Below are positions 1 to 64,000 of a stretch of DNA of 64,000 bases, piece after piece. The DNA comes from Candidatus Magasanikbacteria bacterium RIFCSPHIGHO2_01_FULL_41_23 (GTDB lineage Bacteria > Patescibacteriota > Patescibacteriia > Magasanikbacterales > UBA922), in the NCBI GenBank assembly GCA_001782805.1, contig MFPT01000002.1, forward strand, positions 133,401 through 197,400, given 5' to 3'. Position numbers and translations under genes: made by a program. The notes under the pieces were generated by a model. The model had not been told where the DNA came from and ran no database searches. It saw only the letters and a list, made by a program, of their open reading frames with translations. The first letter of the stretch is position 1. The number at the start of each line of letters is the position of its first letter.

Positions 1-365
1 CAGCCAAAAAATTCGGCTTGATTTTGGTTTCTTTTCTTGGTCCAAACAGTAGTCCAAAAAAAATCAATGACTGTGCAAAAAATGCCGAAGGATTTATATA
101 TTGTTTTGCGAATCAAGGAATTACCGGAACAAAAAATACCGCGCTTGAATCAGCACGACACTATCTTTTGAAAATAAAAAAACACGTGGCCATCCCCCTG
201 GCTGTCGGTTTTGGAATTTCCACTGTCGAAGATATTCGCGCGCTTCAGGGCGCAGCCGACATTGTCATTATTGGCAGCGAATTGATTCGCGTTTTTGATA
301 AATCCGGAATTGAAGGAGTAAAAATTAAGCTGACTGAATTAATTTCAGCTCTTGAATTCGAATAA
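1..365 (+). CDS. trpA: tryptophan synthase alpha chain, C-terminal portion (5' end lies outside the window)
   Basis: ORF is open to the window edge; the PLAVGFGIS and ADIVIIGSELIR motifs resemble the TrpA C-terminal phosphate-binding region; stop at 363-365. Confidence 0.55.
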   Translation, partial: AKKFGLILVSFLGPNSSPKKINDCAKNAEGFIYCFANQGITGTKNTALESARHYLLKIKKHVAIPLAVGFGISTVEDIRALQGAADIVIIGSELIRVFDKSGIEGVKIKLTELISALEFE

Positions 366-393
366 ATTAATTGCGCTCTATACGCAAGTGTTT

Positions 394-1662
394 TTATCCC
401 ACAAATCCCTCATCCCGAAATTCAATCATTGCCTCCTCATCAAAATTCTTATCCAACATCGCGATAATACATTTTCCCAAATGGTACCCCAAATTTGGGG
501 GTACTGCATTACCGATTTGTTTATACTGTACCGATGTCGAGCCGGCAAATTTCCAATCGTCGGGAAAAGTTTGGATGCGAGCGTATTCTTGAACAGTCAA
601 CGGCCGAGTTTCTTCTGGGTGACATCGTTCAGTTTGTTTTTGCGCGGGCGCGCAGGTCAAAGTTAAACTCGGCTCATCCCAAGATAATCTTCGTGCCATT
701 CCAGTTTTTCCTCCACCCATAAAATAACTTGCCTTCATATATTCTTTTTGCAAATCTTCCGACAAATCACGCCAACAGCCACCCGGCGGAACTTTTTCCA
801 TTATTTCTTTTTTTCTTTTAGGATATTTTTGTCCTTCAGATTTTGGACAATCTTTAAAAGCTTCACGGAGTGAGACGGTGTAATCTTTTTCTTTGGGGAA
901 AAAGAAAGGAATATTTTTTAAATCACTACGGATACCAATAATTATCAATCTTTCTCTTTTTTGTGGCACATCATGATACTGTGAACGCGCTATTTTGTAA
1001 GCAACTCGATAACCTAACTCTTTCAAAATATTTACCATTATTTCCAGTGTTTTTCCATTTTCATGACGCAACAAACCTTTGACATTTTCCCCCATGATAA
1101 TTTTTGGCTGGACTTCTTTTATACAACGCGCGAATTCAAAAAAAAGTGTTCCGCGCGCATCTTCAAAACCTTTTTTATTACCGGCATAGCTAAATGCCTG
1201 ACACGGAAAACCACCTTCAACTACATCAACTTTACCTTTATATTTTTTAAAATCAATTTTAGCAATATCCTCGTGTACAATATTCCAATCTTTTCGATTT
1301 AATCTTAAAGTAGCAACAGAATTTTTATCAATCTCATTTAACAAAACATGATTGAGCCCAGCGTGATCCAGACCCAAAGCTGTTCCACCCGCGCCAGCAA
1401 ATAAATCAATAACTTTATATTTACTTTTTTGCCTAGTTTTCAAAATTTTATAATTATTTACGGTCGATGTGCCAAAAATTTTACTGTGCAACTTTTTTAA
1501 CTCTTCAATATTAAAAAGCCTATGGTTCAACGGCGAACGATGGGCTTTTATGACTCCCCTTTTATCCCAACGTCGAATCGTATCTGACGATACACCAATT
1601 ACTTCGGCGGCTTCTATGACAGTCAGCATCTGCTGAGTATTTTTGAATAAGGTAGTTTGCAT
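394..1662 (-). CDS. DNA (cytosine-5)-methyltransferase with an N-terminal MerR/excisionase-like HTH domain
   Basis: Motif I DLFAGAGG, motif IV GFPCQAFS, motif VI ENVKGL, QxRxR and the C-terminal GNAV are present; the N-terminal 45 aa (TVIEAAEVIGVSSDTIRRWDKRG) is a helix-turn-helix. Confidence 0.9.
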   Translation of the reverse strand: MQTTLFKNTQQMLTVIEAAEVIGVSSDTIRRWDKRGVIKAHRSPLNHRLFNIEELKKLHSKIFGTSTVNNYKILKTRQKSKYKVIDLFAGAGGTALGLDHAGLNHVLLNEIDKNSVATLRLNRKDWNIVHEDIAKIDFKKYKGKVDVVEGGFPCQAFSYAGNKKGFEDARGTLFFEFARCIKEVQPKIIMGENVKGLLRHENGKTLEIMVNILKELGYRVAYKIARSQYHDVPQKRERLIIIGIRSDLKNIPFFFPKEKDYTVSLREAFKDCPKSEGQKYPKRKKEIMEKVPPGGCWRDLSEDLQKEYMKASYFMGGGKTGMARRLSWDEPSLTLTCAPAQKQTERCHPEETRPLTVQEYARIQTFPDDWKFAGSTSVQYKQIGNAVPPNLGYHLGKCIIAMLDKNFDEEAMIEFRDEGFVG

Positions 1663-2135
1663 ATTGGTATAACTTCAACATAATAACCAACATAGCCTTT
1701 GTATTTGGTGCTTAATAGTTTTTTTAGATCATCATAAATAGCGACTTTGTGATTACCTTTTGTGGTATTGTGTTTATTTTTTACTTCAGCAATTATTTTT
1801 GCATCTTTGTTTACTAGATCTACAACATTCCCTACGCCCAAACTTTCCCAGCCAGTAAAGTGGCCTAAGATTTCTTGATGAAAACTACCCAAAGCATTCT
1901 GGATTGTTTTTTGTACCTGTCGAGCACTTTCTTTTTTCATCCATTCAGCTGACGATATACCGGTCGTCATTACTTCAAAGAGGGCGGAAAATGGATCAAC
2001 AACATTTTTATAAAAATCTTTTTCAGAATTATTTACCGCATTTCTTGCTACACCCAAAACAAATTCAACACCTGAATATAAATCTTGATTGATAATAAAA
2101 GGTAAAAGTTGCTTTTTTGGTATTTGATAATCCAT
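1623..2135 (-). CDS. putative type II restriction endonuclease (PD-(D/E)xK) partnered with the m5C methyltransferase
   Basis: 170-aa ORF whose 3' end overlaps the methyltransferase start by 40 nt; the D...EVK signature (VVDLVNKDAKIIAEVKNK) fits PD-(D/E)xK; no Vsr CFWHGH motif. Confidence 0.55.
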   Translation of the reverse strand: MDYQIPKKQLLPFIINQDLYSGVEFVLGVARNAVNNSEKDFYKNVVDPFSALFEVMTTGISSAEWMKKESARQVQKTIQNALGSFHQEILGHFTGWESLGVGNVVDLVNKDAKIIAEVKNKHNTTKGNHKVAIYDDLKKLLSTKYKGYVGYYVEVIPICKLPYSKILSRC

Positions 2136-2198
2136 TTTTTTAGGTTAAACAACAAATTCAACTTATCTAGTATAAACTACGATAAATGACTTGTAAAC

Positions 2199-4787
2199 TT
2201 ACACCGACCTCCTTAAATACTCCCCCGTCGCGCTTCCGCTTTTCCGCGCCACTTCTTCCGGCGTGCCAGTCGCGACAATCATTCCGCCTTTGTCCCCGCC
2301 CTCTGGTCCCAAATCAATTATCCAATCCGCGGATTTGATGACATCTAAATTGTGTTCAATCACCATGACCGTATTGCCTTGACTGGCTAATTTTTGCAAC
2401 ACATCAATCAATTTGCGCACATCATCATAATGCAATCCGGTTGTCGGCTCATCCAGTAAATATAATGTTTTGGTCGTGCCACGTTTCGCCAGTTCTTTGG
2501 AAAGTTTAATGCGTTGCGCTTCGCCGCCGGACAATGTGGTGGCGGATTGACCGAGTGTGAGATATTCCAAACCAACGGCATTCAACATTTTTAATTTATC
2601 GGCAATGTAATGAACATCGGTAAAAAACTTTTCCGCGTCTTCCACTGTCATTTCCAAAATTTCCGAAATATTTTTGCCATTATATTTTACTTGCAAAGTT
2701 TCTTGAGTAAAGCGTTTACCGCGACAAATTTCGCAGACGATTTCCACGCTGGGCAAAAAATGCATTTCAATTTCAATCGTGCCCTTGCCTTCGCAATTTT
2801 CGCAACGGCCACCAGGCCGATTGAAACTAAAACGACCGACTTTATAGCCACGCATTTTAGCTTCGGGAGTGGCCGCAAAAATTTCGCGAATATAGTCAAA
2901 CGCTTTGGTGTAGGTGGCGGGATTACTGCGTGGCGTGCGACCGATGGGCGCTTGATCAATGACGACGATTTTATCAATGTATTCCAAACCGGTGATCGCG
3001 TCGTGCGCACCAACCACATAACGCGTCCAATTTAATTTATTGGAAATCGCGCGATGCAAAATATTGTGCATCAAAGTGGATTTGCCTGAGCCTGACACGC
3101 CGGTCAAACAGACAAATCGGCGCAACGGAATTTCCACAGTGATATTTTTTAAATTATGTTCACGCGCGCCTTTTATTTTTATTTTCGGGGTTGACGAATC
3201 AACTTTACGTCGTGATTCAGGCAAGGCAACTCTTAATTCTCGACGCAGATATCGGCCAGTCAAAGATTTATCCGTACTGCCTTGCACCGTAATCACGGGC
3301 AAATCTTGGCGCTGGATAAATTTTTTATTTAATAACATTTCGCGTGGTCCGGAAAAAACAATTTCCCCACCATGCTTGCCCGCGCCTGGTCCAATATCCA
3401 CAATCCAATCACTGGCCAAAATCGTATCTTCATCATGCTCCACCACAATTATCGTATTGCCCACATCGCACAAATTGCGCAAAGTGGAAACTAAACGAGC
3501 GTTGTCGCGTTGATGTAAACCAATGGTCGGTTCGTCAAGTACATACAATGCTCCCACGAGTTTGGTGCCCACTTGCGATGCCAGACGAATCCGTTGCGCT
3601 TCTCCGCCCGACAGCGTGCCCGCACGACGACCAAGCGTCAAATAATGCAGGCCAACATCAAACATAAATTGCAAGCGATTGCTGATTTCCCTAAACACAG
3701 CCGTGGCGATGGCCACTTCTTTCTCTGGCAATTCCAATTCAATCAGGGCAAAAAATTCGCGCGCATCCGCAATCGTCATGGTCGTCACTTCCCAAATATT
3801 TTTACCCGCAATTTTTACATTGAGCGCGTTGGCATTCAAACGCTTGCCCGCGCACACTGCACAAATTTCTTCACTGAAAATTTCCTTGACTCCCAAACCA
3901 GTGCACGATGCGCAATACCCGTATGGACTGTTAAAACTAAACAAACGCGGTTCAATTTCCGGAAAACTATAGCCATCACTCGGACAAGAATATTCCGTGC
4001 TGTAAATTTGTTCGGTTTTGTCGGGAAATTGAACAGTACACAAACCATTGGACAGTTGCACCGCGCTTTCCACGGCTTCATTCAAACGCTGAATATTCTC
4101 CGCGCTCGCATCATCTTGCAAAATGACAGAAGGAATACGATCAACTACAACCTCAATCGTATGTTTAAAATTTTTAGTAAGAGTAATCCGCTCGCGCAAA
4201 CTGGTTATTTTTCCATCCACCCGCACTTCCACAAATCCGGAATTATAAAAATCATAGAGCATCTGATAATACTCGCCTTTTCGTCCGCGCACCACGGGCG
4301 CGAAAATCAATAATTCTTCGCCGATATTTTTTTGGTTGTTGGCTTGATGATTTTTGATGCCCGCGTTAATTTTTTCCATCATTTCGTCGACGCTCATCTT
4401 GGCAATCTCTGTCCCGCACAGCGGACAAAACGGATGCCCGATGCGCGCGTACAACACACGCAAATAATCATAAATTTCCGTAATCGTCGCTACGGTGGAA
4501 CGCGGATTGGCGCTATGCGCTTTTTGGTCAATGGAAATCGCGGGCGACAATCCCTCAATCTCGTCAACATCCGGTTTTTGCATCCCGCCCAAAAATTGCC
4601 GCGCATAGGCCGACAAACTTTCAATATACCGACGCTGACCTTCGGCAAAAATCGTATCAAACGCCAAACTGGATTTGCCCGAACCGGACAAACCCGTAAA
4701 CACAATCATCTGATTGCGCGGAAGTTCCAAAGAAATATTCTTGAGGTTGTGTTCGCGGGCGCCACGGATAATGATCTTTTCTTGCAT
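2199..4787 (-). CDS. uvrA: excinuclease ABC subunit A
   Basis: 862 aa; two ABC ATPase modules (GLSGSGKSSLAF and GVSGSGKSTL), LSGGE signatures and Cys-rich zinc-finger insertions. Confidence 0.95.
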   Translation of the reverse strand: MQEKIIIRGAREHNLKNISLELPRNQMIVFTGLSGSGKSSLAFDTIFAEGQRRYIESLSAYARQFLGGMQKPDVDEIEGLSPAISIDQKAHSANPRSTVATITEIYDYLRVLYARIGHPFCPLCGTEIAKMSVDEMMEKINAGIKNHQANNQKNIGEELLIFAPVVRGRKGEYYQMLYDFYNSGFVEVRVDGKITSLRERITLTKNFKHTIEVVVDRIPSVILQDDASAENIQRLNEAVESAVQLSNGLCTVQFPDKTEQIYSTEYSCPSDGYSFPEIEPRLFSFNSPYGYCASCTGLGVKEIFSEEICAVCAGKRLNANALNVKIAGKNIWEVTTMTIADAREFFALIELELPEKEVAIATAVFREISNRLQFMFDVGLHYLTLGRRAGTLSGGEAQRIRLASQVGTKLVGALYVLDEPTIGLHQRDNARLVSTLRNLCDVGNTIIVVEHDEDTILASDWIVDIGPGAGKHGGEIVFSGPREMLLNKKFIQRQDLPVITVQGSTDKSLTGRYLRRELRVALPESRRKVDSSTPKIKIKGAREHNLKNITVEIPLRRFVCLTGVSGSGKSTLMHNILHRAISNKLNWTRYVVGAHDAITGLEYIDKIVVIDQAPIGRTPRSNPATYTKAFDYIREIFAATPEAKMRGYKVGRFSFNRPGGRCENCEGKGTIEIEMHFLPSVEIVCEICRGKRFTQETLQVKYNGKNISEILEMTVEDAEKFFTDVHYIADKLKMLNAVGLEYLTLGQSATTLSGGEAQRIKLSKELAKRGTTKTLYLLDEPTTGLHYDDVRKLIDVLQKLASQGNTVMVIEHNLDVIKSADWIIDLGPEGGDKGGMIVATGTPEEVARKSGSATGEYLRRSV

Positions 4788-4991
4788 AATTTTGGATATA
4801 AAATGGAAAATTGCCCTCGGGTGAGGGCATATACAAATATGGAAAAAGTATAGAGGAAAGTGGGGGAATGGTCAATAAAAAAACCGATACCAATTATACA
4901 AGTATCGATTTAAAACAAATTAAAATGTGTTTGCCCGCCCGTGTTGTCGACGCATGGGCGGACAAACACGGGCGGTTGGATGGTGTGCGCC

Positions 4992-5210
4992 TTACACTGA
5001 GCGCAGCTTCCTCCTGAAGTCAGGCTTAGGAAGAACCCTGACCTGAATCACGACATGCGCATCCCCTCTTGAGCAGGGAAACGCAGGCGTCCCCAGAATG
5101 AGAGACACTGCATGGTAAGCCTTGCCTTCCCAAACAAACGGTGGCATCTTCATGTAAGCCGACCCGTCGTGCTCGAACCACTCGCCGATTTTGAGATTTT
5201 CCACAGTCAC
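4992..5210 (-). CDS. hypothetical small protein (72 aa) inside a GC-rich island; alternatively this region is a structured ncRNA
   Basis: About 57% GC against an AT-rich background; GTG start preceded 8 nt upstream by AGGGAGAA; no recognisable domain. Confidence 0.25.
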   Translation of the reverse strand: MTVENLKIGEWFEHDGSAYMKMPPFVWEGKAYHAVSLILGTPAFPCSRGDAHVVIQVRVLPKPDFRRKLRSV

Positions 5211-5344
5211 TATTTCTGTTCTCCCTGCGGTAAAAACCGCATTGTTCTTTGGACAATATAATCATATTCCAGTGCATATTGCAAATAAATATGACTTTGG
5301 TTATGATACCAGTCTATACTTTTTATTTATTTAATTTAGTTTTT

Positions 5345-5797
5345 ATGAAGCACGTCAAAAACTACTCGGTCTTGGGCGCAACTGCTCTTTTATTTCTTGG
5401 CGCAGGTTGTGCCAACACGCCTGTCCAACCAGAAGCAAAACCAGTAAACGAAGCCGTACCGGTTTCGGCTCCAGCAGTATCCGTGGAAACAACTATCACA
5501 GCTCCAGCAACCAATGAACTTTCTCTTACCGGTGAAGCAAAAGGCAATATGCTTGTCCATCTTAGTTTTACCACTCCGGCTGAAATGGACAAAGATGTTC
5601 AAGGATTTAGACTGCTCATGGGTCGAGAAGAAAACCCAACACCCCAAACTGCCACCGATTGGTATGATCTTGGCTCAGCTCACCGAAGCAAAGATTGGAC
5701 TGTAAACGCGATCGGCTCGCGTCATTTCCGCGTTTGCACACTGATAAAAAATCAATGCCAAACATTTAGTAATAATCTGGAATTGGACGTTAAATAA
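5345..5797 (+). CDS. lipoprotein (hypothetical)
   Basis: Start chosen at MKHVKNYSVLGATALLFLGAGC, a signal peptide with an LGAGC lipobox; the six-frame ORF extends further upstream to 5249. Confidence 0.6.
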   Translation: MKHVKNYSVLGATALLFLGAGCANTPVQPEAKPVNEAVPVSAPAVSVETTITAPATNELSLTGEAKGNMLVHLSFTTPAEMDKDVQGFRLLMGREENPTPQTATDWYDLGSAHRSKDWTVNAIGSRHFRVCTLIKNQCQTFSNNLELDVK

Positions 5798-6437
5798 AAA
5801 ACTTAGGAAGCGGTTTTGTAATTTTAATTTGCCAAACCGCCTTTAACCGCGCCAACCATTCGCGCGGTTTTTCTATTCGCCAAGAATTATATTCGCGATA
5901 ATCCGCATTGACCGGCACCACATTCATCCCCATCGATTCGCATAAATATACTATCCGCGGCAAATGAAATGATTGTGACACGACAATCGCGTTTTTGATT
6001 CCATATAATCTGGTTTCGCGCCAACAACTTTCATAAGTTCTATACCCGTGCGGATCAATCATAATATCTTGAACCGCGACTCCATTGGCAATTACTAAAG
6101 AACGCATTGCGGATATTTCATCAGCACGAGAAGCGCCATCATCGCCGGTCAAAAATAATTTTTGCACTTTTTGTTGTTTATACAAATCAATACCAATCAG
6201 CACGCGATCATATTGCATGTCGCTCATTTCGGTTTTGGTTTTCATTCCTCCGCCAAAAATAATCGCAATAGTTGAGGTTGGCGCTTGCGCTAATTTAAAA
6301 ATTCGCGACGAATTATTTAAAATTATAAAATTCGCCAATAACAAAAAAAATAATCCAATGGCAAACGAAATCATCGACGACCAACCAATTAATTTTAATT
6401 TTTTAGAAAATATCATTTTAATTATACTATCTTCCAA
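5790..6437 (-). CDS. SanA/YdcF (DUF218) family membrane protein
   Basis: N-terminal TM helix followed by a DUF218-like core (IIFGGG ... LFLTGDDGASRADE ... VVSQSFHLPR). Confidence 0.6.
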   Translation of the reverse strand: MEDSIIKMIFSKKLKLIGWSSMISFAIGLFFLLLANFIILNNSSRIFKLAQAPTSTIAIIFGGGMKTKTEMSDMQYDRVLIGIDLYKQQKVQKLFLTGDDGASRADEISAMRSLVIANGVAVQDIMIDPHGYRTYESCWRETRLYGIKNAIVVSQSFHLPRIVYLCESMGMNVVPVNADYREYNSWRIEKPREWLARLKAVWQIKITKPLPKFFI

Positions 6438-6641
6438 TTAATAAAATAATCAAACCAAAATCAATCATTAAATTAAATTTAAAAAATACTGAATATTTAT
6501 TAGTATATATTGAGATACGATATTCGTAAACCTTTGAAAATTCCTCAAAACACAAATACTTTTTTATGTTTTTAGGAATTTGGCCAGAGAGGAAGCTGGC
6601 CAGAGGTGGGAGGAAGTGGCGAGGACAGAGGACAACGGCGG

Positions 6642-7091
6642 TTAGTCGGTGAAGCCGAAAAGCGAACGGCGGCGGAACTGTCCCTTCGCAGGGACACGCA
6701 CCAGACGACGCCAGTCAACATTGCCATCAAGGCAGAGCGCAGTGCCACTCCGCACCGAGCCAAGCCCGATGATCGGATCTCGCCGCTGTTCTTCGGGACA
6801 CTGGATCCCGATTGCCAGCGTGTGACTCGCCCGCATGAGCTTCTTTCCGGAGGTTTCTTCCCAGACCATGATTCCCTCGCTGGAGGGATCTTGGTCAAAC
6901 CTCACAAGATGAACATCCGCGGATTCGCGCAAGAACATCTGTTCGGGAGCAAACAAGCTCCCAATGTCAAACGTAACCTCGTTGTAGTTGCCGAGACGGA
7001 TCGCCTCGGCAATTCCCATCATGGTATAGGGCCGAAGACATATCGTCTTCACGACCGTACCAACCAGCGGCGCCATATTTGGCGATCGCAT
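6642..7091 (-). CDS. hypothetical protein in a GC-rich island; weak resemblance to the dCTP deaminase/dUTPase fold (RLGN motif)
   Basis: About 58% GC; the start codon is preceded by GGGAGGTGAT; AIRLGNYNEVTF resembles the Dcd VDVRLGN strand; otherwise unassigned. Confidence 0.4.
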   Translation of the reverse strand: MRSPNMAPLVGTVVKTICLRPYTMMGIAEAIRLGNYNEVTFDIGSLFAPEQMFLRESADVHLVRFDQDPSSEGIMVWEETSGKKLMRASHTLAIGIQCPEEQRRDPIIGLGSVRSGTALCLDGNVDWRRLVRVPAKGQFRRRSLFGFTD

Positions 7092-7252
7092 ATCACCTCC
7101 CAATGTACGAGTTTTTGTTGGTTGTTAAGTCAGAATTTCTCCCGACTGTTTTCTGCGCTTCATTACTTTAATAAAGAGAAAAAACAGTGGAGAAAAATAA
7201 AATATAGAAAAAACTGATTAAAAAAATTTATACCATAAAACTACGACGTTTG

Positions 7253-9325
7253 TCAAGACGTACGTGCCTTAAGTTCCCGAATCTCATCACGTAAAATCGT
7301 CGCTAATTCAAATTCCAAATCTTGCGCCGCCTGTTTCATTTGCGCTTCTTTATCCTTGATAATAACTTTTATCGGTCGCGCATCGCCAATAATATCCAAA
7401 TCAGTCACACCAACGCCCGCTGATTTTTTCTTAATTTTTTTACCTCGCTCTGAAACATTTTCCGCAGAAATTCCAAACTCCTCCAAAATATTGCGAATAC
7501 TTTTGGCAATGGTTTTGGGAGTTATATTATGTTTTTTATTGTACGCCAATTGTTTGTCACGCCGACGCGCGGTTTCGGCCAGCGCGCGCTCAATGGATCC
7601 GGTCAGATGATCGGCATACATCACGACCAAACCATTCACATTACGCGCGGCCCGGCCAATGGTTTGAATCAAACTCGTAACACTCCGCAAAAAACCTTCT
7701 TTATCCGCGTCCAAAATCGCGACAAAAGAAACTTCAGGAATATCCAAGCCTTCGCGCAATAAATTCACGCCCACAATCACATCAATCTCCCCACGACGTA
7801 ATTTAGTAATAATATCAATGCGATTAATCGTAAGTACATCACTGTGTAAATATTCCACTTTAATTTTTTTCTTCACTAAAAATTCCGTCAAATCCTCGGC
7901 CATTTTTTTGGTAAGTGTGGTTACGAGCGTTCGCTCTTTTTTTGCTATTCTTTCTTGAATTCGGAGTATAACGTCGTCTACTTGCGACAATGAATCTTTG
8001 CTCGCAGTGACTGGCCGAATTAAAACTTGCGGATCAACCAAACCAGTCGGACGCACAATTTGTTCCGCGATATTTTGCGCAGTAGTCAATTCATATTCCG
8101 CTGGCGTAGCCGAAACATAAATCACTTGTTCGGTGCGAGTGGCAAATTCTTCATATTTTAGTGGCCGATTGTCGCGTGCACTCGGTAAACGAAAACCATG
8201 TTCCACCAAAGTATCTTTGCGCGCTCTATCCCCATTATACATTCCGCGAATTTGCGAAACTGTAACATGTGATTCATCAATCACGGTTAAAAAATTATTT
8301 TTCCCTTCGCTTACTTTTTCCTTGTTTTCATTTTCCTTCCCACCCGCATATTTAAAATAATCCAATAATGTAAATGGTGGTTCATCGGCCACGCGTCCAT
8401 CAAAATGTCGTGAATAATTTTCAATCCCGTTGCAATAGCCGATATTTTTTATCATTTCCAAATCATATTTTACGCGCCGTTTTAATCTTTCATATTCCAA
8501 AACTTTTCCTTTTTTGGTAAAATTTTGCAATTGTTCTTCCAACTCTTGTTCAATATTCCCAAACGCGCGTTCGCGCATTTCCGGAGTGGCCACATAATGT
8601 TTGGCCGGAAATAACCAAATATCTTCTTGCGCGCGGATGATTTGTCGCGTCACCGCTTCCACTTTTTCAATTGCAATAATATGACTGCCGATTTCCAAGC
8701 GATAAATCACTTCTTCATTTACGGGCATCAGTTCCAAAACTTGTCCGCGCAACCGAAATGTTCCGCGCGTCAAATCCGTATTGGTGCGCGTAAACTGCAT
8801 GGCGATTAATTGTTGCAACACGGCCGTCCGATCAAGCTTATCACCCACGCGCAAATGCAAAACAATTTTTTCATATTCCGTAGGCGAACCCAAACCATAA
8901 ATCGCGGACACTGATGCCACAATAATTACATCGCGCCGCGTCAACAGAGCTTGTGTGCAAGCATGACGCAGACGATCAATTTCTTCATTAATCTGCGCTT
9001 CTTTTTCAATATACGTATCTGATCCGGGCATATATGCCTCGGGCTGATAATAATCATAATAACTGACAAAATATTCCACCGCGTTGTCGGGAAAAAACTC
9101 GCGAAATTCATTGCACAATTGCGCGGCCAAAGTTTTGTTGTGCGCGATTACCAGCGTGGGCAATTGTGTTTGCGCGATCACATTCGCGATCGTAAAGGTT
9201 TTTCCCGAGCCGGTCACGCCCAACAAAACTTGTTTACGTAAATTTTTTTCTATACCGGAAACTAAACTCGCAATCGCTTGCGGCTGGTCGCCGGCGGGTT
9301 TGTAGGATGAAACGAGTTTGAACAT
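7253..9325 (-). CDS. uvrB: excinuclease ABC subunit B
   Basis: 690 aa; helicase motifs GVTGSGKT and DESH; C-terminal UVR domain (ILRDEIRELKAR). Confidence 0.95.
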   Translation of the reverse strand: MFKLVSSYKPAGDQPQAIASLVSGIEKNLRKQVLLGVTGSGKTFTIANVIAQTQLPTLVIAHNKTLAAQLCNEFREFFPDNAVEYFVSYYDYYQPEAYMPGSDTYIEKEAQINEEIDRLRHACTQALLTRRDVIIVASVSAIYGLGSPTEYEKIVLHLRVGDKLDRTAVLQQLIAMQFTRTNTDLTRGTFRLRGQVLELMPVNEEVIYRLEIGSHIIAIEKVEAVTRQIIRAQEDIWLFPAKHYVATPEMRERAFGNIEQELEEQLQNFTKKGKVLEYERLKRRVKYDLEMIKNIGYCNGIENYSRHFDGRVADEPPFTLLDYFKYAGGKENENKEKVSEGKNNFLTVIDESHVTVSQIRGMYNGDRARKDTLVEHGFRLPSARDNRPLKYEEFATRTEQVIYVSATPAEYELTTAQNIAEQIVRPTGLVDPQVLIRPVTASKDSLSQVDDVILRIQERIAKKERTLVTTLTKKMAEDLTEFLVKKKIKVEYLHSDVLTINRIDIITKLRRGEIDVIVGVNLLREGLDIPEVSFVAILDADKEGFLRSVTSLIQTIGRAARNVNGLVVMYADHLTGSIERALAETARRRDKQLAYNKKHNITPKTIAKSIRNILEEFGISAENVSERGKKIKKKSAGVGVTDLDIIGDARPIKVIIKDKEAQMKQAAQDLEFELATILRDEIRELKARTS

Positions 9326-9444
9326 ATTAACTTTTTTTGAGGATAATCTCCTTAAATAGGTATTTTTAAGTGAATATGATCCCCTATTTACGAGATTATG
9401 TCAAAATTTTGTAATAGCCTAACACAAAACAAGAAAATGAAATT

Positions 9445-9520
9445 CAAAAACTTAAACTAAAAAAATAAATAAACTGAAGTGCCAAACTTAAATTTATGAC
9501 CTCGCCGCGGGACGGAACCC
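9445..9520. repeat. 76-bp perfect direct repeat, copy 1 (pairs with 12081-12157)
   Basis: Identical string aaaaacttaaactaaaaaaataaataaactgaagtgccaaacttaaatttatgacctcgccgcgggacggaaccc at both positions; weaker similarity continues about 50 bp further. Confidence 0.9.
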
Positions 9521-10552
9521 GACCCTCGAACGCGCCTCCACATCGCTCTTACTGAAGTGCAACCGCGAATCGCCCGTAAGGAAAAGCGCGCACGGCGCAG
9601 TACCATCGGAAAAGAGCCCGGAGGAAATAAAACGAGTGTATCCGGATTTATCCAGTGGAGTTAAATTTTGCGGAAGATGGCTGGGATTGTGTTTAGTATA
9701 CTGTTCCTGTACTTCTTGGGTATGAAGTGATTGAAGCGCCGCGTATTCAGTGGGTATAAGATCAGTATCATCATAAAGATCCGGTTTTTCTTTGTGTAAT
9801 TTTGTTAATTCTTCTTTCTGTTGATCATAATCCAGCAAGGTAGTGCCGGGATCAGGTTCAGTCGTTGGTTTTGTCCATACAATATACGGTCGATCAGGAA
9901 CAGAACGAAAGAAACTATTCGCGGGATCAGTAGTTGGATCAGTCATTTTTTCATTGTATTTGTTTGTATCAATAAAAGAATTTTCTACAACTTTAGGCTT
10001 TCCATTCTCTATCCACTCCGGTTTCAGATTTTTTAAGGATTCATCCCATTTTTTCATTTGGGCTTGCCTGCCGGGCATTACTATGGGAATCATACCTGCC
10101 AACATTCTTTTTTCTATTTTTTTCATTTCTTCCGGAGTAGAGACGGCTTCGATGAGCTGATCTTTGTTATTCTGGATGTCTGTTGTCCATTCACTCAAAT
10201 TTTGTTCAGTGTATCTGGCACAGTTTCTTTCAATTACCGTATCCAAATTAAAGATCATTTCTTTTTGTTCCGCACATTCTGGGTGATCGGCAGGGAGACC
10301 AGCCTCTTTTAATGCTTCGGCGTAGGGATTGAGGGCATGGTGAACCGTAATTTCCACGACTAACTCACGGGATAATTCAGCCATACCAGACTCGAGTTCA
10401 ATTTTGAGTTGTTTGGCTCGTTCCAAAGCATCTTTGGCTTCGGCGGGAGTGGTGGCTCCGGTCTGGGCTAGTTCCAGATACTTTAAAAATTCCTCTTTGA
10501 GGATATTAAGGGCATTGAGGCGAGTGTTTGCTTGGAGGCAGGAAAGAGGCAT
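9494..10552 (-). CDS. hypothetical protein (352 aa)
   Basis: Long ORF with a coiled-coil-like N-terminus and no recognisable catalytic motif; its stop codon lies inside repeat copy 1. Confidence 0.5.
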   Translation of the reverse strand: MPLSCLQANTRLNALNILKEEFLKYLELAQTGATTPAEAKDALERAKQLKIELESGMAELSRELVVEITVHHALNPYAEALKEAGLPADHPECAEQKEMIFNLDTVIERNCARYTEQNLSEWTTDIQNNKDQLIEAVSTPEEMKKIEKRMLAGMIPIVMPGRQAQMKKWDESLKNLKPEWIENGKPKVVENSFIDTNKYNEKMTDPTTDPANSFFRSVPDRPYIVWTKPTTEPDPGTTLLDYDQQKEELTKLHKEKPDLYDDTDLIPTEYAALQSLHTQEVQEQYTKHNPSHLPQNLTPLDKSGYTRFISSGLFSDGTAPCALFLTGDSRLHFSKSDVEARSRVGFRPAARS

Positions 10553-10559
10553 AAAGAAG

Positions 10560-11969
10560 CTAAATTAAAAACAAAAACACATAGTACGGAATAAAATAGA
10601 CAGTTTGGCCATTCACTTCTTTGCGGTTCATTTCATCTCGGGTTATCACCACACCGTATGTCAATTTTTTTTGTTTCATATAATCTGTCATAACCCGCAG
10701 ATCCTTCACATTGATGGTTCGAGAAAATTTAACCTCAATCGGCACTTGGGTATTTTTTTCCAGTACAATAAAATCAATTTCTTTTTGTCCTTGTCGCCAG
10801 AAACTCAGAGATTCGGTAATACCAGTCCCTTTATACTTTTGTTTCAGCACAATATACACACTATTTTCAATTATTTTTCCAAAGGCCTCCGGAACTTGAT
10901 CAAGATGATTTTCAGTATAGTGATTGAGAGCACAGGTAAAATTAACACACGGAGTATATAATTTTTTCAAAATCCGACCGCGTTTTATGAGGCTCTTATG
11001 ATACTTATACAAAATTTCAAACAAGTAACTTTCTTTTAAGTATTCAAAATATTTTTCAACGGTTTTTTTTGAAATCTCAATCTCTCTACCGATATTGGTT
11101 AATTCAAAAATAGAGCCAATATTATTAAGGAGGTGTCGTGTGATTAATTTAAACTCATCGGCCTTTTCAATATTAAAAATTCTAATGCAATCCAATTGAA
11201 TTTTTCCGATGACTGACTCCACAATATATTCGTGCCTTTGATCAGCGTTGGGTAATTTTCTAGTTTCGGGAAATTGTCCGGTCACCAAATATTCCCTACT
11301 CAGATCAGCGATTATTTTGCCATAGTAGGCATCGTATTGACTTAATGTGCTATAGTTATACGGAAGACTGAATACATCAAATGATAAAGTTGTCTCAACC
11401 TTTTCACCATTAATTCTTAAAAATTCACGGAATGATAGTGGCGGCAAATAGAAATCAAAAATACGGCCGGCCAAACTTTCCCGATTCTTACCTTTCAACA
11501 AGACACTTTGCGATCCGGTAATTATAAATTTAATTTTCTTGCCGGATAAATCGTAGTATCGTTTCAGAACTGATTGCCAATTATCGATGTATTGAATTTC
11601 GTCTAAAAAAATATATATCTGCTCTCCCTGTCCAAAAGAGAGGCTCGGATTATGTATGACATCCTTAAAATAAAGAGATAGGACTTCATCTAAAAATTCT
11701 GTTTTCTGGATTTGGCTGGCATAATCAAAGAGGAAATAAAAAATGTGAGTGGGTTTTGTTTTTTTGGCCAGTAGCTTGGCGATTAGTTGCTTAAGCAGAG
11801 TACTCTTGCCCACCCGTCGCAAACCAACAATGTTGAGTATGAGTGTATGCTCCAAATTATCCTCAAGAATGGAAAACAAATCTCTAGTGGGAAAATCTGA
11901 TTCTTCGATAATATGGCGGTCATTATTCCACCATGGATTTTTTAAATCCAATTCTTGCTTCGTGGGCAT
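10560..11969 (-). CDS. AAA+ ATPase, DUF4143 family (COG1373-like)
   Basis: Walker A GLRRVGKST, Walker B IFLDEIQ, long C-terminal DUF4143-like region. Confidence 0.75.
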   Translation of the reverse strand: MPTKQELDLKNPWWNNDRHIIEESDFPTRDLFSILEDNLEHTLILNIVGLRRVGKSTLLKQLIAKLLAKKTKPTHIFYFLFDYASQIQKTEFLDEVLSLYFKDVIHNPSLSFGQGEQIYIFLDEIQYIDNWQSVLKRYYDLSGKKIKFIITGSQSVLLKGKNRESLAGRIFDFYLPPLSFREFLRINGEKVETTLSFDVFSLPYNYSTLSQYDAYYGKIIADLSREYLVTGQFPETRKLPNADQRHEYIVESVIGKIQLDCIRIFNIEKADEFKLITRHLLNNIGSIFELTNIGREIEISKKTVEKYFEYLKESYLFEILYKYHKSLIKRGRILKKLYTPCVNFTCALNHYTENHLDQVPEAFGKIIENSVYIVLKQKYKGTGITESLSFWRQGQKEIDFIVLEKNTQVPIEVKFSRTINVKDLRVMTDYMKQKKLTYGVVITRDEMNRKEVNGQTVYFIPYYVFLFLI

Positions 11970-12080
11970 ATATGTGCTGTATGCTTAAAATATCAATTTA
12001 AGGATACCAGACTTATACTGTATTGTAAATAGCCAAAAAATGCTTTAATTTAGCTATTTTTACCAGATATTTTGAAAATA

Positions 12081-12157
12081 CAAAAAACTTAAACTAAAAA
12101 AATAAATAAACTGAAGTGCCAAACTTAAATTTATGACCTCGCCGCGGGACGGAACCC
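12081..12157. repeat. direct repeat, copy 2 (pairs with 9445-9520)
   Basis: Identical to copy 1 apart from one extra A in the leading A-run. Confidence 0.9.
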
Positions 12158-12420
12158 ATTCTTCGAATTCGCTTCCACATCGTACCCATCGAAGTTCAAC
12201 TGCGAGAAATATCTTTGGCAAAACTGGCGAGCAAGCGTTTGCGAGAATCAATGAATGACTGAACTTCTTGTTGGAAATCAGTTTGTTCCGGAGTTAACTC
12301 CGTGGATTTTTTCTTATCAGGTTTAGACGACGCAGATGGTTCAGGTGTTTCATTTTCATCTCCCGCAACCCGAAATACATCAGGCGCTAAACCACTGCGG
12401 AGTGACTCAAATTCTGACAT
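12131..12420 (-). pseudogene. frameshifted small paralog of the C-terminus of the 352-aa protein
   Basis: 74-aa ORF (12196-12420) ends ...FAKDISRS; in the -1 frame the sequence continues QLNFDGYDVEANSKNGFRPAARS, matching ...SRLHFSKSDVEARSRVGFRPAARS of the 352-aa protein. Confidence 0.35.
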
Positions 12421-12494
12421 AAAAAATCTCTTTTAATCGACAAATTGAAGATCGAGGATAGTATACTTTTTTAGTTATTAATATGCAAACCCAA

Positions 12495-13868
12495 CTATAT
12501 TTCCACCGTCTCCCCAAACTCCGGCACAAACGTCTCAATCTGATACATATCGCGCAAACGATGCGCCAATTCCGTGGCCGCGTGCGGCTCGCCATGCGTA
12601 CAAAAAACTTTTTTGGGAATTCCTGCTTGCCCTGAGCTTGTCGAATGGGCCGAACCAACCCACTCCACTAATTTTTTCTGATCCGCATGCGCGGACAAAC
12701 CACCGATCGCCTTAACCGTGCAACGCACGGCAATTTCCGCGCCATGAATTTTTACATGACTGGCACCTTCATATAATCGCCGTCCTAAAGTCCCTTGTGC
12801 CTGATATCCCACAATAATTAAGGTGGATTTGGGATCGGACAAATAGCGTTGCGCGTGATGCAAAATCCGGCCACCATTCATCATACCTGCGCCCGCGATC
12901 ACCATTTTGGACCCACGAACAGAATTGATTGTTTTTGATTCATCGCGCGTGCGTGTAATTTTCAATTGCGGAAAATTTAAAAAGTCATCGCCCAACATAA
13001 CTTCTTTGGCCGCTTCCGCATCGTAGTATTCGCGATGACGTTTAAACACTTCGGTCGCTTCAATCGCCAATGGGCTATCCAAAAAAACGGGAATCAGCGG
13101 CAAGCTATGTTCATGTTCTTGCAATTTGTGCAATTCAAATAAAAATTCTTGCGTCCGTTCAATGGAGAACGCCGGAACCATAATGGTTCCACCACGTTTG
13201 ACCGCTTCGGCAATTAAGCGCGCAATAATTTCCGTACGCGTTTCTTTATCTTCGTGCACACGATCGCCATAAGTTGATTCAATCACGAGTGCGTCCAGAG
13301 GCGATAAATTTTCCGTATCTTTTAAAATCGGAACATTCACATTCCCCACATCACCGGAAAACGCGATCCGTTTGCCTTCGGCCGAAATTTCAATAAAAGC
13401 CGCGCCGAAAATATGTCCGGAATCGCGAAAAATAGCATTAACTCCCCCATCCAAATCCACAACTTCGTGATAATTCACACCATGAAATAATGCCGCGGTT
13501 TTGATAACATCTTCTTGACTGTATAAAACCGGCTTATTGAATTTACGTTCATCGTACGACATCACGCTCCACGCATCGTCCATTACCAAACGCGCCAATT
13601 CCAATGTCCCTTCAGTTCCATAAATTTTCCCAGCAAAACCTTCTTTAACCAATTTGGGCAAACGGCCAACATGATCCAAATGCGCGTGCGTGACTAAAAC
13701 CGCGTCAATTTTCTGTGGATCAAACGGAAACGCGTCATGATTTTTTTTCTCATTAAAATCCGATCCCTGAAACATGCCGCAATCAACCAAAATTTTCTGA
13801 TTGCCGACTGAAAGCAAATAACATGATCCGGTCACTTCATGACTCGCGCCGCAAAATTTTATTTCCAT
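12495..13868 (-). CDS. beta-CASP family metallo-beta-lactamase-fold ribonuclease (RNase J/CPSF-like)
   Basis: HAHLDH metal-binding motif, MBL fold followed by a beta-CASP region, 457 aa. Confidence 0.75.
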   Translation of the reverse strand: MEIKFCGASHEVTGSCYLLSVGNQKILVDCGMFQGSDFNEKKNHDAFPFDPQKIDAVLVTHAHLDHVGRLPKLVKEGFAGKIYGTEGTLELARLVMDDAWSVMSYDERKFNKPVLYSQEDVIKTAALFHGVNYHEVVDLDGGVNAIFRDSGHIFGAAFIEISAEGKRIAFSGDVGNVNVPILKDTENLSPLDALVIESTYGDRVHEDKETRTEIIARLIAEAVKRGGTIMVPAFSIERTQEFLFELHKLQEHEHSLPLIPVFLDSPLAIEATEVFKRHREYYDAEAAKEVMLGDDFLNFPQLKITRTRDESKTINSVRGSKMVIAGAGMMNGGRILHHAQRYLSDPKSTLIIVGYQAQGTLGRRLYEGASHVKIHGAEIAVRCTVKAIGGLSAHADQKKLVEWVGSAHSTSSGQAGIPKKVFCTHGEPHAATELAHRLRDMYQIETFVPEFGETVEI

Positions 13869-13924
13869 ATTTTGAGGTTATTTTTTAATTAAAACTAGTA
13901 TATACAAATTCGACCAAAGATGCT

Positions 13925-14647
13925 ATGCTGTCACCAACTATGATCCGACGTCCCGCTGATATTACTATTGAAGAACCGCCCATTGAAAAGCTGACCAGAC
14001 AACATTCCTGCCTTCGCCGCAGTTGTTTTTCTTGTCTGTCTTTTTTGCTGATAATTCTGGGAATTTCCTTATTGATTCTAAAATTTACCTTAAACGCGCA
14101 AACCAAAGAACTAAAAAAAATCCCCGCGGAAATAAGTCGGGCTGTGCCCGTCTATGATCCGGATAATATTGAATCCATCAGCCTAACTGCGGGCAGTGAA
14201 CGGAGTCGCGGTGTGGAAATGGCCGCATTTTTGCCCAAACTGATGGTGGCGCCGATTATCTTAACATTGGATCGCGGGAATAATATTATTAAAACCTATC
14301 GACCCGATGTCGTCAATCAAATTTCGGAAAAAACATCGTGGTTTGATAAATTCTTGATTTTAATTAAAACCAATGTGGCTGATCATCGGGATGAAATTCG
14401 TTTGGAATGGAAAAAATTACCGACTGACGCGAAATTTATTCAGGAATATTATGATACTGAATTAAAAAAACAAGGATTTATAATTACGAGTCACAGTGAC
14501 ACTGAACATATCCGCCAATTCACTTTTTCCAAAAACGGCATTGAAGGCAGTGTCTATACCGAAGATAATCCCACAACTCCGGAAACTGACACGGTTATTC
14601 TAACCATTACCATGACCGCGACCTCAACCCAAAACTATGTCAATTAA
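13925..14647 (+). CDS. hypothetical membrane-anchored protein
   Basis: One N-terminal TM helix (CLSFLLIILGISLLILKF); overlaps corA by 11 nt. Confidence 0.45.
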   Translation: MLSPTMIRRPADITIEEPPIEKLTRQHSCLRRSCFSCLSFLLIILGISLLILKFTLNAQTKELKKIPAEISRAVPVYDPDNIESISLTAGSERSRGVEMAAFLPKLMVAPIILTLDRGNNIIKTYRPDVVNQISEKTSWFDKFLILIKTNVADHRDEIRLEWKKLPTDAKFIQEYYDTELKKQGFIITSHSDTEHIRQFTFSKNGIEGSVYTEDNPTTPETDTVILTITMTATSTQNYVN

Positions 14648-15572
14648 AACTATTACCGAGGGAAATATTTCTTGGATTCATATTGAATCGGTTACTCCGG
14701 AAGTAATTGAATTTTTGCGCACGACCTATCGTTTTCATACGCTTGATTTGGAAGATGTGGCCAGCGAAAGCACGCATATTCCCAAACTGGATACGTATCG
14801 CAATTATCTTTTTTTGGTTTTGCATTTTCCCCAGTGGAATCACAGTGAAAAGAAAGTGGAAATTTTTGAAGTTGATTTTTTTGTGGGTGATACCTACGTG
14901 ATTAGTATTCAGCATGGAAAAAATAAAGAAATGACCGGTTTTTTTTATCGCTGTCTCAAAAATCGTCGAATTAAGCAAGACTGGATGAGCGGCCAATCAG
15001 GCTTTTTATTGTATAATTTGGTCGTGTCATTATATCGCGAAGCTCGTCCGATATTAAATAATATCGGCAAGCATATTTCACTCGTGGAAAAAGAAGTTTT
15101 TTCCGGAGATCAAGGCACGCATTTAATTAAAGAACTGGCGTATCATCGGCGCAATATTTTAATGTTCGGCAGTATTATTGAGCCGCAACGCCATCTTATG
15201 ACTAATCTGGCGCATATTCGCCGGCCATTTTTAGACGAAAGTTTAACCGTTTATTTTGATGATGTGCATGATCATTTGGATAAACTTTGGTCCATTATTG
15301 AAGCGTACAAAGAAAATGTCCATGGACTCTACATTACAGTGGAATCAATTATCAACCAACGAACGAGTAAAGTTTTGACGATTCTAACGGTAATTTCCGT
15401 TTCTCTTTTGCCTCATACTCTGCTTTTCAATTTATATGGTATGAATCTACCCGGACTTCCTCTGGCCAAACATCCTAATTTGGTCTGGGGACTTATCATC
15501 GCCTTATCAATTGGAGTTATGACCGGTTTGGTTTTTGTTCTGCGACGAATGAAACGTCAAGGATGGTTTTAA
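14637..15572 (+). CDS. corA: magnesium/cobalt transporter CorA
   Basis: C-terminal two-TM region containing the YGMN signature (LFNLYGMNLPGLP). Confidence 0.85.
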   Translation: MSIKTITEGNISWIHIESVTPEVIEFLRTTYRFHTLDLEDVASESTHIPKLDTYRNYLFLVLHFPQWNHSEKKVEIFEVDFFVGDTYVISIQHGKNKEMTGFFYRCLKNRRIKQDWMSGQSGFLLYNLVVSLYREARPILNNIGKHISLVEKEVFSGDQGTHLIKELAYHRRNILMFGSIIEPQRHLMTNLAHIRRPFLDESLTVYFDDVHDHLDKLWSIIEAYKENVHGLYITVESIINQRTSKVLTILTVISVSLLPHTLLFNLYGMNLPGLPLAKHPNLVWGLIIALSIGVMTGLVFVLRRMKRQGWF

Positions 15573-15584
15573 AGAAAAATTAGT

Positions 15585-17174
15585 GTGATCAAAAAAATTT
15601 TTTCAACTCAATCGCATACCATTACGGGCGCGGCCATTATTTTGGGCGGAGCGTCTTTTTTAAGCAGATTAATTGGATTGTTGCGCGACCGATTATTTGC
15701 GCATTATTTTGGCGCGGGCGATATTCTTGATGCGTATTATGCCGCATTTAGAATTCCGGATTTTTTGTTTAATATTTTGTTGGCCGGAGCAATAACGGCC
15801 GGATTCATTCCTATTTTTTGGGAATTATGGCAAAAAAATAAAAATGACGCGTGGCGATTAACGAATAACATTCTAATACTAACCGGAGTTCTTATGGCCT
15901 TGGGTAGTATGGTCGCGTTTATCTGCGCGCCACAATTAACAAAAATGTTGACTCCCGGATTTAGCGCGGAAAAATTGGCATTGACAACTCAGCTTACGCG
16001 CATAATGCTTTTGTCGCCAATTCTTTTGGGATTGAGCGGAGTGATTTCCAGTGTCTTGCATTCGTTTCGACAATTTGTCGCTTTTTCTTTGGCTCCGCTT
16101 ATCTATAATAGCGCGATTATCCTTGGCACTATTTTTTTAGTGCCAATTCTGGGACCAATTGGTTTGGCTTGGGGAGTAGTAATGGGAGCTCTTTTACATT
16201 TATTAATTCAATTGCCCGCGGCCATTAGCCAAGGATATTATTTTCACTGGATATTTAATTTAAAAGATTCGGCAACACGATCAGTCATAAAATTGGTAAT
16301 TCCCCGCACATTGGCAATGGTCGCATTACAAACTAATTTTTTAGTTTTGACGATCATGGCTTCCACTCTTGCCATTGGCAGTATTGCTGTTTTTAATCTC
16401 GCGCAAAATTTATACTATGTTCCTATCGGATTAATCGGGCAATCATTTGCTTTGGCCGCTTTTCCGATTTTTGCCAAAGCAGTGGTGGAAAAAAATGATG
16501 ACGAATTAGTCCGTCATTTTGGCAATGTAGTGCGACAAATATTGTTCTTGATAATCCCTGGAACAATTCTTCTTATATTGTTTCGGGCGCAAATTGTACG
16601 TGTGGTTTTGGGTTCAGGAAAATTTAATTGGACTGACACCATTTTGACATCTGACACGCTGGCGCTTCTTGCGATTTCCTTAACCGCGCATTGTATTATG
16701 CTTATTACGGCCCGGGCTTTGTACGCCTATAAAGATGCGTGGTCAACCGTATGGGCCGGATTGATTGGTGTGGCAATCACAGTATTCTTGAGTATTTTTT
16801 TAAAAAATTATTGGGGAATACGCGGTTTAGGTTTAGCATTATCCGCCTCAATTATTATTCAAACCGCTCTCTTATGGGTTGTATTACGCCGACGAGTAAA
16901 TAATCTGGAAGAAGGTAAAATTATGACTGCTCTCGCAAAAATTTCTTTGGGAAGTGTGGTCTTGGGAATAGTAGCGCAAATAACCAAGTATGGTGTGGCC
17001 GGTGTCGTGGATATGACCCGATGGTGGGGCATCTTGAGTCAAGGCTTAATTTGTGGTACTGTAGGAATTCTCGCCTATGGTTTTGTTTGCCATATTCTAA
17101 AGCTGGAAGAAATGGAATTGTTCAAAGAAAGTTTTAAAAAACGCTGGCTTAAGATTTGGCATGTTACCGAGTAA
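15585..17174 (+). CDS. murJ: lipid II flippase MurJ/MviN
   Basis: 529-aa polytopic protein; N-terminus LSRLIGLLRDRLFAHYFGAGDILDAYYAAFRIPDFLFN is typical of MurJ. Confidence 0.85.
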   Translation: MIKKIFSTQSHTITGAAIILGGASFLSRLIGLLRDRLFAHYFGAGDILDAYYAAFRIPDFLFNILLAGAITAGFIPIFWELWQKNKNDAWRLTNNILILTGVLMALGSMVAFICAPQLTKMLTPGFSAEKLALTTQLTRIMLLSPILLGLSGVISSVLHSFRQFVAFSLAPLIYNSAIILGTIFLVPILGPIGLAWGVVMGALLHLLIQLPAAISQGYYFHWIFNLKDSATRSVIKLVIPRTLAMVALQTNFLVLTIMASTLAIGSIAVFNLAQNLYYVPIGLIGQSFALAAFPIFAKAVVEKNDDELVRHFGNVVRQILFLIIPGTILLILFRAQIVRVVLGSGKFNWTDTILTSDTLALLAISLTAHCIMLITARALYAYKDAWSTVWAGLIGVAITVFLSIFLKNYWGIRGLGLALSASIIIQTALLWVVLRRRVNNLEEGKIMTALAKISLGSVVLGIVAQITKYGVAGVVDMTRWWGILSQGLICGTVGILAYGFVCHILKLEEMELFKESFKKRWLKIWHVTE

Positions 17175-17182
17175 AAAATTAA

Positions 17183-17330
17183 GGTTCCCTGCAAATCTTT
17201 TTCTGAGACCCTCACCCATTCGACTAACGCTCACTTCGTGGTGACCTCAGTGGAACCAGGGTATCGGGCTCAAAAAAGCTTTAGGAGTTTATCCCGACTT
17301 TTGTCGGGAGTCCACCTTAATTTTTTTGAA
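17183..17330 (+). repeat. intergenic hairpin/terminator repeat element, copy A
   Basis: ctgcaaatctttttctgag...ctcaaaaaagctttaggagtttatcccgacttttgtcggga plus a T-run; conserved arms shared with 32022-32121 and 35352-35400. Confidence 0.7.
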
Positions 17331-17338
17331 CATACTAT

Positions 17339-19129
17339 ATGATGGAAAAAACTCGAAATTTCTGCATCATCGCGCACATTGATCACGGCAAATCCACGCT
17401 GGCCGATCGTTTTTTGGAAATTACCGGCACCGTGGATAAACGACATATGAAAAACCAAATACTGGATCAAATGGAATTGGAACAGGAACGCGGAATTACG
17501 ATCAAACTTCAGCCAGTGCGCATGAAATATCAGGATTATATAATGAATTTAATTGACACGCCGGGTCATGTGGATTTTACCTATGAAGTTTCGCGTTCGC
17601 TCGCGGCGGTGGAAGGAGCGATTTTGTTGGTTGACGCGTCGCAAGGCGTACAAGCGCAAACAATTGCCAATTTATATTTGGCATTGGAACAAAATTTAAC
17701 AATTATTCCCGTATTAAATAAAATTGATTTGCCCAACGCGGATGTGACCAAAACCAGCGCGGAAATAATTCATTTGCTTGGTTGTAAACCGGAAGAAATT
17801 TTGACTTGTTCCGGAAAAACCGGCTTGGGTGTTGCCGAACTTTTGCAAGCCGTGATTGAACGTGTTCCTCCGCCACAGGCTGGCAATCCTGATATTGTCC
17901 GTGGTTTGATTTTTGATTCTTTTTATGATGATTATCGCGGAGTGGTGGCATCGGTCAGATTAAAAGATGGCGATTTAAAAAAAGGCGATAAAATTTTACT
18001 CATGGGCACGGACGCAGTGGCTGATGTTCTTGACACGGGACATTACGCGCCACAATTGGTTTCCGATGGTGTGTTGGCCAATGGCCAGATTGGTTTTGTG
18101 GTCACAGGATTAAAAGAATTGGGACAAGTGCGCGTGGGTGATACGATTACACTGGCAAAAACTCCGGCCACCGAACAATTGCCCGGATATAAAGAAGTAA
18201 AACCCATGGTGTTCGCGGGAATTTTTCCGCAAGAAGGCGACGATTATAATTCTTTGCGCGAGGCCATGGATCGACTAAAACTAAGTGATTCAGCGCTGAT
18301 GTATGAACCGGAACATAGTCAAGCTTTGGGATTTGGTTTTCGGTGTGGATTTTTGGGAATGTTGCATTTGGATATTTTTCAAGAACGTCTCAAACGCGAA
18401 TTTGGTTTGCATATTATTGCGACTGTGCCGAGCGTGGCTTATCATGTTTTTTTGACTAATGGCGAACAACTAACGGTTAAAAGTCCGCAAGATTTGCCCG
18501 AAGTGCAACGCATTGAGCATATTGAAGAACCATGGATGACGCTTGATGTAATAACTCCGGCCGAATATATCGGCAACATTATGAACTTGACCGTTGAACG
18601 CCAAGGATTGTACCAAAATACGGAGTATCTCAGTACCGGATCTGGCCAACGCGCGATCGTCCATTTTGAAATTCCGCTCGCCTCGCTGATTACGGATTTT
18701 TATGATAAATTAAAAACGGTCACGAGCGGCTACGCGTCAATGAATTATGATTTTAAAAATTACCGCGTGGCTGACGTGGTGCGACTGGATATGGTGATTG
18801 CCGAAACAATGGAAGAAGCTTTGGCCATGTTGGTCTGGCGCGATCACAGTTACGCCGTGGGCAAAAAAATTTGCGAATCTTTAAAGGAAACATTACCACG
18901 TCACCAATTTGAAATCAAAATTCAAGCCGTGATTGGCGGCAAAATTATCGCGAGCGAACGCATTTCACCGATGCGCAAAGATGTCACGGCCAAATTATAT
19001 GGCGGCGATGTCACGCGCAAAAATAAATTGCTGGATAAACAAAAAAAAGGGAAAAAGAAAATGATGGCCATGGGGAAAGGGAAAGTGGAGATTCCGACCG
19101 AAGCGTATTTGGCGGTTTTAAAACGATAA
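17339..19129 (+). CDS. lepA: elongation factor 4 (LepA)
   Basis: G domain AHIDHGKST, DTPGHVDF, NKID; LepA-specific C-terminal domain. Confidence 0.95.
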   Translation: MMEKTRNFCIIAHIDHGKSTLADRFLEITGTVDKRHMKNQILDQMELEQERGITIKLQPVRMKYQDYIMNLIDTPGHVDFTYEVSRSLAAVEGAILLVDASQGVQAQTIANLYLALEQNLTIIPVLNKIDLPNADVTKTSAEIIHLLGCKPEEILTCSGKTGLGVAELLQAVIERVPPPQAGNPDIVRGLIFDSFYDDYRGVVASVRLKDGDLKKGDKILLMGTDAVADVLDTGHYAPQLVSDGVLANGQIGFVVTGLKELGQVRVGDTITLAKTPATEQLPGYKEVKPMVFAGIFPQEGDDYNSLREAMDRLKLSDSALMYEPEHSQALGFGFRCGFLGMLHLDIFQERLKREFGLHIIATVPSVAYHVFLTNGEQLTVKSPQDLPEVQRIEHIEEPWMTLDVITPAEYIGNIMNLTVERQGLYQNTEYLSTGSGQRAIVHFEIPLASLITDFYDKLKTVTSGYASMNYDFKNYRVADVVRLDMVIAETMEEALAMLVWRDHSYAVGKKICESLKETLPRHQFEIKIQAVIGGKIIASERISPMRKDVTAKLYGGDVTRKNKLLDKQKKGKKKMMAMGKGKVEIPTEAYLAVLKR

Positions 19130-19318
19130 ATTATTAATTATTTATAGTGAGTTTTTATCGAACTATGTACGAAAGCAAATATTTTAAAATCATTTGGACA
19201 ATCATTTCCATTATCGCGGTCGGTGCCATGTTATTTTTTACCATTTTGCCGGCGTTTTATTAATCTTTGAATCAAATCAATTTAAATTAACATAAATTAA
19301 ATCAATATTAATCAACAT

Positions 19319-19353
19319 TAATTTCAGTAGTAGGTAATTTTGTTTTTCAGTAA
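19319..19353. repeat. 35-bp perfect inverted repeat, left arm
   Basis: taatttcagtagtaggtaattttgtttttcagtaa is the exact reverse complement of 19445-19479. Confidence 0.9.
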
Positions 19354-19444
19354 AACTCGCTATTCTTCTCCTCTCCCTAGTTTCTATCCCTATTGACAGC
19401 TAATCTATATATAACCAAGCCAGTGGAAAGGATGCTCGTACACA

Positions 19445-19479
19445 TTACTGAAAAACAAAATTACCTACTACTGAAATTA
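19445..19479. repeat. 35-bp perfect inverted repeat, right arm
   Basis: ttactgaaaaacaaaattacctactactgaaatta; a 91-bp spacer separates the arms. Confidence 0.9.
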
Positions 19480-19700
19480 CCTCAATGCAACACCAAAACA
19501 TTCACTATACCAATAAGTAAAATGGAGACGAATATACTTTTGCTGAAAGCTGAGTATATTGACTTACTGAGAATGCATAATCCGTTAGACTATCAGTTGA
19601 ACAAAAGGATATCGTCGAATTTTGCTTACGACTTAGGGAAAAGAGGATCGGTGAAGTTTGATTAAGACTTACGAAAAATTGCTTTTCAAATAAAAAAAAT

Positions 19701-21479
19701 ATGAACAAAAAATGGACTGTTCGCGAAACGCCACCGCAAAATTTTTTTGATGAACATCCGGAATTACCGGCAATCGTGTCGACATTATTGTATCATCGCC
19801 AGCTGCGCACGCAAAAAGAAATTGATGAATTTCTTGATCCGGATTATTCGCAAAATGTGCACAGTCCTTTTTTGTTTAAGGACATGGAAAAAGCCGTAAC
19901 GCGAATAATGCGCGCGATTGAAACCAATGAACGCGTTACTGTCCACGGCGATTATGACGCCGATGGCGTGTCATCGGCCGTCATTATGACGGCAATTTTC
20001 CGCGCTCTTAATTATACCAATTTTTCTGTCTTTCTCCCTCACCGTGAAACTGATGGTTATGGTTTGAATCTGAACACGGTAAAATTGCTTGCCGACGAAG
20101 GCACTAAATTAGTTATTACTTGCGATTGCGGTATTAGCAACACGCCCGAAGTGGAACTCGCGAATTCGCTGAATATTGATGTTATTATTACTGATCATCA
20201 TTCCATTCCCGCCATTGTTCCGCCGGCTTATGCGATTATTCATCCCAAACTTCCAAACGAAACGTATCCGGATCAAACATTGTGCGGCGGCGCAGTGGCT
20301 TTTAAATTAACACAAGGAATTTTAGAAACGCACAAACGCACGAATGAACTTTTGCCCAACGGCCAAACACACGATGCGCTGGAAAAATGGCTGTTGGATA
20401 TGGTAGCAATCGCGAGCGTGGCTGACATGGTTCCCCTGCTTGGTGAAACGCGGACGCTGACCAAATACGGTTTGATTGTCTTGAATAAAACGCGTCGGAT
20501 TGGTTTGCAAAAATTATTATTGGAAGCGCGACTCATGGAAAATGACGGTAGTTTAAAACGCGAGATTGACGCGGACACAATTGGCTTTCGGATTGCGCCG
20601 CGCATTAATGCCGCCGGAAGAATGGGTCACGCCAATGTCGCGTATAAATTATTGGTGGCTGAATCCGGCGCAGACGCGATTGATTTGGCGTTTGAATTAA
20701 ATAATAATAATAATGAGCGGCAAAAAAAAACCGAAGAATATGTCAGCGAAGCAACTGGCCAAATAAAAATTGATCCCAGCGCGCCGATTTTATTTGTCAT
20801 CAGTGAAAATTGGGCAACGGGAATTGTGGGTTTGATTGCCAGCCGACTCAAAGAAAAATATTCCAAACCCGTAATCGCGCTGACCTATAATCAAGGGCAA
20901 ATCGTGGGATCGGGCCGCAGTATTGAAGGTTTTAACATGATCGCGAATTTGCAAAGCATGCCGGAATGTTTTATTAAATTCGGCGGACACCCCATGGCCT
21001 GTGGATTTACCCTCAAGACGCTGGAATCAGTAGCGGAATTTAAGGAAAAATTAACCACAAAATTTTTAGAACAAACCAAAAATCTGAACATGACTCCTGT
21101 ATTGAACATTGACGCGGAATTAACATTGGAAGATGTAAAGTGGGAGCTTTACGATGTGCTGGATAAATTCAAACCATTCGGACAAGGCAATCCCAAACCA
21201 CGATACTTGGCTCGCGGCATTACGGTTGTTAATCTGGAAACTATGGGCAAAGACGGCAAACATTTGCGTATTAATGTAAAACACCACACACCGCGCATAC
21301 GCAAAATCATTGGCTGGAATTTGTGCGGTAATGGCAATGGCGGTAATGGCAACGGCGTTAATTGGTCCAAAGAATTAAAAATTGGCGACAAAATTGATAT
21401 CGTATTTGAAGTGGATATAAATGAATGGAACGGCAATCGCGAGTTGCAATTATTAATTGTTGATTTAAAAAAAGTATGA
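19701..21479 (+). CDS. recJ: single-stranded-DNA-specific exonuclease RecJ
   Basis: DHH motifs (VHGDYDADGVSS, ITDHH) and a DHHA1 region; 592 aa. Confidence 0.9.
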   Translation: MNKKWTVRETPPQNFFDEHPELPAIVSTLLYHRQLRTQKEIDEFLDPDYSQNVHSPFLFKDMEKAVTRIMRAIETNERVTVHGDYDADGVSSAVIMTAIFRALNYTNFSVFLPHRETDGYGLNLNTVKLLADEGTKLVITCDCGISNTPEVELANSLNIDVIITDHHSIPAIVPPAYAIIHPKLPNETYPDQTLCGGAVAFKLTQGILETHKRTNELLPNGQTHDALEKWLLDMVAIASVADMVPLLGETRTLTKYGLIVLNKTRRIGLQKLLLEARLMENDGSLKREIDADTIGFRIAPRINAAGRMGHANVAYKLLVAESGADAIDLAFELNNNNNERQKKTEEYVSEATGQIKIDPSAPILFVISENWATGIVGLIASRLKEKYSKPVIALTYNQGQIVGSGRSIEGFNMIANLQSMPECFIKFGGHPMACGFTLKTLESVAEFKEKLTTKFLEQTKNLNMTPVLNIDAELTLEDVKWELYDVLDKFKPFGQGNPKPRYLARGITVVNLETMGKDGKHLRINVKHHTPRIRKIIGWNLCGNGNGGNGNGVNWSKELKIGDKIDIVFEVDINEWNGNRELQLLIVDLKKV

Positions 21480-21901
21480 AAATCACCATTTACACTGACG
21501 GCGGATCGCGCCATAATCCCGGACCAGCCGCGCTCGGCGTTGTCGTTAAAGATGAAACCGGAAAAACGATCGTCAATTACGGAGAATTTTTAGGTAATCA
21601 AACGAATAATTACGCCGAATATATGGCGATAATTTCCGCGCTCAAAAAAGCGCACGAACTTGGCGCCACCGAAGTACATTGTATTGCCGACAGCAAATTG
21701 GTAATAGAGCAGCTTAAAGGAAATTGGAAAGTGAAAGAGCCGACTCTCCAAAAATTATTTATTCTGGCCTGGAACGAACTGCAAAAATTTAAAAAATATT
21801 CTTTGTCACACACTTTGCGCGCGGGAAATAAAGAAGCCGATGCCGAAGTAAATAAAATTTTAGATGCGATTGTTGGAGAAAAGAAAAAATTCCATAATTA
21901 A
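21476..21901 (+). CDS. rnhA: ribonuclease HI
   Basis: IYTDGGSRHNPGPAALG ... NNYAEYMAII ... DSKLV catalytic DEDD pattern; overlaps recJ by 4 nt (ATGA). Confidence 0.85.
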   Translation: MKITIYTDGGSRHNPGPAALGVVVKDETGKTIVNYGEFLGNQTNNYAEYMAIISALKKAHELGATEVHCIADSKLVIEQLKGNWKVKEPTLQKLFILAWNELQKFKKYSLSHTLRAGNKEADAEVNKILDAIVGEKKKFHN

Positions 21902-21919
21902 ATTGGATTTGGCTTTAGC

Positions 21920-23380
21920 TTAGTGTAATATATGCCAGTTATGAAGCAAAGCTTCATGCTTTAGTGCCGGCTTGGGTCGCACGGCAATTTTATATTTTAC
22001 TGATTTTAACATTGGGATGTCTGATGGTGAATCACCGTACGCATAACTCTTTTCTAAATCAATAGTATATTTCTTGGCCAAACGTTTAACTTGAACTGCT
22101 TTTTCTTCCCCAAAACAGAGACGATTGACCAAACCAGTGTAAAGACCATTTTTTTTCTCCAATGAAGTCACCGCAATATCCCGCGCCTTAAAAAACTTTT
22201 GAAATTGTCGAGCAAGCGGCGGAATGACTTCGCTGATCAAAAAAATCTGATGGCCGCGTTCACTATGATCTTTCATCACGACCATTAAATTATGCACTAG
22301 ATCTTTAATGATTTCTGTCTGAAAAAACGGCTCGGCAATTTTGGCAAGTTCAGCTTCCTTCCAACCGGCAGTAAATTGGTAAGCTCTTTTCATCAAAGTT
22401 TCGTGTGGCAACAAACCGATTTTTTCCAAAAACAAATGACCGATGATTTGCCATGTTACCAACGATGAAACTTTTCCATGGCACTGTAAATATTTCAAAA
22501 AGGTTTGTTGCGAATAATATTTGTACAAAGTTCGATCAATATCCACGAATACACCGATACGCTCGGGGTTTTTGTCATACAAGTCAGTTGGAATGGCGCG
22601 ATGAGGCAACATACCATAGAGTCTATCGGCAATTTCTTGTGAATACATTTTGACCGCGTGACGATAGTGTGTTTTTTTTGATAGAGTTGGCAGTTTCATT
22701 TCCGAAGAGACATTAATATAAATCGGACCTGGCCGAAATCGCAATCCACCGGGAAAAATATGATCCATGTTGGTAAGCGCGAGTGGTACAATTGGAATAT
22801 TGGCAGAAATAGCAACACGCGCTGCGCCAGTATGAATATAATGCACTTCTCCGCCCCACTCTACATGACCTTCAGGAAAAATCAACAATGATTTTTTTTC
22901 TTTGGTCGCGTATTGAATCAATTTTTCCAAGGCGACACGCTGTTCATTTGTCCTAGTACAATGAACCGCATCATACGCATCACGAGCCACATCAACAACA
23001 TCCATTTTTAGAAACCAGATATTAAAGGGAAATTTTTGTAATTCGGCCGGAGCTGTTAGCGGGATTAATTCCGGCCCTAAAAAAGAAAAAAATAAAAAGC
23101 CATCTATCATGGTGGGGTGATTGGAAATATATAAACGAACGTGTTCGGTCGGACTGGGAATTTTTCCCGATTGATGAATGCGCAGACCCATGATTTTAAA
23201 AATAGTTTGATTCAAGCCATGAGCCGCAATGCGCCACATTCGGGGACGATCTTCGCGCACAACAAAACGCTCAGTTAATAATAACCAGGGAAGCAGAACA
23301 ATATGGCCACCAATAAATAGTAGCCGTAAAAAAATTCCTAGAATTTTTTGTACGCCAGATTTACCTAACAGGCGAAGCAT
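21920..23380 (-). CDS. fusion protein: lysophospholipid acyltransferase (PlsC-like) N-terminal domain + HAD-IB hydrolase C-terminal domain
   Basis: NHPTMIDG (HX4D-like) and FPEG acyltransferase motifs; then FVDIDRTL (DxDxT) and GDSPSDIPML HAD motifs. Confidence 0.65.
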   Translation of the reverse strand: MLRLLGKSGVQKILGIFLRLLFIGGHIVLLPWLLLTERFVVREDRPRMWRIAAHGLNQTIFKIMGLRIHQSGKIPSPTEHVRLYISNHPTMIDGFLFFSFLGPELIPLTAPAELQKFPFNIWFLKMDVVDVARDAYDAVHCTRTNEQRVALEKLIQYATKEKKSLLIFPEGHVEWGGEVHYIHTGAARVAISANIPIVPLALTNMDHIFPGGLRFRPGPIYINVSSEMKLPTLSKKTHYRHAVKMYSQEIADRLYGMLPHRAIPTDLYDKNPERIGVFVDIDRTLYKYYSQQTFLKYLQCHGKVSSLVTWQIIGHLFLEKIGLLPHETLMKRAYQFTAGWKEAELAKIAEPFFQTEIIKDLVHNLMVVMKDHSERGHQIFLISEVIPPLARQFQKFFKARDIAVTSLEKKNGLYTGLVNRLCFGEEKAVQVKRLAKKYTIDLEKSYAYGDSPSDIPMLKSVKYKIAVRPKPALKHEALLHNWHILH

Positions 23381-23505
23381 AGTGAAAATAAGATGATAGA
23401 ATCATACCATATCATTGACAAATGAGTACAATTTGTATAGATTAGGACTGATTCTTCGCATGGTGCGAGGGATTAATTTGAACATCAGACAAGAGGAGCG
23501 GTGAG

Positions 23506-25278
23506 ATGGAATCTCAAAAAATAACACCAGCTTCTTGGCTGGATGTGTGTGGCAAAAACTGGTATATCTTCAGGGAGTTCCTGAAGATAAGTGGCTACGA
23601 TCCCAGCATGGTCGAGGCCATCATTCAACTAGTTTTGGAAGATCCGGACACAGAGGTGTTGGAGAAAAGCCGTCTTGAAAAAGAGTGGCTCACTCTCCAA
23701 CAATACCAGCTGGTAGAAAATGCGGTCGTCGAAACGACCGGTCATGTTCACCATTTGTTCGAGGCTGGACGATTTTCACACCAAATCCAGTTTGGTGGAT
23801 CGATCGCCTTGGACAAACTGAACCGTTTCTTTTTTCGGCACATCACCGAACCGGGAACCGGTTTTGGGTTCGTACCCAGCGCCACCGAAGGATTCAACGA
23901 AAACAAAACGTTCGAATTCGTGGTGACAGAGCGTGGTCACATGATTATCCGGCTGAAATATTTGCCGGGGCCAAACGGTATCATGAGAAACGCGACCGAG
24001 GACTATCGGTCAGCGATCTATTATATCCCAGGAATTTTCCGGGGTGTCGTAGACACATGGTACAGGAACGAAGAAACAGCCGGAGAGGTGAAGCTCCTGA
24101 GTGTTGACGTTCCTCCGCAAGTGATCATCGCGCGAGAGGCAGAGGAGGCAGGTGTTGACATGATTGTTGACGCCATTGACGAAAGTCAGCCTTATCTGTG
24201 TATCAATGGGATTGTCTATGGCCTCATCGTGGAACACGGTGAGAAAAAAGCAATTCTCATTACTCGCGACGTGGAAACGCCCTGTCGGATCCACGGCACT
24301 CTTCACCCGATTCTTAGGAAAGGTGAAATCTATCGCTGGAAAGAGCCGATCGAAACCGAGTATGACATTCGGTGGAGAAAAAATCGGCTGTTCACACTGT
24401 TCAGTCGAAGTCGGTTTGGCTCAAGTAAGGCGATTAAAGCAGGCTTGTCTGCCGAAGCGAGGATGGCTGACGCAGAAGCACGCCTCGCTGTCGTGAATGC
24501 AAATTCACGGGTGGCGCTGGCAGAATCTGCAGTTTCCGAAGCCAAACTCGAAGCTGCGCAAGCGAGAGCAGAAGCTGCGCAAGCGCGAGCCGATGTCGAA
24601 GCGGCCGGGAAGCGAAAGCTCCGTGCCATCTTCGAACGAGCAGCTCCGAGTCTGGGCGTGGCCGACGCTCTTCTTTCCGGCACTTTCCGTCCCATCAACC
24701 TGAAATCCGTGATTATTCAGTGCGATGTGGTAGGATTTAAGCGACTGTCTCAGTCTTGGGGACCGGTTCAGACAAACCAACGCATGACGCGAATGTTTGA
24801 GCTGATAGAATCCATTGCGCGAAAAAAGGGGTTCTTCCCTTTCAAGCGCATCGGCGACGCCCTCATCATCGCGTACGCTGAGTGGCCGCGGAGAAGCAAT
24901 GAGGCTTCGCCGTACCAGTCATTCGGGGAAGCCGAAGACATGGCGATGGTTCTCACTAAGGAGTTCCACAGATTGGCCAAGGAAGAATTGGCAATCATGT
25001 TCCGAATCGGTGTTGACCTTGGTGAGGTGCTCTGGTGCAACCAGACTACTGACCCAGAGGAAGTCCGGTTCGATGCAACTGGGAATCCTTTAACTGGGGC
25101 TGCGCGAGCTGAAGCCGCGGCAGAACCAGGAAGAACTTCGGTCACTGAGAACTTTGCCAGGTCTCGAGAATTGCGACTTGGTCCAGAAATGAAAAATTCT
25201 GGATTGAGAAGTCGTGGTAGGATTCGAGACAAAAACGGAGATCCTCTGGATGTCCGTGACGTCATCGAGGATAACTAA
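23506..25278 (+). CDS. class III nucleotidyl (adenylate/guanylate) cyclase with an unknown 390-aa N-terminal domain and a coiled-coil linker
   Basis: The C-terminal 190 aa carry CYCc motifs: IQCDVVGFKRLS (metal Asp), KRIGDALIIAY (second Asp), RIGVDLGEVLW, FDATGNPLTGAARAE; preceded by the ARMADAEARLA...AQARAEAAQARADVEAAGKRK coiled coil; gene is about 53% GC. Confidence 0.8.
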   Translation: MESQKITPASWLDVCGKNWYIFREFLKISGYDPSMVEAIIQLVLEDPDTEVLEKSRLEKEWLTLQQYQLVENAVVETTGHVHHLFEAGRFSHQIQFGGSIALDKLNRFFFRHITEPGTGFGFVPSATEGFNENKTFEFVVTERGHMIIRLKYLPGPNGIMRNATEDYRSAIYYIPGIFRGVVDTWYRNEETAGEVKLLSVDVPPQVIIAREAEEAGVDMIVDAIDESQPYLCINGIVYGLIVEHGEKKAILITRDVETPCRIHGTLHPILRKGEIYRWKEPIETEYDIRWRKNRLFTLFSRSRFGSSKAIKAGLSAEARMADAEARLAVVNANSRVALAESAVSEAKLEAAQARAEAAQARADVEAAGKRKLRAIFERAAPSLGVADALLSGTFRPINLKSVIIQCDVVGFKRLSQSWGPVQTNQRMTRMFELIESIARKKGFFPFKRIGDALIIAYAEWPRRSNEASPYQSFGEAEDMAMVLTKEFHRLAKEELAIMFRIGVDLGEVLWCNQTTDPEEVRFDATGNPLTGAARAEAAAEPGRTSVTENFARSRELRLGPEMKNSGLRSRGRIRDKNGDPLDVRDVIEDN

Positions 25279-25423
25279 CCCACCAAGGAGGATCCGGCGC
25301 TGTATTCCCACCCACAGCGCCGCCAATCCCTTAACTTTATAACTCGGTTGTAAAATTAAGAGAAAAAAAATCCACCTCGACAAGCTCGGTGTAAACCCTG
25401 AGCTAAGTCAAGAGTGGATTTTT

Positions 25424-26521
25424 TTATTTTTCATTTTTCAATTCTTCAATTAATTTTTTGGCGGATCGTGATAATTTTTTTGGCACATCAATAATCACTG
25501 TAACAAATTGATCACCGCGCCGACTACCATTAATTTCCGGTACACCAAGATCGCGCAAACGAAATTGCTGTTGCGATTGCGTGCCTTCGGGGATGGCTAA
25601 TTTTTTTTCACCATCCAGTGTTTGGATTACCACCGAGTCTCCGAGCGCAGCTTGAGGAAATGAAATATGTGTTTCGGTAAAAATATTTTGTCCCTCACGA
25701 TGAAAGGCTTTATCCGCGCGCACTCGAACCCGAACATATAAATCTCCGGCCACACCACCAACTCCCGGATGCTCACCTTTCCCCGATAGACGAATGGTTC
25801 CGCCATCATCAATGCCCGCTGGGATTTTAATCGTATATTTGGAATCATTTCGTTCCACTCCCCCGCCATTACAATGTTTACATTTTTTTTCAGCGACATT
25901 GCCGGCACCATGACAATTATCACAAGTCGCCACGCTTTGCATGGCGCCTAAAATAGTTTGTTGCACGCGACGCACTTGGCCTTGCCCTCCGCATACGGCG
26001 CATTTTTTATGTCCGCTTCCCGGTTCAGCACCACTGCCGTTACACACGGCGCAGGCATTGCGTTTGGTTAAATGAATTTCTTTTTCAATTCCAAAAACCG
26101 CTTCGCGAAAATTTAATTCCACATCCACCTGAATGTCTTGACCGCGTTTTTGCCCGCCACGACTATTTCCGCCACCAAAAAAATCTCCGAACAAATCACC
26201 AAATCCTCCACCAAAATCAAATTGCGCGCCATTTTGAAAACCACCTTGCTGGCCACGCGCCGCGCGCATAAAATCTTCCCAGCCAGCGCCACCGCCAAAT
26301 CCGCCCTGCTGTTCAAAATCAGCACCAAATTGATCGTATTGTTTACGTTTTTCTTCATTGCCCAATACCTGAAACGCCTCATTCAGTTCTTTAAATTTAG
26401 CTTCATCGCCGCCTTTCTTGTCCGGATGATGCTGATGCGCTAATTTACGAAAGGCTTTTTTTATTTCTTCCGCGTTGGCGGTTTTTTCCACGCCGATAAT
26501 TTTGTAATAATCTTTGGCCAT
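25424..26521 (-). CDS. dnaJ: chaperone DnaJ
   Basis: J domain with HPD (HQHHPDKK), G/F-rich region, four CxxCxGxG zinc-finger repeats. Confidence 0.95.
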   Translation of the reverse strand: MAKDYYKIIGVEKTANAEEIKKAFRKLAHQHHPDKKGGDEAKFKELNEAFQVLGNEEKRKQYDQFGADFEQQGGFGGGAGWEDFMRAARGQQGGFQNGAQFDFGGGFGDLFGDFFGGGNSRGGQKRGQDIQVDVELNFREAVFGIEKEIHLTKRNACAVCNGSGAEPGSGHKKCAVCGGQGQVRRVQQTILGAMQSVATCDNCHGAGNVAEKKCKHCNGGGVERNDSKYTIKIPAGIDDGGTIRLSGKGEHPGVGGVAGDLYVRVRVRADKAFHREGQNIFTETHISFPQAALGDSVVIQTLDGEKKLAIPEGTQSQQQFRLRDLGVPEINGSRRGDQFVTVIIDVPKKLSRSAKKLIEELKNEK

Positions 26522-26529
26522 AAAAATTA

Positions 26530-27408
26530 TTATTTGTTTAATTTTTTCTGCCCATTTGCCGACAAAAAATTATTATTACTGATGATTGATTTTCCGGTTT
26601 TGCTTTCTAATAATTTCCTGGCACTCTTGGCCACGCCGCCGCCTTTTTTGGCGGCTCGGGCGTTTGGCATATAGCCTTCGGCTTTTTCAGCGTCAGCAAT
26701 TTGATTGGTAGAGAGCTCGGCGAGTGCGGTAAAAATTAATTCAGCCTCAGTCATGTGATCACGCAAATTTTCTCGTTTCAATTTTTTCAGATTTTTATGT
26801 TTGCGCGTGGTCATGCCAGTCCACTCGGAGTGAATCACGTCCGTGAGTTTCGCATATTCAATATCTTCTTTCAAGCCATGCGTTCCCCAATAATCCGTTA
26901 ATTTATTGCGCACTTCTTGCCCGCGCATGCGCTGTTCAATCCATTTTTCTGAATAACCCAACGCTTGCCAATTTTTTCGTGCGCGATTTAAGGAGCGCTC
27001 GGGGTCAACGGTTTCCTGCAAGCGTTCATAACCAACTTTGGCGAGCCAGAGTTTGAAGGGTTCGGCTTTTGGAGAAGGGATTGACTGGATGATGCGGAGA
27101 GCAGTTTCAACATCACTTACATCAGTTTCACGTTTCTTCCCATCCTGAGCCAACAATTTCAACTGGTGACATTTTGTCACCGATTCATTTCCCTCTTTTC
27201 CTAGTCGTTCCTTAAGTTTATTCCAATATTTTCGGGCTGTCTGAAAATCAGGTTGTTCGGTCAATACCCGAACAATATCAACAATACTAAAATACCATTT
27301 TTCCTCTTGCTCGCTCCATATTCGACGCACTGATTGCTGTTCAAATAAGACAATAGATTTTTCGGGAGACAATGCCCCCTCCTTTTTCTTTGGCATGTTT
27401 TTAAGCAT
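26530..27408 (-). CDS. DNA-damage-inducible protein D-like protein (Bro-N domain)
   Basis: N-terminus IVLFEQQSVRRIWSEQEEKWYFSIVDIVRVL...WLAKVGYERLQE follows the DinD/Bro-N pattern; sits between dnaK and dnaJ. Confidence 0.5.
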   Translation of the reverse strand: MLKNMPKKKEGALSPEKSIVLFEQQSVRRIWSEQEEKWYFSIVDIVRVLTEQPDFQTARKYWNKLKERLGKEGNESVTKCHQLKLLAQDGKKRETDVSDVETALRIIQSIPSPKAEPFKLWLAKVGYERLQETVDPERSLNRARKNWQALGYSEKWIEQRMRGQEVRNKLTDYWGTHGLKEDIEYAKLTDVIHSEWTGMTTRKHKNLKKLKRENLRDHMTEAELIFTALAELSTNQIADAEKAEGYMPNARAAKKGGGVAKSARKLLESKTGKSIISNNNFLSANGQKKLNK

Positions 27409-27437
27409 AAAAAAATTTTAAATAAAATTTGACTGGT

Positions 27438-27878
27438 TTATCGAATGGGTTTTTTAAGCAAAGCACGCTCCAAATCATTAATGACTACTTTATCTTCAAA
27501 AATAAAATCAGTTAAATCGAGGGCTTCTTGCGCACTAAACCATTTACCGTACTCACCCTCTCCAATGGTAATCGTATCTTCCCAATTAAGCGGTGGCTGA
27601 AATAAAAAAATAAATTTAATACTTTTTAAAAACTCATAACGGTTAAAGAATGTAACTTCATTAAATTTAATGTCCATATTCAATTCTTCTTTCATCTCTC
27701 GTTGTAAAGAGAATTCGGGAGTTTCATTATTTTCCGCGCCGCCTCCCCAAAAGCCAAAATAATTCGGTAAAGTTTTTTGATCCGGAGATCTTTTTTGCAA
27801 AAAAACTTTAACGGTTCCCTGTTCTAAAATATAGGGAAGTAAAATGGAAATCTGTCTTTTTTCAAATTGCATAATCAA
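27438..27878 (-). CDS. NUDIX hydrolase
   Basis: Nudix box GGGAENNETPEFSLQREMKEELNMDI (GX5EX7REUXEEXGU). Confidence 0.7.
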   Translation of the reverse strand: MIMQFEKRQISILLPYILEQGTVKVFLQKRSPDQKTLPNYFGFWGGGAENNETPEFSLQREMKEELNMDIKFNEVTFFNRYEFLKSIKFIFLFQPPLNWEDTITIGEGEYGKWFSAQEALDLTDFIFEDKVVINDLERALLKKPIR

Positions 27879-27946
27879 TGCCTTATTGGTGTTTAGTAAT
27901 CATCAAACGCAAGACCACGAACATTCGAAGTCTCGGCGTTTAGTGA

Positions 27947-29938
27947 CTATTTCTGTTCATCCACCACTTCCCCCTCAATCGGACCTTCTTCTTTCTTGTC
28001 CTGAGCGTCAGTCGAAGAGTTATCAGCAGAATTTTGACCAGCATCTCCCATTGAGCCGGTCGTGCCATCAAAATTTGGTGGAGCGCCCGCGCCGCCTTTT
28101 TGATCTTGTTGATACATTTTTGTCCCCACGACTTGCGCCACGGTTGACAACTCTTCCGAAGCTTTTTTAATCGCTTCCAAATCTTCGCTATCTTTGAGTC
28201 CTTTCATTTTTTCGAGCGCATCAGCGACTTTTTTCTTTTCATCATCAGTCACCGCAATTTTTTTGGCTTCCACATCTTTCATCATCTTTTCCGTTGTGTA
28301 CACCATAGTTTCGGCCAAATTGCGCGTTTCAATCAGTTCACGCTTTTTGGCGTCCTCTCCCGCGTTGGCCTCCGCTTCTTTTTTCATTTTTTCAATTTCT
28401 TCTTTGGAAAGTCCTGACGACGCTTCAATGCGAATTGATTGTTCCTTATTAGTTGCTTTGTCTTTCGCCGATACACTCAAAATACCATTCGCATCAATGT
28501 CAAATTTAACTTCCACTTGCGGCACGCCGCGCGGCGCCGGAGGAATTCCATCCAAATGAAACGTGCCCAACATTTTATTGTCATTCGCCATTGGACGCTC
28601 TCCTTGTAAAACCTTAATTTCCACGCTCGGCTGATTATCTGCGGCCGTGGAAAATGTTTGTGATTTACTAGAAGGAATAGTGGTATTGCGATCAATTAAT
28701 TTGGTCATCACTCCGCCCATAGTTTCAATCCCCAGTGATAACGGTGTTACATCCAGCAATAAAATTTCTTTGCCCAAATCGCCTTGTAATTGTCCGGCCT
28801 GAATGCCCGCGCCAATGGCCACGACTTCATCTGGATTCACGCTGGCGTTTGGTTTTTTGCCAAAAAATTCTTCCACTTTTTTTTGTACCAAGGGCATGCG
28901 CGTCATACCGCCGACCAAAATAATTTCATCCAATTGACCAGAGGAAAAACCAGAATCTTCCAGCGCTTTCTTGGTAGGAATCATGGTTTTTTCCACTAAA
29001 TCCATTACGAGTTCTTCCAACTTAGCGCGCGATAATTTTAAATTCAAATGTTTCGGACCGTCCGCGCCAGCCGTAATAAATGGTTCATTGATTTCCGTTT
29101 CAACTGTACTGGAAAGTTCAATTTTGGCTTTTTCCGCCGCGTCTTTGACGCGTTGCAATGATAACGCATCTTTACTCAAATCAATCCCTTCATTTTTCTT
29201 AAATTCAGCGATAATCCATTCAATTATCCGCTGGTCAAAATCATCTCCGCCCAAATGCGTATCGCCATTCGTGGCTTTTACTTCCACCGTGGAATGTCCG
29301 CCTTCTTCATCCATGTCATGACCGATTTCCAAAATTGACACGTCAAACGTTCCGCCACCCAAATCATACACCGCGATTTTTTGATCTTTCGCTTTGTTAA
29401 AACCATAAGCAAACGCGGCTGCAGTTGGTTCATTTATAATGCGACGCACTTTCAAACCAGCAATTTCTCCCGCGTCTTTTGTTGCTTGACGCTGCGAATC
29501 ATCAAAATATGCGGGCACGGTAATAACCGCTTCTTCAATTTTTTCGCCCAATTTTGCTTCCGCATCTTCTTTTAATTTGCGCAAAATCATCGCGCTGATT
29601 TCCGGCGGCGTGTATGATTTATCCCCCATTTTTACTTTTGGTCGATCACCATCCGCCACTACCTCAAACGGCGAATGTTTTTGCATATTTGCGACTTCCG
29701 AATCCGAATAGCGACGACCAATCAAACGCTTGACCGAATAAACCGTATTTTTGGGATTCGTCACTGCCTGACGCTTGGCCAATTGCCCCACCAAAATTTC
29801 ACCGGTTTTGCTCATGGCAATGACTGACGGCGTGGTGCGGTGACCTTCTTTATTTTCCAAAATCTTGGGCTGTCCGCCTTCAATAATGGCCATGCAAGAG
29901 TTGGTTGTTCCGAGATCTATTCCGAGAATTTTTGACAT
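27947..29938 (-). CDS. dnaK: chaperone DnaK (Hsp70)
   Basis: [29 protein letters not shown] signatures; 663 aa. Confidence 0.97.
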
Positions 29939-30008
29939 ATATTGTTTATTTATTGTTAAATAATTAATTGATTAATTTTATAATTTTTTCCATTGTAAAC
30001 TTTTTGCT

Positions 30009-30584
30009 TTAATCTGCCTTTTTCGCCACAATCACCTTCGCCACTTTCACCACTTTTCCTTTCATTATATATCCGCCATCAATTTCTCGAATAATAGTGT
30101 GTTCCGGCATCTCACTCACCTCTTCTCCCACACTATCATGCATTCGCGGATCAAACATTTCGCCAACGGTTTTTATTTCTTCAATCTGATGGGCTTTTAA
30201 GATATCGCCAAATTGTTTCATGATATAACCAATCCCTTGCGACCAATTGAGCCATTTTTTACCATCACTGCTTTCCGTTTGACTTTCTTCCACAACGTTC
30301 GGGACAGAGACAAACGCTTTTTTAAAATTATCATAGACAGGAATAAATTCTTCCAACACGCGCAGTTCGCTCCACGCTGCCCAATCTTTTTTTTGCTCGG
30401 CAACTTCGCGTTGCAAATTTTGGTAATCAGCCACTGCTCTTTGCCAGCCAGTCCGCAATGTTTCATTTTCTTTTTGCAATTGACCGGCCTCGTCATTAAT
30501 TTGTGCATTATTATTTTGTGTATCATTGACATCTTCTTCCGGCATAATCGGCTTTGTTGTTTGATTATCATCGATATTAGTCAT
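30009..30584 (-). CDS. grpE: nucleotide exchange factor GrpE
   Basis: Coiled-coil N-terminus, then a GrpE beta-sheet C-terminus (REIDGGYIMKGKVVKVAKV). Confidence 0.85.
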   Translation of the reverse strand: MTNIDDNQTTKPIMPEEDVNDTQNNNAQINDEAGQLQKENETLRTGWQRAVADYQNLQREVAEQKKDWAAWSELRVLEEFIPVYDNFKKAFVSVPNVVEESQTESSDGKKWLNWSQGIGYIMKQFGDILKAHQIEEIKTVGEMFDPRMHDSVGEEVSEMPEHTIIREIDGGYIMKGKVVKVAKVIVAKKAD

Positions 30585-31260
30585 ACTGGTTTTTTATAAA
30601 ATCAATTAAAGATTTACCTTTGGAATAATCCATACGGTGCGGTCCCAAAATCGTCAGCAATTTGCCACCAGGCAAACGCGCGCCAATCACACTGCAAACT
30701 CCGCCAAACGGATTTTCCGCACCAATGAAAATATGGGAAAAATCATCATCAAACTGTTCAAAGACTTCCTCAATATTTTCTTCACATTCATCAAAAATAT
30801 GCGATACGTCCACTGTTTGCGTCGAATCCTGAAACTCCGGCTGGGAAAATAAATTAGATAATCCGGTATAATACACTGTATTCCGGCCAAATGCCAGAAC
30901 TACGGCACTGTTCATTTCACCGGCGATTAATTTGCCCAATTGCTTTAATTGAATATTCTCCTCATCGTTTTCAGTGGTCAAAGTTTCAATGTTCACTTTT
31001 ATTTTTTTGGACAGTTCCTTTGGTCCTAATAATTCTTGAACATAAAAACGATAGCCTGTTTCCGTAGGAATCCGACCGGCCGAAACATGGGGATGGGTTA
31101 AAAAACCCGCGTCTTCCAAATCCCGCATCTCATTGCGCACCGTCGCGTCACTCATATCTAGGCTATATTCTGACACCAAAAATTTGGAGCCGATCGGTTC
31201 AGCCGTTTCAATATAGCTTTCCACAATCAGGCGCAATAAATTGTGCCGGCGATTAACCAT
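30577..31260 (-). CDS. hrcA: heat-inducible transcription repressor HrcA (short form)
   Basis: N-terminal winged helix RRHNLLRLIVESYIETAEPIGSKFLV; a CIRCE operator lies immediately upstream; 227 aa. Confidence 0.8.
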   Translation of the reverse strand: MVNRRHNLLRLIVESYIETAEPIGSKFLVSEYSLDMSDATVRNEMRDLEDAGFLTHPHVSAGRIPTETGYRFYVQELLGPKELSKKIKVNIETLTTENDEENIQLKQLGKLIAGEMNSAVVLAFGRNTVYYTGLSNLFSQPEFQDSTQTVDVSHIFDECEENIEEVFEQFDDDFSHIFIGAENPFGGVCSVIGARLPGGKLLTILGPHRMDYSKGKSLIDFIKNQYD

Positions 31261-31283
31261 ATGTTTCTTGGAACATCAGTATT

Positions 31284-31310
31284 TTAGCACTCAAATAGGT
31301 AGAGTGTTAA
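31284..31310. promoter_or_regulatory. CIRCE operator (HrcA binding site)
   Basis: TTAGCACTC-aaataggta-GAGTGTTAA matches TTAGCACTC-N9-GAGTGCTAA with one mismatch, 24 nt upstream of the hrcA ATG. Confidence 0.85.
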
Positions 31311-31337
31311 GATACCAGCTGTGGATAAGATTGTCAA
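31309..31337 (-). promoter_or_regulatory. sigma-70-like promoter for the hrcA-grpE-dnaK operon
   Basis: On the minus strand TTGACA-17 nt-TATCTT, with the -10 overlapping the CIRCE right arm. Confidence 0.5.
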
Positions 31338-31340
31338 TAA

Positions 31341-31373
31341 TCAAAAAATCCCCTGAGCGACTTGTGGGGGATT
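31341..31373 (-). terminator. rho-independent terminator downstream of the SPFH gene
   Basis: aatcccc/ggggatt 7-bp stem followed on the minus strand by UUUUUUG. Confidence 0.5.
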
Positions 31374-31394
31374 AATTGTCTAGACCAAGGTCAT

Positions 31395-31991
31395 TTATTC
31401 CGCCGCTTTAATCTTTGCTCCAGCCGTAATATCCGACACTTCACTCAAAAGCACATTTTCCACATAAATACCGCGCGGATAAAATATGCGTTCCAATTCA
31501 TTTTTCAATTCCAATTCCACATCATCGCGTTTAGCGCCAATCACATCATTCACGTTAAAACGGCTCACCACCATGCGAATGCGACTGCGTACTGTGGGAC
31601 GGATAATTTTAGACACAAAATCCTCGCCAATGGTTTGCCAAATATGAGGAATTTGATGCACATCCAACCGCAGTAACAACGTGCCTTCCACTGCCACTTT
31701 TTTACCATCTTCAGATACGGCCGCAATCGGAATATCGCCCAAAGCTTTTTCATTCTGCAGATTGAATTCTCGCGAAATACTGTATTCAAGTGTTTGGACA
31801 TTAAACAGCTTGGCTTTTTGCCAAAAAGGAATTTTAAAATGCAGTCCGGGCATGAGCACTTTTTTCAAAACTCCCCGACCCAAATCATACACGCAGGCCA
31901 CGTATCCAGGCGGAACATAAATAAAAAATCCCTTAAGAACATCTTCCACGACGAACGAATACATTAATTTATCGAGTGATTCCGTGGACAT
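31395..31991 (-). CDS. SPFH/Band 7 domain protein (prohibitin/HflKC-like)
   Basis: Band 7 core (VPPGYVACVYDLGRGV ... IIRPTVRSRIRMVVSRFNVNDVIG). Confidence 0.7.
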   Translation of the reverse strand: MSTESLDKLMYSFVVEDVLKGFFIYVPPGYVACVYDLGRGVLKKVLMPGLHFKIPFWQKAKLFNVQTLEYSISREFNLQNEKALGDIPIAAVSEDGKKVAVEGTLLLRLDVHQIPHIWQTIGEDFVSKIIRPTVRSRIRMVVSRFNVNDVIGAKRDDVELELKNELERIFYPRGIYVENVLLSEVSDITAGAKIKAAE

Positions 31992-32021
31992 ATTTTTTTG
32001 AAATTATGGTATTAAAAATAA

Positions 32022-32121
32022 AAATTCACTGCAAATCTTTTTCTGAGATCCGCCCGACCGGGACGGACTCAAAAAAGCTTTAGGAGTTTATCCCGACTTG
32101 TCGGGGTTCCATTTTTATTTT
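32022..32121 (+). repeat. intergenic hairpin/terminator repeat element, copy B
   Basis: aaaataaaaattcactgcaaatcttttt + 65-nt insert + cttgtcggggttccatttttattttt; same arms as copies A and C. Confidence 0.7.
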
Positions 32122-32138
32122 TAACAATTATTTAAAAT

Positions 32139-32843
32139 TTAATGCGATGCTGACTTTTTCTTATCTCCAACAATGGCTTTCATAAACTGGTGGATTATAA
32201 ACGAAAAAAGCATAGATGTCAAGATGAACACTGATTTAACCGCTGGCAACCACCACAGAAAAAAAGCGACAAACAGAGGAAAAGCCACGAAATACAACAA
32301 ATCAGAACTTGACGCTTTTTGCCCGCGCAGCATAAAGTAGATTTCTCCGGCCAGCCACAGACCCACTATGCCGGGCCAAAAATACGTGTGAGTGAGCGCC
32401 AGATTAAAACCAAAAAAAATCGTATTGATTTTGCCCGGAAAATCAACAGCCGGATACAAAATCTTCATAATTTTGTCACCTGTTATCCCCCGCAAAAAGA
32501 CCTGATACAATAAAATAAAAACCAACACTTGCACTCCAATGGAAACAAATTTGGCCCATGGATACACGCGGCGTTTTTTGAGAATTTTTCTAATTTCCTG
32601 CTTCTTCAAAACCGGATCATGTAAGTACTCCCGATCAATGCGCTGAACTTCGTCGTATAACGCCTCATTTTTGATTTTGCCTTTTTCCGTCACTATCGTA
32701 AAAGGCAACAACACTATTCGTAGAATAATCGTCAAATACACAATCGCCCAACCCAAATTTTGGTCAGTCCAGTTATTGTATATCCAAATCAGAAAATTAA
32801 AGAGAGGCTGATATAGGAAATCATTCCAAAGGAAGGGAAGCAT
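32139..32843 (-). CDS. yidC: membrane protein insertase YidC/Oxa1 family (short Gram-positive type)
   Basis: LYQPLFNFLIWIY...IVYLTIILRIVLLPFTIV N-terminal signature; five predicted TM helices. Confidence 0.75.
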   Translation of the reverse strand: MLPFLWNDFLYQPLFNFLIWIYNNWTDQNLGWAIVYLTIILRIVLLPFTIVTEKGKIKNEALYDEVQRIDREYLHDPVLKKQEIRKILKKRRVYPWAKFVSIGVQVLVFILLYQVFLRGITGDKIMKILYPAVDFPGKINTIFFGFNLALTHTYFWPGIVGLWLAGEIYFMLRGQKASSSDLLYFVAFPLFVAFFLWWLPAVKSVFILTSMLFSFIIHQFMKAIVGDKKKSASH

Positions 32844-32885
32844 AGTAGAATCACTATAGCAAAAAAAAATCCATCCGTAAACCGG

Positions 32886-33881
32886 CTATTTTCCTTGGGC
32901 AATCAAATCAATTAAACCAAAAATCCAAATCAAATTCACTTCATCGGCCACTTGTTCGGATACGACGCCCGTTGTTTCCACTGTTATGGCATGCTCCGCT
33001 CCCAAACGATGCAGCAAATCAGGAAAAGAACCTTCATACCGAATGATGAAACCATCCGCATCACTTTTCAAATCCGGATCATCAAGCACAATCTGACCAT
33101 CACGGACAACTTCCGGCACAAAATCCGAACCATTGAGATAACCGGAATTGACATACTCATTGGCTAAAATCGGAACAATCTCACGAATTTTTTCCACTAT
33201 AACGTGATAACGCGCAACATCTCCATACGCATAATGATACGCATATGGCCGGTTAATAAAATTATCACCATGTAAATCAATGACGCCGACAATTTGTGAC
33301 AAAGGTAATTTTTTCAGTTCGGTATGGAGCAGAGTGGTTTCTTGGGGCAAATGAAATCTAAACATTGAATCCGATGACCATTTCCACTCTTTAAATTCAT
33401 TTTTTGATCCCAAATCATCGGTCATAGTGCCGTCGGCCAAAATATAACGAACAAAGTCATTATTACCCGCATCACCCCGATCCCCCTCAATATTATATCG
33501 CGTGCGAGCTTCAAATCCGGAGGGATTGTCCAATGGAAAAACAATTAGCTTAACGCCGCGTTCATGCGCGTAATCAAATATCTGACCAATATGTTTCATT
33601 AGTGTTAATACGCCTGCGGTTTCATTGCCGTGAATGCCGGCCCGAATCAAAAGAATTTTTTCAGTCAACAAAACTGGCGCGGAAGAAATTTTTACATAGT
33701 CGTATTTTTTTTCTTCGCATAAATTTTTATAATTCAGTTCCCCTACTTTTTCCATTCTAACATCGGTGTGATTATCAAGCGCGTTATGAATTTTTTTCAA
33801 AAATTGTTGATGCGTTGGTAATACCATATTGGTTTCCCTATTATTCTTTCTCCCAATCTTGAACATCTTGCAAATACTCAT
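32886..33881 (-). CDS. succinylglutamate desuccinylase/aspartoacylase (AstE/AspA, M14-like) family protein
   Basis: GIHGNETAG zinc-binding motif; an alternative start at 33827 (MVLPTHQQ, with upstream GGGAAA) would remove the 41-nt overlap with cca. Confidence 0.6.
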   Translation of the reverse strand: MSICKMFKIGRKNNRETNMVLPTHQQFLKKIHNALDNHTDVRMEKVGELNYKNLCEEKKYDYVKISSAPVLLTEKILLIRAGIHGNETAGVLTLMKHIGQIFDYAHERGVKLIVFPLDNPSGFEARTRYNIEGDRGDAGNNDFVRYILADGTMTDDLGSKNEFKEWKWSSDSMFRFHLPQETTLLHTELKKLPLSQIVGVIDLHGDNFINRPYAYHYAYGDVARYHVIVEKIREIVPILANEYVNSGYLNGSDFVPEVVRDGQIVLDDPDLKSDADGFIIRYEGSFPDLLHRLGAEHAITVETTGVVSEQVADEVNLIWIFGLIDLIAQGK

Positions 33882-35328
33882 CTTTAACTTTCAAAAAATA
33901 TTCTTTCACCGCGTCGTACTCATTCGGAATTAGACCATCAAGAATCGCGTCTTCCAAAGCTTTTTTTATTTTGCCAATTGTTGGACCGGATTTAAGCCCG
34001 CACATTTCCATAATTTCTTCGCCCCGCACCGGAGACTGAAACGCGCGCAACTTGTCTTTTTCCATTACTTCCAGAATGCGTTTCTCCAAAACATCGTAAT
34101 TTTTTAGCCGTTGCCCTTTTTTCTTGGGATTTCCCGTGGTAATATCCGCCCGACACAAAATAAGTAAATCAGCCAAATCATCACCCGCGTTCACAATCAA
34201 ACGACGAATTGGCGCGTCTGTGATTCCATCATCGGTAATCGCGATGGGATACAAATGCCAACGAACTAATTTCGCTACATATTCAATTTCTTCTTTGCTA
34301 AAACGCAAACGACGCGAAATTACGCGCGCTTGTTTTTTGCCTAAATGTTCGTGCATATCAAAAGTCCAGCCGCGACCGGACACGAATTTTTTTGTTTCGG
34401 GCTTGGCAATGTCATGCAATAAACCAGCATAACGCAAAAGTGACTTGGGACTTTGCAGCGCAATATTATCCACCACTTTAAACGTATGCGACAAATTATC
34501 TTTGTGCTGATATCCATACACATCCTCAATTCCTTCAAGCATTGATATTTCCGGTAAAAATTCATTGAATAATTTTGTTTCGTGCAAAATATACAAACCG
34601 ATGGAAGGAATTTTAGTGGCCAATAATTTCATTAATTCTTCTCTGATTCGTTCCGGCGAAACGATTTTTAACCGCGCGCGATTGACTGACAACGCCTCGT
34701 ATGTTTTGTGCTCAATGCTAAAACCAAGTTGAGCCGCAAATCGCGCCGCGCGTAACATCCGGAGCGGATCTTCGGAAAATGTCTCAGCGGAATTAAGCGG
34801 CGTGCGCAACAGTTTATTGGTTAAATCAATCTGACCATTAAACGGATCAATAATTTCCGCGCTCACTGCGCCAGCCAAAACTTCTCGAGCCATGGCATTA
34901 ATGGTAAAATCTCGCCGTGACAAATCCAAATCCAAAGTAGTCGCGGTTATTGTTGGTTTGCGAGAATTTTTCTCATAGGCTTCAGCGCGAGCGCCGGCAA
35001 ACTCAACTTCTTTAATTCCCTCGTTGTCGGCAAAAACAAAGCGCGCTGTATCAAAATCCGGAAATTCAATGAGACTTCCGACTTTGGCTTCGGATTCTTG
35101 AGCACTATGACCAAATTTGTCCGTATCCTCAACTTCTTTTACGCCGAGCATTTCCGCAAACGCGCGGGCAAATTCCAATCCACTGCCAACGATGACAAAA
35201 TCAATGTCTTTTTTATGACATCCCGAATTTAAAATCTCATCACGCACATAACCCCCGACCACATAGGCGGTTTGATTTGTTTTTTGGGAAATTTTATATA
35301 CGACCACGAAAATTTCTGATTCATTCAT
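33841..35328 (-). CDS. cca: CCA-adding tRNA nucleotidyltransferase with an HD domain
   Basis: Pol-beta head YVVGGYVRDEILN; C-terminal HD motif (LLHDIAKPE); 495 aa. Confidence 0.85.
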   Translation of the reverse strand: MNESEIFVVVYKISQKTNQTAYVVGGYVRDEILNSGCHKKDIDFVIVGSGLEFARAFAEMLGVKEVEDTDKFGHSAQESEAKVGSLIEFPDFDTARFVFADNEGIKEVEFAGARAEAYEKNSRKPTITATTLDLDLSRRDFTINAMAREVLAGAVSAEIIDPFNGQIDLTNKLLRTPLNSAETFSEDPLRMLRAARFAAQLGFSIEHKTYEALSVNRARLKIVSPERIREELMKLLATKIPSIGLYILHETKLFNEFLPEISMLEGIEDVYGYQHKDNLSHTFKVVDNIALQSPKSLLRYAGLLHDIAKPETKKFVSGRGWTFDMHEHLGKKQARVISRRLRFSKEEIEYVAKLVRWHLYPIAITDDGITDAPIRRLIVNAGDDLADLLILCRADITTGNPKKKGQRLKNYDVLEKRILEVMEKDKLRAFQSPVRGEEIMEMCGLKSGPTIGKIKKALEDAILDGLIPNEYDAVKEYFLKVKDEYLQDVQDWEKE

Positions 35329-35351
35329 ATTATAAAGCGTATTGATTAAAA

Positions 35352-35400
35352 TAAAAATGGAATCCCGACAAAAAAAGATTTGCAGTGAATTTTTATTTTA
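35352..35400 (-). repeat. intergenic repeat element, copy C (short form lacking the insert)
   Basis: Reverse complement reads aaaataaaaattcactgcaaatctttttttgtcgggattccatttttatttta, i.e. copy B with the 65-nt insert deleted. Confidence 0.7.
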
Positions 35401-35406
35401 ATTTCT

Positions 35407-36291
35407 TTAGATCAAATACCACAAAATAAAAACACCGATAATTACTCGATACACGACAAACGGCATAAAACTCCATTTTTTAACAATTTTTAATAATCCA
35501 CTAATCGCGACCAATCCGCTTAAAAAAGCCACCACAAATCCCAACAACATTATATTAATTTCCTCGCCGTTAAAATTGACATTATATAATTTATATAAGG
35601 CATCCAAACCGGCCAACGCCGTAATCGGCACACTCATTAAAAAAGAAAATTCCGCGGCCGCGCTTCGACTTAATCCGGAAAATAAACCTGCAGTCATAGT
35701 AATCCCTGATCGCGATGTTCCGGGTAAAAATGCCAAAACCTGAGCAAAACTCATCACCATGATTGATTTTATATTTTTATCGAAAATATTTTCTGTTCCG
35801 ACTTGACTCTTGGTTAAGCTCGGTCGAATCTCTGGAACTTGCTTTTTCTTATTTGCATAATAATCAGCGACACCCAAAACAATTCCCCAGACAATTAGAT
35901 TAATCCCAACCAATAATGCGTTTCGTTCGTTGGTTTGCAAAAATAATCCCACGACTCCGGCCGGAAGCGCGCTGACCATAATCATCCAACCGATTTTTCT
36001 ATCAGCGCGCAATTCTTGTCCTCGTGAAAAAATCGCCAAAATTAATTGCCCTAACTTTTTCCGAAAATAAATAATCACGGCCAAGAGCGTACCCAAGTGC
36101 ATCACCAGATCAAACGCCACACCTTGATCCGTCCAACCGAATAACTTTGGAATAAAAATAAGATGACCGGATGAAGAAACCGGTAAAAATTCCGTTAATC
36201 CTTGGATAAGACCCAAGACAATCGCTTGAACCGAAGTCATATTTGTCAAAATCACTGGCCTAAATGTACCAAATTTTACCCAAAAAAACAA
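35407..36291 (-). CDS. uppP: undecaprenyl-diphosphatase
   Basis: GLIQGLTEFLPVSSSGHL and GTSRSGITM motifs; 8 TM helices. Confidence 0.9.
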   Translation of the reverse strand: MFFWVKFGTFRPVILTNMTSVQAIVLGLIQGLTEFLPVSSSGHLIFIPKLFGWTDQGVAFDLVMHLGTLLAVIIYFRKKLGQLILAIFSRGQELRADRKIGWMIMVSALPAGVVGLFLQTNERNALLVGINLIVWGIVLGVADYYANKKKQVPEIRPSLTKSQVGTENIFDKNIKSIMVMSFAQVLAFLPGTSRSGITMTAGLFSGLSRSAAAEFSFLMSVPITALAGLDALYKLYNVNFNGEEINIMLLGFVVAFLSGLVAISGLLKIVKKWSFMPFVVYRVIIGVFILWYLI

Positions 36292-36368
36292 GCCAAATGA
36301 ATTGACAAAACCAAGTTATTGCCGTATAAGTTCACTGTCCGGTCGGCCTCCTACGCAGGAGGTGACCA

Positions 36369-36737
36369 ATGAGAATACTTGTTGTGGATGACCAACCCGC
36401 GGTCAGAAAATTACTCGTCCGCTTCCTCGAAGGACGCGGGCATAGTGTGACAACTGCCAGCAACGGCAATGAAGGATTCGCCGCTGACCAGACCACGATG
36501 GATCTGGTGATTACAGATCTGGAAATGCCGGAAATGTCCGGCGACCAGATGATCAATCAGCTCCACGAATCAGGCAAGGACATCCCGTTCATCTTGATGT
36601 CAGGGAATCATCAAGAGCTCGGGGTTCGTGGTTTGGCTCTCAAACAGTGGAACATTCGTGTTGCCACTATTCAGAAGCCGTTCTCTCCCAGCCTACTCGT
36701 CACCACGGTGGCCGACGAGTTCGGGTTGAAGATCTAA
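36369..36737 (+). CDS. single-domain response regulator (CheY-like receiver)
   Basis: DD pair (VVDDQP), phospho-acceptor Asp in LVITDLEMP, S/T in ILMSG, K in QKPF; AGGAGGTG Shine-Dalgarno 4 nt before the ATG; about 53% GC. Confidence 0.8.
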   Translation: MRILVVDDQPAVRKLLVRFLEGRGHSVTTASNGNEGFAADQTTMDLVITDLEMPEMSGDQMINQLHESGKDIPFILMSGNHQELGVRGLALKQWNIRVATIQKPFSPSLLVTTVADEFGLKI

Positions 36738-36821
36738 CTTGGAGGCCGATCGGACACCTCCACACAAACAAAAAATCTCTCCTTAAATATAGAGAGATTT
36801 TTTTATTAAAATTTGTTCCAA

Positions 36822-37976
36822 TTAACTCTGTGACAATGATTGTTTCAACTCCTCTATTTTATCTATTTTTTCCCACGGAAATTCCGGCCGACCAAAATGA
36901 CCATAGGCCGCAGTCTCGCGATAAATTGGACGTTTTAGATTAAAGTATTCAATGATTTTTCCCGGACGAAAATCAAAAACTTTTATAATAGCGGAGACAA
37001 GAGCGCTATCACTCACCGTGCCCGTACCAAATGTATTAATGTTTACGCTGGTTGGTTCGGCGCGGCCAATGACGTACGAAACTTGGACTTCACATTTTTT
37101 GGCTAGACCGGCGGCTACAATATTTTTGGCCACATAGCGCACCATATACGCGCCGGAACGATCCACTTTGGATGGATCTTTTCCGGAAAAACAACCACCA
37201 CCATGCCGTCCCATACCGCCATACGTGTCCACAATTATTTTGCGACCGGTCAAACCCGTGTCTCCGTGCGGTCCGCCAATCACAAATCGTCCGGTCATAT
37301 TAATAAAAAATTGCGTTTTATCGTCAATAAAATCCTGGCACACTGGTTTAATCACTTTTTCCAGAACATCAGTCCGAAGTTGTTCCAGCGTTACCGTATC
37401 ATGATGCTGTGCGGCCACGACCACATTTTCCAAACGCGTTGGCCGGCCGTCAACATATTCCACTGCCACTTGGGTTTTTCCATCAGGTCGAAGATATGGA
37501 ATAGTTCCATTTTTACGCACTTCCGATAATTTTTTCGCCAAACGATGCGCGAGTGAAATTGGTAATGGCATGAGTTCCGGTGTTTCATCACAAGCATAAC
37601 CAAACATCAAACCTTGATCTCCTGCTCCTTGTTCTTCCGCGCTCGGTTTTGTTACACCTTGCGCAATGTCCGGTGATTGTTCGTGAATCGCGGCGAGGAC
37701 TCCGGCGTGTTCCGCGTCTATGCCATAATCCGGATTAGTGTACCCAATACTTTCAATCACTTCGCGCGTTATTTTTTGGACATCCACATAACCACGCGTG
37801 GTGACTTCCCCACCCACAATGACTAAACCGGTGGTAGTAAAACATTCCACGGCCACGCGCGATTCCGGGTCTTGCGCCAAAAGCGCGTCCAACACCGCGT
37901 CGGAAATCTGATCACAAATTTTGTCCGGATGACCTTCAGTCACGGATTCGGACGTAAAAATAAATTTTTCGGCCAT
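36822..37976 (-). CDS. metK: S-adenosylmethionine synthetase
   Basis: [23 protein letters not shown] and DTYGG signatures. Confidence 0.97.
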
Positions 37977-37979
37977 AAA

Positions 37980-38140
37980 GGCGTTTAGACACCGATGGAA
38001 ACTCGAGGGACGAGCAGGACGTTGTTGACTAGCAAGCTTCCTTTGTCAAAGGAAATTACCACCCTTCGACCGCTCACTTGTGGTGAGATAGCCGAACCAG
38101 GGTAAACCAACAACGAACACCATTGGTATGAATAATGATT
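37980..38140 (-). promoter_or_regulatory. structured GC-rich 5' leader of metK (candidate SAM-responsive riboswitch, class unresolved)
   Basis: Minus-strand leader has a long-range stem UCGUUGUUGG...UCAACAACG enclosing the hairpins CUCACcacaaGUGAG and UCCUUUGacAAAGGA; about 52% GC. Confidence 0.3.
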
Positions 38141-38182
38141 TAATGATAACAAAAACCGAAATTTTTTACAAGAATAAAATCT

Positions 38183-39334
38183 TTATCTTTCAATAAAATG
38201 ACGCACAATACTTTCAATAGTAATACATTCAAAATGAGCATTTGGATAGACGGTTTTGAATGAAATCGGCGCGTTAGCCATTTCCTTCCATTTGCATTCA
38301 TAAGCAAAAATATCTTTACCTCCACTCAATGATTCAACAAAATCCACTTCACCTCCCTGTCTATTCCTCCAAAAATGTATATCACTTGAACGCTGACTAT
38401 AAGCGCGCTCCTTTATTTTTTCAGCAATAAAAAAATTCTCAAATATCGCGCCCTTATCCGGTCGAATATCTATCGAATCAGTATTGCCGATGAGTGCGTT
38501 TCTTATCCCGACATCATAAAAATATATTTTGTGACTCTTATTAATCTCTTTTGTTTTATTGGTATAAAGCGGTGTCAAACGAAAAATAATAAAAGCCTGT
38601 TCAAGCAGATTTATATAATTATAGATAGTATCTCTACTCACGCCGACTTCTTTCGCCAGCTCTGTATACGAAGCCTCGCTTCCAATACGCAAAGCAAGAA
38701 GTTTTACCAGTTTTTCAAAAGCAAACGAGTTGCGTATATCTCCAAATAAAAATAAATCTTTGAACAGATAATCGCCGGCTAGCTCTTTTATAAGTATCGC
38801 CTTTTCTTCTCTGGAATTGGCGTTAACAATTCCTGGATACAAACCGAATGTCAGATAGGAATCAAGTTCCTTGTCTATATTTATCTTCCCATATGCGTCA
38901 ACAAGCTCTTTAATTGATAATGGATATAAATAAAATTTACGATTTCTTCCAGTCAATGGCTCATTTAATTTATTGGCTAATTCAAATGAAGATGATCCGC
39001 TAGCAATAACTCGTGCATCTTCCACATTGTCCGCTATCAGTTTAAGCGTAGTGCCAATATCTTTTACTCTTTGTGCTTCGTCAATTACTACTAATTCATA
39101 GCCGGACACGAGCGAAGCCAGTTCTTTGGCGGATTTATGTTCAAGTAAAAGGGCTTCTTTAGGATCGTCTCCCTGTAAATACAAGGTATTGGAAAACTTG
39201 GCCATGATAGACTTTATCAAAGTAGTTTTGCCAACCTGTCGCGCACCATAAAGCACCAAAATTGGTTTTTTACCTATATTGTCATAGATTTGATCAAAAA
39301 TTGTTCTTATATAATTCATAGGTATAATATACAA
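38183..39334 (-). CDS. AAA+ ATPase, DUF4143 family (second paralog)
   Basis: Walker A GARQVGKTT, Walker B VVIDEAQ; same architecture as 10560-11969. Confidence 0.75.
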   Translation of the reverse strand: MYIIPMNYIRTIFDQIYDNIGKKPILVLYGARQVGKTTLIKSIMAKFSNTLYLQGDDPKEALLLEHKSAKELASLVSGYELVVIDEAQRVKDIGTTLKLIADNVEDARVIASGSSSFELANKLNEPLTGRNRKFYLYPLSIKELVDAYGKINIDKELDSYLTFGLYPGIVNANSREEKAILIKELAGDYLFKDLFLFGDIRNSFAFEKLVKLLALRIGSEASYTELAKEVGVSRDTIYNYINLLEQAFIIFRLTPLYTNKTKEINKSHKIYFYDVGIRNALIGNTDSIDIRPDKGAIFENFFIAEKIKERAYSQRSSDIHFWRNRQGGEVDFVESLSGGKDIFAYECKWKEMANAPISFKTVYPNAHFECITIESIVRHFIER

Positions 39335-39375
39335 TATAAGTACTTAAAATGTCAAGTATACCCGCATTTTATATA

Positions 39376-40356
39376 CTATTTAAGTTGATTTTTCACCAAA
39401 TCCCAATACCGCGCATCGCCTCGTTTTTCCTTCATAAACGCCCACCATTCCACGCCCCACAAATACGCGCGCGGACTGCCAATATGGCGCACATAATCCA
39501 AATGTTTTTGCAAACGCCGAGGATTCATGCTTTTTTCTTGTTCTGCTATAGCAGTATTTTCCGGATTGGAATCCGTAAACCATGGTTCGGCCTGTAATTC
39601 CGCCACGAATACTTCCGATAAATTCCGGCCATATATCTGCGCTTTCAGCCGATAAAAACTGGCCGGCAACCAATCATAATAAAAATAAAATCCGCTCGGA
39701 GTACGCACGACACGATAAATAGTTGTGCCGAATAAATCCGCAGAATTTATGGCTTGGCGCCACGTGCTTAATTCTCCACTGTCCGTTACCATTATTTTAT
39801 GATGGGGATCCAATGCTTTCACCAAAGCGATTTCTTTCGAAACCAATGATTCATCAAAATCCGCGCAATCACCAAACGCAAAACGAATAAACGGTTCATT
39901 TTCCACTTGCCAAATTTCCAAAGCCGCATGCTCCCGATAACGTTCTACGACTTGGCGCACATATTCCTGCAAAAATTTTTCTTTATCAGAAACGGTTTTA
40001 TACCAATTTGGCACGTGACATTCCGGCCAACGCGGTGTTTTTTGACCAACCACAAGCGTAACTTTAACTCCGCGCTTGCTCGCTTCATCCAGCAAAAAAT
40101 CCACATTATCAAAATTAAATTTTCCTTGTTCCGCTTCCACTTCACTCCACATCGCGGCCACACGAATATATTTTGGTTGTAAATCATCCAACATATCGCG
40201 ATAGATTTTTTTCCAATCCAAGCCCAATGACGCGGCATGATTATGATTAAAACTAAGGCCAAATTCCACCGGATATATTTTTAAACTTAAAAATAATAGA
40301 CAAGCATACCCGCTGAAAACAATGATCGCGATTACTAAAAAAATATTCCTTATCAT
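39376..40356 (-). CDS. membrane-anchored glycoside hydrolase (clan GH-A TIM barrel)
   Basis: N-terminal TM helix; WQVENEP catalytic acid/base motif typical of GH-A families. Confidence 0.55.
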   Translation of the reverse strand: MIRNIFLVIAIIVFSGYACLLFLSLKIYPVEFGLSFNHNHAASLGLDWKKIYRDMLDDLQPKYIRVAAMWSEVEAEQGKFNFDNVDFLLDEASKRGVKVTLVVGQKTPRWPECHVPNWYKTVSDKEKFLQEYVRQVVERYREHAALEIWQVENEPFIRFAFGDCADFDESLVSKEIALVKALDPHHKIMVTDSGELSTWRQAINSADLFGTTIYRVVRTPSGFYFYYDWLPASFYRLKAQIYGRNLSEVFVAELQAEPWFTDSNPENTAIAEQEKSMNPRRLQKHLDYVRHIGSPRAYLWGVEWWAFMKEKRGDARYWDLVKNQLK

Positions 40357-40358
40357 AA

Positions 40359-41261
40359 TTAAATAATTAAAACCAAACCAATAATAACCAAAACCAAAGC
40401 AGCCGTTTCGACGATGATCTCTCTTTTGGTCAGATATTCTCGCAAAAAATTTGAACGACGATGCGACAAAACAAGAATAATCACAAACATCAAAGCATAT
40501 TGCCAGCCAGCCAACGCATTCACCGCAGTCACACTACCGAGTGCAGTCGCCCATTGCAATAAAAGAATCGCAATAAGACCACATACTTTATCCAGCGCCA
40601 CCAAACCGAGCGGTTGTTTTGTTGTGGAAACTTTTGCGGATTTTTTTGCCGAGGGCAAAAATGTTTTCCAAACAGATGGTAACAATAAAAGAACCAATCC
40701 ACCCAAACCGGCCGCAAAACGCGACCCGATCAAACCGGGGATAAAAGAAAAAGTGTCGTACAGATATTTGGCCGAAACATTGGAAATTCCAAAAAAAATA
40801 CCGGCGACAATGCCAATGGCGTACCAACGCCAATGCGTTTTATTTTGGGGAGTTTTTTTAAATGATAAAAATACAGAAGCCACAATTAATAAACCAATTC
40901 CGGCCATTTGACGGATTGTCAGCGCTTCATTAAGAAAAAATCGCGCCAAAAAAAATGTTGTTACCGTAATCATGGCGCCAATAAACGGATCAATATGACT
41001 CGCTTCACTTTTGGACACGGCCACAAACATCGTATACAAACCCACAATAAACGTGAATCCGGATATTAGCGACACTAACCAAAATTTTGGATCAAAAGAA
41101 AACGGGATAAAAAACCAAGCAAGCCCAACCAACAATAAAAAAACCGTTGAGTAAAATGTATAAACAATCGGCGATTGCTTTTCATTGGTTAAAATACGTT
41201 TATCCAAAATAAAAACCACTGCGAACAGCGCGTATCCAATTAACGCAATCAGTATCCACAT
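40359..41261 (-). CDS. EamA/DMT-superfamily transporter
   Basis: 10 predicted TM helices arranged as two EamA-like halves. Confidence 0.55.
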   Translation of the reverse strand: MWILIALIGYALFAVVFILDKRILTNEKQSPIVYTFYSTVFLLLVGLAWFFIPFSFDPKFWLVSLISGFTFIVGLYTMFVAVSKSEASHIDPFIGAMITVTTFFLARFFLNEALTIRQMAGIGLLIVASVFLSFKKTPQNKTHWRWYAIGIVAGIFFGISNVSAKYLYDTFSFIPGLIGSRFAAGLGGLVLLLLPSVWKTFLPSAKKSAKVSTTKQPLGLVALDKVCGLIAILLLQWATALGSVTAVNALAGWQYALMFVIILVLSHRRSNFLREYLTKREIIVETAALVLVIIGLVLII

Positions 41262-41309
41262 AATTTTTAATCAAACTAATTTTAAATATATATCTCTATT
41301 GATTTATTT

Positions 41310-42665
41310 TTACAACAAATGCATATCTTCAATTTCGCTTTTTTTGCCGCGCAAAACAATATCCTCCACATGATAAACGCCGTTGCGCGGCGCATCCAAA
41401 AAACCTTTCATCGCCGCTTCCGCCAACCAACCGGAACGCAACCAATCAAATAACCATTCATGAGTAAACCGCGGATCCTCTTGTTCAAAAGCCGCGCCAA
41501 TGGAAAGTAGCCATGATTTATTAAATTCTTCTTGCGACCCAATGGTTGGCGCCATAATAATCGGTAAACCCAAGCCAGCATAAAAAGATAGTTCACTCGG
41601 TTTGGTCCAAAGAATATCAGTTTCCAATAACAGTTTGTTGAAAGCCGCGAAATAATCGGTTTTTTGTTCCGCGTACAGAACAGAAATATTGCCTCGATGT
41701 TTACGCTTTAGATGCAATCGTTCCACAGCGCGCGAATATTCGGCGTACACATCCGCCCGCGTTCCGGCCACTAAATTAAGTCGTACTAATCCCGCGTCAA
41801 TTTTTTGTTGCAAACTTTTGAGAATAATCATACCCAAATCACGTTGTGCGCCCGCACCACCAACCGCAAACGTAATACTAATGGGATATTCAGAATTACG
41901 ATCAGCGAATTTCGTCGGAAAAACCTGATCCAGCAAATGTTTATATTTACGCTGATAACGTCCTTCTGGATCCAGATGACGTAAGCGTCGCGCCAAACTG
42001 GTTTTTAAAATTTTTAAGGAATGTCCGCCAATATTTTCTTTGGGCAAAGGAAAACCCGTAATGTTAATTTTTTCTTCGCGTACGCCGTATTGCATCAATC
42101 GTTCTTTGACCCGACGATTGGGAACCAAATAATTAATTCTACTTTTGGACGGATATAGTGGCGCCCAAGCTCGACTCACATCCGCATCACAACATAACAA
42201 ATAAATTTCGCCTTTATAATTATGTTCTTCGGCAAAATACGCGGGAATAAAAAAAGAAGTAATCAGTGGCAATGGTTTTTGATTAAACGTATCAATCAGA
42301 TGTTTTCCCCAGCCACGTTTAATGGAGCCATAAATTGAATTTAACTGTATTGTTGATTTGGATTGATCGCGTTTGGGATAAAACGATTCAATCCTCTGAA
42401 AATAATCCATGGCTGCGAAAATTTTGTCGCCAAAAAATGGAATTGATTTAAAGCGTGAAATCATTTCATATAATTTTTGACTATCATCCCACTTTTTTTG
42501 ATCGCGTTGGGGAATCCCCACATAATGATTGGCATTTATTACTTCGTTTTCTGAATTGGCGCCCAAAATTTGCGCTGTGGCCAAATGACGCAACGGATAA
42601 ACCGCACGTTGATGACCATAACCCATATCGACGGCTACGATATACGCTTTTGTGCTGACAGGCAT
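41310..42665 (-). CDS. GT-B glycosyltransferase (GT28-like: MGDG synthase/UgtP/MurG-like)
   Basis: N-terminal IVAVDMGYGHQRA (GxGH) and C-terminal GLGLPIIMAPTIGSQEEFNKSWLLSIGAA donor-binding pattern. Confidence 0.5.
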   Translation of the reverse strand: MPVSTKAYIVAVDMGYGHQRAVYPLRHLATAQILGANSENEVINANHYVGIPQRDQKKWDDSQKLYEMISRFKSIPFFGDKIFAAMDYFQRIESFYPKRDQSKSTIQLNSIYGSIKRGWGKHLIDTFNQKPLPLITSFFIPAYFAEEHNYKGEIYLLCCDADVSRAWAPLYPSKSRINYLVPNRRVKERLMQYGVREEKINITGFPLPKENIGGHSLKILKTSLARRLRHLDPEGRYQRKYKHLLDQVFPTKFADRNSEYPISITFAVGGAGAQRDLGMIILKSLQQKIDAGLVRLNLVAGTRADVYAEYSRAVERLHLKRKHRGNISVLYAEQKTDYFAAFNKLLLETDILWTKPSELSFYAGLGLPIIMAPTIGSQEEFNKSWLLSIGAAFEQEDPRFTHEWLFDWLRSGWLAEAAMKGFLDAPRNGVYHVEDIVLRGKKSEIEDMHLL

Positions 42666-42686
42666 AAAAGTTTTGCTGAAAAAAAA

Positions 42687-43952
42687 TTAAATATCCTGCA
42701 TAATAAGATCAGCCACAGCCACTCCACTTGATAACGCGGTTTCCATTGACGGCGCGCCCAAATAATCACCGGCAAAATAATGACCATCATTCCCCTGTTT
42801 TGCCCGCGCTTCCGCTACAAAATCAGTCGTGGCAATAGGCATAGTTTGTTTCCACTGAATCGCAGCAACCAATTTGATTTTTTCAATCTGGGGAAATAAT
42901 ATTTTTAAATTTTTATTTAATTCTAAACTTAATTTGGAATTAGAAAAAGATTTGTCAGTGACTGTTTTATAATTGATAATTAGATATTCTGATTCTAATT
43001 TTGAGGCCATATTTTCGGCCCGAAACAAAGAAGTGATTTGATTTTGTTCAGGATAACACGGCGCGGTAAAAATCGCTGTCCAATTATTTTTGCCATTTAT
43101 AGGCGGAAAATCAGATACACGTACTACTGCCGCGTAAAAATGCGTATAAGAAAATGGTGGAGCTTCAATACAATTTTTATATAACGCACTAACTGAATTA
43201 GCCCAGACAATCGCGTCAAATTTTTGCATTTTCCCTTGGACAGTTATTTTTTTATCATGTACCGCTGTTACCGTAGCGTTACAATGAATCTTTCCTCCTC
43301 TAGCTTTAATCGCGGACGCAACTGTGTTGGTAAATAATTGATTATTACCGCCAAAATAGCAACCAGTCCGCAAATCTCCATGCACCAATGTTTGATAGAT
43401 AAAAGGAGCATAAAATGACATTTGAAATTGATCCAGCGCTGGATAACAGTATCCCTGATTTACACAATCAATAAACTTGGCCAGATTAGTCATTGCTCCA
43501 TTTTTTTTTGGTAAAAATTCGGCGATTGTTTTACTGCCAAAATTTTGTATATCGGGTGTACGAAAATCCGGACGATTTCTTAACCAACCGGGAACTACAC
43601 GCGTGGCAAACGCGACTTTTGCGGTCATGGACACGGGAATTTTTTTTTGACTATAGAATTTTCCGTTTGGTTCAAGCTGATAATAAATCTCCACGTTTTT
43701 TATGCACACCAATTTTTTGACCAAATCCAATTCTCTCATTATGCGATGATAATTATCATACCACGGATAAATAATAAAACCACCCACATCAACTGGATGA
43801 TCATTCACCAATATACTTTTTACTCTGCCACCAACTTCTTCTCGCGCTTCAAACACAGTCACGGCATATTTTTCATCTTTGGTTAATTCATACGCTGTAG
43901 CCAAGCCGGACAATCCCGCGCCAATAATCGCGATCTTTGGCTTAGTTCTCAT
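42687..43952 (-). CDS. FAD/NAD(P)-binding amine-oxidase/desaturase-family oxidoreductase
   Basis: Rossmann motif KIAIIGAGLSGLATAYEL...FEAREEVGGR. Confidence 0.65.
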   Translation of the reverse strand: MRTKPKIAIIGAGLSGLATAYELTKDEKYAVTVFEAREEVGGRVKSILVNDHPVDVGGFIIYPWYDNYHRIMRELDLVKKLVCIKNVEIYYQLEPNGKFYSQKKIPVSMTAKVAFATRVVPGWLRNRPDFRTPDIQNFGSKTIAEFLPKKNGAMTNLAKFIDCVNQGYCYPALDQFQMSFYAPFIYQTLVHGDLRTGCYFGGNNQLFTNTVASAIKARGGKIHCNATVTAVHDKKITVQGKMQKFDAIVWANSVSALYKNCIEAPPFSYTHFYAAVVRVSDFPPINGKNNWTAIFTAPCYPEQNQITSLFRAENMASKLESEYLIINYKTVTDKSFSNSKLSLELNKNLKILFPQIEKIKLVAAIQWKQTMPIATTDFVAEARAKQGNDGHYFAGDYLGAPSMETALSSGVAVADLIMQDI

Positions 43953-44437
43953 ACCAATTCTTCAAACTTGCCGATAATTTTATTTTTCTGGACATTATTC
44001 CAAAAAAAATATTTGCCATTCATGGCGATATATATTCCCGGTGCCAAAGCTTGAGCCAAACCAAAAGCACAGCCAATATTAAACAGAGCATCGGAATTTC
44101 CAAATCTAAACGGAAGCATTGATCCGGTCAAAACAATAGTTTTATTTTTTATTCCTCCAGCCAAAACTTGCGCGGTTTGAACCATAGTATCAGTGCCATG
44201 AGTTATAACAATTCTATCTTCGACTGCATTCTGACAATTTTCTAAAATAATTTGTCGATGCGCATCGGTCATCAAAAGGCTGTCGATGAGCATGAGCGTG
44301 GTAATTTCCACATCAGCTTCGGATCGAGCGGCTTTCAATATCTCGGGCAAATGAGTATCTTTAAAAAATAACTCGCCGGTTAATTCATTATATTCTTTAT
44401 CAAATGTTCCGCCCGTAACGAATAATCTGATTTTCAT
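43949..44437 (-). CDS. asparaginase/glutaminase-family protein (N-terminal-domain-only type)
   Basis: VTGGTFDKE and ITHGTDTM motifs; 162 aa; 4-nt overlap with the oxidoreductase. Confidence 0.55.
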   Translation of the reverse strand: MKIRLFVTGGTFDKEYNELTGELFFKDTHLPEILKAARSEADVEITTLMLIDSLLMTDAHRQIILENCQNAVEDRIVITHGTDTMVQTAQVLAGGIKNKTIVLTGSMLPFRFGNSDALFNIGCAFGLAQALAPGIYIAMNGKYFFWNNVQKNKIIGKFEELV

Positions 44438-44528
44438 ATAGTTCGACAGGCTTACTATAAAAAAGTGCCATAGTAAAAGTATACCATGGCACTTATTAAT
44501 GTCAATGTAGTGTATTTATCCAGGAAAT

Positions 44529-45827
44529 TTAACGATAGGACGACCGACGCGGCGCACCTCCGCGCGTATGTTGTGGCGTACGACTGGGATATGATCCGCG
44601 ACCAGAGTTTGCCGAATATTGCGGACGAGACTGTGACGCAAATTCTTTTTGATAAGGAATTTTTGGTAATTCGGGAATAACCGACAAATCCGGTAAAGCC
44701 AAAACTGTAATTGATTTGCGCGTGAGGCGTTCAATATTTCGCAGTTCAAATCGTTGATTTGGTTCAACAAAAGAAATTGCTTTACCCGCACTTCCGGCTC
44801 GGCCAGTACGGCCAATGCGATGGACGTAATCTTCCAAATTATCCGGCAAATCAAAATTAATGACCAATTCAATATTTTTAACATCAATTCCCCGCGCGGC
44901 GATATCAGTGGCAATCAAAACCCGGAAAATGCCGGTTTTGAAACCGTGTAACGCGGCTTTGCGTTGCGCGAGTGATCGGTTGGAATGAATTTCCGTTGAA
45001 CTATGCTTCATTTGGCGCACATTACTGGCAATTTTTTTTGCCCCATGTTTGGTACGAGAAAAAACCAAGACTGTTCCTTTGACTTGATCCAAAACCGCTT
45101 GTAATAACTTTGTTTTGCCTTCTTTAGAAATTACATAGGCGGATTGAACCACAGGCGCGGCCGCTGTGCCGGCCGGAGAAACTTCCACTCGTTGTGGAGC
45201 TTGCATAAACTTATGCGCAATTTGGACAATTTCACTCGGCATGGTCGCAGAAAATAACAATGTTTGCCGTTTTACTGGAACTAGAGACAAAATTTGTTTA
45301 ATCTGCGGCGCAAAACCAATATCAAACATTCTGTCTGCCTCATCCAAAACCACCACGCTTACCGCTGATAAAGAAACAGTTTTTTGTTTTAAATGATCAG
45401 CCAAACGACCAGGAGTAGCGACAATAATATGTGGATTGCGCCGCAATTCTTGAATCTGTTTATGCATTGACGCGCCACCAATAACCACGGCAGTTTTAAG
45501 TCCCACACTAGTACCGATTTGACGAAGCGTTTCTTCTACTTGAAGAGCCAATTCACGCGTAGGAACTAAGACAAGGCCTTGGCCTTTTACTTGTGCCAAG
45601 CGCTGAATCATCGGCAGACCAAAAGCCAATGTTTTGCCCGTTCCGGTCTGAGCAATACCTACCAAGTCTTTTCCCAAAAGCGCAATCGGAATTGCCTGCT
45701 CCTGAATGGGAGTAGGCACGGTATATTTGTGACGTATTAAAACTTCCAATAACTTGTTGGCCAAGCCTAGTGCGGCAAAGCCCGATGTATCCTTTGTGTG
45801 TTCCATAAAATATATATGACCCGACAT
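44529..45827 (-). CDS. DEAD-box ATP-dependent RNA helicase
   Basis: Q motif, AQTGTGKT, DEAD (VLDEADRM), SAT, HRIGRTGR; R/G/S-rich C-terminal tail. Confidence 0.9.
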   Translation of the reverse strand: MSGHIYFMEHTKDTSGFAALGLANKLLEVLIRHKYTVPTPIQEQAIPIALLGKDLVGIAQTGTGKTLAFGLPMIQRLAQVKGQGLVLVPTRELALQVEETLRQIGTSVGLKTAVVIGGASMHKQIQELRRNPHIIVATPGRLADHLKQKTVSLSAVSVVVLDEADRMFDIGFAPQIKQILSLVPVKRQTLLFSATMPSEIVQIAHKFMQAPQRVEVSPAGTAAAPVVQSAYVISKEGKTKLLQAVLDQVKGTVLVFSRTKHGAKKIASNVRQMKHSSTEIHSNRSLAQRKAALHGFKTGIFRVLIATDIAARGIDVKNIELVINFDLPDNLEDYVHRIGRTGRAGSAGKAISFVEPNQRFELRNIERLTRKSITVLALPDLSVIPELPKIPYQKEFASQSRPQYSANSGRGSYPSRTPQHTRGGAPRRSSYR

Positions 45828-45918
45828 TCACTGGGCCATATAATGACACAAAGATTCGAGTCTGAATGAAAAATCACTATACTAAATTAACGATAGATTG
45901 TCAAGGCGATTTGTGGAT

Positions 45919-47673
45919 TTATTTTGGAGTGGTGGTAACAATCTCCATAGCTTGACGCGCAGTAAAAGTATAAATCTGAAAAAGTTCCTCATTATTTCGA
46001 TTAAGAACAGGGTGGTAGCTTATTCCCTGATTTTGAATCTTCTTAGCCAAAACATCAGGATGCAGTCCATCAAAACGAGAATCTGGGTTACGCAATGCCG
46101 CTGGCATGGTATGAATATAATAAAAATTCATGTCCGGATCAACTCCATACAAATTGGACAATTGCGCAGACAGATTGGTCATAACCATAATAGGCCAAGC
46201 CTCATAAAAAGTCCGACGCGCCAATGACCACAAAAGAAAACGTATTTCCAGTCGTGGATCGTACAAAAGTATGACTGACGCTTTTTTACCTTCACGCGGA
46301 TGAGCTTGAGCATAGGCATTCATTTTTTTATTTAAATCTGCGCTTTTGGTAGTGGGTTTGAAAACTGACACTTTGTCTTGGAGCAGATTTTCCAATAGTT
46401 TATCCAAGGCCTGAACGCCATTATTAGGTACAATAAGCGAAGGCGCATAGGCCAGTAAGCGCGGGCCAAACGGTTTAGCCTGTCCTCCCCACAGCACACT
46501 GTTTACTGTAAACAAAAGTTCATACAAACAAAAAATTAAAAAAATAATCCAAACAATCCGAGGTTTGAATATCGCCATTAACTCATCAATAAAAACCGCG
46601 CTGATCGCGCATAAAAATGGCACGACATAAAATAAAAACCTGATAGCTGAACCAAAAGACAAAGTCATAGCCAGCAAACATCCTGTTGAAAGTAATAAAA
46701 CTTTTTGTCCCAATGGAACATATTTATTTTTAATCCAGCACTTGGCAGTCAAAAAAATCATTGAAGCCAAACCAGCCAAAGAAATAGCAAAAAAAACCGG
46801 TGAAAAAATCGAACCAAAATTGGATAATCCGGCCAGGCGATGGAGAATCGATCCCCGTTCTTCTTTGCCAGACAAAAACAACCAATCCGGTTTTATATCC
46901 TGATGCAATAAACTGGCCCATTGCAAATCAAAATGATGTCGGCTTTGGTACATCTCGATGTTATAAATAAATACCGGAGAAATGATTAGTAAAAAACCAA
47001 GTATTCCTATCCAAAAAGTTTTTTGTCGATAGATATGTTTTTCATTGATTAAAAACAAAGCATACACCGGCACCATTGCGAGTGCCACATATTTAGCAAT
47101 CACACTGAGTCCCAAACTAATCCCCCAAGCCACGAAATAACGAGGCTGTTCGCGCGCGCGCAGAAAAAAATACAAAGTGAGTAAAATAAAAAATAAAGTA
47201 ATTGATTCCATCATCGCTGTGCGAGCATAGAACACGGCCAAAGAATTAAACGCAAACAAAATCATCGCAATCAAGGCACTGCGCGCAGTAAACAATTGCC
47301 TCATAATTAAACCAAGCAATCCGACTGACAAAATACCCAGCAAAGCTGATGGCAAACGCATGACAAACACACTCACTCCAAAGACAGACAGAAACAAATG
47401 CTGAAACAAAAACACCAACGGCGGATGATCATGAAACGACAATCTTACCCACCACGGCACAGCCGTAAACCAATCATACGGCGTTGTCTGCAAATCACTG
47501 GCCAAAGAATCAATCATACCAATACTGCGCACCATATAGGCCGGCTCATCACCGGCAATTTCTCCGGAAGATAAAAAAATAAGCCGTAAACAACTGGCCA
47601 GTAAAATAATACATAACAATTGATAGCGAAAACGTATTCTGAACATAAAATATAGTGTATCACACTTGACCAA
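45919..47673 (-). CDS. GT-C family glycosyltransferase (ArnT/PMT-like, GT39/GT83-type)
   Basis: Polytopic 584-aa protein with a GDEPAY-type first-loop motif and about 12 TM helices. Confidence 0.6.
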   Translation of the reverse strand: MVKCDTLYFMFRIRFRYQLLCIILLASCLRLIFLSSGEIAGDEPAYMVRSIGMIDSLASDLQTTPYDWFTAVPWWVRLSFHDHPPLVFLFQHLFLSVFGVSVFVMRLPSALLGILSVGLLGLIMRQLFTARSALIAMILFAFNSLAVFYARTAMMESITLFFILLTLYFFLRAREQPRYFVAWGISLGLSVIAKYVALAMVPVYALFLINEKHIYRQKTFWIGILGFLLIISPVFIYNIEMYQSRHHFDLQWASLLHQDIKPDWLFLSGKEERGSILHRLAGLSNFGSIFSPVFFAISLAGLASMIFLTAKCWIKNKYVPLGQKVLLLSTGCLLAMTLSFGSAIRFLFYVVPFLCAISAVFIDELMAIFKPRIVWIIFLIFCLYELLFTVNSVLWGGQAKPFGPRLLAYAPSLIVPNNGVQALDKLLENLLQDKVSVFKPTTKSADLNKKMNAYAQAHPREGKKASVILLYDPRLEIRFLLWSLARRTFYEAWPIMVMTNLSAQLSNLYGVDPDMNFYYIHTMPAALRNPDSRFDGLHPDVLAKKIQNQGISYHPVLNRNNEELFQIYTFTARQAMEIVTTTPK

Positions 47674-47684
47674 TCTAAAACAAA

Positions 47685-47710
47685 AACCACCCCGAGTGAT
47701 CGGGATGGTT
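47685..47710 (-). terminator. rho-independent terminator after the 374-aa surface-protein gene
   Basis: aaccaccccgagtgatcgggatggtt hairpin followed by a U-run on the minus strand. Confidence 0.45.
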
Positions 47711-47755
47711 TTGGTTAATTAAAGTTAATTAAAGTTAATTAAGTGGACAAAAACT

Positions 47756-48880
47756 CTATGAAGCAGTAAAGGTTATGACGCCATTACAACTACCTCCTAA
47801 AGCAGTCCCTGCAGTACTAGGAACTATATCTAAAATCCACCAAGTAGTTGAGGGTGCTTCAGTAGTAGTAACCGTTTGCTTACCATATCTTATAGCTAAA
47901 TTTCCAGAAGTTCTAAATGCTTCAGCACTGTTTGATGAAGAAACAACTTTTGTAGTAGCTTGAGTAGTATAACTAGTAAGCGTTGATGTTGTGTAGGCTA
48001 GACTTGATACACCGATAGTTCCAACTGTACAATTAAACGGATTGCTCTGTACTTGAATTGTAGTAGAGGCATTGTTACCACTATTAATTATACGTATCGA
48101 TTGCGCCGATCCTATACTTCCGACAACACCTGATGCCGCACCATAGGCAATTGAACCAAAATCCAAAGTGGAAGAAACATTGATGGATGTCAGTGTCGCA
48201 AGTTCAAAGTTAATTGCAGTAGATGTAGCGGAACGAGCACCATTACTATCAATGGCAATTGCTTCAGCCTTCCAATTTTGGGCTGAATAAGCACCGCCAG
48301 CCGAACCAGCACCACCCGAATCAGTGGCATCAGCAAAATGCTTGATAGGGAAAGTACATCTAAAACCTACTTGAACAGTAGAGCTTGGTGTACAACCATT
48401 ATCGATAAAAATACAACGACTAGTACTGGTAATCAAGGGATCGCCATCACCCGTGTTATCATTAGAATTAATGTAGCACCTCATATCATTTTTTTCTGTG
48501 GTACTGGAAGAACAACCTAGACCAGGTACAGTGTTGTGACGATAGACATATACTTCAAGCCGACCACTGGTACTGGCAACTTCAAAACAACCATTGTTGT
48601 CACTGACTTTGCCATATACATATAACTGTGTGTAAGTCTGTTCATTGAGAGTAAGAGGGGTGGTACTAGGAGAACTGAGCAAAGTTCCCGCTCCTGAAGT
48701 ACTGGTGTTAACCGTAATACTGTCAATCGTAGGCGTGGCGTTACTGACAGTTGCAGAAAAAGTGTTATCGTCGGCTTGAGAACGCAGTGAAACAAATACA
48801 AGGAGTATAAGCACACCGGCCACTCCCAGAAAGAGAGCAACAAGATAGTGGTTATACTTAGTTTGGGGATGTTCTTGCAT
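47756..48880 (-). CDS. Ser/Thr-rich cell-surface protein with an N-terminal TM anchor
   Basis: N-terminal TM helix; low-complexity S/T/G-rich body with paired Cys; its C-terminal 300 aa are paralogous to the C-terminus of the 1254-aa protein. Confidence 0.55.
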   Translation of the reverse strand: MQEHPQTKYNHYLVALFLGVAGVLILLVFVSLRSQADDNTFSATVSNATPTIDSITVNTSTSGAGTLLSSPSTTPLTLNEQTYTQLYVYGKVSDNNGCFEVASTSGRLEVYVYRHNTVPGLGCSSSTTEKNDMRCYINSNDNTGDGDPLITSTSRCIFIDNGCTPSSTVQVGFRCTFPIKHFADATDSGGAGSAGGAYSAQNWKAEAIAIDSNGARSATSTAINFELATLTSINVSSTLDFGSIAYGAASGVVGSIGSAQSIRIINSGNNASTTIQVQSNPFNCTVGTIGVSSLAYTTSTLTSYTTQATTKVVSSSNSAEAFRTSGNLAIRYGKQTVTTTEAPSTTWWILDIVPSTAGTALGGSCNGVITFTAS

Positions 48881-48911
48881 AATCGTACATAATATGATTT
48901 AAAATAATGGA

Positions 48912-49190
48912 TTATTTTTTGTCTTTTTTTAAAACCTCTACTGATACATTTGTTGCGTCATCAGTTGTACCCTTAACAAATGCCTTGATCTTTACGGTGT
49001 CATCTGGACTTGAATCACCAGGAGTTGCCGCAGGTGCCGAGGGTAAAGGGACAGCTTTTGTTCGTGTATACCAACTTCGTGGTTTACTATTTTTTTGTGA
49101 TGTTGGTTGCGCGAGGATAATTATCCCAGCCAAGATAGAAATCCCTACCCATCCAATACCGATGGGAATAAGATATTTACTCATATACAC
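48912..49190 (-). CDS. small membrane-anchored protein (92 aa)
   Basis: One TM helix plus a Pro/Ser-rich tail. Confidence 0.35.
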   Translation of the reverse strand: MYMSKYLIPIGIGWVGISILAGIIILAQPTSQKNSKPRSWYTRTKAVPLPSAPAATPGDSSPDDTVKIKAFVKGTTDDATNVSVEVLKKDKK

Positions 49191-49315
49191 CTCCTCTCAA
49201 AATAACGGTCTGCTTATAACTCATAGAATAAAATTAAACGTATCTTTATTAAATTAATTTAATTATACATTATTTTGCTAGATATATATATATCAAAATT
49301 TTAGCTGTGGATAAA

Positions 49316-50533
49316 CTAGCTTTTTTTGTAATGATGTTTAAAATACCAAACACCAACAGCCAATATAATGATAAATACAATAATGAAAATATAGGAAACA
49401 AATCCAACTGCGGAACTAACTATGATCGTCTCCAATTTATGGGCAGTTTTTTTTATGCCATATTCAAAATAAGCGTCAAAAGTATATTCTCCTTTACTAT
49501 CGGGTCGAAATGTCAGAGTATATTCAACATTTTGCCCTTTGCCCACCGTCTTTTTTTCCGCACGCATTAAATCAATTATTTTGCCATCTTTGGTAATTTC
49601 CACATACCAAATTGGATCTAATACCACTCCGCCCGTATTGGTAAACAAACCGGTTAATTTGACCAAATCACCTGATTCGAAGGTGTTTCCATTAATTTTA
49701 AAGCTGTCAAAACTACCGGCCTGCGCCAAAGTACCGGTAGGCCAGACTTTAATAATACGATCAGTCTTTAAGGTTGAGATAACTTTGTCATCCAGATAAA
49801 ATGAAAATGAAGCACTATATTCTCCAAGTGGAAGATTTTTTGTTAAACCAGCATTGATTCGACTAAGTTCTCCTGGCAATACATATTCAAGGGAACTGCC
49901 CGAAATGGTTTCGGAAATTATATTGGCGGGATCAGTTATATCAACGAAAACAGCATCGATACGTTCTGGTTTAACATCTACATTCCCGGTATTAAGTAAA
50001 GAAAATCCAAAAATAACCGGCTTATCAATTTCGGTATCATCGGCTGAAACATTACTAATAAACATTGTTTTTATTTGTTGGTCAGTGACGGTAAATACGA
50101 CATGAGCGATCACACCAGATGTGATTGATACAGAATTTCCACTACTATTAATAACTTTATTTGGATTGGGCTGACTCATAAATTCCAACTCTGCCGTATG
50201 TTTACCATTTTGCGCATTCATTGGTTTAATATGAATGTCAATATTGGCGCGATTTTGACCAGCCGGAATAACAATGGGACTCTTGGGAAGACTAATATAG
50301 GAAGCGGCCTCACCTCTTGCTTTTATAGAGAAAAAGACATCTTCTTCGCTTGCCGTGTTGGTTAGAATTAGTGTCCGCGAGATATCAACTCCATTTGCCA
50401 GATTTTCTGCCTCAAGAGTGCCTGGAGAAATTCCAATTGCCTGAGTCATACTCGGCGCAAAAATTCCGGTCAATAAAAAACCAAAAAAAATACTGCTTAT
50501 TCCTACTCGACTTAAGAAAAAACGATCGGGCAT
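49316..50533 (-). CDS. cell-surface protein, GISP-motif family (DUF916/DUF3324-like architecture), paralog 1
   Basis: Signal peptide, AIGISPGTLEAENL immediately after the predicted cleavage site, beta-rich body, C-terminal TM plus a basic tail (KHHYKKS). Confidence 0.55.
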   Translation of the reverse strand: MPDRFFLSRVGISSIFFGFLLTGIFAPSMTQAIGISPGTLEAENLANGVDISRTLILTNTASEEDVFFSIKARGEAASYISLPKSPIVIPAGQNRANIDIHIKPMNAQNGKHTAELEFMSQPNPNKVINSSGNSVSITSGVIAHVVFTVTDQQIKTMFISNVSADDTEIDKPVIFGFSLLNTGNVDVKPERIDAVFVDITDPANIISETISGSSLEYVLPGELSRINAGLTKNLPLGEYSASFSFYLDDKVISTLKTDRIIKVWPTGTLAQAGSFDSFKINGNTFESGDLVKLTGLFTNTGGVVLDPIWYVEITKDGKIIDLMRAEKKTVGKGQNVEYTLTFRPDSKGEYTFDAYFEYGIKKTAHKLETIIVSSAVGFVSYIFIIVFIIILAVGVWYFKHHYKKS

Positions 50534-50553
50534 AAAAAAATAATTAAGTACTT

Positions 50554-51447
50554 TTAATAAGTACTTTTAAATTTTTTCCGAAAAACAAAGCCAATGCCAA
50601 TACACAGAATTACGAAAATTACTCCTAAACCGATGATTTTCCCGGAAAAAGTAGATTGTGGTGTCGTAGAAAGTGGGGATACCGGTCGACCAATTGTTTT
50701 CATAATAGTTGCCGTACCCACGACCACTCCTTTTGATTGAATGTTAATTTTGAAACTATAATTACCCGGAGACAAAAATTTTGTGATTGGTACTGTAAAA
50801 AGCCGGTTAGTCATGGGTGCAAGTAAGCCAGAGACAATGGGAATAGTTTCATTAAAAACCATTGATCCATCCAGTATCCCTTCAAGAGTCAGATCGTCAA
50901 TGGTTACTGGCACGTTACCACTGTTTACTCCTACAAAAGATACGTCTAATTTTTCTGGAGATTCGTTCAAAGAATTAATACTAATATTTCTCACTCCAAA
51001 ATCAGAAATTTCCTTGTCAGTAACGGAAAAATTAATTTTTCCCGAAATATTTGAAAGAAATGAAAATTCATCGGTACTTTGTTTTCCTGTGGGACTTACA
51101 AGAATTTCCACTGTGTAGTTTTTAGGTTTTGCCTGACGTGGCTCCACAGAAAAATCCAAGGGTACTTTTTTAACTCCGGGAGAAAATTTCAAAATATTAC
51201 TTTTAAAATGGATGAATTCTTTGCCTTCGTTTTGTAATTCAATTGAATAATATTGAGTTTCATCCGTGTCTGACCGAGTAATAAATATGGTTCGCTCTAC
51301 AGTACTGCCATTTCTTACCCCATTAATCTCCGTGTATGATGGACTAATGCCTAATGCTTCCACACAAACTGTCCAGCCAAAACTAGCAACTACTGTAATA
51401 AAAATAAGCAAACTTTTGTTTGTCCGCGCAGCACACTGAATCATCAT
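50554..51447 (-). CDS. cell-surface protein, GISP-motif family, paralog 2
   Basis: Signal peptide, ALGISPSYTEINGV, C-terminal TM plus RKKFKSTY. Confidence 0.55.
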   Translation of the reverse strand: MMIQCAARTNKSLLIFITVVASFGWTVCVEALGISPSYTEINGVRNGSTVERTIFITRSDTDETQYYSIELQNEGKEFIHFKSNILKFSPGVKKVPLDFSVEPRQAKPKNYTVEILVSPTGKQSTDEFSFLSNISGKINFSVTDKEISDFGVRNISINSLNESPEKLDVSFVGVNSGNVPVTIDDLTLEGILDGSMVFNETIPIVSGLLAPMTNRLFTVPITKFLSPGNYSFKINIQSKGVVVGTATIMKTIGRPVSPLSTTPQSTFSGKIIGLGVIFVILCIGIGFVFRKKFKSTY

Positions 51448-51471
51448 ATATTTTTTTTAAATAAGAGTCAC

Positions 51472-52524
51472 TTGTATAAGTACAGCCAGTATACTATACT
51501 TGGTCTGATTTTTATATATTATTTATTTTTTAATGTGGATAACATTAGTATGACCAAAATAACCCGACTCCGAAATGTGGCAATAATCATTTTTGTTTTT
51601 TTATTAAGTGCATTATTGTATCTCCACTTTTACTATTTTGCGCTTCCAACCATTCCTCTCTCTGATCAAAAAGTAAATCCTAATCTTGGTCTCATAGCCG
51701 TACGCTCGCTTAATGCCGAAAAACCCAATCTAAGCATCTATCGCTTACACGATGCCAAATCAGAAATATTTGCCGGAAATTGGCAAATGCAATACATGAC
51801 AAACGAACAAATTGCAGTGTATGGCAGTACAGCAGACCATCCCGAACAACAAAAATTTATTCTTCTGGGAACAGCGAGGGGCAGTATCAAAGATATTTCA
51901 AAACTTCCCGGACAAATAACCGCAGTTGCGGCCAATAAAGAAAACAGCTATCTTCTGTTGATGGGTTTTAAAAATGATCCCAAAAATCTAAAAACAACCA
52001 CTACGCCAAAGACATACGTTTGTGTTACGCCCAAAAATATTCTAGCATACGATAATTGTTTGTCGGTTACGGACACTATTATACCGACCAAAATTCATGA
52101 CACTTCTACTCCTTACCAAGCATACTGGAATGATGCCAAAGATACTGAATTGATAATTACCGAAGTGGCGGGAAAACAACGTTCCTGGACATATGACGCG
52201 GTTACGAAAAAGCTGGATATGATTGATAGCAAAAATCCCGCTAATATTCCGGAACCAACTTTTGTCAGCGCGGGAATGAATATGCTCTATAGTGTACAAC
52301 GCTGGAGTTCGCTGGCCATGATAACTGAACTGAAAACCAATAAAAAATTCTTTTTCCGGATTCCTTCAACTTCAACAATAATACCTTTAGCTGAGGGTTA
52401 CGCGTTGGTTGCAAATCAAGAGAAAACCTATATCCTAAACCTTGCCACACGAACCACGAGTGAATTTGTTCCTTTGTCAACTTCAACCCCAAGCCAAATC
52501 ATTACTTATTATTCTTACTATTAG
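51472..52524 (+). CDS. hypothetical membrane-anchored protein
   Basis: Two N-terminal hydrophobic helices, then a 300-aa extracytoplasmic domain with no recognisable motif. Confidence 0.4.
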   Translation: MYKYSQYTILGLIFIYYLFFNVDNISMTKITRLRNVAIIIFVFLLSALLYLHFYYFALPTIPLSDQKVNPNLGLIAVRSLNAEKPNLSIYRLHDAKSEIFAGNWQMQYMTNEQIAVYGSTADHPEQQKFILLGTARGSIKDISKLPGQITAVAANKENSYLLLMGFKNDPKNLKTTTTPKTYVCVTPKNILAYDNCLSVTDTIIPTKIHDTSTPYQAYWNDAKDTELIITEVAGKQRSWTYDAVTKKLDMIDSKNPANIPEPTFVSAGMNMLYSVQRWSSLAMITELKTNKKFFFRIPSTSTIIPLAEGYALVANQEKTYILNLATRTTSEFVPLSTSTPSQIITYYSYY

Positions 52525-53071
52525 TCAGAATTTTTCCCACAATGTTGGAACGACTGATTGAACCATATACGCGCGAATCTGTGCTGTGCGCTCGATTATC
52601 GCCAACGACAAAATAATTCCCGGGATTAACAATATATTCTTCCGGCGCTCTTTGAAATTTATGTGCCAGTGTATACACATCTTGTTTCAAATATGGTTCA
52701 TTCAATTCAAATGTTACATCGGTTTTACTTTTAACATAAATTTTTCCCCGTTTGACAATCACCACTTCTCCGGGTAAACCAATAATTCGTTTCACCATCA
52801 ATTTCTGATTTTGCGGATCAATGACTTGTACCACATCATAGCGCTCGGGCAGGGAAAACAAATACACCAACTTATTCACCAAAAAAAAATCCTCGTCAAT
52901 AAAAGCCGGCTCCATAGAAGGTCCATTTATTCGCCCCGGACTGATGAAAAAAAACCGGACAACAGCAAACGCATAAAAAAATATCATTGCCAAAAAAAGC
53001 ACAAAACCAATATATCGTTCAAAGAAATGTATTTTGGTAAGCCAGTCTTTCATAGACGATTCAGTGATCAT
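52502..53071 (-). CDS. lepB: signal peptidase I
   Basis: S26 motifs GPSMEPAF (catalytic Ser), VKRIIGLPGE (catalytic Lys) and GDNRAHSTDSR. Confidence 0.85.
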   Translation of the reverse strand: MITESSMKDWLTKIHFFERYIGFVLFLAMIFFYAFAVVRFFFISPGRINGPSMEPAFIDEDFFLVNKLVYLFSLPERYDVVQVIDPQNQKLMVKRIIGLPGEVVIVKRGKIYVKSKTDVTFELNEPYLKQDVYTLAHKFQRAPEEYIVNPGNYFVVGDNRAHSTDSRVYGSISRSNIVGKILTNSKNNK

Positions 53072-53105
53072 ATAGTATACTGAACTTATCTATTTATTTT
53101 TACTT

Positions 53106-53462
53106 ATGACAACTAATAATTTTTTGCTCGGTATTATCGCCATTGGCAAAGATGTTGGTCTATTTTTTTTAAGTGTGGCGGAAAATAATCAATTGATAGG
53201 ATTTTTTATTGGTTTTGTTATTGCCGTGCTTATTACTGGTTTTATTCTGACCAAAAATCCGCGACATATTCCTCTTATCCTGAGATATTCCACCACAGAA
53301 AGTTTTGCCCGCATTGCCAATCAGGGAAAGCACAGCAAAGTCTATTATACTGAATTTTCTCATTTCTTGAAAGTATATACTCAGGTTCGAATTGTTTTTT
53401 ATGTTTCTTTTATTGTGCTGTGCATTATGATTGCCACCACAGTTCTGGTATATAGGCCATAA
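53106..53462 (+). CDS. small membrane protein (3 TM, hypothetical)
   Basis: Hydrophobic ORF of 118 aa; weak support. Confidence 0.3.
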   Translation: MTTNNFLLGIIAIGKDVGLFFLSVAENNQLIGFFIGFVIAVLITGFILTKNPRHIPLILRYSTTESFARIANQGKHSKVYYTEFSHFLKVYTQVRIVFYVSFIVLCIMIATTVLVYRP

Positions 53463-54297
53463 ATTGATAAAAAGTCTTTGAGAATAATGCCAACAACCAT
53501 TCAAAAAACATTCGTATAAAAGATTTGTTGGTAATCTTAGCCACAACGCCCGAACTATCGGGCGATGGCAAACTAGGCACTAAAATATAGGCGGCCGGAC
53601 TTTCCAAACGCAATTTTCGAGAAATCGGATCAAGCGAACGAGATTTTAATTCCTCACTGTCCAAAGTATCAATATAATATCCGCCATCTGTTTCATAATA
53701 TGTTTGGAATCCTCCGGCCAGACTTGTCCAATTACCGGCTTGGCTGTAGACGATAATATAAAAATAATAAATTTCTCCAGGCTCAATTTCATCCAGAGAA
53801 ATTTTGTGATTATTTTGCAATACCGTATCCTTGATTTGGCGCGATTCGTCCAAACGTGTTCGACCATATTCAACGAGCGCGGACGTGGGCATATCGGTGG
53901 CAAATATCATGTAAACCATTCGAGGATTATGCGCATCATAAATAATCTTTACGGGTAAAAGAGAAACAGCCAGTCTGGCCGCTTTTTTTTTCACTGTGGT
54001 TGTGGCCGTTGCTGTTGAAGTGACTTTAAAAGGCTCATCCAAATCCGGATCTAAAACCGCCGGCTCAAAAACAAATTCAGGAGCTTTAAATTCAGGAAAA
54101 ATAATCTGGGGACCATGCGGCGCCCATCCTCCGGATGACACTGGAGAAGTTGGGCTTGGTGAATCACTGGGACTGTCGGCTGCCGGAATGATTGTGACGG
54201 TTACTTGTGTTGAATCGGCCAAAACTGCCCATGGATAAAAAACAGTAATAAAAAACAAAGAAAAAATAATGAGCCTTAAAATTTTATGATAAAACAT
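53425..54297 (-). CDS. secreted Fn3-like domain protein
   Basis: Signal peptide; Pro/Ser-rich linker; YMIFATDMPTSALVEYG resembles the purple-acid-phosphatase N-terminal Fn3-like domain. Confidence 0.45.
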   Translation of the reverse strand: MFYHKILRLIIFSLFFITVFYPWAVLADSTQVTVTIIPAADSPSDSPSPTSPVSSGGWAPHGPQIIFPEFKAPEFVFEPAVLDPDLDEPFKVTSTATATTTVKKKAARLAVSLLPVKIIYDAHNPRMVYMIFATDMPTSALVEYGRTRLDESRQIKDTVLQNNHKISLDEIEPGEIYYFYIIVYSQAGNWTSLAGGFQTYYETDGGYYIDTLDSEELKSRSLDPISRKLRLESPAAYILVPSLPSPDSSGVVAKITNKSFIRMFFEWLLALFSKTFYQFMAYIPELWWQS

Positions 54298-54304
54298 AAA
54301 ATAA

Positions 54305-55240
54305 TCATTTGAATTTTCGTCGTTTTAACCAAATAAATATACCAACAAATATCACCATTATTGCGGCCAGAATTATGACATTGCTTTTAATAATTTCTGC
54401 GATTAAGCGTAGATAATGTCCGCGAATACTGCCAGGTTTTACGGAAAAATTTATGCGCCGCTCACCGCCTTCAGTCAAACGATAGCCTTCAAAAACTTTG
54501 ATATAGGCTGTGTATTCACCAACATTTAAATTATGCGGCACAGTAAGTATAATTTCTTTAGTGGTAAACGGTGAAACTGTTTCAACTTTTTTGATTTCCA
54601 CTCGTTCTACGAAATTTTTTTCATTCTGATCATAAACATCCACTTGGACTTTGGTTGGCCCTGTCCGCGTATTGCCGGTATTTTGAACAGTTAAAATAAG
54701 CTCGGCAGTTCCCGGAATTTTCCAACGCATCCACGGCACCGACGCATAAGCAGAAAACATCTTAACAGCCGGTAAAATAAAATCAGTAACCGCAGTTTTA
54801 ATTACTACTAATTCCACCGGAACCGAAGTTCCCAAGACTGTTTGCGTACTGTAACGACTGTCTTTTTCCGTCACTATTTCCGTAATTGTTATACTTCCGT
54901 GATACGTGCCAAGACTGGCATTCACCGGCGCTTGTATCCGGAATGGAATCAAAAGCTGATGCTCATTTTTTTCCCAAACAATCTCTCTGCCTTTATCCGA
55001 AATAATCCATGAGCCAGAGGAAAAATCAATGCCAAGATGAACAATTGATGTTTTTTGCGCATCGCTCCGACTAAGCGTTAGTACGGAGACAGCGGATGAT
55101 CCCAGCAATAAACGCTCATTAATTATTTTAGCCGGAGAAATACCTAAACCAGCGCTCACCTGATGCGGATTAAAAATAATCATTAAGGCAATAAAGAGTA
55201 CACTATAAAATTTTAAGACACGCATATATTTTATGGCCAA
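54305..55240 (-). CDS. cell-surface protein, GISP-motif family, paralog 3
   Basis: Signal peptide, GLGISPAKIINERL, C-terminal TM plus KRRKFK. Confidence 0.55.
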   Translation of the reverse strand: MAIKYMRVLKFYSVLFIALMIIFNPHQVSAGLGISPAKIINERLLLGSSAVSVLTLSRSDAQKTSIVHLGIDFSSGSWIISDKGREIVWEKNEHQLLIPFRIQAPVNASLGTYHGSITITEIVTEKDSRYSTQTVLGTSVPVELVVIKTAVTDFILPAVKMFSAYASVPWMRWKIPGTAELILTVQNTGNTRTGPTKVQVDVYDQNEKNFVERVEIKKVETVSPFTTKEIILTVPHNLNVGEYTAYIKVFEGYRLTEGGERRINFSVKPGSIRGHYLRLIAEIIKSNVIILAAIMVIFVGIFIWLKRRKFK

Positions 55241-58200
55241 GGTAATTGATTAATACGACCCAAAAAAGAAATGACTCCACTGTAAACACCCGCCTGAACA
55301 CCAAGCGGCGCTTGCCAACCCCAAAAGATATTTTTAGTCTGCAAAGTACTTGAACTGGTTGTTTTGGGAATATTAATATCAATCGTGGTACTGACCGCTG
55401 TCAAAGACGTACTGGAAGCATAAAACGTATTGGAACTCGTGGCATAACGCTGAGAAGAAACAGGAACAATCGATCCGGTAGTTTGGCTCGTCATATCAGC
55501 TCCATAAATATCAATATCAACGGACGTATTGCCGGTCGAAGTAACTGTGGTGGTAACAGTTAACGGCATATTTTCGCCCGGACTAAATTGGCCATAATTT
55601 TTGGATGATGTCGTAACATCAATTCCCACGAGTGATACCACTTCAGGCGAGCCCGCAGTACTAAAAGCCGATCCTGTTTGCGGAGCCGCATCAGTCGCTG
55701 TAATATATGCCCGCCAATATTCGCTGGACCATGGAGTAGTATCACTCCCATCAGTGGGATCAGCGTGAAACTGCAGAGCAAAAGTACAGTTTGCCGTACA
55801 ACTATTGCCACTGCAGCCGGTCAATTGGCATGAAGTAGAATAACAATTATTATCATCAGTCGTACAATTGTTGGTATTGGTAACACCGGAACGATAGATA
55901 ACTGCGGTCGCGGAAATAATATCACTATAGCCATTAATGTCAGTAATAGTCGCACTCGCCGTAACTGTAGTTGTCGTATTTTCAGTTAAGGTAATGTCTG
56001 ATCCGTTATTTAAAGTAACACTCGTTACCACTGGCGCCGGATTGGTATAGGTTACACTGCCATAGGCCTCATATAAGGTTGAACTCACGGCTGTGCCTTC
56101 AACTGTTTGCACATTTTTAAAACGTATGCGCAGTCCATCAAGTTGCGTTTGAGTCAAAGTAAGGCCACTAAACGTAGCGCTGGACCAGCCTGCGACTGTG
56201 CGATTGGAAACTTGCTGGGAACTGCCATACTGACTTGATTCGGTATCATTCCACAAAGATAATTCCCATTGCATATTGGTGTTGCCATTATCATAATAAA
56301 CCCAAACCGCGACATCGGTACTGGTTGGCGCTCCGCTTAATGTAGTCATCGCAAACGTATCGGCTTGAGTATTGGCACAAATTATAAAATCACCCGTATC
56401 CGGAGTCGTCGGTTGGCGAACAGTCTCATCAACAGTGGCATAATGGCTTCCGGCTGGTGTGGGAGTACAACTAAGCGCAGTTCCATCGCCATTGGGATCA
56501 ATAATCCCAATGGAATCAGAGGCAATTTGCCACTGACTTATTTCTTGAAACGTTGAGCTGGCAGTTTTTTCCCCATTGGCAAAAAAACTGGCCGGTCCAA
56601 GCATAAATAAATACGGACTAATATCGGGCGCGTCAAAATCGTACGTAAGTTCATAGACATCGCCGGCTTGCCAAACAATTGGCCAGTTAAGGACTTGAAC
56701 ATCCCCTTCTTCCCGAATAATCGGTGGAATTATTTTTTGTTTTTTAATTAAATCAATTGATGATGTCGCACTGGAAGAAATTAATTTTAATTCCACAGTG
56801 GACAAATCAAAGCTGGCCGGAATTCGCTCCTCCAACGTGCCTATTACGGGATTATGAACTTTAAAATTGAGACGAACCGGATAACCGGCCGGAGGAAAAA
56901 TACGCGTTGGACCGATTCGTTCTATTTCCACTGGCATTTCCGCACGAACTTCAAATATATTTTTAATTTCATAGCCATTATCCAGATTTTTTAACGTCAT
57001 CGTATATGTGCCAATTTCTTGAGGCGTAAAATAACTGTAATAATCAGGCACATCAACCACATTGTTTGGTCCGCACAGTCCTGATCTCTGAATAGCGGGC
57101 ATTGCCTCGCCACCATTGGGCAAAGCAACGCGTAATAATAATTGAGCGTCACAAATTGTATGTCCATCGTCACGCAGAGCCGCCATTTGCATATACACCG
57201 GTTTACCCGGCATTATAATTGAACTATTCGTATTGATTGCCAGTACTCCCCAGGTAAAATCCTCTTCATGGGCGTACACGCCATCCGGAGAATACACATC
57301 AACTTTGAGCGTATATTTTCCCGGCTTTAGACTGTGGAAATTATTTTCCATGGCAACCACGAACGCATTGGCTGAATTAAATTTCACTTCCGGTTCCAAA
57401 GCCGGCTCACGTTTTCCCTCATCATCAAGCACGGCTGTTTCTACCGTTATGGCACTGGCAATTGTTCCCATAGTTGGAGCAGGTTTATCGGAAAAAAGAT
57501 TAACTATTGCATCAACCACAGTACTCACAATAGTTGGCGGAGGTGGTTCTGGTTTGGTATATTCAAAATTAAATTGCGGATTTTCTTCAGAAACAAAATC
57601 GGTTTTTTCCGAAACCAATTTAACCGGCGATGTTTCATCGGACAGACCAATCGTATCCGGATCAAGTTCCAGCCAAACCGCGTCCACAAATAAATTTTTT
57701 AACGGATCGAGTGTTTCACCTTGACGAATCAACCGAACGCCAAGCCGTTGAATTTCTGAAACATCAGTAATAGCTGGCAGCGAAAAAAAGAAATATCCCT
57801 GATTAATGGCATTGGAATTTTCCAAATGCAAATCAATTAAGCCAACTTCTTCCCAATTCCCTCCCAACGTATACTGGACAATTAATTTTTGACTCACGCC
57901 GGCATGATTGGCAAACGATAAACCCAATTTGGCACCAACAATTCTACGAATTTTTTTTTGCAGACTAAGATCAGATAAGGCAAATTGACCAAATTCCAAA
58001 AAAGAAATCTCAGGTGTTTTTTCTGACGATTCTAATGATGGTAAAATAACGGGAAGAACAATCGAATTCTGATTTGATTCACTTTTTGGAGTATTGACCG
58101 CTTCATTTGATTTAATTGGTTCAAGCAAAGGTTCTGTAGGCAAAACAATTGGTGGAACTACGGGAACTTCTGGTTTGATTGGATCTGGCGATTCAATTGG

Positions 58201-58995
58201 AGCGGGAATTGCGACTGGTTCAGGATCGGGAATCGGCTCTGGTTTTGGTGTTGGTGTTAGTATCGGTATCGCTATTGGTTCTGGCGCTGTGGCTGGTGCT
58301 GGTTCTGACTTTGGTTCAGGAGTTGGGACGATTATTGGTTCAACCGGAGGATTGGTTGGTGAAGCATTATTTTCCGTTGTTTCTGTTTGCGCCAAGACCG
58401 GCAAGGACCAAGGAAAAAAATAACGAAAAAGAGAAAAGCCAACTTGTTCGGATTGAGATGGAATAGGAGATGCTTCAATTGGAATTGGTGCTGGTGGAGT
58501 TGGCTGAGGTATATCTTCTGGAGGAGATGGAGGGGGAAGTGGAGTCTGATCTAGTGGAACAGATAGTGGAGCTACTGGCTGACTTGATTCAATCGGTGCC
58601 AATTGTTCGACCGGATTTGGAGTCGGAGTTATTGTTGGCTCAGTTGGATTTGCTTGAAAAGGAATTTCTGTTGGAGGAATCGGATCATTCGGAATTGACG
58701 GAGAAGGAATCGGCGATGTTTCAATAGTTGGCCTTTCTGTAACTGGAGTCCGCGCCAAAGCGGAATTATCCAAACTAAATTGAGTTAAATCCGCTGTCTG
58801 TGATAAATCTCGTCTAAGCGCTGACATAGGATTTTGCCAATTACTGGAAAATGAAGCTGGCTCGGCAATAATCGATTGTTTGGCATTAGCTAAGAGAGAA
58901 AATGATGTTTGGTTAAATAAAAAAAATGCCAATAAAAAAATAATCGTAAAAACAAATTCTCTTGTTCTTTGGCGTATCATAAAATACTTGAACAT
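55231..58995 (-). CDS. giant secreted Pro/Thr-rich surface protein (1254 aa)
   Basis: Signal peptide; a 250-aa proline-rich repeat region (PEPIPDPEPVAIPAPIESPDPIKPEVP); a T/S-rich Cys-containing C-terminal domain paralogous to 47756-48880. Confidence 0.6.
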   Translation of the reverse strand: MFKYFMIRQRTREFVFTIIFLLAFFLFNQTSFSLLANAKQSIIAEPASFSSNWQNPMSALRRDLSQTADLTQFSLDNSALARTPVTERPTIETSPIPSPSIPNDPIPPTEIPFQANPTEPTITPTPNPVEQLAPIESSQPVAPLSVPLDQTPLPPPSPPEDIPQPTPPAPIPIEASPIPSQSEQVGFSLFRYFFPWSLPVLAQTETTENNASPTNPPVEPIIVPTPEPKSEPAPATAPEPIAIPILTPTPKPEPIPDPEPVAIPAPIESPDPIKPEVPVVPPIVLPTEPLLEPIKSNEAVNTPKSESNQNSIVLPVILPSLESSEKTPEISFLEFGQFALSDLSLQKKIRRIVGAKLGLSFANHAGVSQKLIVQYTLGGNWEEVGLIDLHLENSNAINQGYFFFSLPAITDVSEIQRLGVRLIRQGETLDPLKNLFVDAVWLELDPDTIGLSDETSPVKLVSEKTDFVSEENPQFNFEYTKPEPPPPTIVSTVVDAIVNLFSDKPAPTMGTIASAITVETAVLDDEGKREPALEPEVKFNSANAFVVAMENNFHSLKPGKYTLKVDVYSPDGVYAHEEDFTWGVLAINTNSSIIMPGKPVYMQMAALRDDGHTICDAQLLLRVALPNGGEAMPAIQRSGLCGPNNVVDVPDYYSYFTPQEIGTYTMTLKNLDNGYEIKNIFEVRAEMPVEIERIGPTRIFPPAGYPVRLNFKVHNPVIGTLEERIPASFDLSTVELKLISSSATSSIDLIKKQKIIPPIIREEGDVQVLNWPIVWQAGDVYELTYDFDAPDISPYLFMLGPASFFANGEKTASSTFQEISQWQIASDSIGIIDPNGDGTALSCTPTPAGSHYATVDETVRQPTTPDTGDFIICANTQADTFAMTTLSGAPTSTDVAVWVYYDNGNTNMQWELSLWNDTESSQYGSSQQVSNRTVAGWSSATFSGLTLTQTQLDGLRIRFKNVQTVEGTAVSSTLYEAYGSVTYTNPAPVVTSVTLNNGSDITLTENTTTTVTASATITDINGYSDIISATAVIYRSGVTNTNNCTTDDNNCYSTSCQLTGCSGNSCTANCTFALQFHADPTDGSDTTPWSSEYWRAYITATDAAPQTGSAFSTAGSPEVVSLVGIDVTTSSKNYGQFSPGENMPLTVTTTVTSTGNTSVDIDIYGADMTSQTTGSIVPVSSQRYATSSNTFYASSTSLTAVSTTIDINIPKTTSSSTLQTKNIFWGWQAPLGVQAGVYSGVISFLGRINQLPWP

Positions 58996-59071
58996 TGTAG
59001 TCTAAGTATACAAGAAAAAATATATTTGGTAAATAAAATAGCGAATTAGTTAATCTGCAATATAACGGTAT

Positions 59072-59935
59072 CTACTTTTGACACCGATAACAATAATGCG
59101 TGCCGCGACCGGCGATTTTTATTTTGAGAATGGTGGCCGGACATTTTTTACATTTAAGTTTGCCACGGCCGTAAACTTGGAGAAATCGTAAAAATCCCCC
59201 GCTTTGTCCGGCAGTGTCCACAAAAGTATTGAACGTGGTGCCCCGATGTTTAATTCCTTTCGCAATAATTTTTTCACAAACAGAATGCAAGCGTTTAATT
59301 TCAGTGCCGGTCAAATTTTTCGCCGGACGCATCGGCCTGATTCCGGCCGCAAAACAAATCTCGTCCGCGTAGATATTACCAATGCCCGCGATTAAATTTT
59401 GATTAAGTAACAAAGCTTTAAGGGAAGTGGTTTTATTTTTTAGCACAGCGGAAAAATTTTCCAATGTAAAATTTTTTTGCAACGGTTCAATGCCATATTT
59501 TTCTTTAATTATTTTCAACTCTTCGGACGTAACCAATTGCAAATAACCGAACAAACGCAAATCATTGAAAAATAAAACCGCGTCATTTGGGAAATAAAAA
59601 ATAACGCGCGTATGACGATCGGGCAAATGAGCGAATTTTTGCGCGAACAACGAATGTCCGCCGGCAATAATTGTGTTGCGATCGCGATATATCAATTGGC
59701 CGGTCATTTTAAGATGAATCAGCAAAAAAATGTCTTTTTTATCCAACGTCGCAATGAGCAATTTACCGATTCTATCAATGGACAAGATTGATGCGTCGAT
59801 GAGCGTATTTTTAAATTTTTTTAAAGTTGGACGAACAATTCTCGGCGCCGATATTTCCACTGCAGTAATTTTTTGACCAATAATTTTGGCGTTTAAATCA
59901 CGACGAATTGTTTCCACTTCGGGTAATTCGGGCAT
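59072..59935 (-). CDS. mutM: formamidopyrimidine-DNA glycosylase
   Basis: N-terminal PELPEVE catalytic Pro-Glu; C-terminal CxxC...CxxC zinc finger. Confidence 0.9.
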   Translation of the reverse strand: MPELPEVETIRRDLNAKIIGQKITAVEISAPRIVRPTLKKFKNTLIDASILSIDRIGKLLIATLDKKDIFLLIHLKMTGQLIYRDRNTIIAGGHSLFAQKFAHLPDRHTRVIFYFPNDAVLFFNDLRLFGYLQLVTSEELKIIKEKYGIEPLQKNFTLENFSAVLKNKTTSLKALLLNQNLIAGIGNIYADEICFAAGIRPMRPAKNLTGTEIKRLHSVCEKIIAKGIKHRGTTFNTFVDTAGQSGGFLRFLQVYGRGKLKCKKCPATILKIKIAGRGTHYCYRCQK

Positions 59936-60029
59936 ATTATTTTTCGTGGTATAAAAATGCAGGACATCATGAAGGACGTTGGAACTATTTTACAGGATGC
60001 AAAGGGTTATATCTATATTCCGAATTTCG

Positions 60030-60572
60030 TTATACTCGCACAATAAACGGCTCAAGGTCGATAAGATTTAAAAGACGCGATTCGCTCACATGTTTCATCA
60101 CACCATAACTTGGCTGATGAGAAAACCCGATATATTCAACCTTTTTCTCCAAGTGCGTTATTTTTTGTATTGCTGGTATAAGATCAGTATCTGAAGAAAC
60201 GACAATAGCAACGTCATACAGATTTTCATACGCTCCGATAAGCATATCCGTTGCTATTTGCACGTCAACACCTTTTTCATGAACCTTCTCACCAGCCACG
60301 CGCATAAGATATCCTTTTTTTACCACAATATTCTGTGCTTTAGATGACAGGTGGTTGAACAACCGGATCTGAGAAAACCGTAATTTTTGTGCATACTCAT
60401 CATCCAATTTGGCGCGGACAACTCCCACGTAGTAGGTAACACCGACTATCTCTCTTTTTTGAGCCACCAAATTAGCCATCCCACGATAATGAAAAGAGAG
60501 AAGATTTTTGATCTCCAAAGATTTCAACTTGAAATACAAGTTGCTCCCATCGATAAATATTGCAACACGCAT
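60030..60572 (-). CDS. NYN/LabA-like domain protein (predicted RNase)
   Basis: VAIFIDGSNLY ... VDVQIATD ... IVVSSDTDLIP, the NYN acidic-residue pattern. Confidence 0.65.
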   Translation of the reverse strand: MRVAIFIDGSNLYFKLKSLEIKNLLSFHYRGMANLVAQKREIVGVTYYVGVVRAKLDDEYAQKLRFSQIRLFNHLSSKAQNIVVKKGYLMRVAGEKVHEKGVDVQIATDMLIGAYENLYDVAIVVSSDTDLIPAIQKITHLEKKVEYIGFSHQPSYGVMKHVSESRLLNLIDLEPFIVRV

Positions 60573-60933
60573 ACAGGGTCAAAAAACAAAAACCCCACCG
60601 TGTCCCCTTTCGAGAAGCAGAGTGGGTGGTTTTAGTAAAGTCAGTATATCAAACATATCAGCGTTGTCAAATGGTGTATATTTGCGGTCGATAACATAAA
60701 ATATGGTATTTGTTTTTTCATCTGTCATTACACGGTGGCAGGCGCGGTCGGAATCGGACCGACGACGGAGGTTTTGGAGACCCCAGTGATACCATTTCAC
60801 CACGCGCCCATATTTTTTACCCTCCTCCAAAATATTTTGTGTAAACCAACGAAACTATAATACCCAAAAAATAAAAAAAAAACAAGCCTCAGTATCTTCC
60901 AAGGCCTGATAGAAAATCGCGAATAATTTATGG

Positions 60934-61773
60934 TTAATTTGGCGACTGAATGGTGGTAGATGGCGTTTCGGTTTTTTTATCATTGTCAAAACCGGAAACA
61001 ACCAAGTACATCAGAAGTAAAAACACCAATGTACTGATAAAACCAAAAGGCAATCCAAACCAAACCGCGGTCGTGGCAATTATGGTCGGCAAAGTTGTGG
61101 CATAAAAACCAGTCGCTAAAATTTCTTTATATGTCCACGCAAATTTCCGCACTCGCGCCACGATGTATACCACGCCCGTCAGGAATAAAAGCCCGATAAA
61201 TTTCCCGATAAGCAAAACAAAAACTCCAATCGCCAACAGTACGACACCAATCCAATGTCCATACGATCGAACTTTGGCGATTCCGTCTACAACATTGGCC
61301 TTGGTAAAGACCGTGTCATCAGGCAAACCCGCAAATGTTTCGGTTTGAGTGGTTTTATCTTCAGAATTATAAAAAGAAAAATAATCGCGCGTGATCAAAA
61401 TAATCGCGTCATGATCCGCATCTTTTTTTAGTGATTCAATTGATGGTGTTGAAGTACTTTCCGTATCAATCACTATCCGCACACTATCATCGCCAAATAA
61501 TTTATCCGCCACAAATGGCTGGGGGAAACCCGTAATTGCCAGTTTTTCATTCTTCCACGTAGCAGTGAAGTCGGGAGTATTTTTGACGATTTCAGTTTCA
61601 GCTGTTTCCAAAACTTTTGGAAGCGCAAAAAAAGCAAGTTGAATCAAACGTAAAGCAAAAATCAAAACCAAAAAAATAACCGCATAAGCGAATGCTCGAC
61701 CCAAACGGCCACGCTGTTCGCGAAGCCAAGCAACGTTAAACAAACTATTATAAAACGCGGTTAGAATCCACAT
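60934..61773 (-). CDS. hypothetical polytopic membrane protein
   Basis: Five or six TM helices with a central soluble loop. Confidence 0.45.
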   Translation of the reverse strand: MWILTAFYNSLFNVAWLREQRGRLGRAFAYAVIFLVLIFALRLIQLAFFALPKVLETAETEIVKNTPDFTATWKNEKLAITGFPQPFVADKLFGDDSVRIVIDTESTSTPSIESLKKDADHDAIILITRDYFSFYNSEDKTTQTETFAGLPDDTVFTKANVVDGIAKVRSYGHWIGVVLLAIGVFVLLIGKFIGLLFLTGVVYIVARVRKFAWTYKEILATGFYATTLPTIIATTAVWFGLPFGFISTLVFLLLMYLVVSGFDNDKKTETPSTTIQSPN

Positions 61774-61776
61774 AGC

Positions 61777-61932
61777 TTATTTGGTTTCTTTATGCAAAGC
61801 ATGCTTTCGGCAATTTTTGCAAAACTTCTGTAGTTCCAAGCGATTCTTGAGCGTCTTTTTATTTTTACTCGAAAAATAATTAATGGTTTTGCATTCCGTG
61901 CACTCAAATTTGATCATGTTGTCTTGAGACAT
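61777..61932 (-). CDS. rpmG: 50S ribosomal protein L33
   Basis: [51 protein letters not shown] matches the L33 ECTECK...NY...KNK...LEL.K.C..C.KH.LHKE.K pattern; the longer six-frame ORF (81 aa) is an upstream over-extension. Confidence 0.8.
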
Positions 61933-62028
61933 ATTTCTAAAATAAAAACTAAAATTGAAATTGCAATCTCTACCACTAACTGCAATAGTGAATATGATAC
62001 CAAGTAGTCTGGAAAAAATCAAGAGGGA

Positions 62029-62547
62029 ATGCTACGATACATGTCTATGCGTACCACTAATCGAAAATCGGATAAATTTACCGGGCAAAAACAAGACCCG
62101 TTGATAACTGCCGAAAAAATCAAAGAACTCACGGAAAAATTGGCCGGAATGAAAACTAAAAGACCAATTCTTGCGGCTGAAGTGGGAAGATTGGCGGAAT
62201 TGGGCGATTTTTCGGAAAATGTGGAATACCAATTGGCCAAAGGAAAATTGCGCGGATTAAATAACGCGATTCTGGTTTTGGAAAATCAATTGACGCGAGC
62301 CGAAGTAATCATGACACCAAGCCAGACTGATCGTGTGGAAATTGGTCACAGCGTGACCGTTGAATGTAATAATAAACGCCAACAATATCACATTCTGGGA
62401 TCAACCGAAACCGATCCGAACCATGACGTCATTTCTTATAATTCCCCGATTGGCGCGGCATTGATTGGACACCGAGTGGGTGAAAAATTACTCGTTGTGA
62501 TCGCGAATAAAAAAGAAATGGAATATACGATTATTGAGATAAAATAA
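62029..62547 (+). CDS. greA: transcription elongation factor GreA
   Basis: N-terminal coiled coil; C-terminal [26 protein letters not shown]-like domain; the true start may be an internal Met. Confidence 0.85.
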
Positions 62548-62657
62548 AAACAAAAAAAACACCATGCATATGATGTTTTTTTGTGGGAGCCGATCAGGAA
62601 AGATCGGCGGCTGGTGGGTAGAAAGAGCGACCGATAGCAGACAGCACCGAGTTGGTG

Positions 62658-63017
62658 CTACTCATCAAAGAGGTCATTGAACAAACCTTCTTTGAAAATT
62701 TCCTGTGTTTCGGGCAAGGCGAGGATTTGTTCCATCCCCATGATGTAGCCGCATTCTTTGGCGGCTTCGATGACATCAGGAGAACTCCGGTTGATCCGGT
62801 ACCTCGTTTTGTGTTCATGACTCGGCACGAGGGTGAGTCCACCTCTTTTGAAGGCTTGGTCAACGAACCAAAAAGCGTTGAGCTCAGGGAGTTCATGGAA
62901 TCCCGGAACGGCCTTGATCATGCCGAAGGTAATCCAATTGGCTTTCCAGTGAGCCTTCACCACCAAAGTAAGAGCCGCGAGATATTTCTCCGTGAATGTT
63001 TGTGGTCTATCTGACAT
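62658..63017 (-). CDS. hypothetical protein (119 aa) in a GC-rich island
   Basis: About 54% GC; start MSDRPQTF chosen 6 nt after AAGGAGTGGAAGG; the six-frame ORF continues upstream to 63113. Confidence 0.4.
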   Translation of the reverse strand: MSDRPQTFTEKYLAALTLVVKAHWKANWITFGMIKAVPGFHELPELNAFWFVDQAFKRGGLTLVPSHEHKTRYRINRSSPDVIEAAKECGYIMGMEQILALPETQEIFKEGLFNDLFDE

Positions 63018-63233
63018 CCTTCCACTCCTTAAAAGCCTGCCTTTTGGATTGTGAACTAAGGAGAAAAATAATGTACCACGTACCCCCCCCCGCGTCAAGA
63101 AAATATGCCTCAAAAAAATACAAAAAAACTGCTTTATTAAATGCAGTCTTTTTTTGTGAGCTATATATTTTTTATGTTGACATCTGTTTTTAATTTATAT
63201 ATAATCACCCCGCTTTATTAATTAAAAATTTAC

Positions 63234-63307
63234 GCGCGCCTAGCTCAGTTGGTTAGAGCATCTCGTTTACACCGAGAGGGTCGAGGGTTCGAATCCCCCG
63301 GCGCGCA
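63234..63307 (+). tRNA. tRNA-Val (anticodon TAC)
   Basis: Acceptor GCGCGCC/GGCGCGC, D arm GCTCagttggttaGAGC, anticodon stem TCTCG/CGAGA with loop TTTACAC, T loop TTCGAAT; no encoded CCA. Confidence 0.8.
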
Positions 63308-63312
63308 CCCAG

Positions 63313-63385
63313 GCCGCCTTAGCTCAGCTGGTAGAGCAACAGTTTTGTAAACTGTGGGTCGTCGGTTCAAATCCGACAGGCGGCT
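63313..63385 (+). tRNA. tRNA-Thr (anticodon TGT)
   Basis: Acceptor GCCGCCT/AGGCGGC, anticodon stem ACAGT/ACTGT with loop TTTGTAA, T arm GTCGGttcaaatCCGAC; 73 nt. Confidence 0.85.
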
Positions 63386-63437
63386 CCCCTCGGCAAGCTC
63401 GCTTGTGATGAGCCTGTCGAATCGGGGTAAACAATAC

Positions 63438-63510
63438 GCCGTTGTAGCTCAGTTGGTAGAGCGCGTCCATGGTAAGGACGAGGTCACCAGTTCGATCCTG
63501 GTCAATGGCT
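63438..63510 (+). tRNA. tRNA-Thr (anticodon GGT)
   Basis: Acceptor GCCGTTG/CAATGGC, anticodon stem CGTCC/GGACG with loop ATGGTAA, T arm ACCAGttcgatcCTGGT; 73 nt. Confidence 0.85.
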
Positions 63511-63518
63511 CACATAAA

Positions 63519-63561
63519 ACAAAAAACAAATCCCCTGAACTGATTTCAAGGGATTTTTTTG
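63519..63561 (+). terminator. rho-independent terminator after the tRNA cluster (bidirectional)
   Basis: aaatcccctgaa/ttcaagggattt 12-bp stem followed by TTTTTTTG. Confidence 0.7.
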
Positions 63562-63583
63562 TACTTTATTTAAACTGAAGCTA

Positions 63584-63808
63584 TTAGGCTGTTTTGCACG
63601 ATGGACATTTTTTGCACGAATCGCAAAAAAGCATGGCCACGGCCGAAAGACCGACGAGAGCGTAAACCGCGCGTTCCACCATTGGCCAACTGCCAAGAAG
63701 AGTGGTTACCAAGTTCCATTGGAAAAATCCAACGAGACCCCAATTGAGAGCGCCGACGAGTACCAATAGACAAGCGAGCTTATGGACACTGCACATTCCT
63801 TTCATCAT
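63584..63808 (-). CDS. DUF378-family small membrane protein
   Basis: GALNWGLVGFF...YALVGLSAVAML pattern (two TM helices, NWG motif). Confidence 0.5.
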   Translation of the reverse strand: MMKGMCSVHKLACLLVLVGALNWGLVGFFQWNLVTTLLGSWPMVERAVYALVGLSAVAMLFCDSCKKCPSCKTA

Positions 63809-63912
63809 ATATTAAAAAAATTAATGTAACTTAAGTAAATTTAGTATACCACACCAAAAAGACCAGACAAATCTGTATATGATATACTGTGGATAAGATT
63901 TTTTAACTCAAT

Positions 63913-64000
63913 ATGAAATTACTTAATTTACCGGCTCCGGAATTTACTCTCAAAGACCAAAATGGATACGAACATGGCCTAAAACAATACCAAGGAGAAT
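63913..64000 (+). CDS. peroxiredoxin (Bcp/AhpC-TSA family), N-terminal fragment running off the window
   Basis: MKLLNLPAPEFTLKDQNGYEH matches the Bcp N-terminus (APDFTLPDQNG). Confidence 0.55.
   Translation, partial: MKLLNLPAPEFTLKDQNGYEHGLKQYQGE

Follow-up and report, generated by a model that had tools for sequence, protein, structure and literature searches.

Five GC-rich, Shine–Dalgarno-led genes in an AT-rich Candidatus Magasanikbacteria genome: candidates for an old accessory gene class

How do small GC-rich genes, each led by a classical ribosome binding site, come to lie among the conserved genes of an AT-rich genome, and why do they stay GC-rich? The window analysed here is a 64-kb stretch of a contig from an AT-rich groundwater Candidatus Magasanikbacteria (CPR), and its five islands are named I1–I5 (Table 1). 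A preliminary description read them as individual genes taken up repeatedly from a high-GC donor, or as a dispersed foreign signalling module. We see about an even chance that they form an old, possibly foreign class of accessory genes, in which an inferred force would actively maintain the composition.

Table 1. Features of the five islands, in window coordinates
Feature	Coordinates	Strand	Evidence or remark
I1 promoter-like site TTGCAA-18-TATATT, putative	5255..5284	-	consensus scan, 9/12 matches
I1 Shine–Dalgarno AGGGAGAA, 8 nt upstream of GTG	5219..5226	-	sequence; -8.0 kcal/mol
I1 ORF, 72 aa, GTG start, no known family, coding uncertain	4992..5210	-	
I1 GC-rich 3' hairpin, 17-bp stem, then T-rich tract	4927..4975	-	inverted repeats
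I2 Shine–Dalgarno GGGAGGTG	7094..7101	-	sequence; -11.5 kcal/mol
I2 ORF, 149 aa, orphan, hyper-structured mRNA, annotated hypothetical A2821_00690	6642..7091	-	
I2 3'-UTR CCUCCCA, pairs with SD region, closing transcript 5' to 3'	6607..6613	-	predicted fold
I3 promoter-like site TTGACA-17-TAGATT in AT-rich DNA, putative	23415..23443	+	10/12 matches
I3 Shine–Dalgarno AGGAG, 7 nt upstream of ATG	23494..23498	+	-8.2 kcal/mol
I3 gene, 590 aa, class III nucleotidyl cyclase, hyper-structured mRNA	23506..25278	+	PF00211
I3 3' hairpin GGCGCTGT-N10-ACAGCGCC with tail CCAATCCC	25296..25330	+	also in sister locus
I4 promoter-like site TTGACA-17-TATAAG, putative	36302..36330	+	sequence reading
I4 bracketing inverted repeat, 5' arm (TGTCCGGTCGGCCTCC)	36336..36351	+	inverted-repeat search, folds
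I4 Shine–Dalgarno AGGAGGTG	36357..36364	+	-11.6 kcal/mol
I4 gene, 122-aa stand-alone CheY-like receiver, A2821_00820	36369..36737	+	PF00072, E=9e-20
I4 bracketing inverted repeat, 3' arm (GGAGGCCGATCGGACA)	36741..36756	+	
AT-rich bidirectional terminator common to I4 and metK, just beyond the island	36770..36803	.	
I5 3' hairpin GCCGATC-N6-GATCGGC	62589..62608	-	sequence
I5 gene, 119 aa, ECF-sigma-associated domain	62658..63017	-	GC 0.486, GC3 0.575
I5 Shine–Dalgarno AAGGAGTGGAAGG	63018..63030	-	-7.7 kcal/mol
I5 promoter-like site TTGACG-17-TACATT (with TG), putative	63070..63098	-	

Over the segment boundaries originally proposed, GC content is 53.5% (I1), 57.6% (I2), 51.7% (I3), 53.3% (I4), and 49.1% (I5), against 41.1% for the whole window; the range of about 53–58% first given for all five holds for I1, I2, and I4, with I3 and I5 somewhat below it. 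I5 is the weakest island (z=1.9), and 3.7% of windows of equal length match its GC. The GC3 of the five genes (0.63, 0.65, 0.54, 0.63, and 0.575, I1 to I5) stands apart from that of the 50 other window genes (0.372±0.050, maximum 0.474). Two-fold codons carry this difference, with C/(C+T) at 0.53–0.64 in the islands versus 0.20±0.08 and G/(A+G) at 0.26–0.70 versus 0.18±0.08, and at four-fold sites the islands equal the other genes. The window backbone is already ~50% GC at four-fold sites; therefore, selection on backbone two-fold codons, and not an island peculiarity, may account for part of the contrast. Tetranucleotide distances from background are also large (z=2.7–6.1), and the deviations of the five islands intercorrelate (r=0.55–0.82; random pairs, 0.00±0.17). 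By GC3, codon usage, and tetranucleotides, all five genes differ from their neighbors and are compositionally alien. GC skew tracks gene strand in the window.

Compositional contrast alone could be produced by an assembly chimera, in which reads of a GC-rich organism were mis-joined, but the chance of this is close to nil. Probes of 301 nt over all ten borders are identical in 1–5 independent assemblies each (ENA, JGI, Logan, and ANAN16, from differing samples and assemblers), the island genes occur on 16–33 contig sets of up to 198 kb, and sister species have the same architecture. The borders recur, and the islands are no assembly artefact.

The second mark of the islands is translational. 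Computed against an anti-SD presumed for this host, Shine–Dalgarno (SD) duplex energies run from -7.7 to -11.6 kcal/mol in the five islands and average -0.8 (minimum -6.3) in 45 host genes, all of which the I1 duplex surpasses. The strong sites quoted at the outset are all present and are exceptional for this genome; a motif scan and a listing of leaders agree that nearly all backbone genes have AT-rich leaders devoid of an SD. In an extra 10 kb outside the window, three further GC-rich genes are all SD-led and nine backbone genes are without SD, so that the pooled count (window plus 10-kb flank) is 8/8 GC-rich genes against 1/56 backbone genes (Fisher p=2e-9). GC-rich genes of sister genomes are likewise SD-led, and the backbone of the sister locus L092 is SD-less. 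Because the backbone makes no use of SDs and the island genes do, an ultimately foreign origin of the islands is plausible. SDs are also seen on other accessory genes, a PemK toxin in L092 and the Bro-N region. Bacteroidota are known for SD-poor translation with few, specially regulated SD-bearing genes; here, too, most genes are SD-less with AT-rich leaders and a small minority has strong SDs, but that minority is accessory and also GC-rich. About half of Parcubacteria are reported to lack the anti-SD motif (PMC9297842).

Each island is its own transcription unit, as judged from predicted promoters and transcript ends. The common plan is an AT-rich, host-type predicted promoter, usually with a perfect TTGACA, followed, from the predicted start site on, by a GC-rich transcribed block that contains a canonical SD and one ORF (occasionally two) and is closed at its 3' end by a GC-rich hairpin or arm; the extent of the block is that of the predicted transcript. 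The original count of one gene per island holds within the window, and the 10 kb outside includes a GC-rich two-gene cassette. The islands lie among conserved AT-rich backbone genes (uvrA/uvrB, the dnaK operon, bacA-metK, and greA-tRNA), and 10 of 15 GC-rich ORFs are antiparallel to both neighbors, against 14 of 332 other ORFs; after curation the count is ~7 of 13 GC-rich ORFs, with cases partly non-independent.

A neutral regional process without selection on RNA would fit several of these features. It could take the form of GC-biased gene conversion (gBGC) at recombination-prone accessory loci, or of altered mutagenesis (including hairpin-making template switching) at genes whose transcription runs head-on to the backbone. 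As regional bias predicts, the rise in GC extends to all three codon positions and to the UTRs; the antiparallel excess is strong; island proteins evolve fast; I2, I3, and I4 are rich in short perfect hairpins; and foldedness is kept where pair positions are not. Such a process nevertheless leaves unexplained the SD on every GC-rich gene and the start of the block at the predicted transcription start, and I1, I2, and the gene in locus L030 are exceptions to the orientation rule. The islands, moreover, need 20–30 GC3 points, and bacterial gBGC reportedly (Lassalle et al. in 2015) shifts GC3 by a few percent. We consider this explanation improbable.

An accessory class, as we prefer to read the islands, is in keeping with their distribution: across 17 related loci, 75% of GC-rich ORFs versus 25% of ordinary ones have no homolog in other loci, and the GC-rich genes are, on this sequence comparison, accessory. 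Regulators and proteins without an assigned function predominate among their products, which include a class III cyclase, the CheY-like receiver, and a sigma-factor-associated domain. Pfam bears out the cyclase and receiver domains first proposed, but a dispersed signalling module is not demonstrated, as no kinase, cNMP-binding protein, or effector is found in the window and the five genes differ in their distribution across relatives.

The first two islands are the least readily classified. The I1 ORF (GC1/2/3 of 0.575/0.41/0.63, matching the island pattern) has no match in Pfam, NCBIfam, PHROG, or PADLOC, and its exact protein was not found in a 15-billion collection; annotation pipelines place an 83-aa ORF there, in a different frame. 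I2 (GC 0.569, GC3 0.653) matches only itself among 5.8 billion clusters, and its AlphaFold model is unusable (pLDDT 40). It folds beyond controls (z=-4.8 for dinucleotide shuffles; -4.2 and -3.6 for synonymous shuffles), and the whole unit reaches z=-4.7, with the SD/CCUCCCA closure predicted in both MFE and centroid structures. One might suppose that some islands, chiefly these two, are structured non-coding RNAs whose ORFs are by-products of few stop codons, given that I2 is without homolog or confident fold, has long ORFs in three frames and the same folding excess on both strands, and that the pipelines pass over the I1 ORF. We hold this to be quite improbable: in the proposed frame both ORFs show GC3>GC1>GC2, like the protein genes I3 and I4, their SDs are correctly spaced in a genome nearly devoid of SDs, an Rfam search gives nothing even at E<=1, and I1 has no excess structure.

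I3 is the most informative of the protein genes. Its product consists of an uncharacterised N-terminal domain of ~330 aa, an Ala/Glu-rich helix, and a cyclase domain (PF00211 on residues 403–553, E=5e-11; PADLOC PycC, E=1e-8). It resembles Pycsar PycC and class III cyclases in this domain and profile match, and the DVVGF and GDALI motifs, presumably the metal-binding Asp motifs, are kept in both cyclase orthologs. It differs in its N-terminal 330 aa, in having no adjacent effector gene, and in carrying Thr at a position that is Asn in the L092 protein; no PDB relative was found by sequence. Its sole relative, P0034, is syntenic and chromosomal, occupying the same AcylT-cyclase-DnaJ slot of a sister Magasanikbacterium (L092), where a TTGACA box lies at the position equivalent to the I3 promoter-like site. 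The counterpart hairpin, GGCGGTGT...ACACCGCC, carries a compensatory C-G to G-C change relative to that of I3 and has the CCCACCC loop and CCAATCCC tail in common with it.

The two cyclases are 45–48% identical, against 63–91% for the flanking proteins, and the P0034 gene is equally set off from its neighbors (GC 0.54; GC3 0.587 versus 0.21–0.35). In the flanks, four-fold sites have the same base in 0.30–0.41 and two-fold sites show an excess identity of only ~0.19 (near saturation), and S-ending two-fold codons stand at 0.55 and 0.70 in the cyclases versus 0.17–0.18 in the flanks. The amelioration argument is marginal here: if each lineage retains ~44%, an ancestor at 1.0 could still give an S2 of ~0.54. 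As far as sequence can tell, the cyclase is an old, vertically inherited resident. Its mRNA is exceptionally folded, with z of -5.5, -6.8, -2.8, -1.1, and -2.9 per 300-nt tile, -7.9 and -7.4 in synonymous shuffles, and, over the first 700 nt, -11.3 sense and -7.0 antisense. The pairing profiles of the two cyclases are uncorrelated (r=-0.03); thus overall foldedness is kept and no specific structure is. Template switching or a similar mutational process could also produce this.

I4 encodes a complete receiver in which, by eye, the DD pair, acceptor Asp (LVITD), Ser (LMSGN), and Lys (QKPF) are recognizable. In its acidic pocket, acceptor Asp, Ser/Thr, and Lys it is like single-domain CheY-like regulators, but no histidine kinase lies within the 64 kb, and its counterpart in locus L014 has lost the acceptor Asp. 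The best database match is 47% identical. Our scanner misses the promoter-like site because the second hexamer ends in G. The 5' arm of the bracketing repeat begins 5 nt past the -10 box and includes the anti-SD CCUCC; the two arms are the only copies in the window (chance expectation, 0.17) and pair in MFE and centroid structures on both strands. Synonymous-shuffle z is -3.1 and -3.7, and the whole unit reaches -5.1.

Genes of this kind recur at matching slots in sister Magasanikbacteria. The BacA-MetK slot holds GC-rich receivers, head-to-head with bacA, in three species (the window genome and the more distant L014 and L021). In L014 and L021 the receivers reach 53% and 62% GC, and the loci as a whole 39% and 44%. 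Excess identity in the flanks is only 0.06 in this comparison (synonymous sites saturated), and the receivers are mutually only 24% identical. Every receiver cassette has a bracketing inverted repeat that starts ~5 nt past the -10 box, its sequence differing and its pairing kept. From slot, orientation, domain, and architecture, the receiver is very probably also an old, vertically inherited resident. The slot is not reserved for receivers, since L030 has a gene for a 299-aa protein there.

For I5, phmmer against 1.84 billion representatives gave two real, remote relatives, P0036, an ECF sigma fusion, and P0037, encoded directly after an ECF sigma gene. An upstream CTCCTTA (63057–63063) is able to pair with the I5 SD as an inverted repeat.

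Excess mRNA folding is common to I2, I3, and I4, which fold beyond synonymous or dinucleotide shuffles at z of about -3.1 to -7.9. Host controls average -0.32±1.0 for 153 tiles (dinucleotide) and -0.54±1.18, minimum -2.9, for 50 genes (synonymous). By synonymous shuffles the excess recurs in the L092 cyclase (-6.8), an L014 methyltransferase (-4.75), the L021 receiver (-3.9), and the L030 299-aa gene (-3.6). It is not generic to GC-rich genes, because control genes from loci of 45–66% GC give -0.81±1.3 and receiver homologs in GC-rich genomes -0.4 to +0.9. For I3 and I2, folding of the sense strand is as strong as that of the antisense or stronger. The excess is slight or absent (z +0.8 to -2.7) in I1, I5, and the three GC-rich genes of the extra 10 kb, so folding cannot account for GC-richness in every gene. 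Genome-scale ordered RNA structure (GORS), described by Simmonds and colleagues for some RNA viruses, is a pervasive excess of folding energy. The islands resemble it in a coding-sequence excess over sequence-order controls that is kept between relatives with no conservation of individual pairs, but they are DNA-encoded bacterial mRNAs of 0.4–1.8 kb, and the excess is confined to a subset of the GC-rich genes.

Could the genes still have been acquired singly from one or more GC-rich, SD-using donors and remain unameliorated, with shared slots as insertion hot spots? This has the attraction that one cause covers GC at all codon positions and in UTRs, the SDs, and the GC-rich hairpins. The genes are patchy among relatives, the other accessory genes noted above are SD-led too, one slot holds differing genes, I5 adjoins a tRNA cluster, and HGT is documented in aquifer genomes, mostly from Patescibacteria to Patescibacteria (PMC12455944). 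We nonetheless regard it as unlikely, if worth keeping in mind. No donor-like homolog was found for the island proteins, whose closest matches are those given above, and IMG/VR holds no relatives of I2, I3, or I5. The cyclase is orthologous across a near-saturated split and no less GC-rich in one lineage than in the other, excess folding is not seen in native genes of GC-rich genomes, and the borders are free of integrases, transposases, direct repeats, and target-site duplications. With no donor and with persistence in sisters, the original proposal, taken as recent transfer from a high-GC donor, is unsupported.

Lawrence and Ochman are said to have set out, in 1997, the amelioration framework for compositionally atypical acquired genes. 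The islands resemble acquired islets in their atypical G+C, codon usage, and tetranucleotides and in their accessory distribution between conserved genes. They differ in having neither donor nor outside homologs, in borders without mobility genes or repeats, in a signature that outlasts near-saturation in a syntenic ortholog, and in being GC-richer than their genome, whereas bacterial orphans are usually AT-richer. Phage 'morons' (Hendrix and colleagues) are single genes with their own promoter and terminator; the islands are likewise single-gene units of odd composition between conserved genes, but they lie in the cellular chromosomal backbone, not in a prophage, and are conserved across species.

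What appears to be the same gene class is present in several Magasanikbacteria, and in the cyclase and the receiver the GC-rich, SD-led state seems to have outlasted lineage splits despite fast protein evolution. At least two genes have kept their GC-rich dialect across species splits, and a recent transfer whose imprint is fading would not by itself account for it. In a maintained class, island mRNAs would most likely be expressed by a route differing from that of the rest of the genome, in which translation starts at SDs on transcripts that are stably folded, with helices closing 5' to 3' and the SD pairing with anti-SD sequence, and selection on base pairing would keep G+C high at every codon position as well as in the UTRs. 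We infer this causal step, by which folding and dependence on SDs would lead to a maintained GC, and I1 and I5 fall outside it. For the organism, the finding means that five small genes use another 'dialect', of GC-rich codons and classical ribosome binding sites, and that some of their mRNAs are unusually folded.

Measured over the five intervals that the preliminary description had put at 53-58% GC, islands I1 to I5 contain 53.5, 57.6, 51.7, 53.3, and 49.1% in a window of 41.1% GC; the range therefore holds for I1, I2, and I4, and I3 and I5 lie below it. With one ORF taken per island, GC at third codon positions (GC3) is 0.54-0.65 versus 0.372 ± 0.050 (maximum 0.474) in 50 other genes, with higher values at GC1 and GC2, too. 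Backbone genes, that is, the AT-rich neighbors, use T- or A-ending codons approximately 80-87% of the time for Phe, Tyr, Asn, Asp, Lys, and Glu and 68-74% of the time for His, Gln, and Ile. In the islands, the two-fold families are switched (TTC 0.70, GAC 0.61, ATC 0.58, AAG 0.46), and four-fold sites are the same as in the backbone. The tetranucleotide distances of the five islands have z-scores of 2.7-6.1, and their deviations share a direction (r=0.55-0.82). Composition and codon usage thus deviate from the host, as is expected of a genomic island. Backbone codon usage is itself split, with four-fold families approximately 50% G/C-ending (up to 68%) and two-fold families approximately 80% A/T-ending; in the closer sister genome (L092), four-fold sites are 27-43% GC and the two-fold bias is as in the window. 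Translational selection for C-ending codons was dropped as an explanation, because the highly expressed backbone genes for DnaK and LepA stand at 0.18-0.20, as was adenine mutagenesis resembling that of DGRs, because the sense strand has more A than T.

Three MAGs of Candidatus Magasanikbacteria from the Rifle aquifer carry annotated proteins of the window (e.g., A2821_00820), and the island genes occur on 16-33 contig sets, up to 198 kb in length, from ENA, JGI, Logan, and ANAN16 assemblies. Probes of 301 nt over all ten island borders are identical in independent assemblies, which for practical purposes rules out chimeric assembly. The rule of one gene per island does have exceptions, as shown by a two-gene GC-rich cassette at L165, a locus that includes the 10 kb before the window.

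Coordinates of the islands and of other features discussed in the text (window positions unless another locus is named)
Locus	Position	Strand	Feature
Window	4992..5210	-	I1, putative coding ORF of 72 aa
Window	6642..7091	-	I2, 149-aa orphan
Window	23506..25278	+	I3, 590-aa class III cyclase
Window	36369..36737	+	I4, 122-aa CheY-like receiver
Window	62658..63017	-	I5, 119 aa
Window	394-2135	-	Eco47II-type restriction enzyme gene overlapping a cytosine methylase gene with a MerR-like N-terminus; adjoins uvrA
Window	23565-23589	+	Perfect 8-bp hairpin in I3 coding sequence, TATCTTCAGGGAGTTCCTGAAGATA
Window	26530-27408	-	Bro-N domain gene (phage antirepressor family), inserted along with a NUDIX gene within the hrcA-grpE-dnaK-dnaJ cluster
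Window	48912-49184	-	AT-rich 90-aa ORF, predicted membrane segment; perfect GAGAGGAGGTG 3 nt 5' of ATG; TGTATAAT box upstream
Window	63177-63205	+	Perfect TTGACA-17-TATAAT promoter 5' of the tRNA cluster
Window	63234-63511	+	tRNA-Val/Thr/Thr cluster
Window	63584-63808		DUF378 gene; several independent assemblies stop ~180 nt beyond it
L165	13385-14123	-	GC-rich, SD-led overlapping pair, 175+74 aa; no function assigned
L165	16623-16952	-	GC-rich, SD-led 109-aa gene; no function assigned
L014	4857-4870/5417-5430		Bracketing inverted repeat, metK-bacA slot
L021	2095-2106/2776-2787		Bracketing inverted repeat, metK-bacA slot
L030	4611-4637/5576-5602		Bracketing inverted repeat, metK-bacA slot
L092	6773-7399		Further GC-rich gene beside the acyltransferase gene
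L013	15469-16266		Orthologous pair with L012; GC-rich, SD-led, adjoining dnaJ
L012	6331-7155		Orthologous pair with L013; GC-rich, SD-led, adjoining dnaJ

Strong ribosome binding sites had been noted on the five island genes, and these weigh more than the preliminary description could know. Within 20 nt of the start, the best pairing with the anti-Shine-Dalgarno (anti-SD) sequence is -7.7 to -11.6 kcal/mol in the islands, versus a mean of -0.8 (minimum -6.3) kcal/mol in 45 backbone genes, the leaders of which (e.g., at starts 29938, 26521, and 19701) are AT-rich and lack an SD. In a motif scan of the window, an SD core was found at a true gene start only in the five islands and in the small membrane-protein ORF at 48912-49184; in the Bro-N gene, an SD core is also present at TTG, an alternative start. 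The organism appears to initiate translation largely without SDs. In the L092 backbone, leaders are likewise AT-rich and free of SDs, with the exception of a PemK toxin gene, and SDs are likewise present on the GC-rich genes of sister genomes. In the out-of-sample 10 kb past the window start, all three GC-rich genes (which lie 2-6 kb out) have a strong SD and the nine backbone genes have no SD, bringing the total to 8/8 GC-rich genes versus 1/56 others (Fisher p=2e-9). An anti-SD motif is reported to be detectable in no more than 48% of Parcubacteria 16S rRNAs (PMC9297842). The ORF at 48912-49184 is the sole gene that has a strong SD and is not GC-rich, which suggests that the ribosome can use SDs. 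Where the window has the Bro-N and NUDIX genes, L092 has an 83-aa gene instead.

The GC-rich block follows the predicted transcript. In six units (I3, I4, I5, and three from sister genomes), it begins just 3' of the -10 box and ends with the 3' hairpin; GC is 0.17-0.42 in the 60 nt of the promoter, 0.45-0.67 in the 5' UTR, 0.55-0.67 in the 3' UTR, and 0.22-0.38 in the next 60 nt. Promoter-like sites and 3' hairpins are predicted at all five islands, with several of the -10 boxes imperfect and the hairpins lacking T tails. Anti-SD tracts lie 5' of the SD in I4 and I5, and in the predicted fold of I2 a CCUCCCA in the 3' UTR pairs with the SD. No motif in common was seen at the island borders. 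I3, I4, I5, the L092 cyclase gene, the receiver genes of L014 and L021, and a gene of L011 (the last three loci being from related genomes) are antiparallel to both neighbors; the raw count is 10/15 GC-rich genes versus 14/332 others, a figure that includes mis-stranded ORFs and orthologs.

In the metK-bacA slot, an inverted repeat brackets all three receiver cassettes, its 5' arm beginning approximately 5 nt downstream of the -10 box. Each species has its own repeat sequence (window, 16 nt; L014, 14 nt and perfect; L021, 12 nt), and the non-homologous cassette of L030, from another species, has a weaker one. At the predicted transcription start, the repeats of L014, L021, and L030 open with TGTC- or GTCC-like ends, as does that of I4. 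Transposon ends were rejected as an explanation for the I4 repeat, given that there is no target duplication, the arm has no other occurrence in the window, and the arms vary by species with pairing kept. In the predicted fold of the I4 unit, a 16-bp helix joins the first and last nucleotides (z=-5.1).

Excess mRNA folding accompanies some of the islands. When all genes were surveyed in 300-nt tiles, the 153 backbone tiles gave a z-score of -0.32 ± 1.0, versus -4.8 for I2, -5.5, -6.8, -2.8, -1.1, and -2.9 along I3, and -2.8 for I4. Permutation of synonymous codons preserves the protein and its codon usage, and a local version also preserves regional GC3; I3, I2, and I4 gave -7.9, -4.2, and -3.1 under the global permutation and -7.4, -3.6, and -3.7 under the local one, compared with -0.54 ± 1.18 (minimum -2.9) for fifty backbone genes. 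The sister cyclase in L092 scored -6.8, and a GC-rich methyltransferase gene in L014, the L021 receiver gene, and a 299-aa gene in L030 scored -3.6 to -4.75. Native genes of loci with 45-66% GC, including receiver homologs, served as controls and showed no excess (-0.81 ± 1.3). Over the first 700 nt of I3, z is -11.3 for the sense strand and -7.0 for the antisense strand; the sense strand of I2 is also the more stable, and the strands of I4 are equal. There is little excess structure in I1, I5, and the three additional L165 genes. The pairing profiles of the two cyclase mRNAs are uncorrelated and no specific structure is conserved, so that in these models it is foldedness, not one particular fold, that is conserved. 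Short perfect hairpins occur in I2, I3, and I4 at 3-8 times the expected frequency.

The lineage was identified from HrcA-centred loci of GTDB species representatives, in which backbone order is conserved (metK-bacA-cca...yidC-band7-hrcA-grpE-dnaK-dnaJ-[variable]-rnhA-recJ); HrcA scans of genomes and metagenomes found no relative closer than approximately 50% identity, nor did they recover the genome of the window. In the genomes of these loci, too, single GC-rich genes form patches in intergenic slots. Of the 381 ORFs in 17 loci, 24 stand out as outliers in G/C-ending two-fold codons (S2), and 75% of the outliers versus 25% of ordinary ORFs have no homolog in the other loci. The slots of I3 and I4 are occupied in relatives, whereas those of a recently transferred island should be empty: that of I3 holds an ortholog in the closest available sister, and that of I4 corresponds to GC-rich receivers in L014 and L021.

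In the case of the I3 ortholog (P0034 of L092), the slot acyltransferase-cyclase-dnaJ is the same, and identity is 63-91% for the flanking proteins and 45-48% for the cyclase. In this comparison, four-fold sites at conserved residues have the same base in just 0.30-0.41 of cases, and 0.19 excess identity is left at two-fold sites. The L092 cyclase gene is nonetheless 54% GC, with GC3 of 0.587 versus 0.21-0.35 in its neighbors, and G/C-ending codons at conserved two-fold residues amount to 0.70 in L092, 0.55 in the window, and 0.17-0.18 in the flanks. Both cassettes have a promoter box, a 5'-UTR hairpin, and a 3' hairpin, the last of which shows a compensatory change in its stem, no difference in its CCCACCC loop, and a CCAATCCC tail. 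They are one ancestral cassette that has been GC-rich ever since. Passive amelioration with approximately 44% retention per lineage predicts S2 of at most ~0.54 even from an extreme ancestor, an argument against passive fading that is suggestive rather than decisive. The argument is stronger for the receivers, where the excess identity of the flanks is 0.06. Those of L014 and L021 (53% and 62% GC) stand head-to-head with bacA exactly like I4. They are only 24% identical to I4, and we infer orthology from their slot and orientation and from their domain and architecture. In the L014 receiver, the acceptor Asp is missing. The L013/L012 genes are a second orthologous pair, from two other Magasanikbacteria, and one of them has a weak SPOR-domain match.

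Persistence of this kind could reflect regional mutation or gene-conversion bias, which might perhaps also produce the orientation and the hairpins. Such a bias leaves the perfect SD association and the coincidence with the transcript unexplained, and we regard it as very unlikely.

Acquisition from a high-GC donor, as originally proposed, found no identifiable donor: the closest homologs are the organism itself, one sister Magasanikbacterium, or sequences of at most 47% identity. I2 matched itself alone among 5.8 billion protein clusters. I3 has a single relative, P0034 (45% identity). The best matches of I4 are 47% identical, followed by matches of approximately 40% in contigs of 62-64% GC; one stand-alone receiver at that level lies on a 62% GC phage-like contig with small unannotated ORFs (ERZ27253179 k141_2320708), whose project series also supplied the window's ERZ27254845 contig. 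Among 1.84 billion representatives, I5 has two genuine but remote relatives: in one the domain is fused to an ECF sigma factor, and the gene of the other directly follows that of an ECF sigma factor. I5 is thus probably a regulatory domain associated with sigma factors. No relative of I2, I3, or I5 turned up in IMG/VR (the three short matches to I2 span 28 residues and lack significance), a PDB sequence search returned nothing for I3 or I5, and I1, I2, and I5 have no match in Pfam, NCBIfam, PHROGs, or PADLOC. AlphaFold models were unusable (pLDDT 40 for I2 from a single sequence, 35 for I3 from a two-sequence alignment). At gathering score, Rfam found tRNAs only, with nothing credible at E<=1 in 4800-7300, and no curated covariance model matches the islands as structured non-coding RNAs. 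Our literature search found no earlier description.

No integrase, transposase, or flanking direct repeat was found. The neighbors are uvrA/uvrB, dnaJ, bacA/metK, and greA/tRNA rather than prophage or phage genes, as a phage moron would have, and, unlike the promoterless cassettes of an integron, each unit has its own promoter-like site, with no integrase or array in the window. I5 alone among the islands adjoins tRNA genes. Recent transfer from a high-GC donor accounts for the dialect of the islands, but not for its persistence, for the missing donors, or for the excess of folding; we consider it rather unlikely.

The two signalling proteins proposed for I3 and I4 were borne out by Pfam, with a class III cyclase in I3 (PF00211, 42.9 bits, cut-off 21.9) and a receiver domain in I4 (PF00072, 71.3 bits, cut-off 30.2), the phospho-acceptor pocket residues of the latter being visible in the alignment. 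Both Asp motifs of the cyclase are conserved, and Thr in I3 occupies the Asn position of the sister protein. I3 matches a PycC profile (E=1e-8); its neighbors are acyltransferase and DnaJ genes in both species, not the adjacent effector of a Pycsar system. No cognate histidine kinase for I4 lies within the 64 kb. A dispersed signalling module is without support, there being no kinase, cNMP-binding protein, or effector in the window.

As recent transfer and regional bias each leave facts unexplained, we favor, at about an even chance, a reading in which the islands are an old accessory gene class, possibly foreign in origin, whose composition would be maintained by selection connected with SD-dependent, structure-rich expression; I1 and I5 are not accounted for. 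A bolder and unlikely version would have two expression regimes in each Magasanikbacteria cell, an SD-independent AT-rich core with unstructured leaders and a small set of SD-dependent, structure-gated, fast-evolving accessory regulators. GC-richness would then be a device under selection, acting through stable folding, helices that close the transcript 5'-3', and SD/anti-SD switches, and not a scar of transfer. In its extreme variant, which nothing here supports directly, the foreign dialect would be kept because the genes are expressed in, or tuned to, the epibiont's GC-rich host cell.

Atypical composition is commonly taken to mean recent horizontal transfer; here, the signature is still present in a syntenic ortholog although synonymous sites are close to saturation, and it is accompanied by two features that composition methods ignore, namely an excess of mRNA folding and, in an SD-less genome, the presence of SDs. 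If the genes are foreign, they would point to a GC-rich gene pool, so far unsampled, with which Magasanikbacteria are in contact, perhaps that of their hosts. If the signature is selected, screens for horizontal transfer in CPR genomes would over-call recent events, CPR signalling genes would have a distinct and testable class of translational control, and the finding would bear on the choice of mRNAs by ribosomes in reduced Parcubacteria, where the anti-SD is in some cases missing.

What the first reader, a model, noticed from the sequence alone, without database searches (positions are those of the whole stretch)
9445..12210. 2.7-kb cassette (352-aa hypothetical + DUF4143 AAA+ ATPase) bounded by 76-bp perfect direct repeats
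The 76-bp string starting aaaaacttaaactaaaaaaataaataaactgaagtgcc occurs at 9445-9520 and 12081-12157, with weaker similarity running about 50 bp further. Each copy spans the stop codon and terminator-like 3' flank of a minus-strand ORF; the two ORF C-termini are homologous (...SDVEARSRVGFRPAARS versus ...YDVEANSKNGFRPAARS). Two readings are possible: (a) insertion of a two-gene cassette into the 3' end of a gene with duplication of the target, or (b) segmental duplication followed by decay of one copy. ATPase-plus-unknown-partner pairs of this kind are a recurring form of defence or mobile modules.
Basis: seen in the sequence. Interest (0 to 1): 0.6.

Follow-up and report, generated by a model that had tools for sequence, protein, structure and literature searches.

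The report
Gene stub beside a defence-type ATPase
The two "boundary repeats" are the conserved 3' end of one gene family present twice, once on an intact 352-aa gene and once as a 25-codon stub of a lost sister gene; a recent recombination event made 75 bp identical, so this is a recombination scar in a small variable gene island, not the footprint of a mobile two-gene cassette.

Summary
The repeat is real. An exact 75-bp block (9446-9520 = 12083-12157) extends to 123 nt at 88% identity. It is the longest exact direct repeat in the window and is identical in at least 7 independent assemblies.

Copy A is the last 25 codons plus 48 nt of 3' flank of the 352-aa gene ("X"). X belongs to an uncharacterised Patescibacteria (CPR) family that always ends in GFRPAARS/T. 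Copy B is a start-less stub of a second X-family gene.

Outside the exact block, the stub is as far from copy A (69%) as X in another genome is (67%). Inside it, identity is 100%, against 83% to that genome. This mosaic fits gene conversion or a crossover within a conserved "tail element", not decay of a duplication or a target-site duplication.

Relatives carry tandem X-X genes, and X genes flanked by other DUF4143 ATPases.

The ATPase is a PADLOC PDC-S01 candidate defence gene. It has low GC. Homologues at 55-73% identity occur across CPR in unrelated contexts, without X and without flanking repeats. The pair is therefore not a conserved cassette.

No recombinase, tRNA or Rfam family is present at the locus. 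I could not run an empty-site test because no close relative is available.

Interest is modest. By-products are a conserved 3' tail element and a confident X model with no PDB match.

The parts
9446..9520 (-). Copy A, exact 75-bp block. It holds the last 8 codons (GFRPAARS) and stop of X plus 48 nt of 3' flank: the 'tail element'.
9521..9568 (-). Copy A, diverged part: 16 further codons of X. It is 69% identical to copy B.
9494..10552 (-). X: intact 352-aa gene of an uncharacterised CPR family. It has an N-terminal helical hairpin module and a core domain ending in GFRPAARS.
10560..11969 (-). AAA_14 + DUF4143 (PD-(D/E)xK) ATPase, a PADLOC PDC-S01 candidate defence gene. GC is 0.35 against 0.411 for the window.
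11970..12040 (-). ATPase upstream region, including a promoter-like site (12029->12001). It is still alignable to the ATPase locus L014, so it belongs to the ATPase unit.
12083..12157 (-). Copy B, exact 75-bp block (tail element).
12131..12205 (-). Relic of a second X-family gene: its last 24 codons plus stop, with no start and stop codons upstream in frame. It matches X profile positions 315-341.
12196..12420 (-). Orphan 74-aa ORF. Its last codons and TGA stop lie inside the relic in another frame. It has no homologue outside this genome and is probably a by-product of the deletion that removed the body of the second X gene.
7253..9325 (-). UvrB, the housekeeping flank downstream of copy A. 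A promoter-like site lies at 9404->9376.
12495..13868 (-). Beta-CASP metallo-beta-lactamase RNase, the housekeeping flank upstream of the island.

Best explanation
The locus between the beta-CASP RNase gene and uvrB is a small variable island that once held two X-family genes in series, X_B then X_A, read on the minus strand. The body of X_B has been deleted. What remains is its last 24 codons, its stop and its 48-nt 3' flank (copy B); the deletion also created the orphan 74-aa ORF that runs into the stub. A PDC-S01-type AAA_14/DUF4143 ATPase gene with its own promoter lies in the former X_B-X_A spacer and was acquired separately. X genes of this subclade carry a 'tail element' conserved at nucleotide level: the last 27 coding nt plus about 25-48 nt after the stop, with an invariant TTTAAGTTTG. 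Because this was the only stretch of X_B and X_A similar enough for homologous recombination, a recent gene conversion or crossover made exactly that stretch identical (75 bp). The neighbouring 48 nt kept their old divergence. Shown: copy B is an X-family relic; the identity pattern is mosaic; the tail element is conserved in three genomes; tandem X-X and X-ATPase arrangements exist in relatives; the ATPase is an independent unit. Inferred: the order of events (paralogue array, ATPase insertion, deletion, conversion) and that the mechanism was RecA-type homologous recombination. As it stands, the 75-bp repeat would allow loss of ATPase plus X by recombination, but nothing shows that this happens.
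For: Copy B matches the last 27 positions of the X-family profile, and it is the only other hit in the six-frame window (E = 3e-4). It has no start, with in-frame stops upstream. All 12 close family members, and fusion proteins such as P0136, end in GFRPAARS/T. Block identities: in the inner 48 columns A-B is 69%, A-L011 67% and B-L011 73%; in the 75-column core A-B is 100% and A-L011 83%. All 15 mismatches fall in one end (P = 1.6e-7), and 75/75 identity at 83% per site has P = 8.5e-7. The tail element is conserved after the stop in the window, L011 and both genes of L020. L020 carries tandem X1-X2 with a 56-nt spacer made of the tail element. In L011, X is flanked on both sides by DUF4143/AAA_14 genes of two different PDC-S01 subtypes. 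The ATPase has GC 0.35 against 0.411 for the window and 0.439 for X. Its homologues across CPR sit in unrelated contexts without flanking repeats. DNA homology to them covers only window ~12040-10561. The 74-aa ORF is an orphan whose stop lies in the relic. No recombinase, tRNA or Rfam family is present.
Against: No close relative genome could be found, so the ancestral state (X_B intact, or an empty site) was not observed. Gene conversion cannot be told apart from a single crossover that integrated or rearranged DNA at the tail element. The B-L011 versus A-B difference (73% against 69% over 48 nt) is not significant, so the age of the X_A/X_B split is only roughly bounded. The ATPase-X gap is 7 nt here and 8 nt in L011, which could mean a selected operon rather than a chance insertion. 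The inference that the ATPase is foreign rests on composition and scattered distribution only.
Confidence: 0.6

Rival explanations
1. Campbell-type insertion of a circular ATPase+X segment. A 2.6-kb circle carrying the tail element, the ATPase and the X body (for example, looped out of an X-ATPase-X array in a related cell) integrated by a single homologous crossover into the tail element of a resident X gene or stub. This produced the two identical blocks as recombination joints. The pair would then be a homology-driven mobile cassette.
For: The identical block sits exactly where the family-wide nucleotide conservation lies, with abrupt loss of identity on the inner side. That is what a crossover between diverged partners gives. 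The 2637-bp unit is bounded by direct repeats long enough for RecA. L011 shows the X-tail -> ATPase and ATPase -> X junctions, as in a repeating array.
Against: X and the ATPase differ in composition (0.439 against 0.35), which argues against joint recent arrival. The ATPase subfamily is found without X in the three homologue contexts examined. Its DNA homology ends at its stop codon. The L011 flanking ATPases are two different subtypes, so that contig is not a circle of one unit. X is absent from phage, plasmid and viral collections. A resident stub or gene plus a later deletion is still needed, so this costs more steps than conversion in situ.
Confidence: 0.2
2. The duplicated tail element is kept twice because it works as a cis element, such as a transcription stop, a 3'-end signal or a protein-binding site. 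Copy B would terminate the beta-CASP/74-aa transcript ahead of the ATPase promoter, and its identity to copy A would be maintained by selection. This is compatible with the best explanation for its origin.
For: The post-stop 25-48 nt are conserved among X genes whose proteins are only 43-59% identical. The deletion spared precisely this element. In every family member read, the Arg of GFRP is the codon CGT and the tail is conserved at synonymous sites.
Against: No intrinsic terminator is predicted in it. The RNAalifold structure is weak (-8.3 kcal/mol) with no covariation support. Selection alone does not explain 100% identity when the same element differs by 17% between genomes. There is no Rfam match.
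Confidence: 0.12
3. A site-specific integrative element or transposon: the repeats are attL/attR or a target-site duplication made by a recombinase.
For: Direct repeats overlap the 3' end of a gene, as with islands that target gene 3' ends.
Against: No integrase, transposase or terminal inverted repeats lie in or near the segment. There is no tRNA or tmRNA. Similarity continues beyond the identical core as diverged coding sequence of the same family. A 75-123-nt target duplication is unknown for transposons.
Confidence: 0.03
4. Assembly artefact that collapsed or chimerised two loci.
For: Short contigs break at the repeat: L005 and L007 end inside the copies.
Against: Four independent contigs from different samples and assemblers span both copies at 100% identity, some built with k=141, longer than the repeat. 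The breaks in the short contigs are what a 75-bp repeat does to a k=31 graph.
Confidence: 0.01

Closest known systems
PDC-S01 (PADLOC 'phage defence candidate', single gene; COG1373-type AAA_14 ATPase fused to the DUF4143 PD-(D/E)xK domain)
   Same: The 469-aa protein has AAA_14 + DUF4143 and matches six PDC-S01 models, the best at 3.5e-61 over its full length. Like the family in general it is scattered, multi-copy (a second copy lies at 38183-39334) and sits in variable contexts. The family is described as an ATPase fused to a PD-(D/E)xK domain, found by 'guilt by embedding' and not yet validated (PMC12988326; PMC3424549).
   Different: Nothing here tests antiviral activity. PDC-S01 is defined as a single-gene candidate, whereas here and in L011 it abuts an X-family gene with a 7-8-nt gap.
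Pseudogene stub of a tandem paralogue, with gene conversion (concerted evolution) between paralogue ends
   Same: There is a start-less 3' fragment of a family member next to an intact member. Tandem members exist in a relative. A sharply bounded identical tract is set in otherwise diverged sequence.
   Different: An unrelated gene (the ATPase) lies between the two partners. The converted tract coincides with a conserved element that runs past the stop codon.
Genomic islands that integrate into the 3' end of a gene and restore it (attL/attR direct repeats)
   Same: Direct repeats overlap a gene's 3' end and bracket accessory genes.
   Different: There is no integrase. The upstream copy is not attached to a gene body. 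The similarity beyond the core is homologous coding sequence rather than an element/chromosome junction.
AAA_5 (MoxR/McrB-like) ATPase proteins with a C-terminal X domain (e.g. P0136, 1046 aa)
   Same: The X core domain (profile positions ~57-341, ending GFRPAARS) is fused to a P-loop ATPase in at least ten cluster representatives. An ATPase-X link is therefore seen in another form.
   Different: It is a different ATPase class (AAA_5, not AAA_14/DUF4143), fused rather than adjacent, and has no defence-family match.

Membership tests
PDC-S01 candidate defence ATPase (PADLOC) | Match to PADLOC PDC-S01 profile(s) over the full length | tested here: met
   PDLC04787, E = 3.5e-61, residues 29-466 against profile 13-406/412; five further PDC-S01 models also hit
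PDC-S01 candidate defence ATPase (PADLOC) | Architecture: P-loop AAA_14 ATPase plus C-terminal DUF4143 (PD-(D/E)xK) | tested here: met
   AAA_14 1.9e-34 (residues 44-184) and DUF4143 4e-24 (residues 260-415)
PDC-S01 candidate defence ATPase (PADLOC) | Protects against phage | not testable with these tools
Site-specific integrative element (att-bounded island) | Encodes or is adjacent to an integrase/recombinase | tested here: not met
   Pfam on all ORFs between 5249 and 14647 finds none
Site-specific integrative element (att-bounded island) | Identical att core with unrelated sequence beyond it on the element side | tested here: not met
   Beyond the 75-bp core, 48 nt continue at 69% identity as homologous X-family coding sequence
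Site-specific integrative element (att-bounded island) | Empty site with a single att copy in related genomes, or a circular junction | not testable with these tools
   No close relative was found: pattern scan 0 hits; genome and metagenome scans found only distant X loci; the 90% clusters of UvrB and beta-CASP hold no other long contig. No read data are available.
Transposon / IS with target-site duplication | Transposase, terminal inverted repeats and a short uniform target-site duplication | tested here: not met
   No transposase. No inverted repeats at the segment ends. The repeat is 75-123 nt with non-uniform identity.
Integron cassette array (attC) | IntI integrase and attC sites with imperfect internal dyad symmetry between cassettes | tested here: not met
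   No integrase. No inverted repeat within the element. The predicted fold is weak. Only two copies exist in 64 kb.
Paralogue relic homogenised by gene conversion or crossover | The fragment is homologous to the family of the neighbouring intact gene | tested here: met
   X profile against the six-frame window: only X and 12134-12247 are hit (E = 3e-4, profile positions 315-341)
Paralogue relic homogenised by gene conversion or crossover | The family occurs as several or tandem copies in genomes | tested here: met
   Tandem X1-X2 in L020. P0004, P0007 and P0008 all lie in GCA_023246395.1.
Paralogue relic homogenised by gene conversion or crossover | Mosaic identity: an identical tract set in sequence as diverged as an orthologue | tested here: met
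   Core: A-B 100% against A-L011 83%. Inner block: A-B 69% against A-L011 67%. P = 1.6e-7 and 8.5e-7.
Paralogue relic homogenised by gene conversion or crossover | Distinguishing conversion from reciprocal crossover, and the order of events | not testable with these tools
   This needs outgroup genomes of the same lineage
Structured RNA gene / tRNA-like integration target | Match to tRNA/tmRNA or an Rfam family, or covariation-supported structure | tested here: not met
   ARAGORN and Rfam find nothing in either copy. RNAalifold covariation term +0.32.

The most novel reading that the evidence does not exclude
X-family genes and PDC-S01-type ATPases form a functional two-part system in Patescibacteria, with X as an effector or sensor of an as yet unseen fold. 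The nucleotide-conserved tail element at the 3' end of X genes would act as a homology 'docking patch' through which ATPase and other defence genes are swapped in behind X genes by recombination. That would be a recombinase-free cassette-exchange mechanism, and the 75-bp identical repeat would be its fresh joint.
Probability: 0.12. Interest if true: 0.65.

Novelty: new member of a known kind. Interest (0 to 1): 0.33.

Why it matters
As a repeat-bounded 'cassette' it does not matter much. It is a recombination scar of a kind expected in variable gene islands, and the ATPase is one more member of a very common, unvalidated defence candidate (PDC-S01).

It shows that perfect direct repeats around accessory genes need not mark a mobile element. 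Here the giveaway is the mosaic identity and the family membership of the stub.

Three by-products could be followed up.
- X is a CPR-restricted, multi-copy family (about 150 cluster representatives). Its predicted structure is very confident (pLDDT 95) and has no Foldseek match in the PDB or BFVD. It is repeatedly fused or adjacent to P-loop ATPases and sits beside SoFic, a DRT-like reverse transcriptase and PDC-S01 genes.
- X carries a 3' tail element conserved at nucleotide level across genomes, including synonymous sites and about 25-48 nt after the stop. Its role is unknown.
- PDC-S01 genes of different subtypes sit directly after this element in two genomes.

If X proved to be a partner of these ATPases, it would give a handle on the function of one of the most abundant candidate defence genes.

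Tried and rejected
- **tRNA, tmRNA or structured RNA as integration target.** ARAGORN and Rfam (gathering and E <= 10) found nothing in either copy. RNAalifold on five tail elements gave a weak fold without covariation.
- **Empty site or variant strains.** An exact 54-nt core search of the metagenome contigs gave 0 hits. Profile-guided scans of genome, metagenome and viral contigs gave only L018, L019 (the same contig as L011) and L020. The 90% clusters of UvrB and beta-CASP hold no other long contig. All seven contigs carrying X are the same sequence.
- **L011 as a small circle of one ATPase+X unit.** Rejected: its two ATPase fragments best match different PDC-S01 models.
- **Flanking repeats as a general property of this ATPase.** None was found around three homologues. 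Their downstream partner genes are unrelated to each other and to X.
- **X on phages or plasmids.** No tblastn match. The tail-element pattern is absent from viral contigs.
- **74-aa ORF homologues.** None exist beyond this genome.
- **Antisense small ORF in the repeat.** Its ATG is absent in L020_X1, so I dropped it (read from the sequence).
- **PADLOC on the AAA_5-X fusion proteins.** Only marginal hits.
Full report
**Observation**

The window carries a direct repeat at 9446-9568 and 12083-12205 (123 nt, 88% identity, spacing 2637 nt). The exact block is 75 bp, 9446-9520 = 12083-12157. It is the longest exact direct repeat in the 64-kb window; the next longest is 32 nt. A 27-nt piece of it occurs exactly twice, against 0.00 expected in shuffles.

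Mis-assembly is excluded. The same 4 kb is 100% identical in contigs from several independent samples and assemblers. Four of these span both copies, some built with k=141, which exceeds the repeat length. The shorter contigs that end inside the copies behave as a 75-bp repeat would make a k=31 graph behave.

**Anatomy**

Everything is on the minus strand, in this order:
- a beta-CASP metallo-beta-lactamase RNase (12495-13868);
- a 74-aa ORF (12196-12420);
- copy B (12205 to 12083);
- an AAA_14 + DUF4143 ATPase (10560-11969);
- after a 7-nt gap, the 352-aa gene "X" (9494-10552), whose last 25 codons plus 48 nt of 3' flank make up copy A;
- uvrB (7253-9325).

The window belongs to a Candidatus Magasanikbacteria genome from a Rifle aquifer metagenome (Patescibacteria/CPR).

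**What the repeat is**

X has only 12 close homologues, and all end in GFRPAARS or GFRPASRT at the very C-terminus. A profile search finds 149 cluster representatives.

A profile of the family run against the six-frame translation of the window hits just two places: X itself and 12134-12247. The second matches the last 27 profile positions (E = 3e-4). That frame is open for only 39 codons, has no start, and has stops upstream. Copy B is therefore the 3' stub of a second X-family gene, not a duplicated target.

The 74-aa ORF ends in a TGA inside the stub in another frame and has no homologue outside this genome. It looks like a by-product of the deletion that removed the body of that second gene.

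No tRNA, tmRNA or Rfam family overlaps either copy.

**A conserved tail element**

Three other X genes share the same DNA at their 3' ends: the closest homologue (P0002, contig L011, 59% protein identity) and the two genes on contig L020. The shared stretch is the last 27 coding nt plus about 25-48 nt after the stop, with an invariant TTTAAGTTTG.

More distant family members keep the coding part almost unchanged at nucleotide level: the Arg of GFRP is CGT in every member read. They lack the post-stop part.

I found no evidence for an intrinsic terminator or for a covariation-supported RNA fold. The role of this element is unexplained.

**Mosaic identity**

I compared the sequences block by block.

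| Block | A-B | A-L011 | B-L011 |
|---|---|---|---|
| Inner 48 columns | 69% | 67% | 73% |
| 75-column core | 100% | 83% | 83% |

In the inner block the stub is as far from X as an X gene in a different genome is. In the core the two window copies are identical while each is only 83% identical to L011.

All 15 mismatches of the 123-nt repeat fall in one 48-nt end (P = 1.6e-7). At 83% per-site identity, 75 of 75 matches has P = 8.5e-7.

Uniform decay of a duplication cannot give this pattern. Nor can a target-site duplication, which starts out identical over its whole length. A recent homologous exchange confined to the only stretch similar enough to recombine does give it. That exchange could be a gene conversion or a crossover.

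**Is ATPase+X a cassette?**

The evidence says no.
- The ATPase matches the PADLOC candidate PDC-S01 (3.5e-61). PDC-S01 is a very common, unvalidated single-gene defence candidate, described as an ATPase fused to a PD-(D/E)xK domain (PMC12988326; DUF4143 is listed in the PD-(D/E)xK superfamily survey, PMC3424549).
- It has more than 100 homologues at 55-73% identity in many CPR lineages.
- In the three contexts I examined it sits between unrelated genes, without X and without flanking repeats.
- DNA similarity to those loci covers window ~12040-10561, that is the ORF plus about 70 nt of upstream region, and stops at the ATPase stop codon.
- Its GC is 0.35, the second lowest 1.4-kb stretch in the window after the Eco47II restriction-modification genes. 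X has GC 0.439 and the window 0.411.
- Conversely, most X homologues have no ATPase neighbour.
- No recombinase or transposase lies between 5249 and 14647.

**What relatives show**

- L020 carries two X genes in tandem, separated by 56 nt that consist of the tail element.
- One MAG (GCA_023246395.1) holds three X paralogues at different loci.
- In L011, X is flanked upstream by the C-terminus of a DUF4143 protein (8-nt gap) and downstream, after the tail element and a near-consensus promoter-like sequence, by the N-terminus of an AAA_14 protein.
- These two L011 fragments best match different PDC-S01 models (PDLC04790 and PDLC04789) and are only about 25% identical to the window ATPase. They are distinct genes, not a circle of one unit.

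Arrays that mix X genes and PDC-S01 genes therefore exist. The junctions 'X tail element then ATPase' and 'ATPase then X' have arisen with different ATPases.

**Best explanation (confidence about 0.6)**

1. An X_B-X_A paralogue pair sat upstream of uvrB.
2. A PDC-S01 gene with its own promoter was acquired into the short spacer between them.
3. A deletion removed the body of X_B, leaving the 24-codon stub plus its tail element and creating the orphan ORF.
4. A recent gene conversion or crossover homogenised the tail element to 75 identical bp.

The identity of the stub, the mosaic, the conserved element, the arrangements in relatives and the independence of the ATPase are all shown. The order of events and the RecA-type mechanism are inferred.

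**Rival explanations**

The main rival (about 0.2) is that a circular ATPase+X segment integrated by a single crossover in the tail element. This would make the pair a homology-driven mobile unit. The different composition of the two genes, the X-free distribution of the ATPase and the extra steps needed weigh against it. Only read-level or outgroup data could exclude it.

Selection on the tail element as a cis signal (about 0.12) may add to the picture, but it does not explain 100% identity.

Site-specific integration or transposition (0.03) and an assembly artefact (0.01) are effectively refuted.

**By-products**

- With a 45-sequence alignment, AlphaFold2 gives X a very confident model (pLDDT 94.9, pTM 0.87). 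It has no Foldseek match at E <= 0.001 in the PDB or BFVD beyond the N-terminal helical hairpin, and no sequence match in the PDB, Pfam, NCBIfam or PADLOC.
- The X core domain is fused to AAA_5 ATPases in about ten ~1000-aa representatives.
- X genes elsewhere sit next to a SoFic homologue (L018, 5e-45), next to a DRT-like reverse transcriptase (L020), and near RhuM and a methyltransferase (L010).

These points suggest that X lives in defence-type variable regions and may work with P-loop ATPases. With so few independent contexts this is a lead, not a result.

**Limits**

**Verdict**

The 'mobile two-gene cassette with target duplication' reading is not supported. The 'duplication and decay' reading is closer but needs a recent recombination event. 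The feature is an ordinary kind of genome scar in a small variable island that holds a new member of a known candidate defence family. Interest is 0.33.

Noticed in passing
window 9494-10552 (X) and alignment A5: The X family gives a very confident AlphaFold2 model (pLDDT 94.9, pTM 0.87) with no Foldseek match at E <= 0.001 in the PDB or BFVD, and no Pfam, NCBIfam or PDB sequence hit. It may be an undescribed fold, restricted to CPR with about 150 cluster representatives.
   Followed up: partly
window 9494-9520 and 12131-12157; L008-L011, L018, L020, L021 gene ends: The last 8 codons of X genes (GFRPAARS) are conserved at synonymous sites across members that are only 35-60% identical. Arg is always CGT, Phe almost always TTC and Pro CCT/CCC. 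This hints at a nucleotide-level constraint. The post-stop TTTAAGTTTG... part is confined to one subclade.
   Followed up: partly
L011 1-411 and 1596-1844: The closest X homologue is flanked on both sides by PDC-S01-type ATPase genes of two different subtypes. One follows the tail element and a near-consensus TTGACA-17-TATAAT promoter-like sequence.
   Followed up: yes
L018 9039-10103; L020 1616-2257 (minus strand); L010 1144-3020: Other X-family genes lie next to a SoFic homologue (5e-45), a DRT-like reverse transcriptase (best hits RT_UG17 and RT_UG4), and RhuM plus a methyltransferase. These are defence-type neighbourhoods.
   Followed up: partly
proteins P0136, P0145, P0153, P0165 (no window coordinates): The X core domain occurs at the C-terminus of ~930-1056-aa proteins that have an AAA_5 (MoxR/McrB-like) ATPase domain. 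The N-terminal 58-aa helical module of X is shared with other CPR proteins, such as WG-repeat proteins.
   Followed up: partly
window 38183-39334 (minus strand): A second PDC-S01-type AAA_14 + DUF4143 ATPase (383 aa; PDLC04789, 8e-131) of a different subtype from the one in the finding.
   Followed up: partly
window 6572-7103: A 58% GC stretch in a 41% GC genome, open in several frames. A 149/153-aa gene is called on the minus strand. It has no Pfam hit and no Rfam match. It is possibly foreign DNA.
   Followed up: partly
window 17186-17330 and 32026-32130: A second intergenic repeat family, with 32-nt and 20-nt exact blocks. It contains a CCCGAC(TT)TTGTCGGG hairpin followed by a T-run (terminator-like) and has a 38-nt indel between the copies.
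   Followed up: no
window 394-2135: An Eco47II-type restriction endonuclease plus a C5 cytosine methylase with a MerR/HTH N-terminus. This is the lowest-GC stretch of the window (0.333), next to uvrA.
   Followed up: no
L005 1-206 (joins window at 12656): One short scaffold from another data set carries 206 nt unrelated to the window before joining inside the beta-CASP gene. It is either a chimeric scaffold or a strain rearrangement.
   Followed up: partly

Follow-up and report, generated by a model that had tools for sequence, protein, structure and literature searches.

Soluble guanylate cyclase (sGC) combines H-NOX, PAS/HNOBA, coiled-coil and class III cyclase domains and operates as a Glu/Cys heterodimer. 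Stand-alone bacterial H-NOX proteins bind haem via an invariant alphaF His and a YxSxR motif, and their targets, kinases or diguanylate cyclases, are separate proteins regulated in trans (PMC8846402). Shewanella HnoX, Nostoc Alr2278 and the Thermoanaerobacter Tar4 H-NOX carry these haem residues, while the V4R/DmpR phenol-sensing domains, the VirS/AraC N-terminal domain, YslB and TRAPP Bet3 are non-haem relatives of the fold, coupled to AAA+/HTH output domains or to none. The mycobacterial Rv1264/Rv2212 and Rv1625c and the cyanobacterial CyaB1 are multidomain class III adenylate cyclases in which a Lys/Asp homodimer is governed by an N-terminal regulatory module; fatty acids modulate Rv1264 and Rv2212. 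The Pycsar cyclase PycC has a class III-type core, a variable nucleobase pocket and fast evolution.

The protein described here is encoded by a tiny, symbiotic CPR bacterium (Magasanikbacteria) within a 64-kb stretch of DNA that was analysed as a whole, henceforth referred to as the window. Compared with sGC, it has a beta-rich subdomain instead of PAS/HNOBA, lacks the proximal His, and retains only a degraded YxSxR motif. It carries a Lys/Asp pair and all catalytic residues on one chain, so that a homodimer is expected in place of the sGC heterodimer; it is 7–12% identical to sGC with no profile-level similarity, and its host is bacterial. The sensor also departs from the stand-alone H-NOX proteins: it is devoid of the haem residues, and a cyclic nucleotide (cNMP) cyclase is joined to it in cis. 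The non-haem fold relatives are structurally less similar to it than true H-NOX domains, have other output domains and share no sequence similarity with it. It resembles Rv1264/Rv2212, Rv1625c and CyaB1 in placing a putative regulatory module before a Lys/Asp cyclase, but the sensor belongs to no described family and the catalytic similarity is low (E about 0.1). With PycC it has in common the class III-type core, the variable nucleobase pocket and the fast evolution, and the PADLOC PycC model matches it weakly; the CPR cyclase differs in having no adjacent CNB effector, a large N-terminal sensor and a housekeeping-type partner.

Identification of the gene and its family

The encoded protein is identical to OGH64991.1 and UniRef100_A0A1F6N0G8 (Candidatus Magasanikbacteria), which are named in databases as "hypothetical" or "Guanylate cyclase domain-containing protein". 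No transmembrane segments were predicted, which makes the enzyme soluble and agrees with the cytoplasmic sensor proposed in the preliminary description of this DNA. An exhaustive HMMER scan of 1.84 billion proteins yielded 52 clusters containing the sensor, which marks the family as very rare. Word-indexed searching was insufficient to reach these clusters: the single sequence returned two proteins, and the family profile no more than the near-identical P0001 (the protein itself). A 6-sequence family profile found nothing among metagenome and viral contigs, and literature searches returned no description of the family. All 48 full-length members contain the sensor, coiled coil and cyclase in that order, and the full-length sensor homologues all carry the cyclase with no further Pfam domain. 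The 52 homologous clusters and the conserved positional orthologues show that this is a genuine gene, as opposed to an open reading frame arisen by chance. Its features are listed in Table 1.

Table 1 Coordinates of the sensor cyclase gene, its parts and its neighbours, numbered from the first nucleotide of the window.
Feature	Residues	Position	Strand	Basis or detail
PlsC-type acyltransferase + HAD-IB phosphatase fusion, divergent from cyclase	486 aa	21920..23380	-	Pfam Acyltransferase + HAD
Candidate divergent promoter region		23393..23443	.	Consensus scan
Candidate acyltransferase promoter, TTGTCA-17-TATCAT		23421-23393	-	10/12 consensus matches
Candidate cyclase promoter, TTGACA-17-TAGATT		23415-23443	+	10/12 consensus matches
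12-bp hairpin at predicted 5' end of cyclase mRNA		23449..23475	+	RNA fold
Sensor cyclase open reading frame	590 aa plus stop	23506..25278	+	ATG to stop, complete
Predicted H-NOX-fold sensor domain	~9-221	23530..24168	+	Predicted structure and structure search
Beta-rich subdomain, short helix at end	225-303	24178..24414	+	Model secondary structure, family conservation
Ala/Glu/Arg-rich helical linker, putative parallel coiled coil	305-380	24418..24645	+	
Tandem duplication, 21 nt, EAAQARA x2 (one exact heptad)		24550..24590	+	TRF
Transducer-like segment, PSLGVADALLSGTF...	381-402	24646..24711	+	Alignments, family census
Class III nucleotidyl cyclase catalytic domain	403-586	24712..25263	+	Pfam, PDB alignments, family census
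Metal-binding Asp	D407; D451	24724-24726; 24856-24858	+	Aligned to catalytic Asp of solved cyclases
Specificity pair	K447; D523	24844-24846; 25072-25074	+	Lys/Asp, adenylate-type
Key catalytic-domain residues	R500; K576	25003-25005; 25231-25233	+	
Transition-state positions	T530 (replaces Asn); R534	25093-25095; 25105-25107	+	
dnaJ, other neighbour of cyclase gene		25424-26521	-	

Catalytic domain

The C-terminal region had been assigned to the class III cyclases, and this assignment is borne out by an intact metal site and a PF00211 (Guanylate_cyc) match to residues 403–553 (E 5.1e-11, 42.9 bits versus a cut-off of 21.9). The same Pfam family was found in 26 of the 52 family members at E<=1e-3. 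A single-sequence search against the PDB gave mycobacterial cyclases as best matches, at an E of only about 0.1. The motifs DVVGF (D407), KRIGDA (K447, D451), RIGVDLGEV (R500) and FDATGNPLTGAARAE (D523, T530, R534) align to the catalytic positions of solved cyclases, with both catalytic Asp residues present. D407, D451 and R500 are invariant in the 48 full-length members, while the nucleobase-specifying pair takes 14 forms among them. In the window protein this pair is adenylate-type and not Glu/Cys, and the product is most likely cAMP formed from ATP. Pyrimidine cyclases, too, can carry Lys at this distance of four residues from the second metal Asp (PMC11224242), which leaves ATP as a probable but unproven substrate.

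The motifs had also been called canonical, which is correct for the metal-binding Asp residues and the transition-state Arg but not for the listed TGNPLTGAARAE, whose Asn is Thr530 here. This ribose-orienting Asn corresponds to N1025 of mammalian AC C2 (R534 corresponds to R1029) and is kept in 27/48 full-length members, among them the 45% orthologue P0002; elsewhere in the family the position is Thr in 3 members and Asp in 9. With Thr530 in its place, the window copy may be a slow enzyme. It could further be argued that Thr530 cripples catalysis and that the protein of the source genome serves mainly in ligand binding or as a scaffold, a reading consistent with the Asn retained by the orthologue and with the 24/48 full-length members in which the canonical set D,D,N,R is not complete. 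We regard this as distinctly unlikely. The reading frame is intact and strictly retains both metal Asp residues together with R500, R534 and K576, the Thr, Asp and Gln side chains found at the position still offer hydrogen bonding, and the recurrence of the substitution in the family suggests a tolerated variant.

N-terminal sensor domain

The preliminary description recognised no domain in the N-terminal 390 residues. This stands for database families, as residues 1–400 match none in Pfam or NCBIfam; the N-terminal profile likewise found nothing at E<=10 among PDB sequences. It does not stand for structure. The model of the sensor (pLDDT 89.9) displays an H-NOX fold of seven helices and a four-stranded sheet, Foldseek independently agrees, and the structures that match best are true haem-binding H-NOX domains, human sGC beta1 among them. 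Signature residues of the sensor are N18, G79-H80, L84, N133-K134, D166, S169, G176 and W185. The following beta-rich subdomain holds conserved ITxDxxTPC and GEIYR motifs, and no PAS or HNOBA match was obtained in the window protein or in the 52 members.

These structural matches, and a domain order of H-NOX, coiled coil and cyclase that mirrors sGC, raise the question of a haem-based sensor of NO, O2 or CO, i.e., a single-chain counterpart of sGC in which a gas bound through a non-canonical haem ligand such as His80 would switch the cyclase. His80 is conserved in 48/52 members, and Y152, the counterpart of the YxSxR Tyr, is Tyr in 37 and His in 10 of 52. However, no column between residues 92 and 131 contains His in at least 5 of the 52 sequences, and the family thus has no conserved His before beta1, the site of the proximal ligand in every known H-NOX; H112 of the window protein is replaced by Phe, Trp or Tyr in most members. 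The YxSxR motif has lost its Ser position, is broken up by 12 inserted residues, and keeps its Arg counterpart, R168, in only 20/52. His80 itself maps, in a by-eye motif alignment, to the start of the alphaD-equivalent helix, far from the canonical haem site. HNOB (PF07700) was not matched by the window protein at E<=1 or by any of the 52 members at 1e-3, and hhalign against Tt H-NOX gave a non-significant probability of 0.2%. CPR bacteria are also not known to synthesise haem or to respire, which was counted against gas sensing. The gas-sensor reading is accordingly given little weight and appears improbable. Residue comparison indicates that the sensor is probably without haem, and the model describes what appears to be a previously unrecognised family with the H-NOX fold minus its haem-binding residues.

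Linker and transducer-like segment

The linker aligns with the signalling helix of the ANP receptor (GC-A), within a weak overall match (E 0.12), and is a putative signalling helix in line with the coiled coil proposed earlier, but the true linker region spans only residues ~305–402. Helices at 316–340 and 347–379 were seen in a low-confidence full-length AlphaFold model, which was built from a 2-sequence alignment and discarded (pLDDT 35). By length census, the linker of the window protein is 35 residues (five heptads) longer than the family mode, and it contains an in-frame tandem duplication (period 21, 2.0 copies, 95% match). Linker length hence shifts by heptad units. P381 is nearly invariant, and its spacing to D407 is 26 residues in most family members.

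Genomic partner and intergenic region

Both neighbours named in the preliminary description, the acyltransferase-HAD fusion and dnaJ, were found in place. The term "orphan", by contrast, had to be abandoned. The acyltransferase-HAD gene adjoins the cyclase in 9/10 loci found via the cyclase (L001/L002, L003, L007, L009, L010, L012, L013 and L014), even where the remaining neighbours are wholly different (L012, L013 and L014); it is missing next to the cyclase in the L004-L006 locus type. In the reciprocal test, the cyclase family adjoins the acyltransferase-HAD gene in 5/7 informative acyltransferase-anchored loci, including a convergent arrangement (L022). The acyltransferase-HAD gene is a family-wide conserved partner of the cyclase. 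Its product scores above cut-off against TIGR01490 (113.5 bits), matches the PlsC structure 5kym (E 2.6e-8) and is predicted to have one N-terminal hydrophobic anchor.

The candidate -35 hexamers of the two divergent genes overlap, and TTGACA is kept in L001, L010, L003 and L007; judged by their consensus matches, the two hexamer pairs would function as promoters. The 60-nt 5'-UTR segment at 23446-23505, which includes the hairpin, folds with -14.6 kcal/mol (z -1.7). L001, L010 and L012 have hairpins with other arm sequences at the corresponding site, but the statistics are weak. With these statistics and no Rfam match, a riboswitch was rejected. Heat-shock co-regulation, considered in view of the nearby dnaJ, dnaK and hrcA, was likewise dismissed, as a single CIRCE operator was found, 6 kb from the cyclase and upstream of hrcA, with no other close to the cyclase gene.

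Base composition and replacement of the gene

The cyclase gene is the most GC-rich in the window (51.6% versus 40.5% for other genes, z 3.3), with a GC3 of 0.54 compared to 0.39 expected from its own amino acids. The atypical composition and codon usage noted earlier are thereby confirmed, but not the one-off recent transfer that "foreign-looking" would imply. A recently acquired gene without an integrated role would show this same excess of GC and, by 0.15, of GC3. Yet the excess is common to most family members whatever the GC of the host, the pairing with the partner is family-wide, and relatives with flanking genes of 63–89% identity carry the cyclase gene at this position too. Recent acquisition is contradicted by these observations and is scarcely credible.

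Among relatives, the gene is replaced in the manner of a cassette: cyclases of 34% identity sit between flanks of 84–86% identity, and a cassette-like replacement was also seen between flanks of 79% identity. Such replacement together with a variable specificity pair is unusual in a housekeeping sensor. A diversity-generating retroelement is unsupported as the cause of hypervariability: no template/variable repeat pair lies within 20 kb, and the RVT_3/RNase H gene close by proved to be a conventional rnhA that relatives also conserve.

Search for signalling partners and a defence function

No cNMP-binding, GAF or HD-GYP protein is encoded among the 49 scanned open reading frames of the window, and no CRP-like reading frame in the 245 kb made up of the window and related loci. 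The statement that no cyclic-nucleotide effector lies beside the cyclase is upheld by these searches. Neither the 64-kb window nor the related loci yielded a cNMP receptor or a phosphodiesterase, which leaves the pathway incomplete.

Rapid turnover of the gene would be accounted for by arms-race selection if the protein were a defence or conflict cyclase (Pycsar/Pucsar-like), in which a phage or host cue elicits a lineage-specific cyclic nucleotide that acts on an effector encoded elsewhere. Replacement between 79%-identical flanks, the 14 forms of the specificity pair and the persistently atypical GC fit this reading, and at a distance of 1.2 kb there are two candidate genes for defence, PDC-S13 and PDC-S07. 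PADLOC PycC (PDLC00734) also matches residues 330–582 (E 1.1e-8, 32.6 bits), but this score is below that of the generic Pfam cyclase, as expected for any class III domain. None of about 15 loci has a cNMP-binding effector (CNB-TM, CNB-TIR or similar) encoded next to the cyclase; the neighbours there are lipid or housekeeping genes, and the sole conserved partner is a lipid-synthesis enzyme. Mobile-element genes do not flank the cyclase, and the sampled syntenic relatives show no presence/absence polymorphism. The 6-sequence profile found no homologue in viral contigs, and a viral structure library gave no meaningful match. A defence role is therefore considered unlikely.

Discussion

The explanation we favour, with somewhat more confidence than doubt, is that of a soluble sensor cyclase that responds to a lipid-linked signal and forms a two-gene module with the acyltransferase-HAD enzyme. 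The N-terminal ligand-binding module, comprising the haem-less H-NOX fold and the beta-rich subdomain, would set the activity of the cyclase. The state of the sensor would pass through the parallel coiled coil, acting as a signalling helix, and the 26-residue fixed-length transducer to a catalytic dimer that is probably homodimeric, by the mechanical logic of soluble and receptor guanylate cyclases. The nucleotide would be read by a receptor encoded elsewhere. Conservation of the module with a membrane-anchored PlsC-type acyltransferase-HAD protein suggests that the signal read is most plausibly a hydrophobic or amphipathic metabolite tied to membrane-lipid acquisition or remodelling. The ligand itself is possibly lipid-related, as suggested by the gene pairing and by analogy with the ligands of non-haem fold relatives.

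A more far-reaching proposal, which we hold only tentatively, is a two-gene module specific to CPR/Patescibacteria and under diversifying selection, in which the haem-less H-NOX receptor reads a host-derived lipid or membrane-related ligand and produces a cyclic-nucleotide signal coupled to the PlsC-HAD enzyme. Cassette exchange between conserved flanks, a varying nucleobase pocket and a linker retuned heptad by heptad would then be signs of that selection. If true, the module would represent a new type of system for sensing or conflict between symbiont and host. It would also be the first family in bacteria with H-NOX, coiled-coil and cyclase wiring, otherwise known only from eukaryotic NO receptors.

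Neither Pfam nor NCBIfam includes the sensor domain, for which a new family could be established. In bacteria, its predicted H-NOX fold is attached to a class III cyclase without an intervening protein partner, which bears on the origin of the animal NO receptor architecture, although the haem site is not conserved. A fixed genomic partner combined with cassette-like replacement, high GC and a variable nucleotide pocket represents an unusual evolutionary regime. CPR/Patescibacteria genomes are tiny and almost devoid of recognisable signal transduction, and the family provides a concrete candidate sensor, confidently modelled and tied to both a second-messenger enzyme and membrane-lipid genetics, in lipid-auxotrophic organisms that have to coordinate their membrane-lipid metabolism with that of a host.

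Class III cyclase domain

The class III cyclase assignment made in a preliminary description of the gene was borne out by profile search: PF00211 in Pfam scored 42.9 bits (gathering score 21.9; E 5.1e-11) over residues 403–553 of the window protein. The catalytic register was set by alignment to solved cyclases and to the closest homologue. These alignments placed the metal-binding Asp pair at D407 (DVVGF) and D451 (IGDA), and the specificity pair, which is of the adenylate-type Lys/Asp form, at K447, four residues ahead of D451, and D523 (FDATG). R500 (RIG), R534 (AAR) and K576 are also present. The motifs, described beforehand as canonical, are so except at one position, where Thr530 replaces the expected ribose-orienting Asn, the only class III feature examined that the protein lacks. 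This residue may lower turnover; that the protein is an impaired pseudo-cyclase is improbable.

Pycsar cyclases have the class III motifs in common, and in them, too, Arg or Lys occupies the position four residues ahead of the second metal Asp (PMC11224242), so the Lys/Asp pair favors ATP as substrate and is no proof of it. Among 48 members of the family defined below, the nucleobase-specifying pair takes 14 forms, led by K/E (19) and K/D (13) and followed by N/H, N/P and others. Public entries identical to the window protein are from Candidatus Magasanikbacteria and are labelled only "hypothetical" or "Guanylate cyclase domain-containing protein".

Sensor module and linker

Residues 1–400 gave no Pfam or NCBIfam match. 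Searching 5.8 billion proteins by word index returned only one 99% copy and one 45% homologue of the window protein; when 1.84 billion cluster representatives were scanned exhaustively by HMMER with a profile of residues 1–300, 52 proteins were recovered, referred to here as the sensor family. Full-length members (48 of 52, 550–911 aa) all carry a C-terminal cyclase in which D407, D451 and R500 are invariant. Since no other Pfam domain was found in any member, the module represents a rare family found only fused to cyclase.

The preliminary description had recognized no domain in this region, which holds for the profile databases but not for structure prediction. An AlphaFold2 model of residues 1–303, built from a 26-sequence alignment, was confident (pLDDT 89.9, pTM 0.88). 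Structure search returned H-NOX domains and, after these, the non-haem relatives VirS N-terminal domain (9.6), YslB (8.4), TRAPP Bet3 (8.0) and DmpR/V4R (~7). In an independent Foldseek search, 36 of the 37 best matches were H-NOX domains, so residues ~9–221, as modeled, have an H-NOX fold. Residues 225–303 are predicted to form an extra beta-rich subdomain.

No relation to H-NOX was detectable in sequence: hhalign gave a probability of 0.2%, and the N-terminal profile matched no PDB sequence. This non-significant alignment with Tt H-NOX pairs only strand beta2 and helix alphaG, matching Tt Y131 to Y152 and Tt R135 to R168, and places a 12-residue insertion at the expected Ser of YxSxR. R168 is retained in 20 of the 52 members, and no column of conserved His was found across the family in the region before beta1. 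Since neither of the two defining haem-binding features tested is present, the domain has the predicted H-NOX fold yet should not be classed as an H-NOX protein. A haem-based gas sensor would fit the fold and the conserved His80, but is improbable for a domain that has neither the proximal His nor YxSxR; a haem-free sensor is most likely. The family signature is polar (N18, G79-H80, L84, N133-K134, D166, S169, G176, W185), with K134 invariant. About seven of the 52 members (P0015, P0025, P0035, P0040, P0041, P0043, P0045) have a strongly hydrophobic helix at the sensor–linker junction, corresponding to window residues ~281–305. This helix, which the window protein lacks, suggests that some members of the family are associated with membranes.

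The coiled-coil linker proposed earlier was retained as a putative one. An Ala/Glu/Arg-rich segment, helical in a low-confidence model, spans residues ~305–380, and residues ~305–402 align, within a weak overall match (E 0.12), with the signalling helix of a guanylate cyclase, the ANP receptor. In most members, 26 residues separate the near-invariant P381 from the first catalytic Asp. Upstream of P381 the linker is typically 49–51 residues long and is 85 in the window protein, exactly five heptads more. This excess and a 21-nt tandem duplication indicate that linker length shifts by units that preserve the register, as it should in a coiled coil that has to stay in phase.

Genomic context

Both neighbors named previously, an acyltransferase-HAD fusion and dnaJ, were confirmed, and the genome of the 45% homologue keeps the same arrangement: recJ, rnhA, acyltransferase-HAD (−), cyclase (+), dnaJ (−), dnaK (−). 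One syntenic relative is a MAG assigned to Candidatus Magasanikiibacteriota (Patescibacteria/CPR). The cyclase is not the orphan it was taken for: the acyltransferase-HAD gene adjoins it in 9 of 10 cyclase-anchored loci with informative upstream sequence, the exception (L004–L006 type) having the cyclase between folC and topA. The divergent pair persists in distant members with 23–36% identity (L003, L007, L009, L010, L012, L013, L014), and in L012, L013 and L014 all other neighbors differ. Reciprocally, metagenomic loci were retrieved with an acyltransferase-HAD profile; of the 7 informative orthologous ones, 5 had a member of the cyclase family alongside. In L022 the two genes are convergent, not divergent. 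In L007 (2–941) two overlapping ORFs take the place of an intact partner gene, reflecting either a frameshift/pseudogene or an assembly error.

The partner joins a PlsC-type lysophospholipid acyltransferase (PDB 5kym, E 2.6e-8) and an HAD-IB phosphatase (TIGR01490, above cut-off) in one protein. It has a single N-terminal membrane anchor; the window cyclase has no hydrophobic segment. The -35 hexamers of the two predicted divergent promoters overlap. A hairpin lies where the cyclase mRNA is predicted to start and has counterparts with different arm sequences at the matching position in L001, L010 and L012, with individual z-scores of only −0.4 to −1.7.

As stated in the preliminary description, no cyclic-nucleotide effector is adjacent: a search of 49 ORFs of the window turned up no cNMP-binding, GAF, HD-GYP or other signalling protein, and none was found next to any sensor-family member. 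A single-sequence search of limited sensitivity found no CRP-like protein in 245 kb.

Composition and cassette exchange

At 51.6% GC (window mean 40.5%; z 3.3), the cyclase gene is the GC-richest in the window. The Ala/Glu/Arg/Gly-rich composition of its product explains about half of this excess and codon choice (GC3 0.54 observed, 0.39 expected) explains the remainder, in keeping with the codon bias previously called foreign-looking. The excess is, however, common to most of the family (in most loci the gene exceeds its flanks by 5 to 19 points, with GC3 up to 0.69; L008, L014 and L022 excepted) and is thus no evidence of a single recent transfer. A functionless recent import, which synteny contradicts, is highly improbable. 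One other ORF, of 151 aa, is a similar compositional outlier; its GC3 of 0.553 is the window's highest.

Compared with L001, the window cyclase is far more divergent (45% identity) than its neighbors (63–89%). By its flanks, L010 is the closest relative of the window, with 86% identity in DnaJ (L001, 74%), 84% in the acyltransferase N-terminus (L001, 44%) and 79% nucleotide identity over both flanks. Nucleotide similarity to L010 stops at ~23411, shortly ahead of the cyclase promoter, and restarts at 25424; the L010 cyclase is just 34% identical to that of the window, which is closest to the cyclase of L001 (49%), though L001 is more distant by flanks. The cyclase gene is therefore swapped as a cassette between conserved flanks. 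No DGR-type repeat, viral homologue or mobile-element gene flanking the cyclase was found.

Such exchange, the variable nucleobase pocket, a weak PycC match and the candidate defence genes close by would also suit a conflict or defence cyclase; with no effector adjacent and a conserved partner of housekeeping type, that role is unlikely.

Other features of the window

The BRO-N and NUDIX ORFs occupy the dnaJ–dnaK interval, which in L001 holds no more than an 83-aa ORF, giving the appearance of an insertion into the heat-shock cluster. The CIRCE operator heads the hrcA-grpE-dnaK-dnaJ cluster. Two intergenic regions, one following murJ and the other yidC, have in common two 36–38-nt blocks of 87–97% identity and equal spacing, possibly a terminator or regulatory element that is repeated. 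Seven consecutive ORFs without a Pfam match, adjoining a signal peptidase gene, may encode CPR-specific surface or pilus proteins.

Features of the window with their coordinates
Feature	Position	Strand	Remarks
Eco47II-type restriction-modification pair, methylase	394–1662	−	C5 cytosine methylase with N-terminal MerR-type HTH
Eco47II-family endonuclease ORF	1623–2135	−	Only 170 aa; matches 145/202 profile positions; overlaps methylase
AAA_14/DUF4143 ATPase	10560–11969		PADLOC candidate family PDC-S01, E 3.5e-61
Intergenic region after murJ	17174–17300		Shared blocks
Perfect 35-nt inverted repeat	19319–19479		91-nt spacer; lepA-recJ intergenic region
Acyltransferase-HAD	21920–23380	−
Overlapping -35 hexamers	23415–23421
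5' hairpin of cyclase mRNA	23449–23475
Sensor cyclase ORF	23506–25278	+	ATG-to-stop, 590 codons
21-nt tandem duplication	24550–24590		Encodes EAAQARA twice
dnaJ	25424–26521	−
BRO-N domain ORF	26530–27408	−	PADLOC candidate defence family PDC-S13, E 1.7e-120
NUDIX ORF	27438–27878	−	PDC-S07 match; adjoins BRO-N ORF
hrcA	30577–31260	−
CIRCE operator	31284–31310		TTAGCACTC-N9-GAGTGTTAA, 1 mismatch, none expected by chance; just upstream of hrcA
Intergenic region after yidC	32014–32099		Shared blocks
AAA_14/DUF4143 ATPase	38183–39334		Paralogue of 10560–11969
Run of seven ORFs	47756–58995		Includes 1254-aa ORF (55231–58995, −)
151-aa ORF	62658–63113		No Pfam match

Proposed mode of action

The best-supported reading is a soluble, probably homodimeric sensor cyclase. 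A ligand-binding module of H-NOX fold would set the conformation of a parallel coiled coil, which would position both catalytic domains; these most likely turn ATP into cAMP, and the nucleotide receptor would be encoded at a distance. Because the cyclase is paired with a conserved membrane phospholipid-synthesis enzyme, and because non-haem members of the H-NOX fold bind hydrophobic ligands, a lipid-related signal is the leading, but unproven, candidate ligand class.

The proposed mode of action is like that of other sensor-coupled class III cyclases. The wiring resembles that of soluble guanylate cyclase, from whose architecture the window protein departs, and by the features examined the protein fits neither the H-NOX family nor Pycsar. 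A literature search found nothing resembling the sensor family; the bacterial H-NOX proteins described there are stand-alone and act in trans, or are GGDEF-associated. The enzymatic output of the window cyclase would be conventional, while the sensor module is new, as are its confinement to CPR bacteria, the fixed lipid-enzyme partner and the cassette-like evolution.
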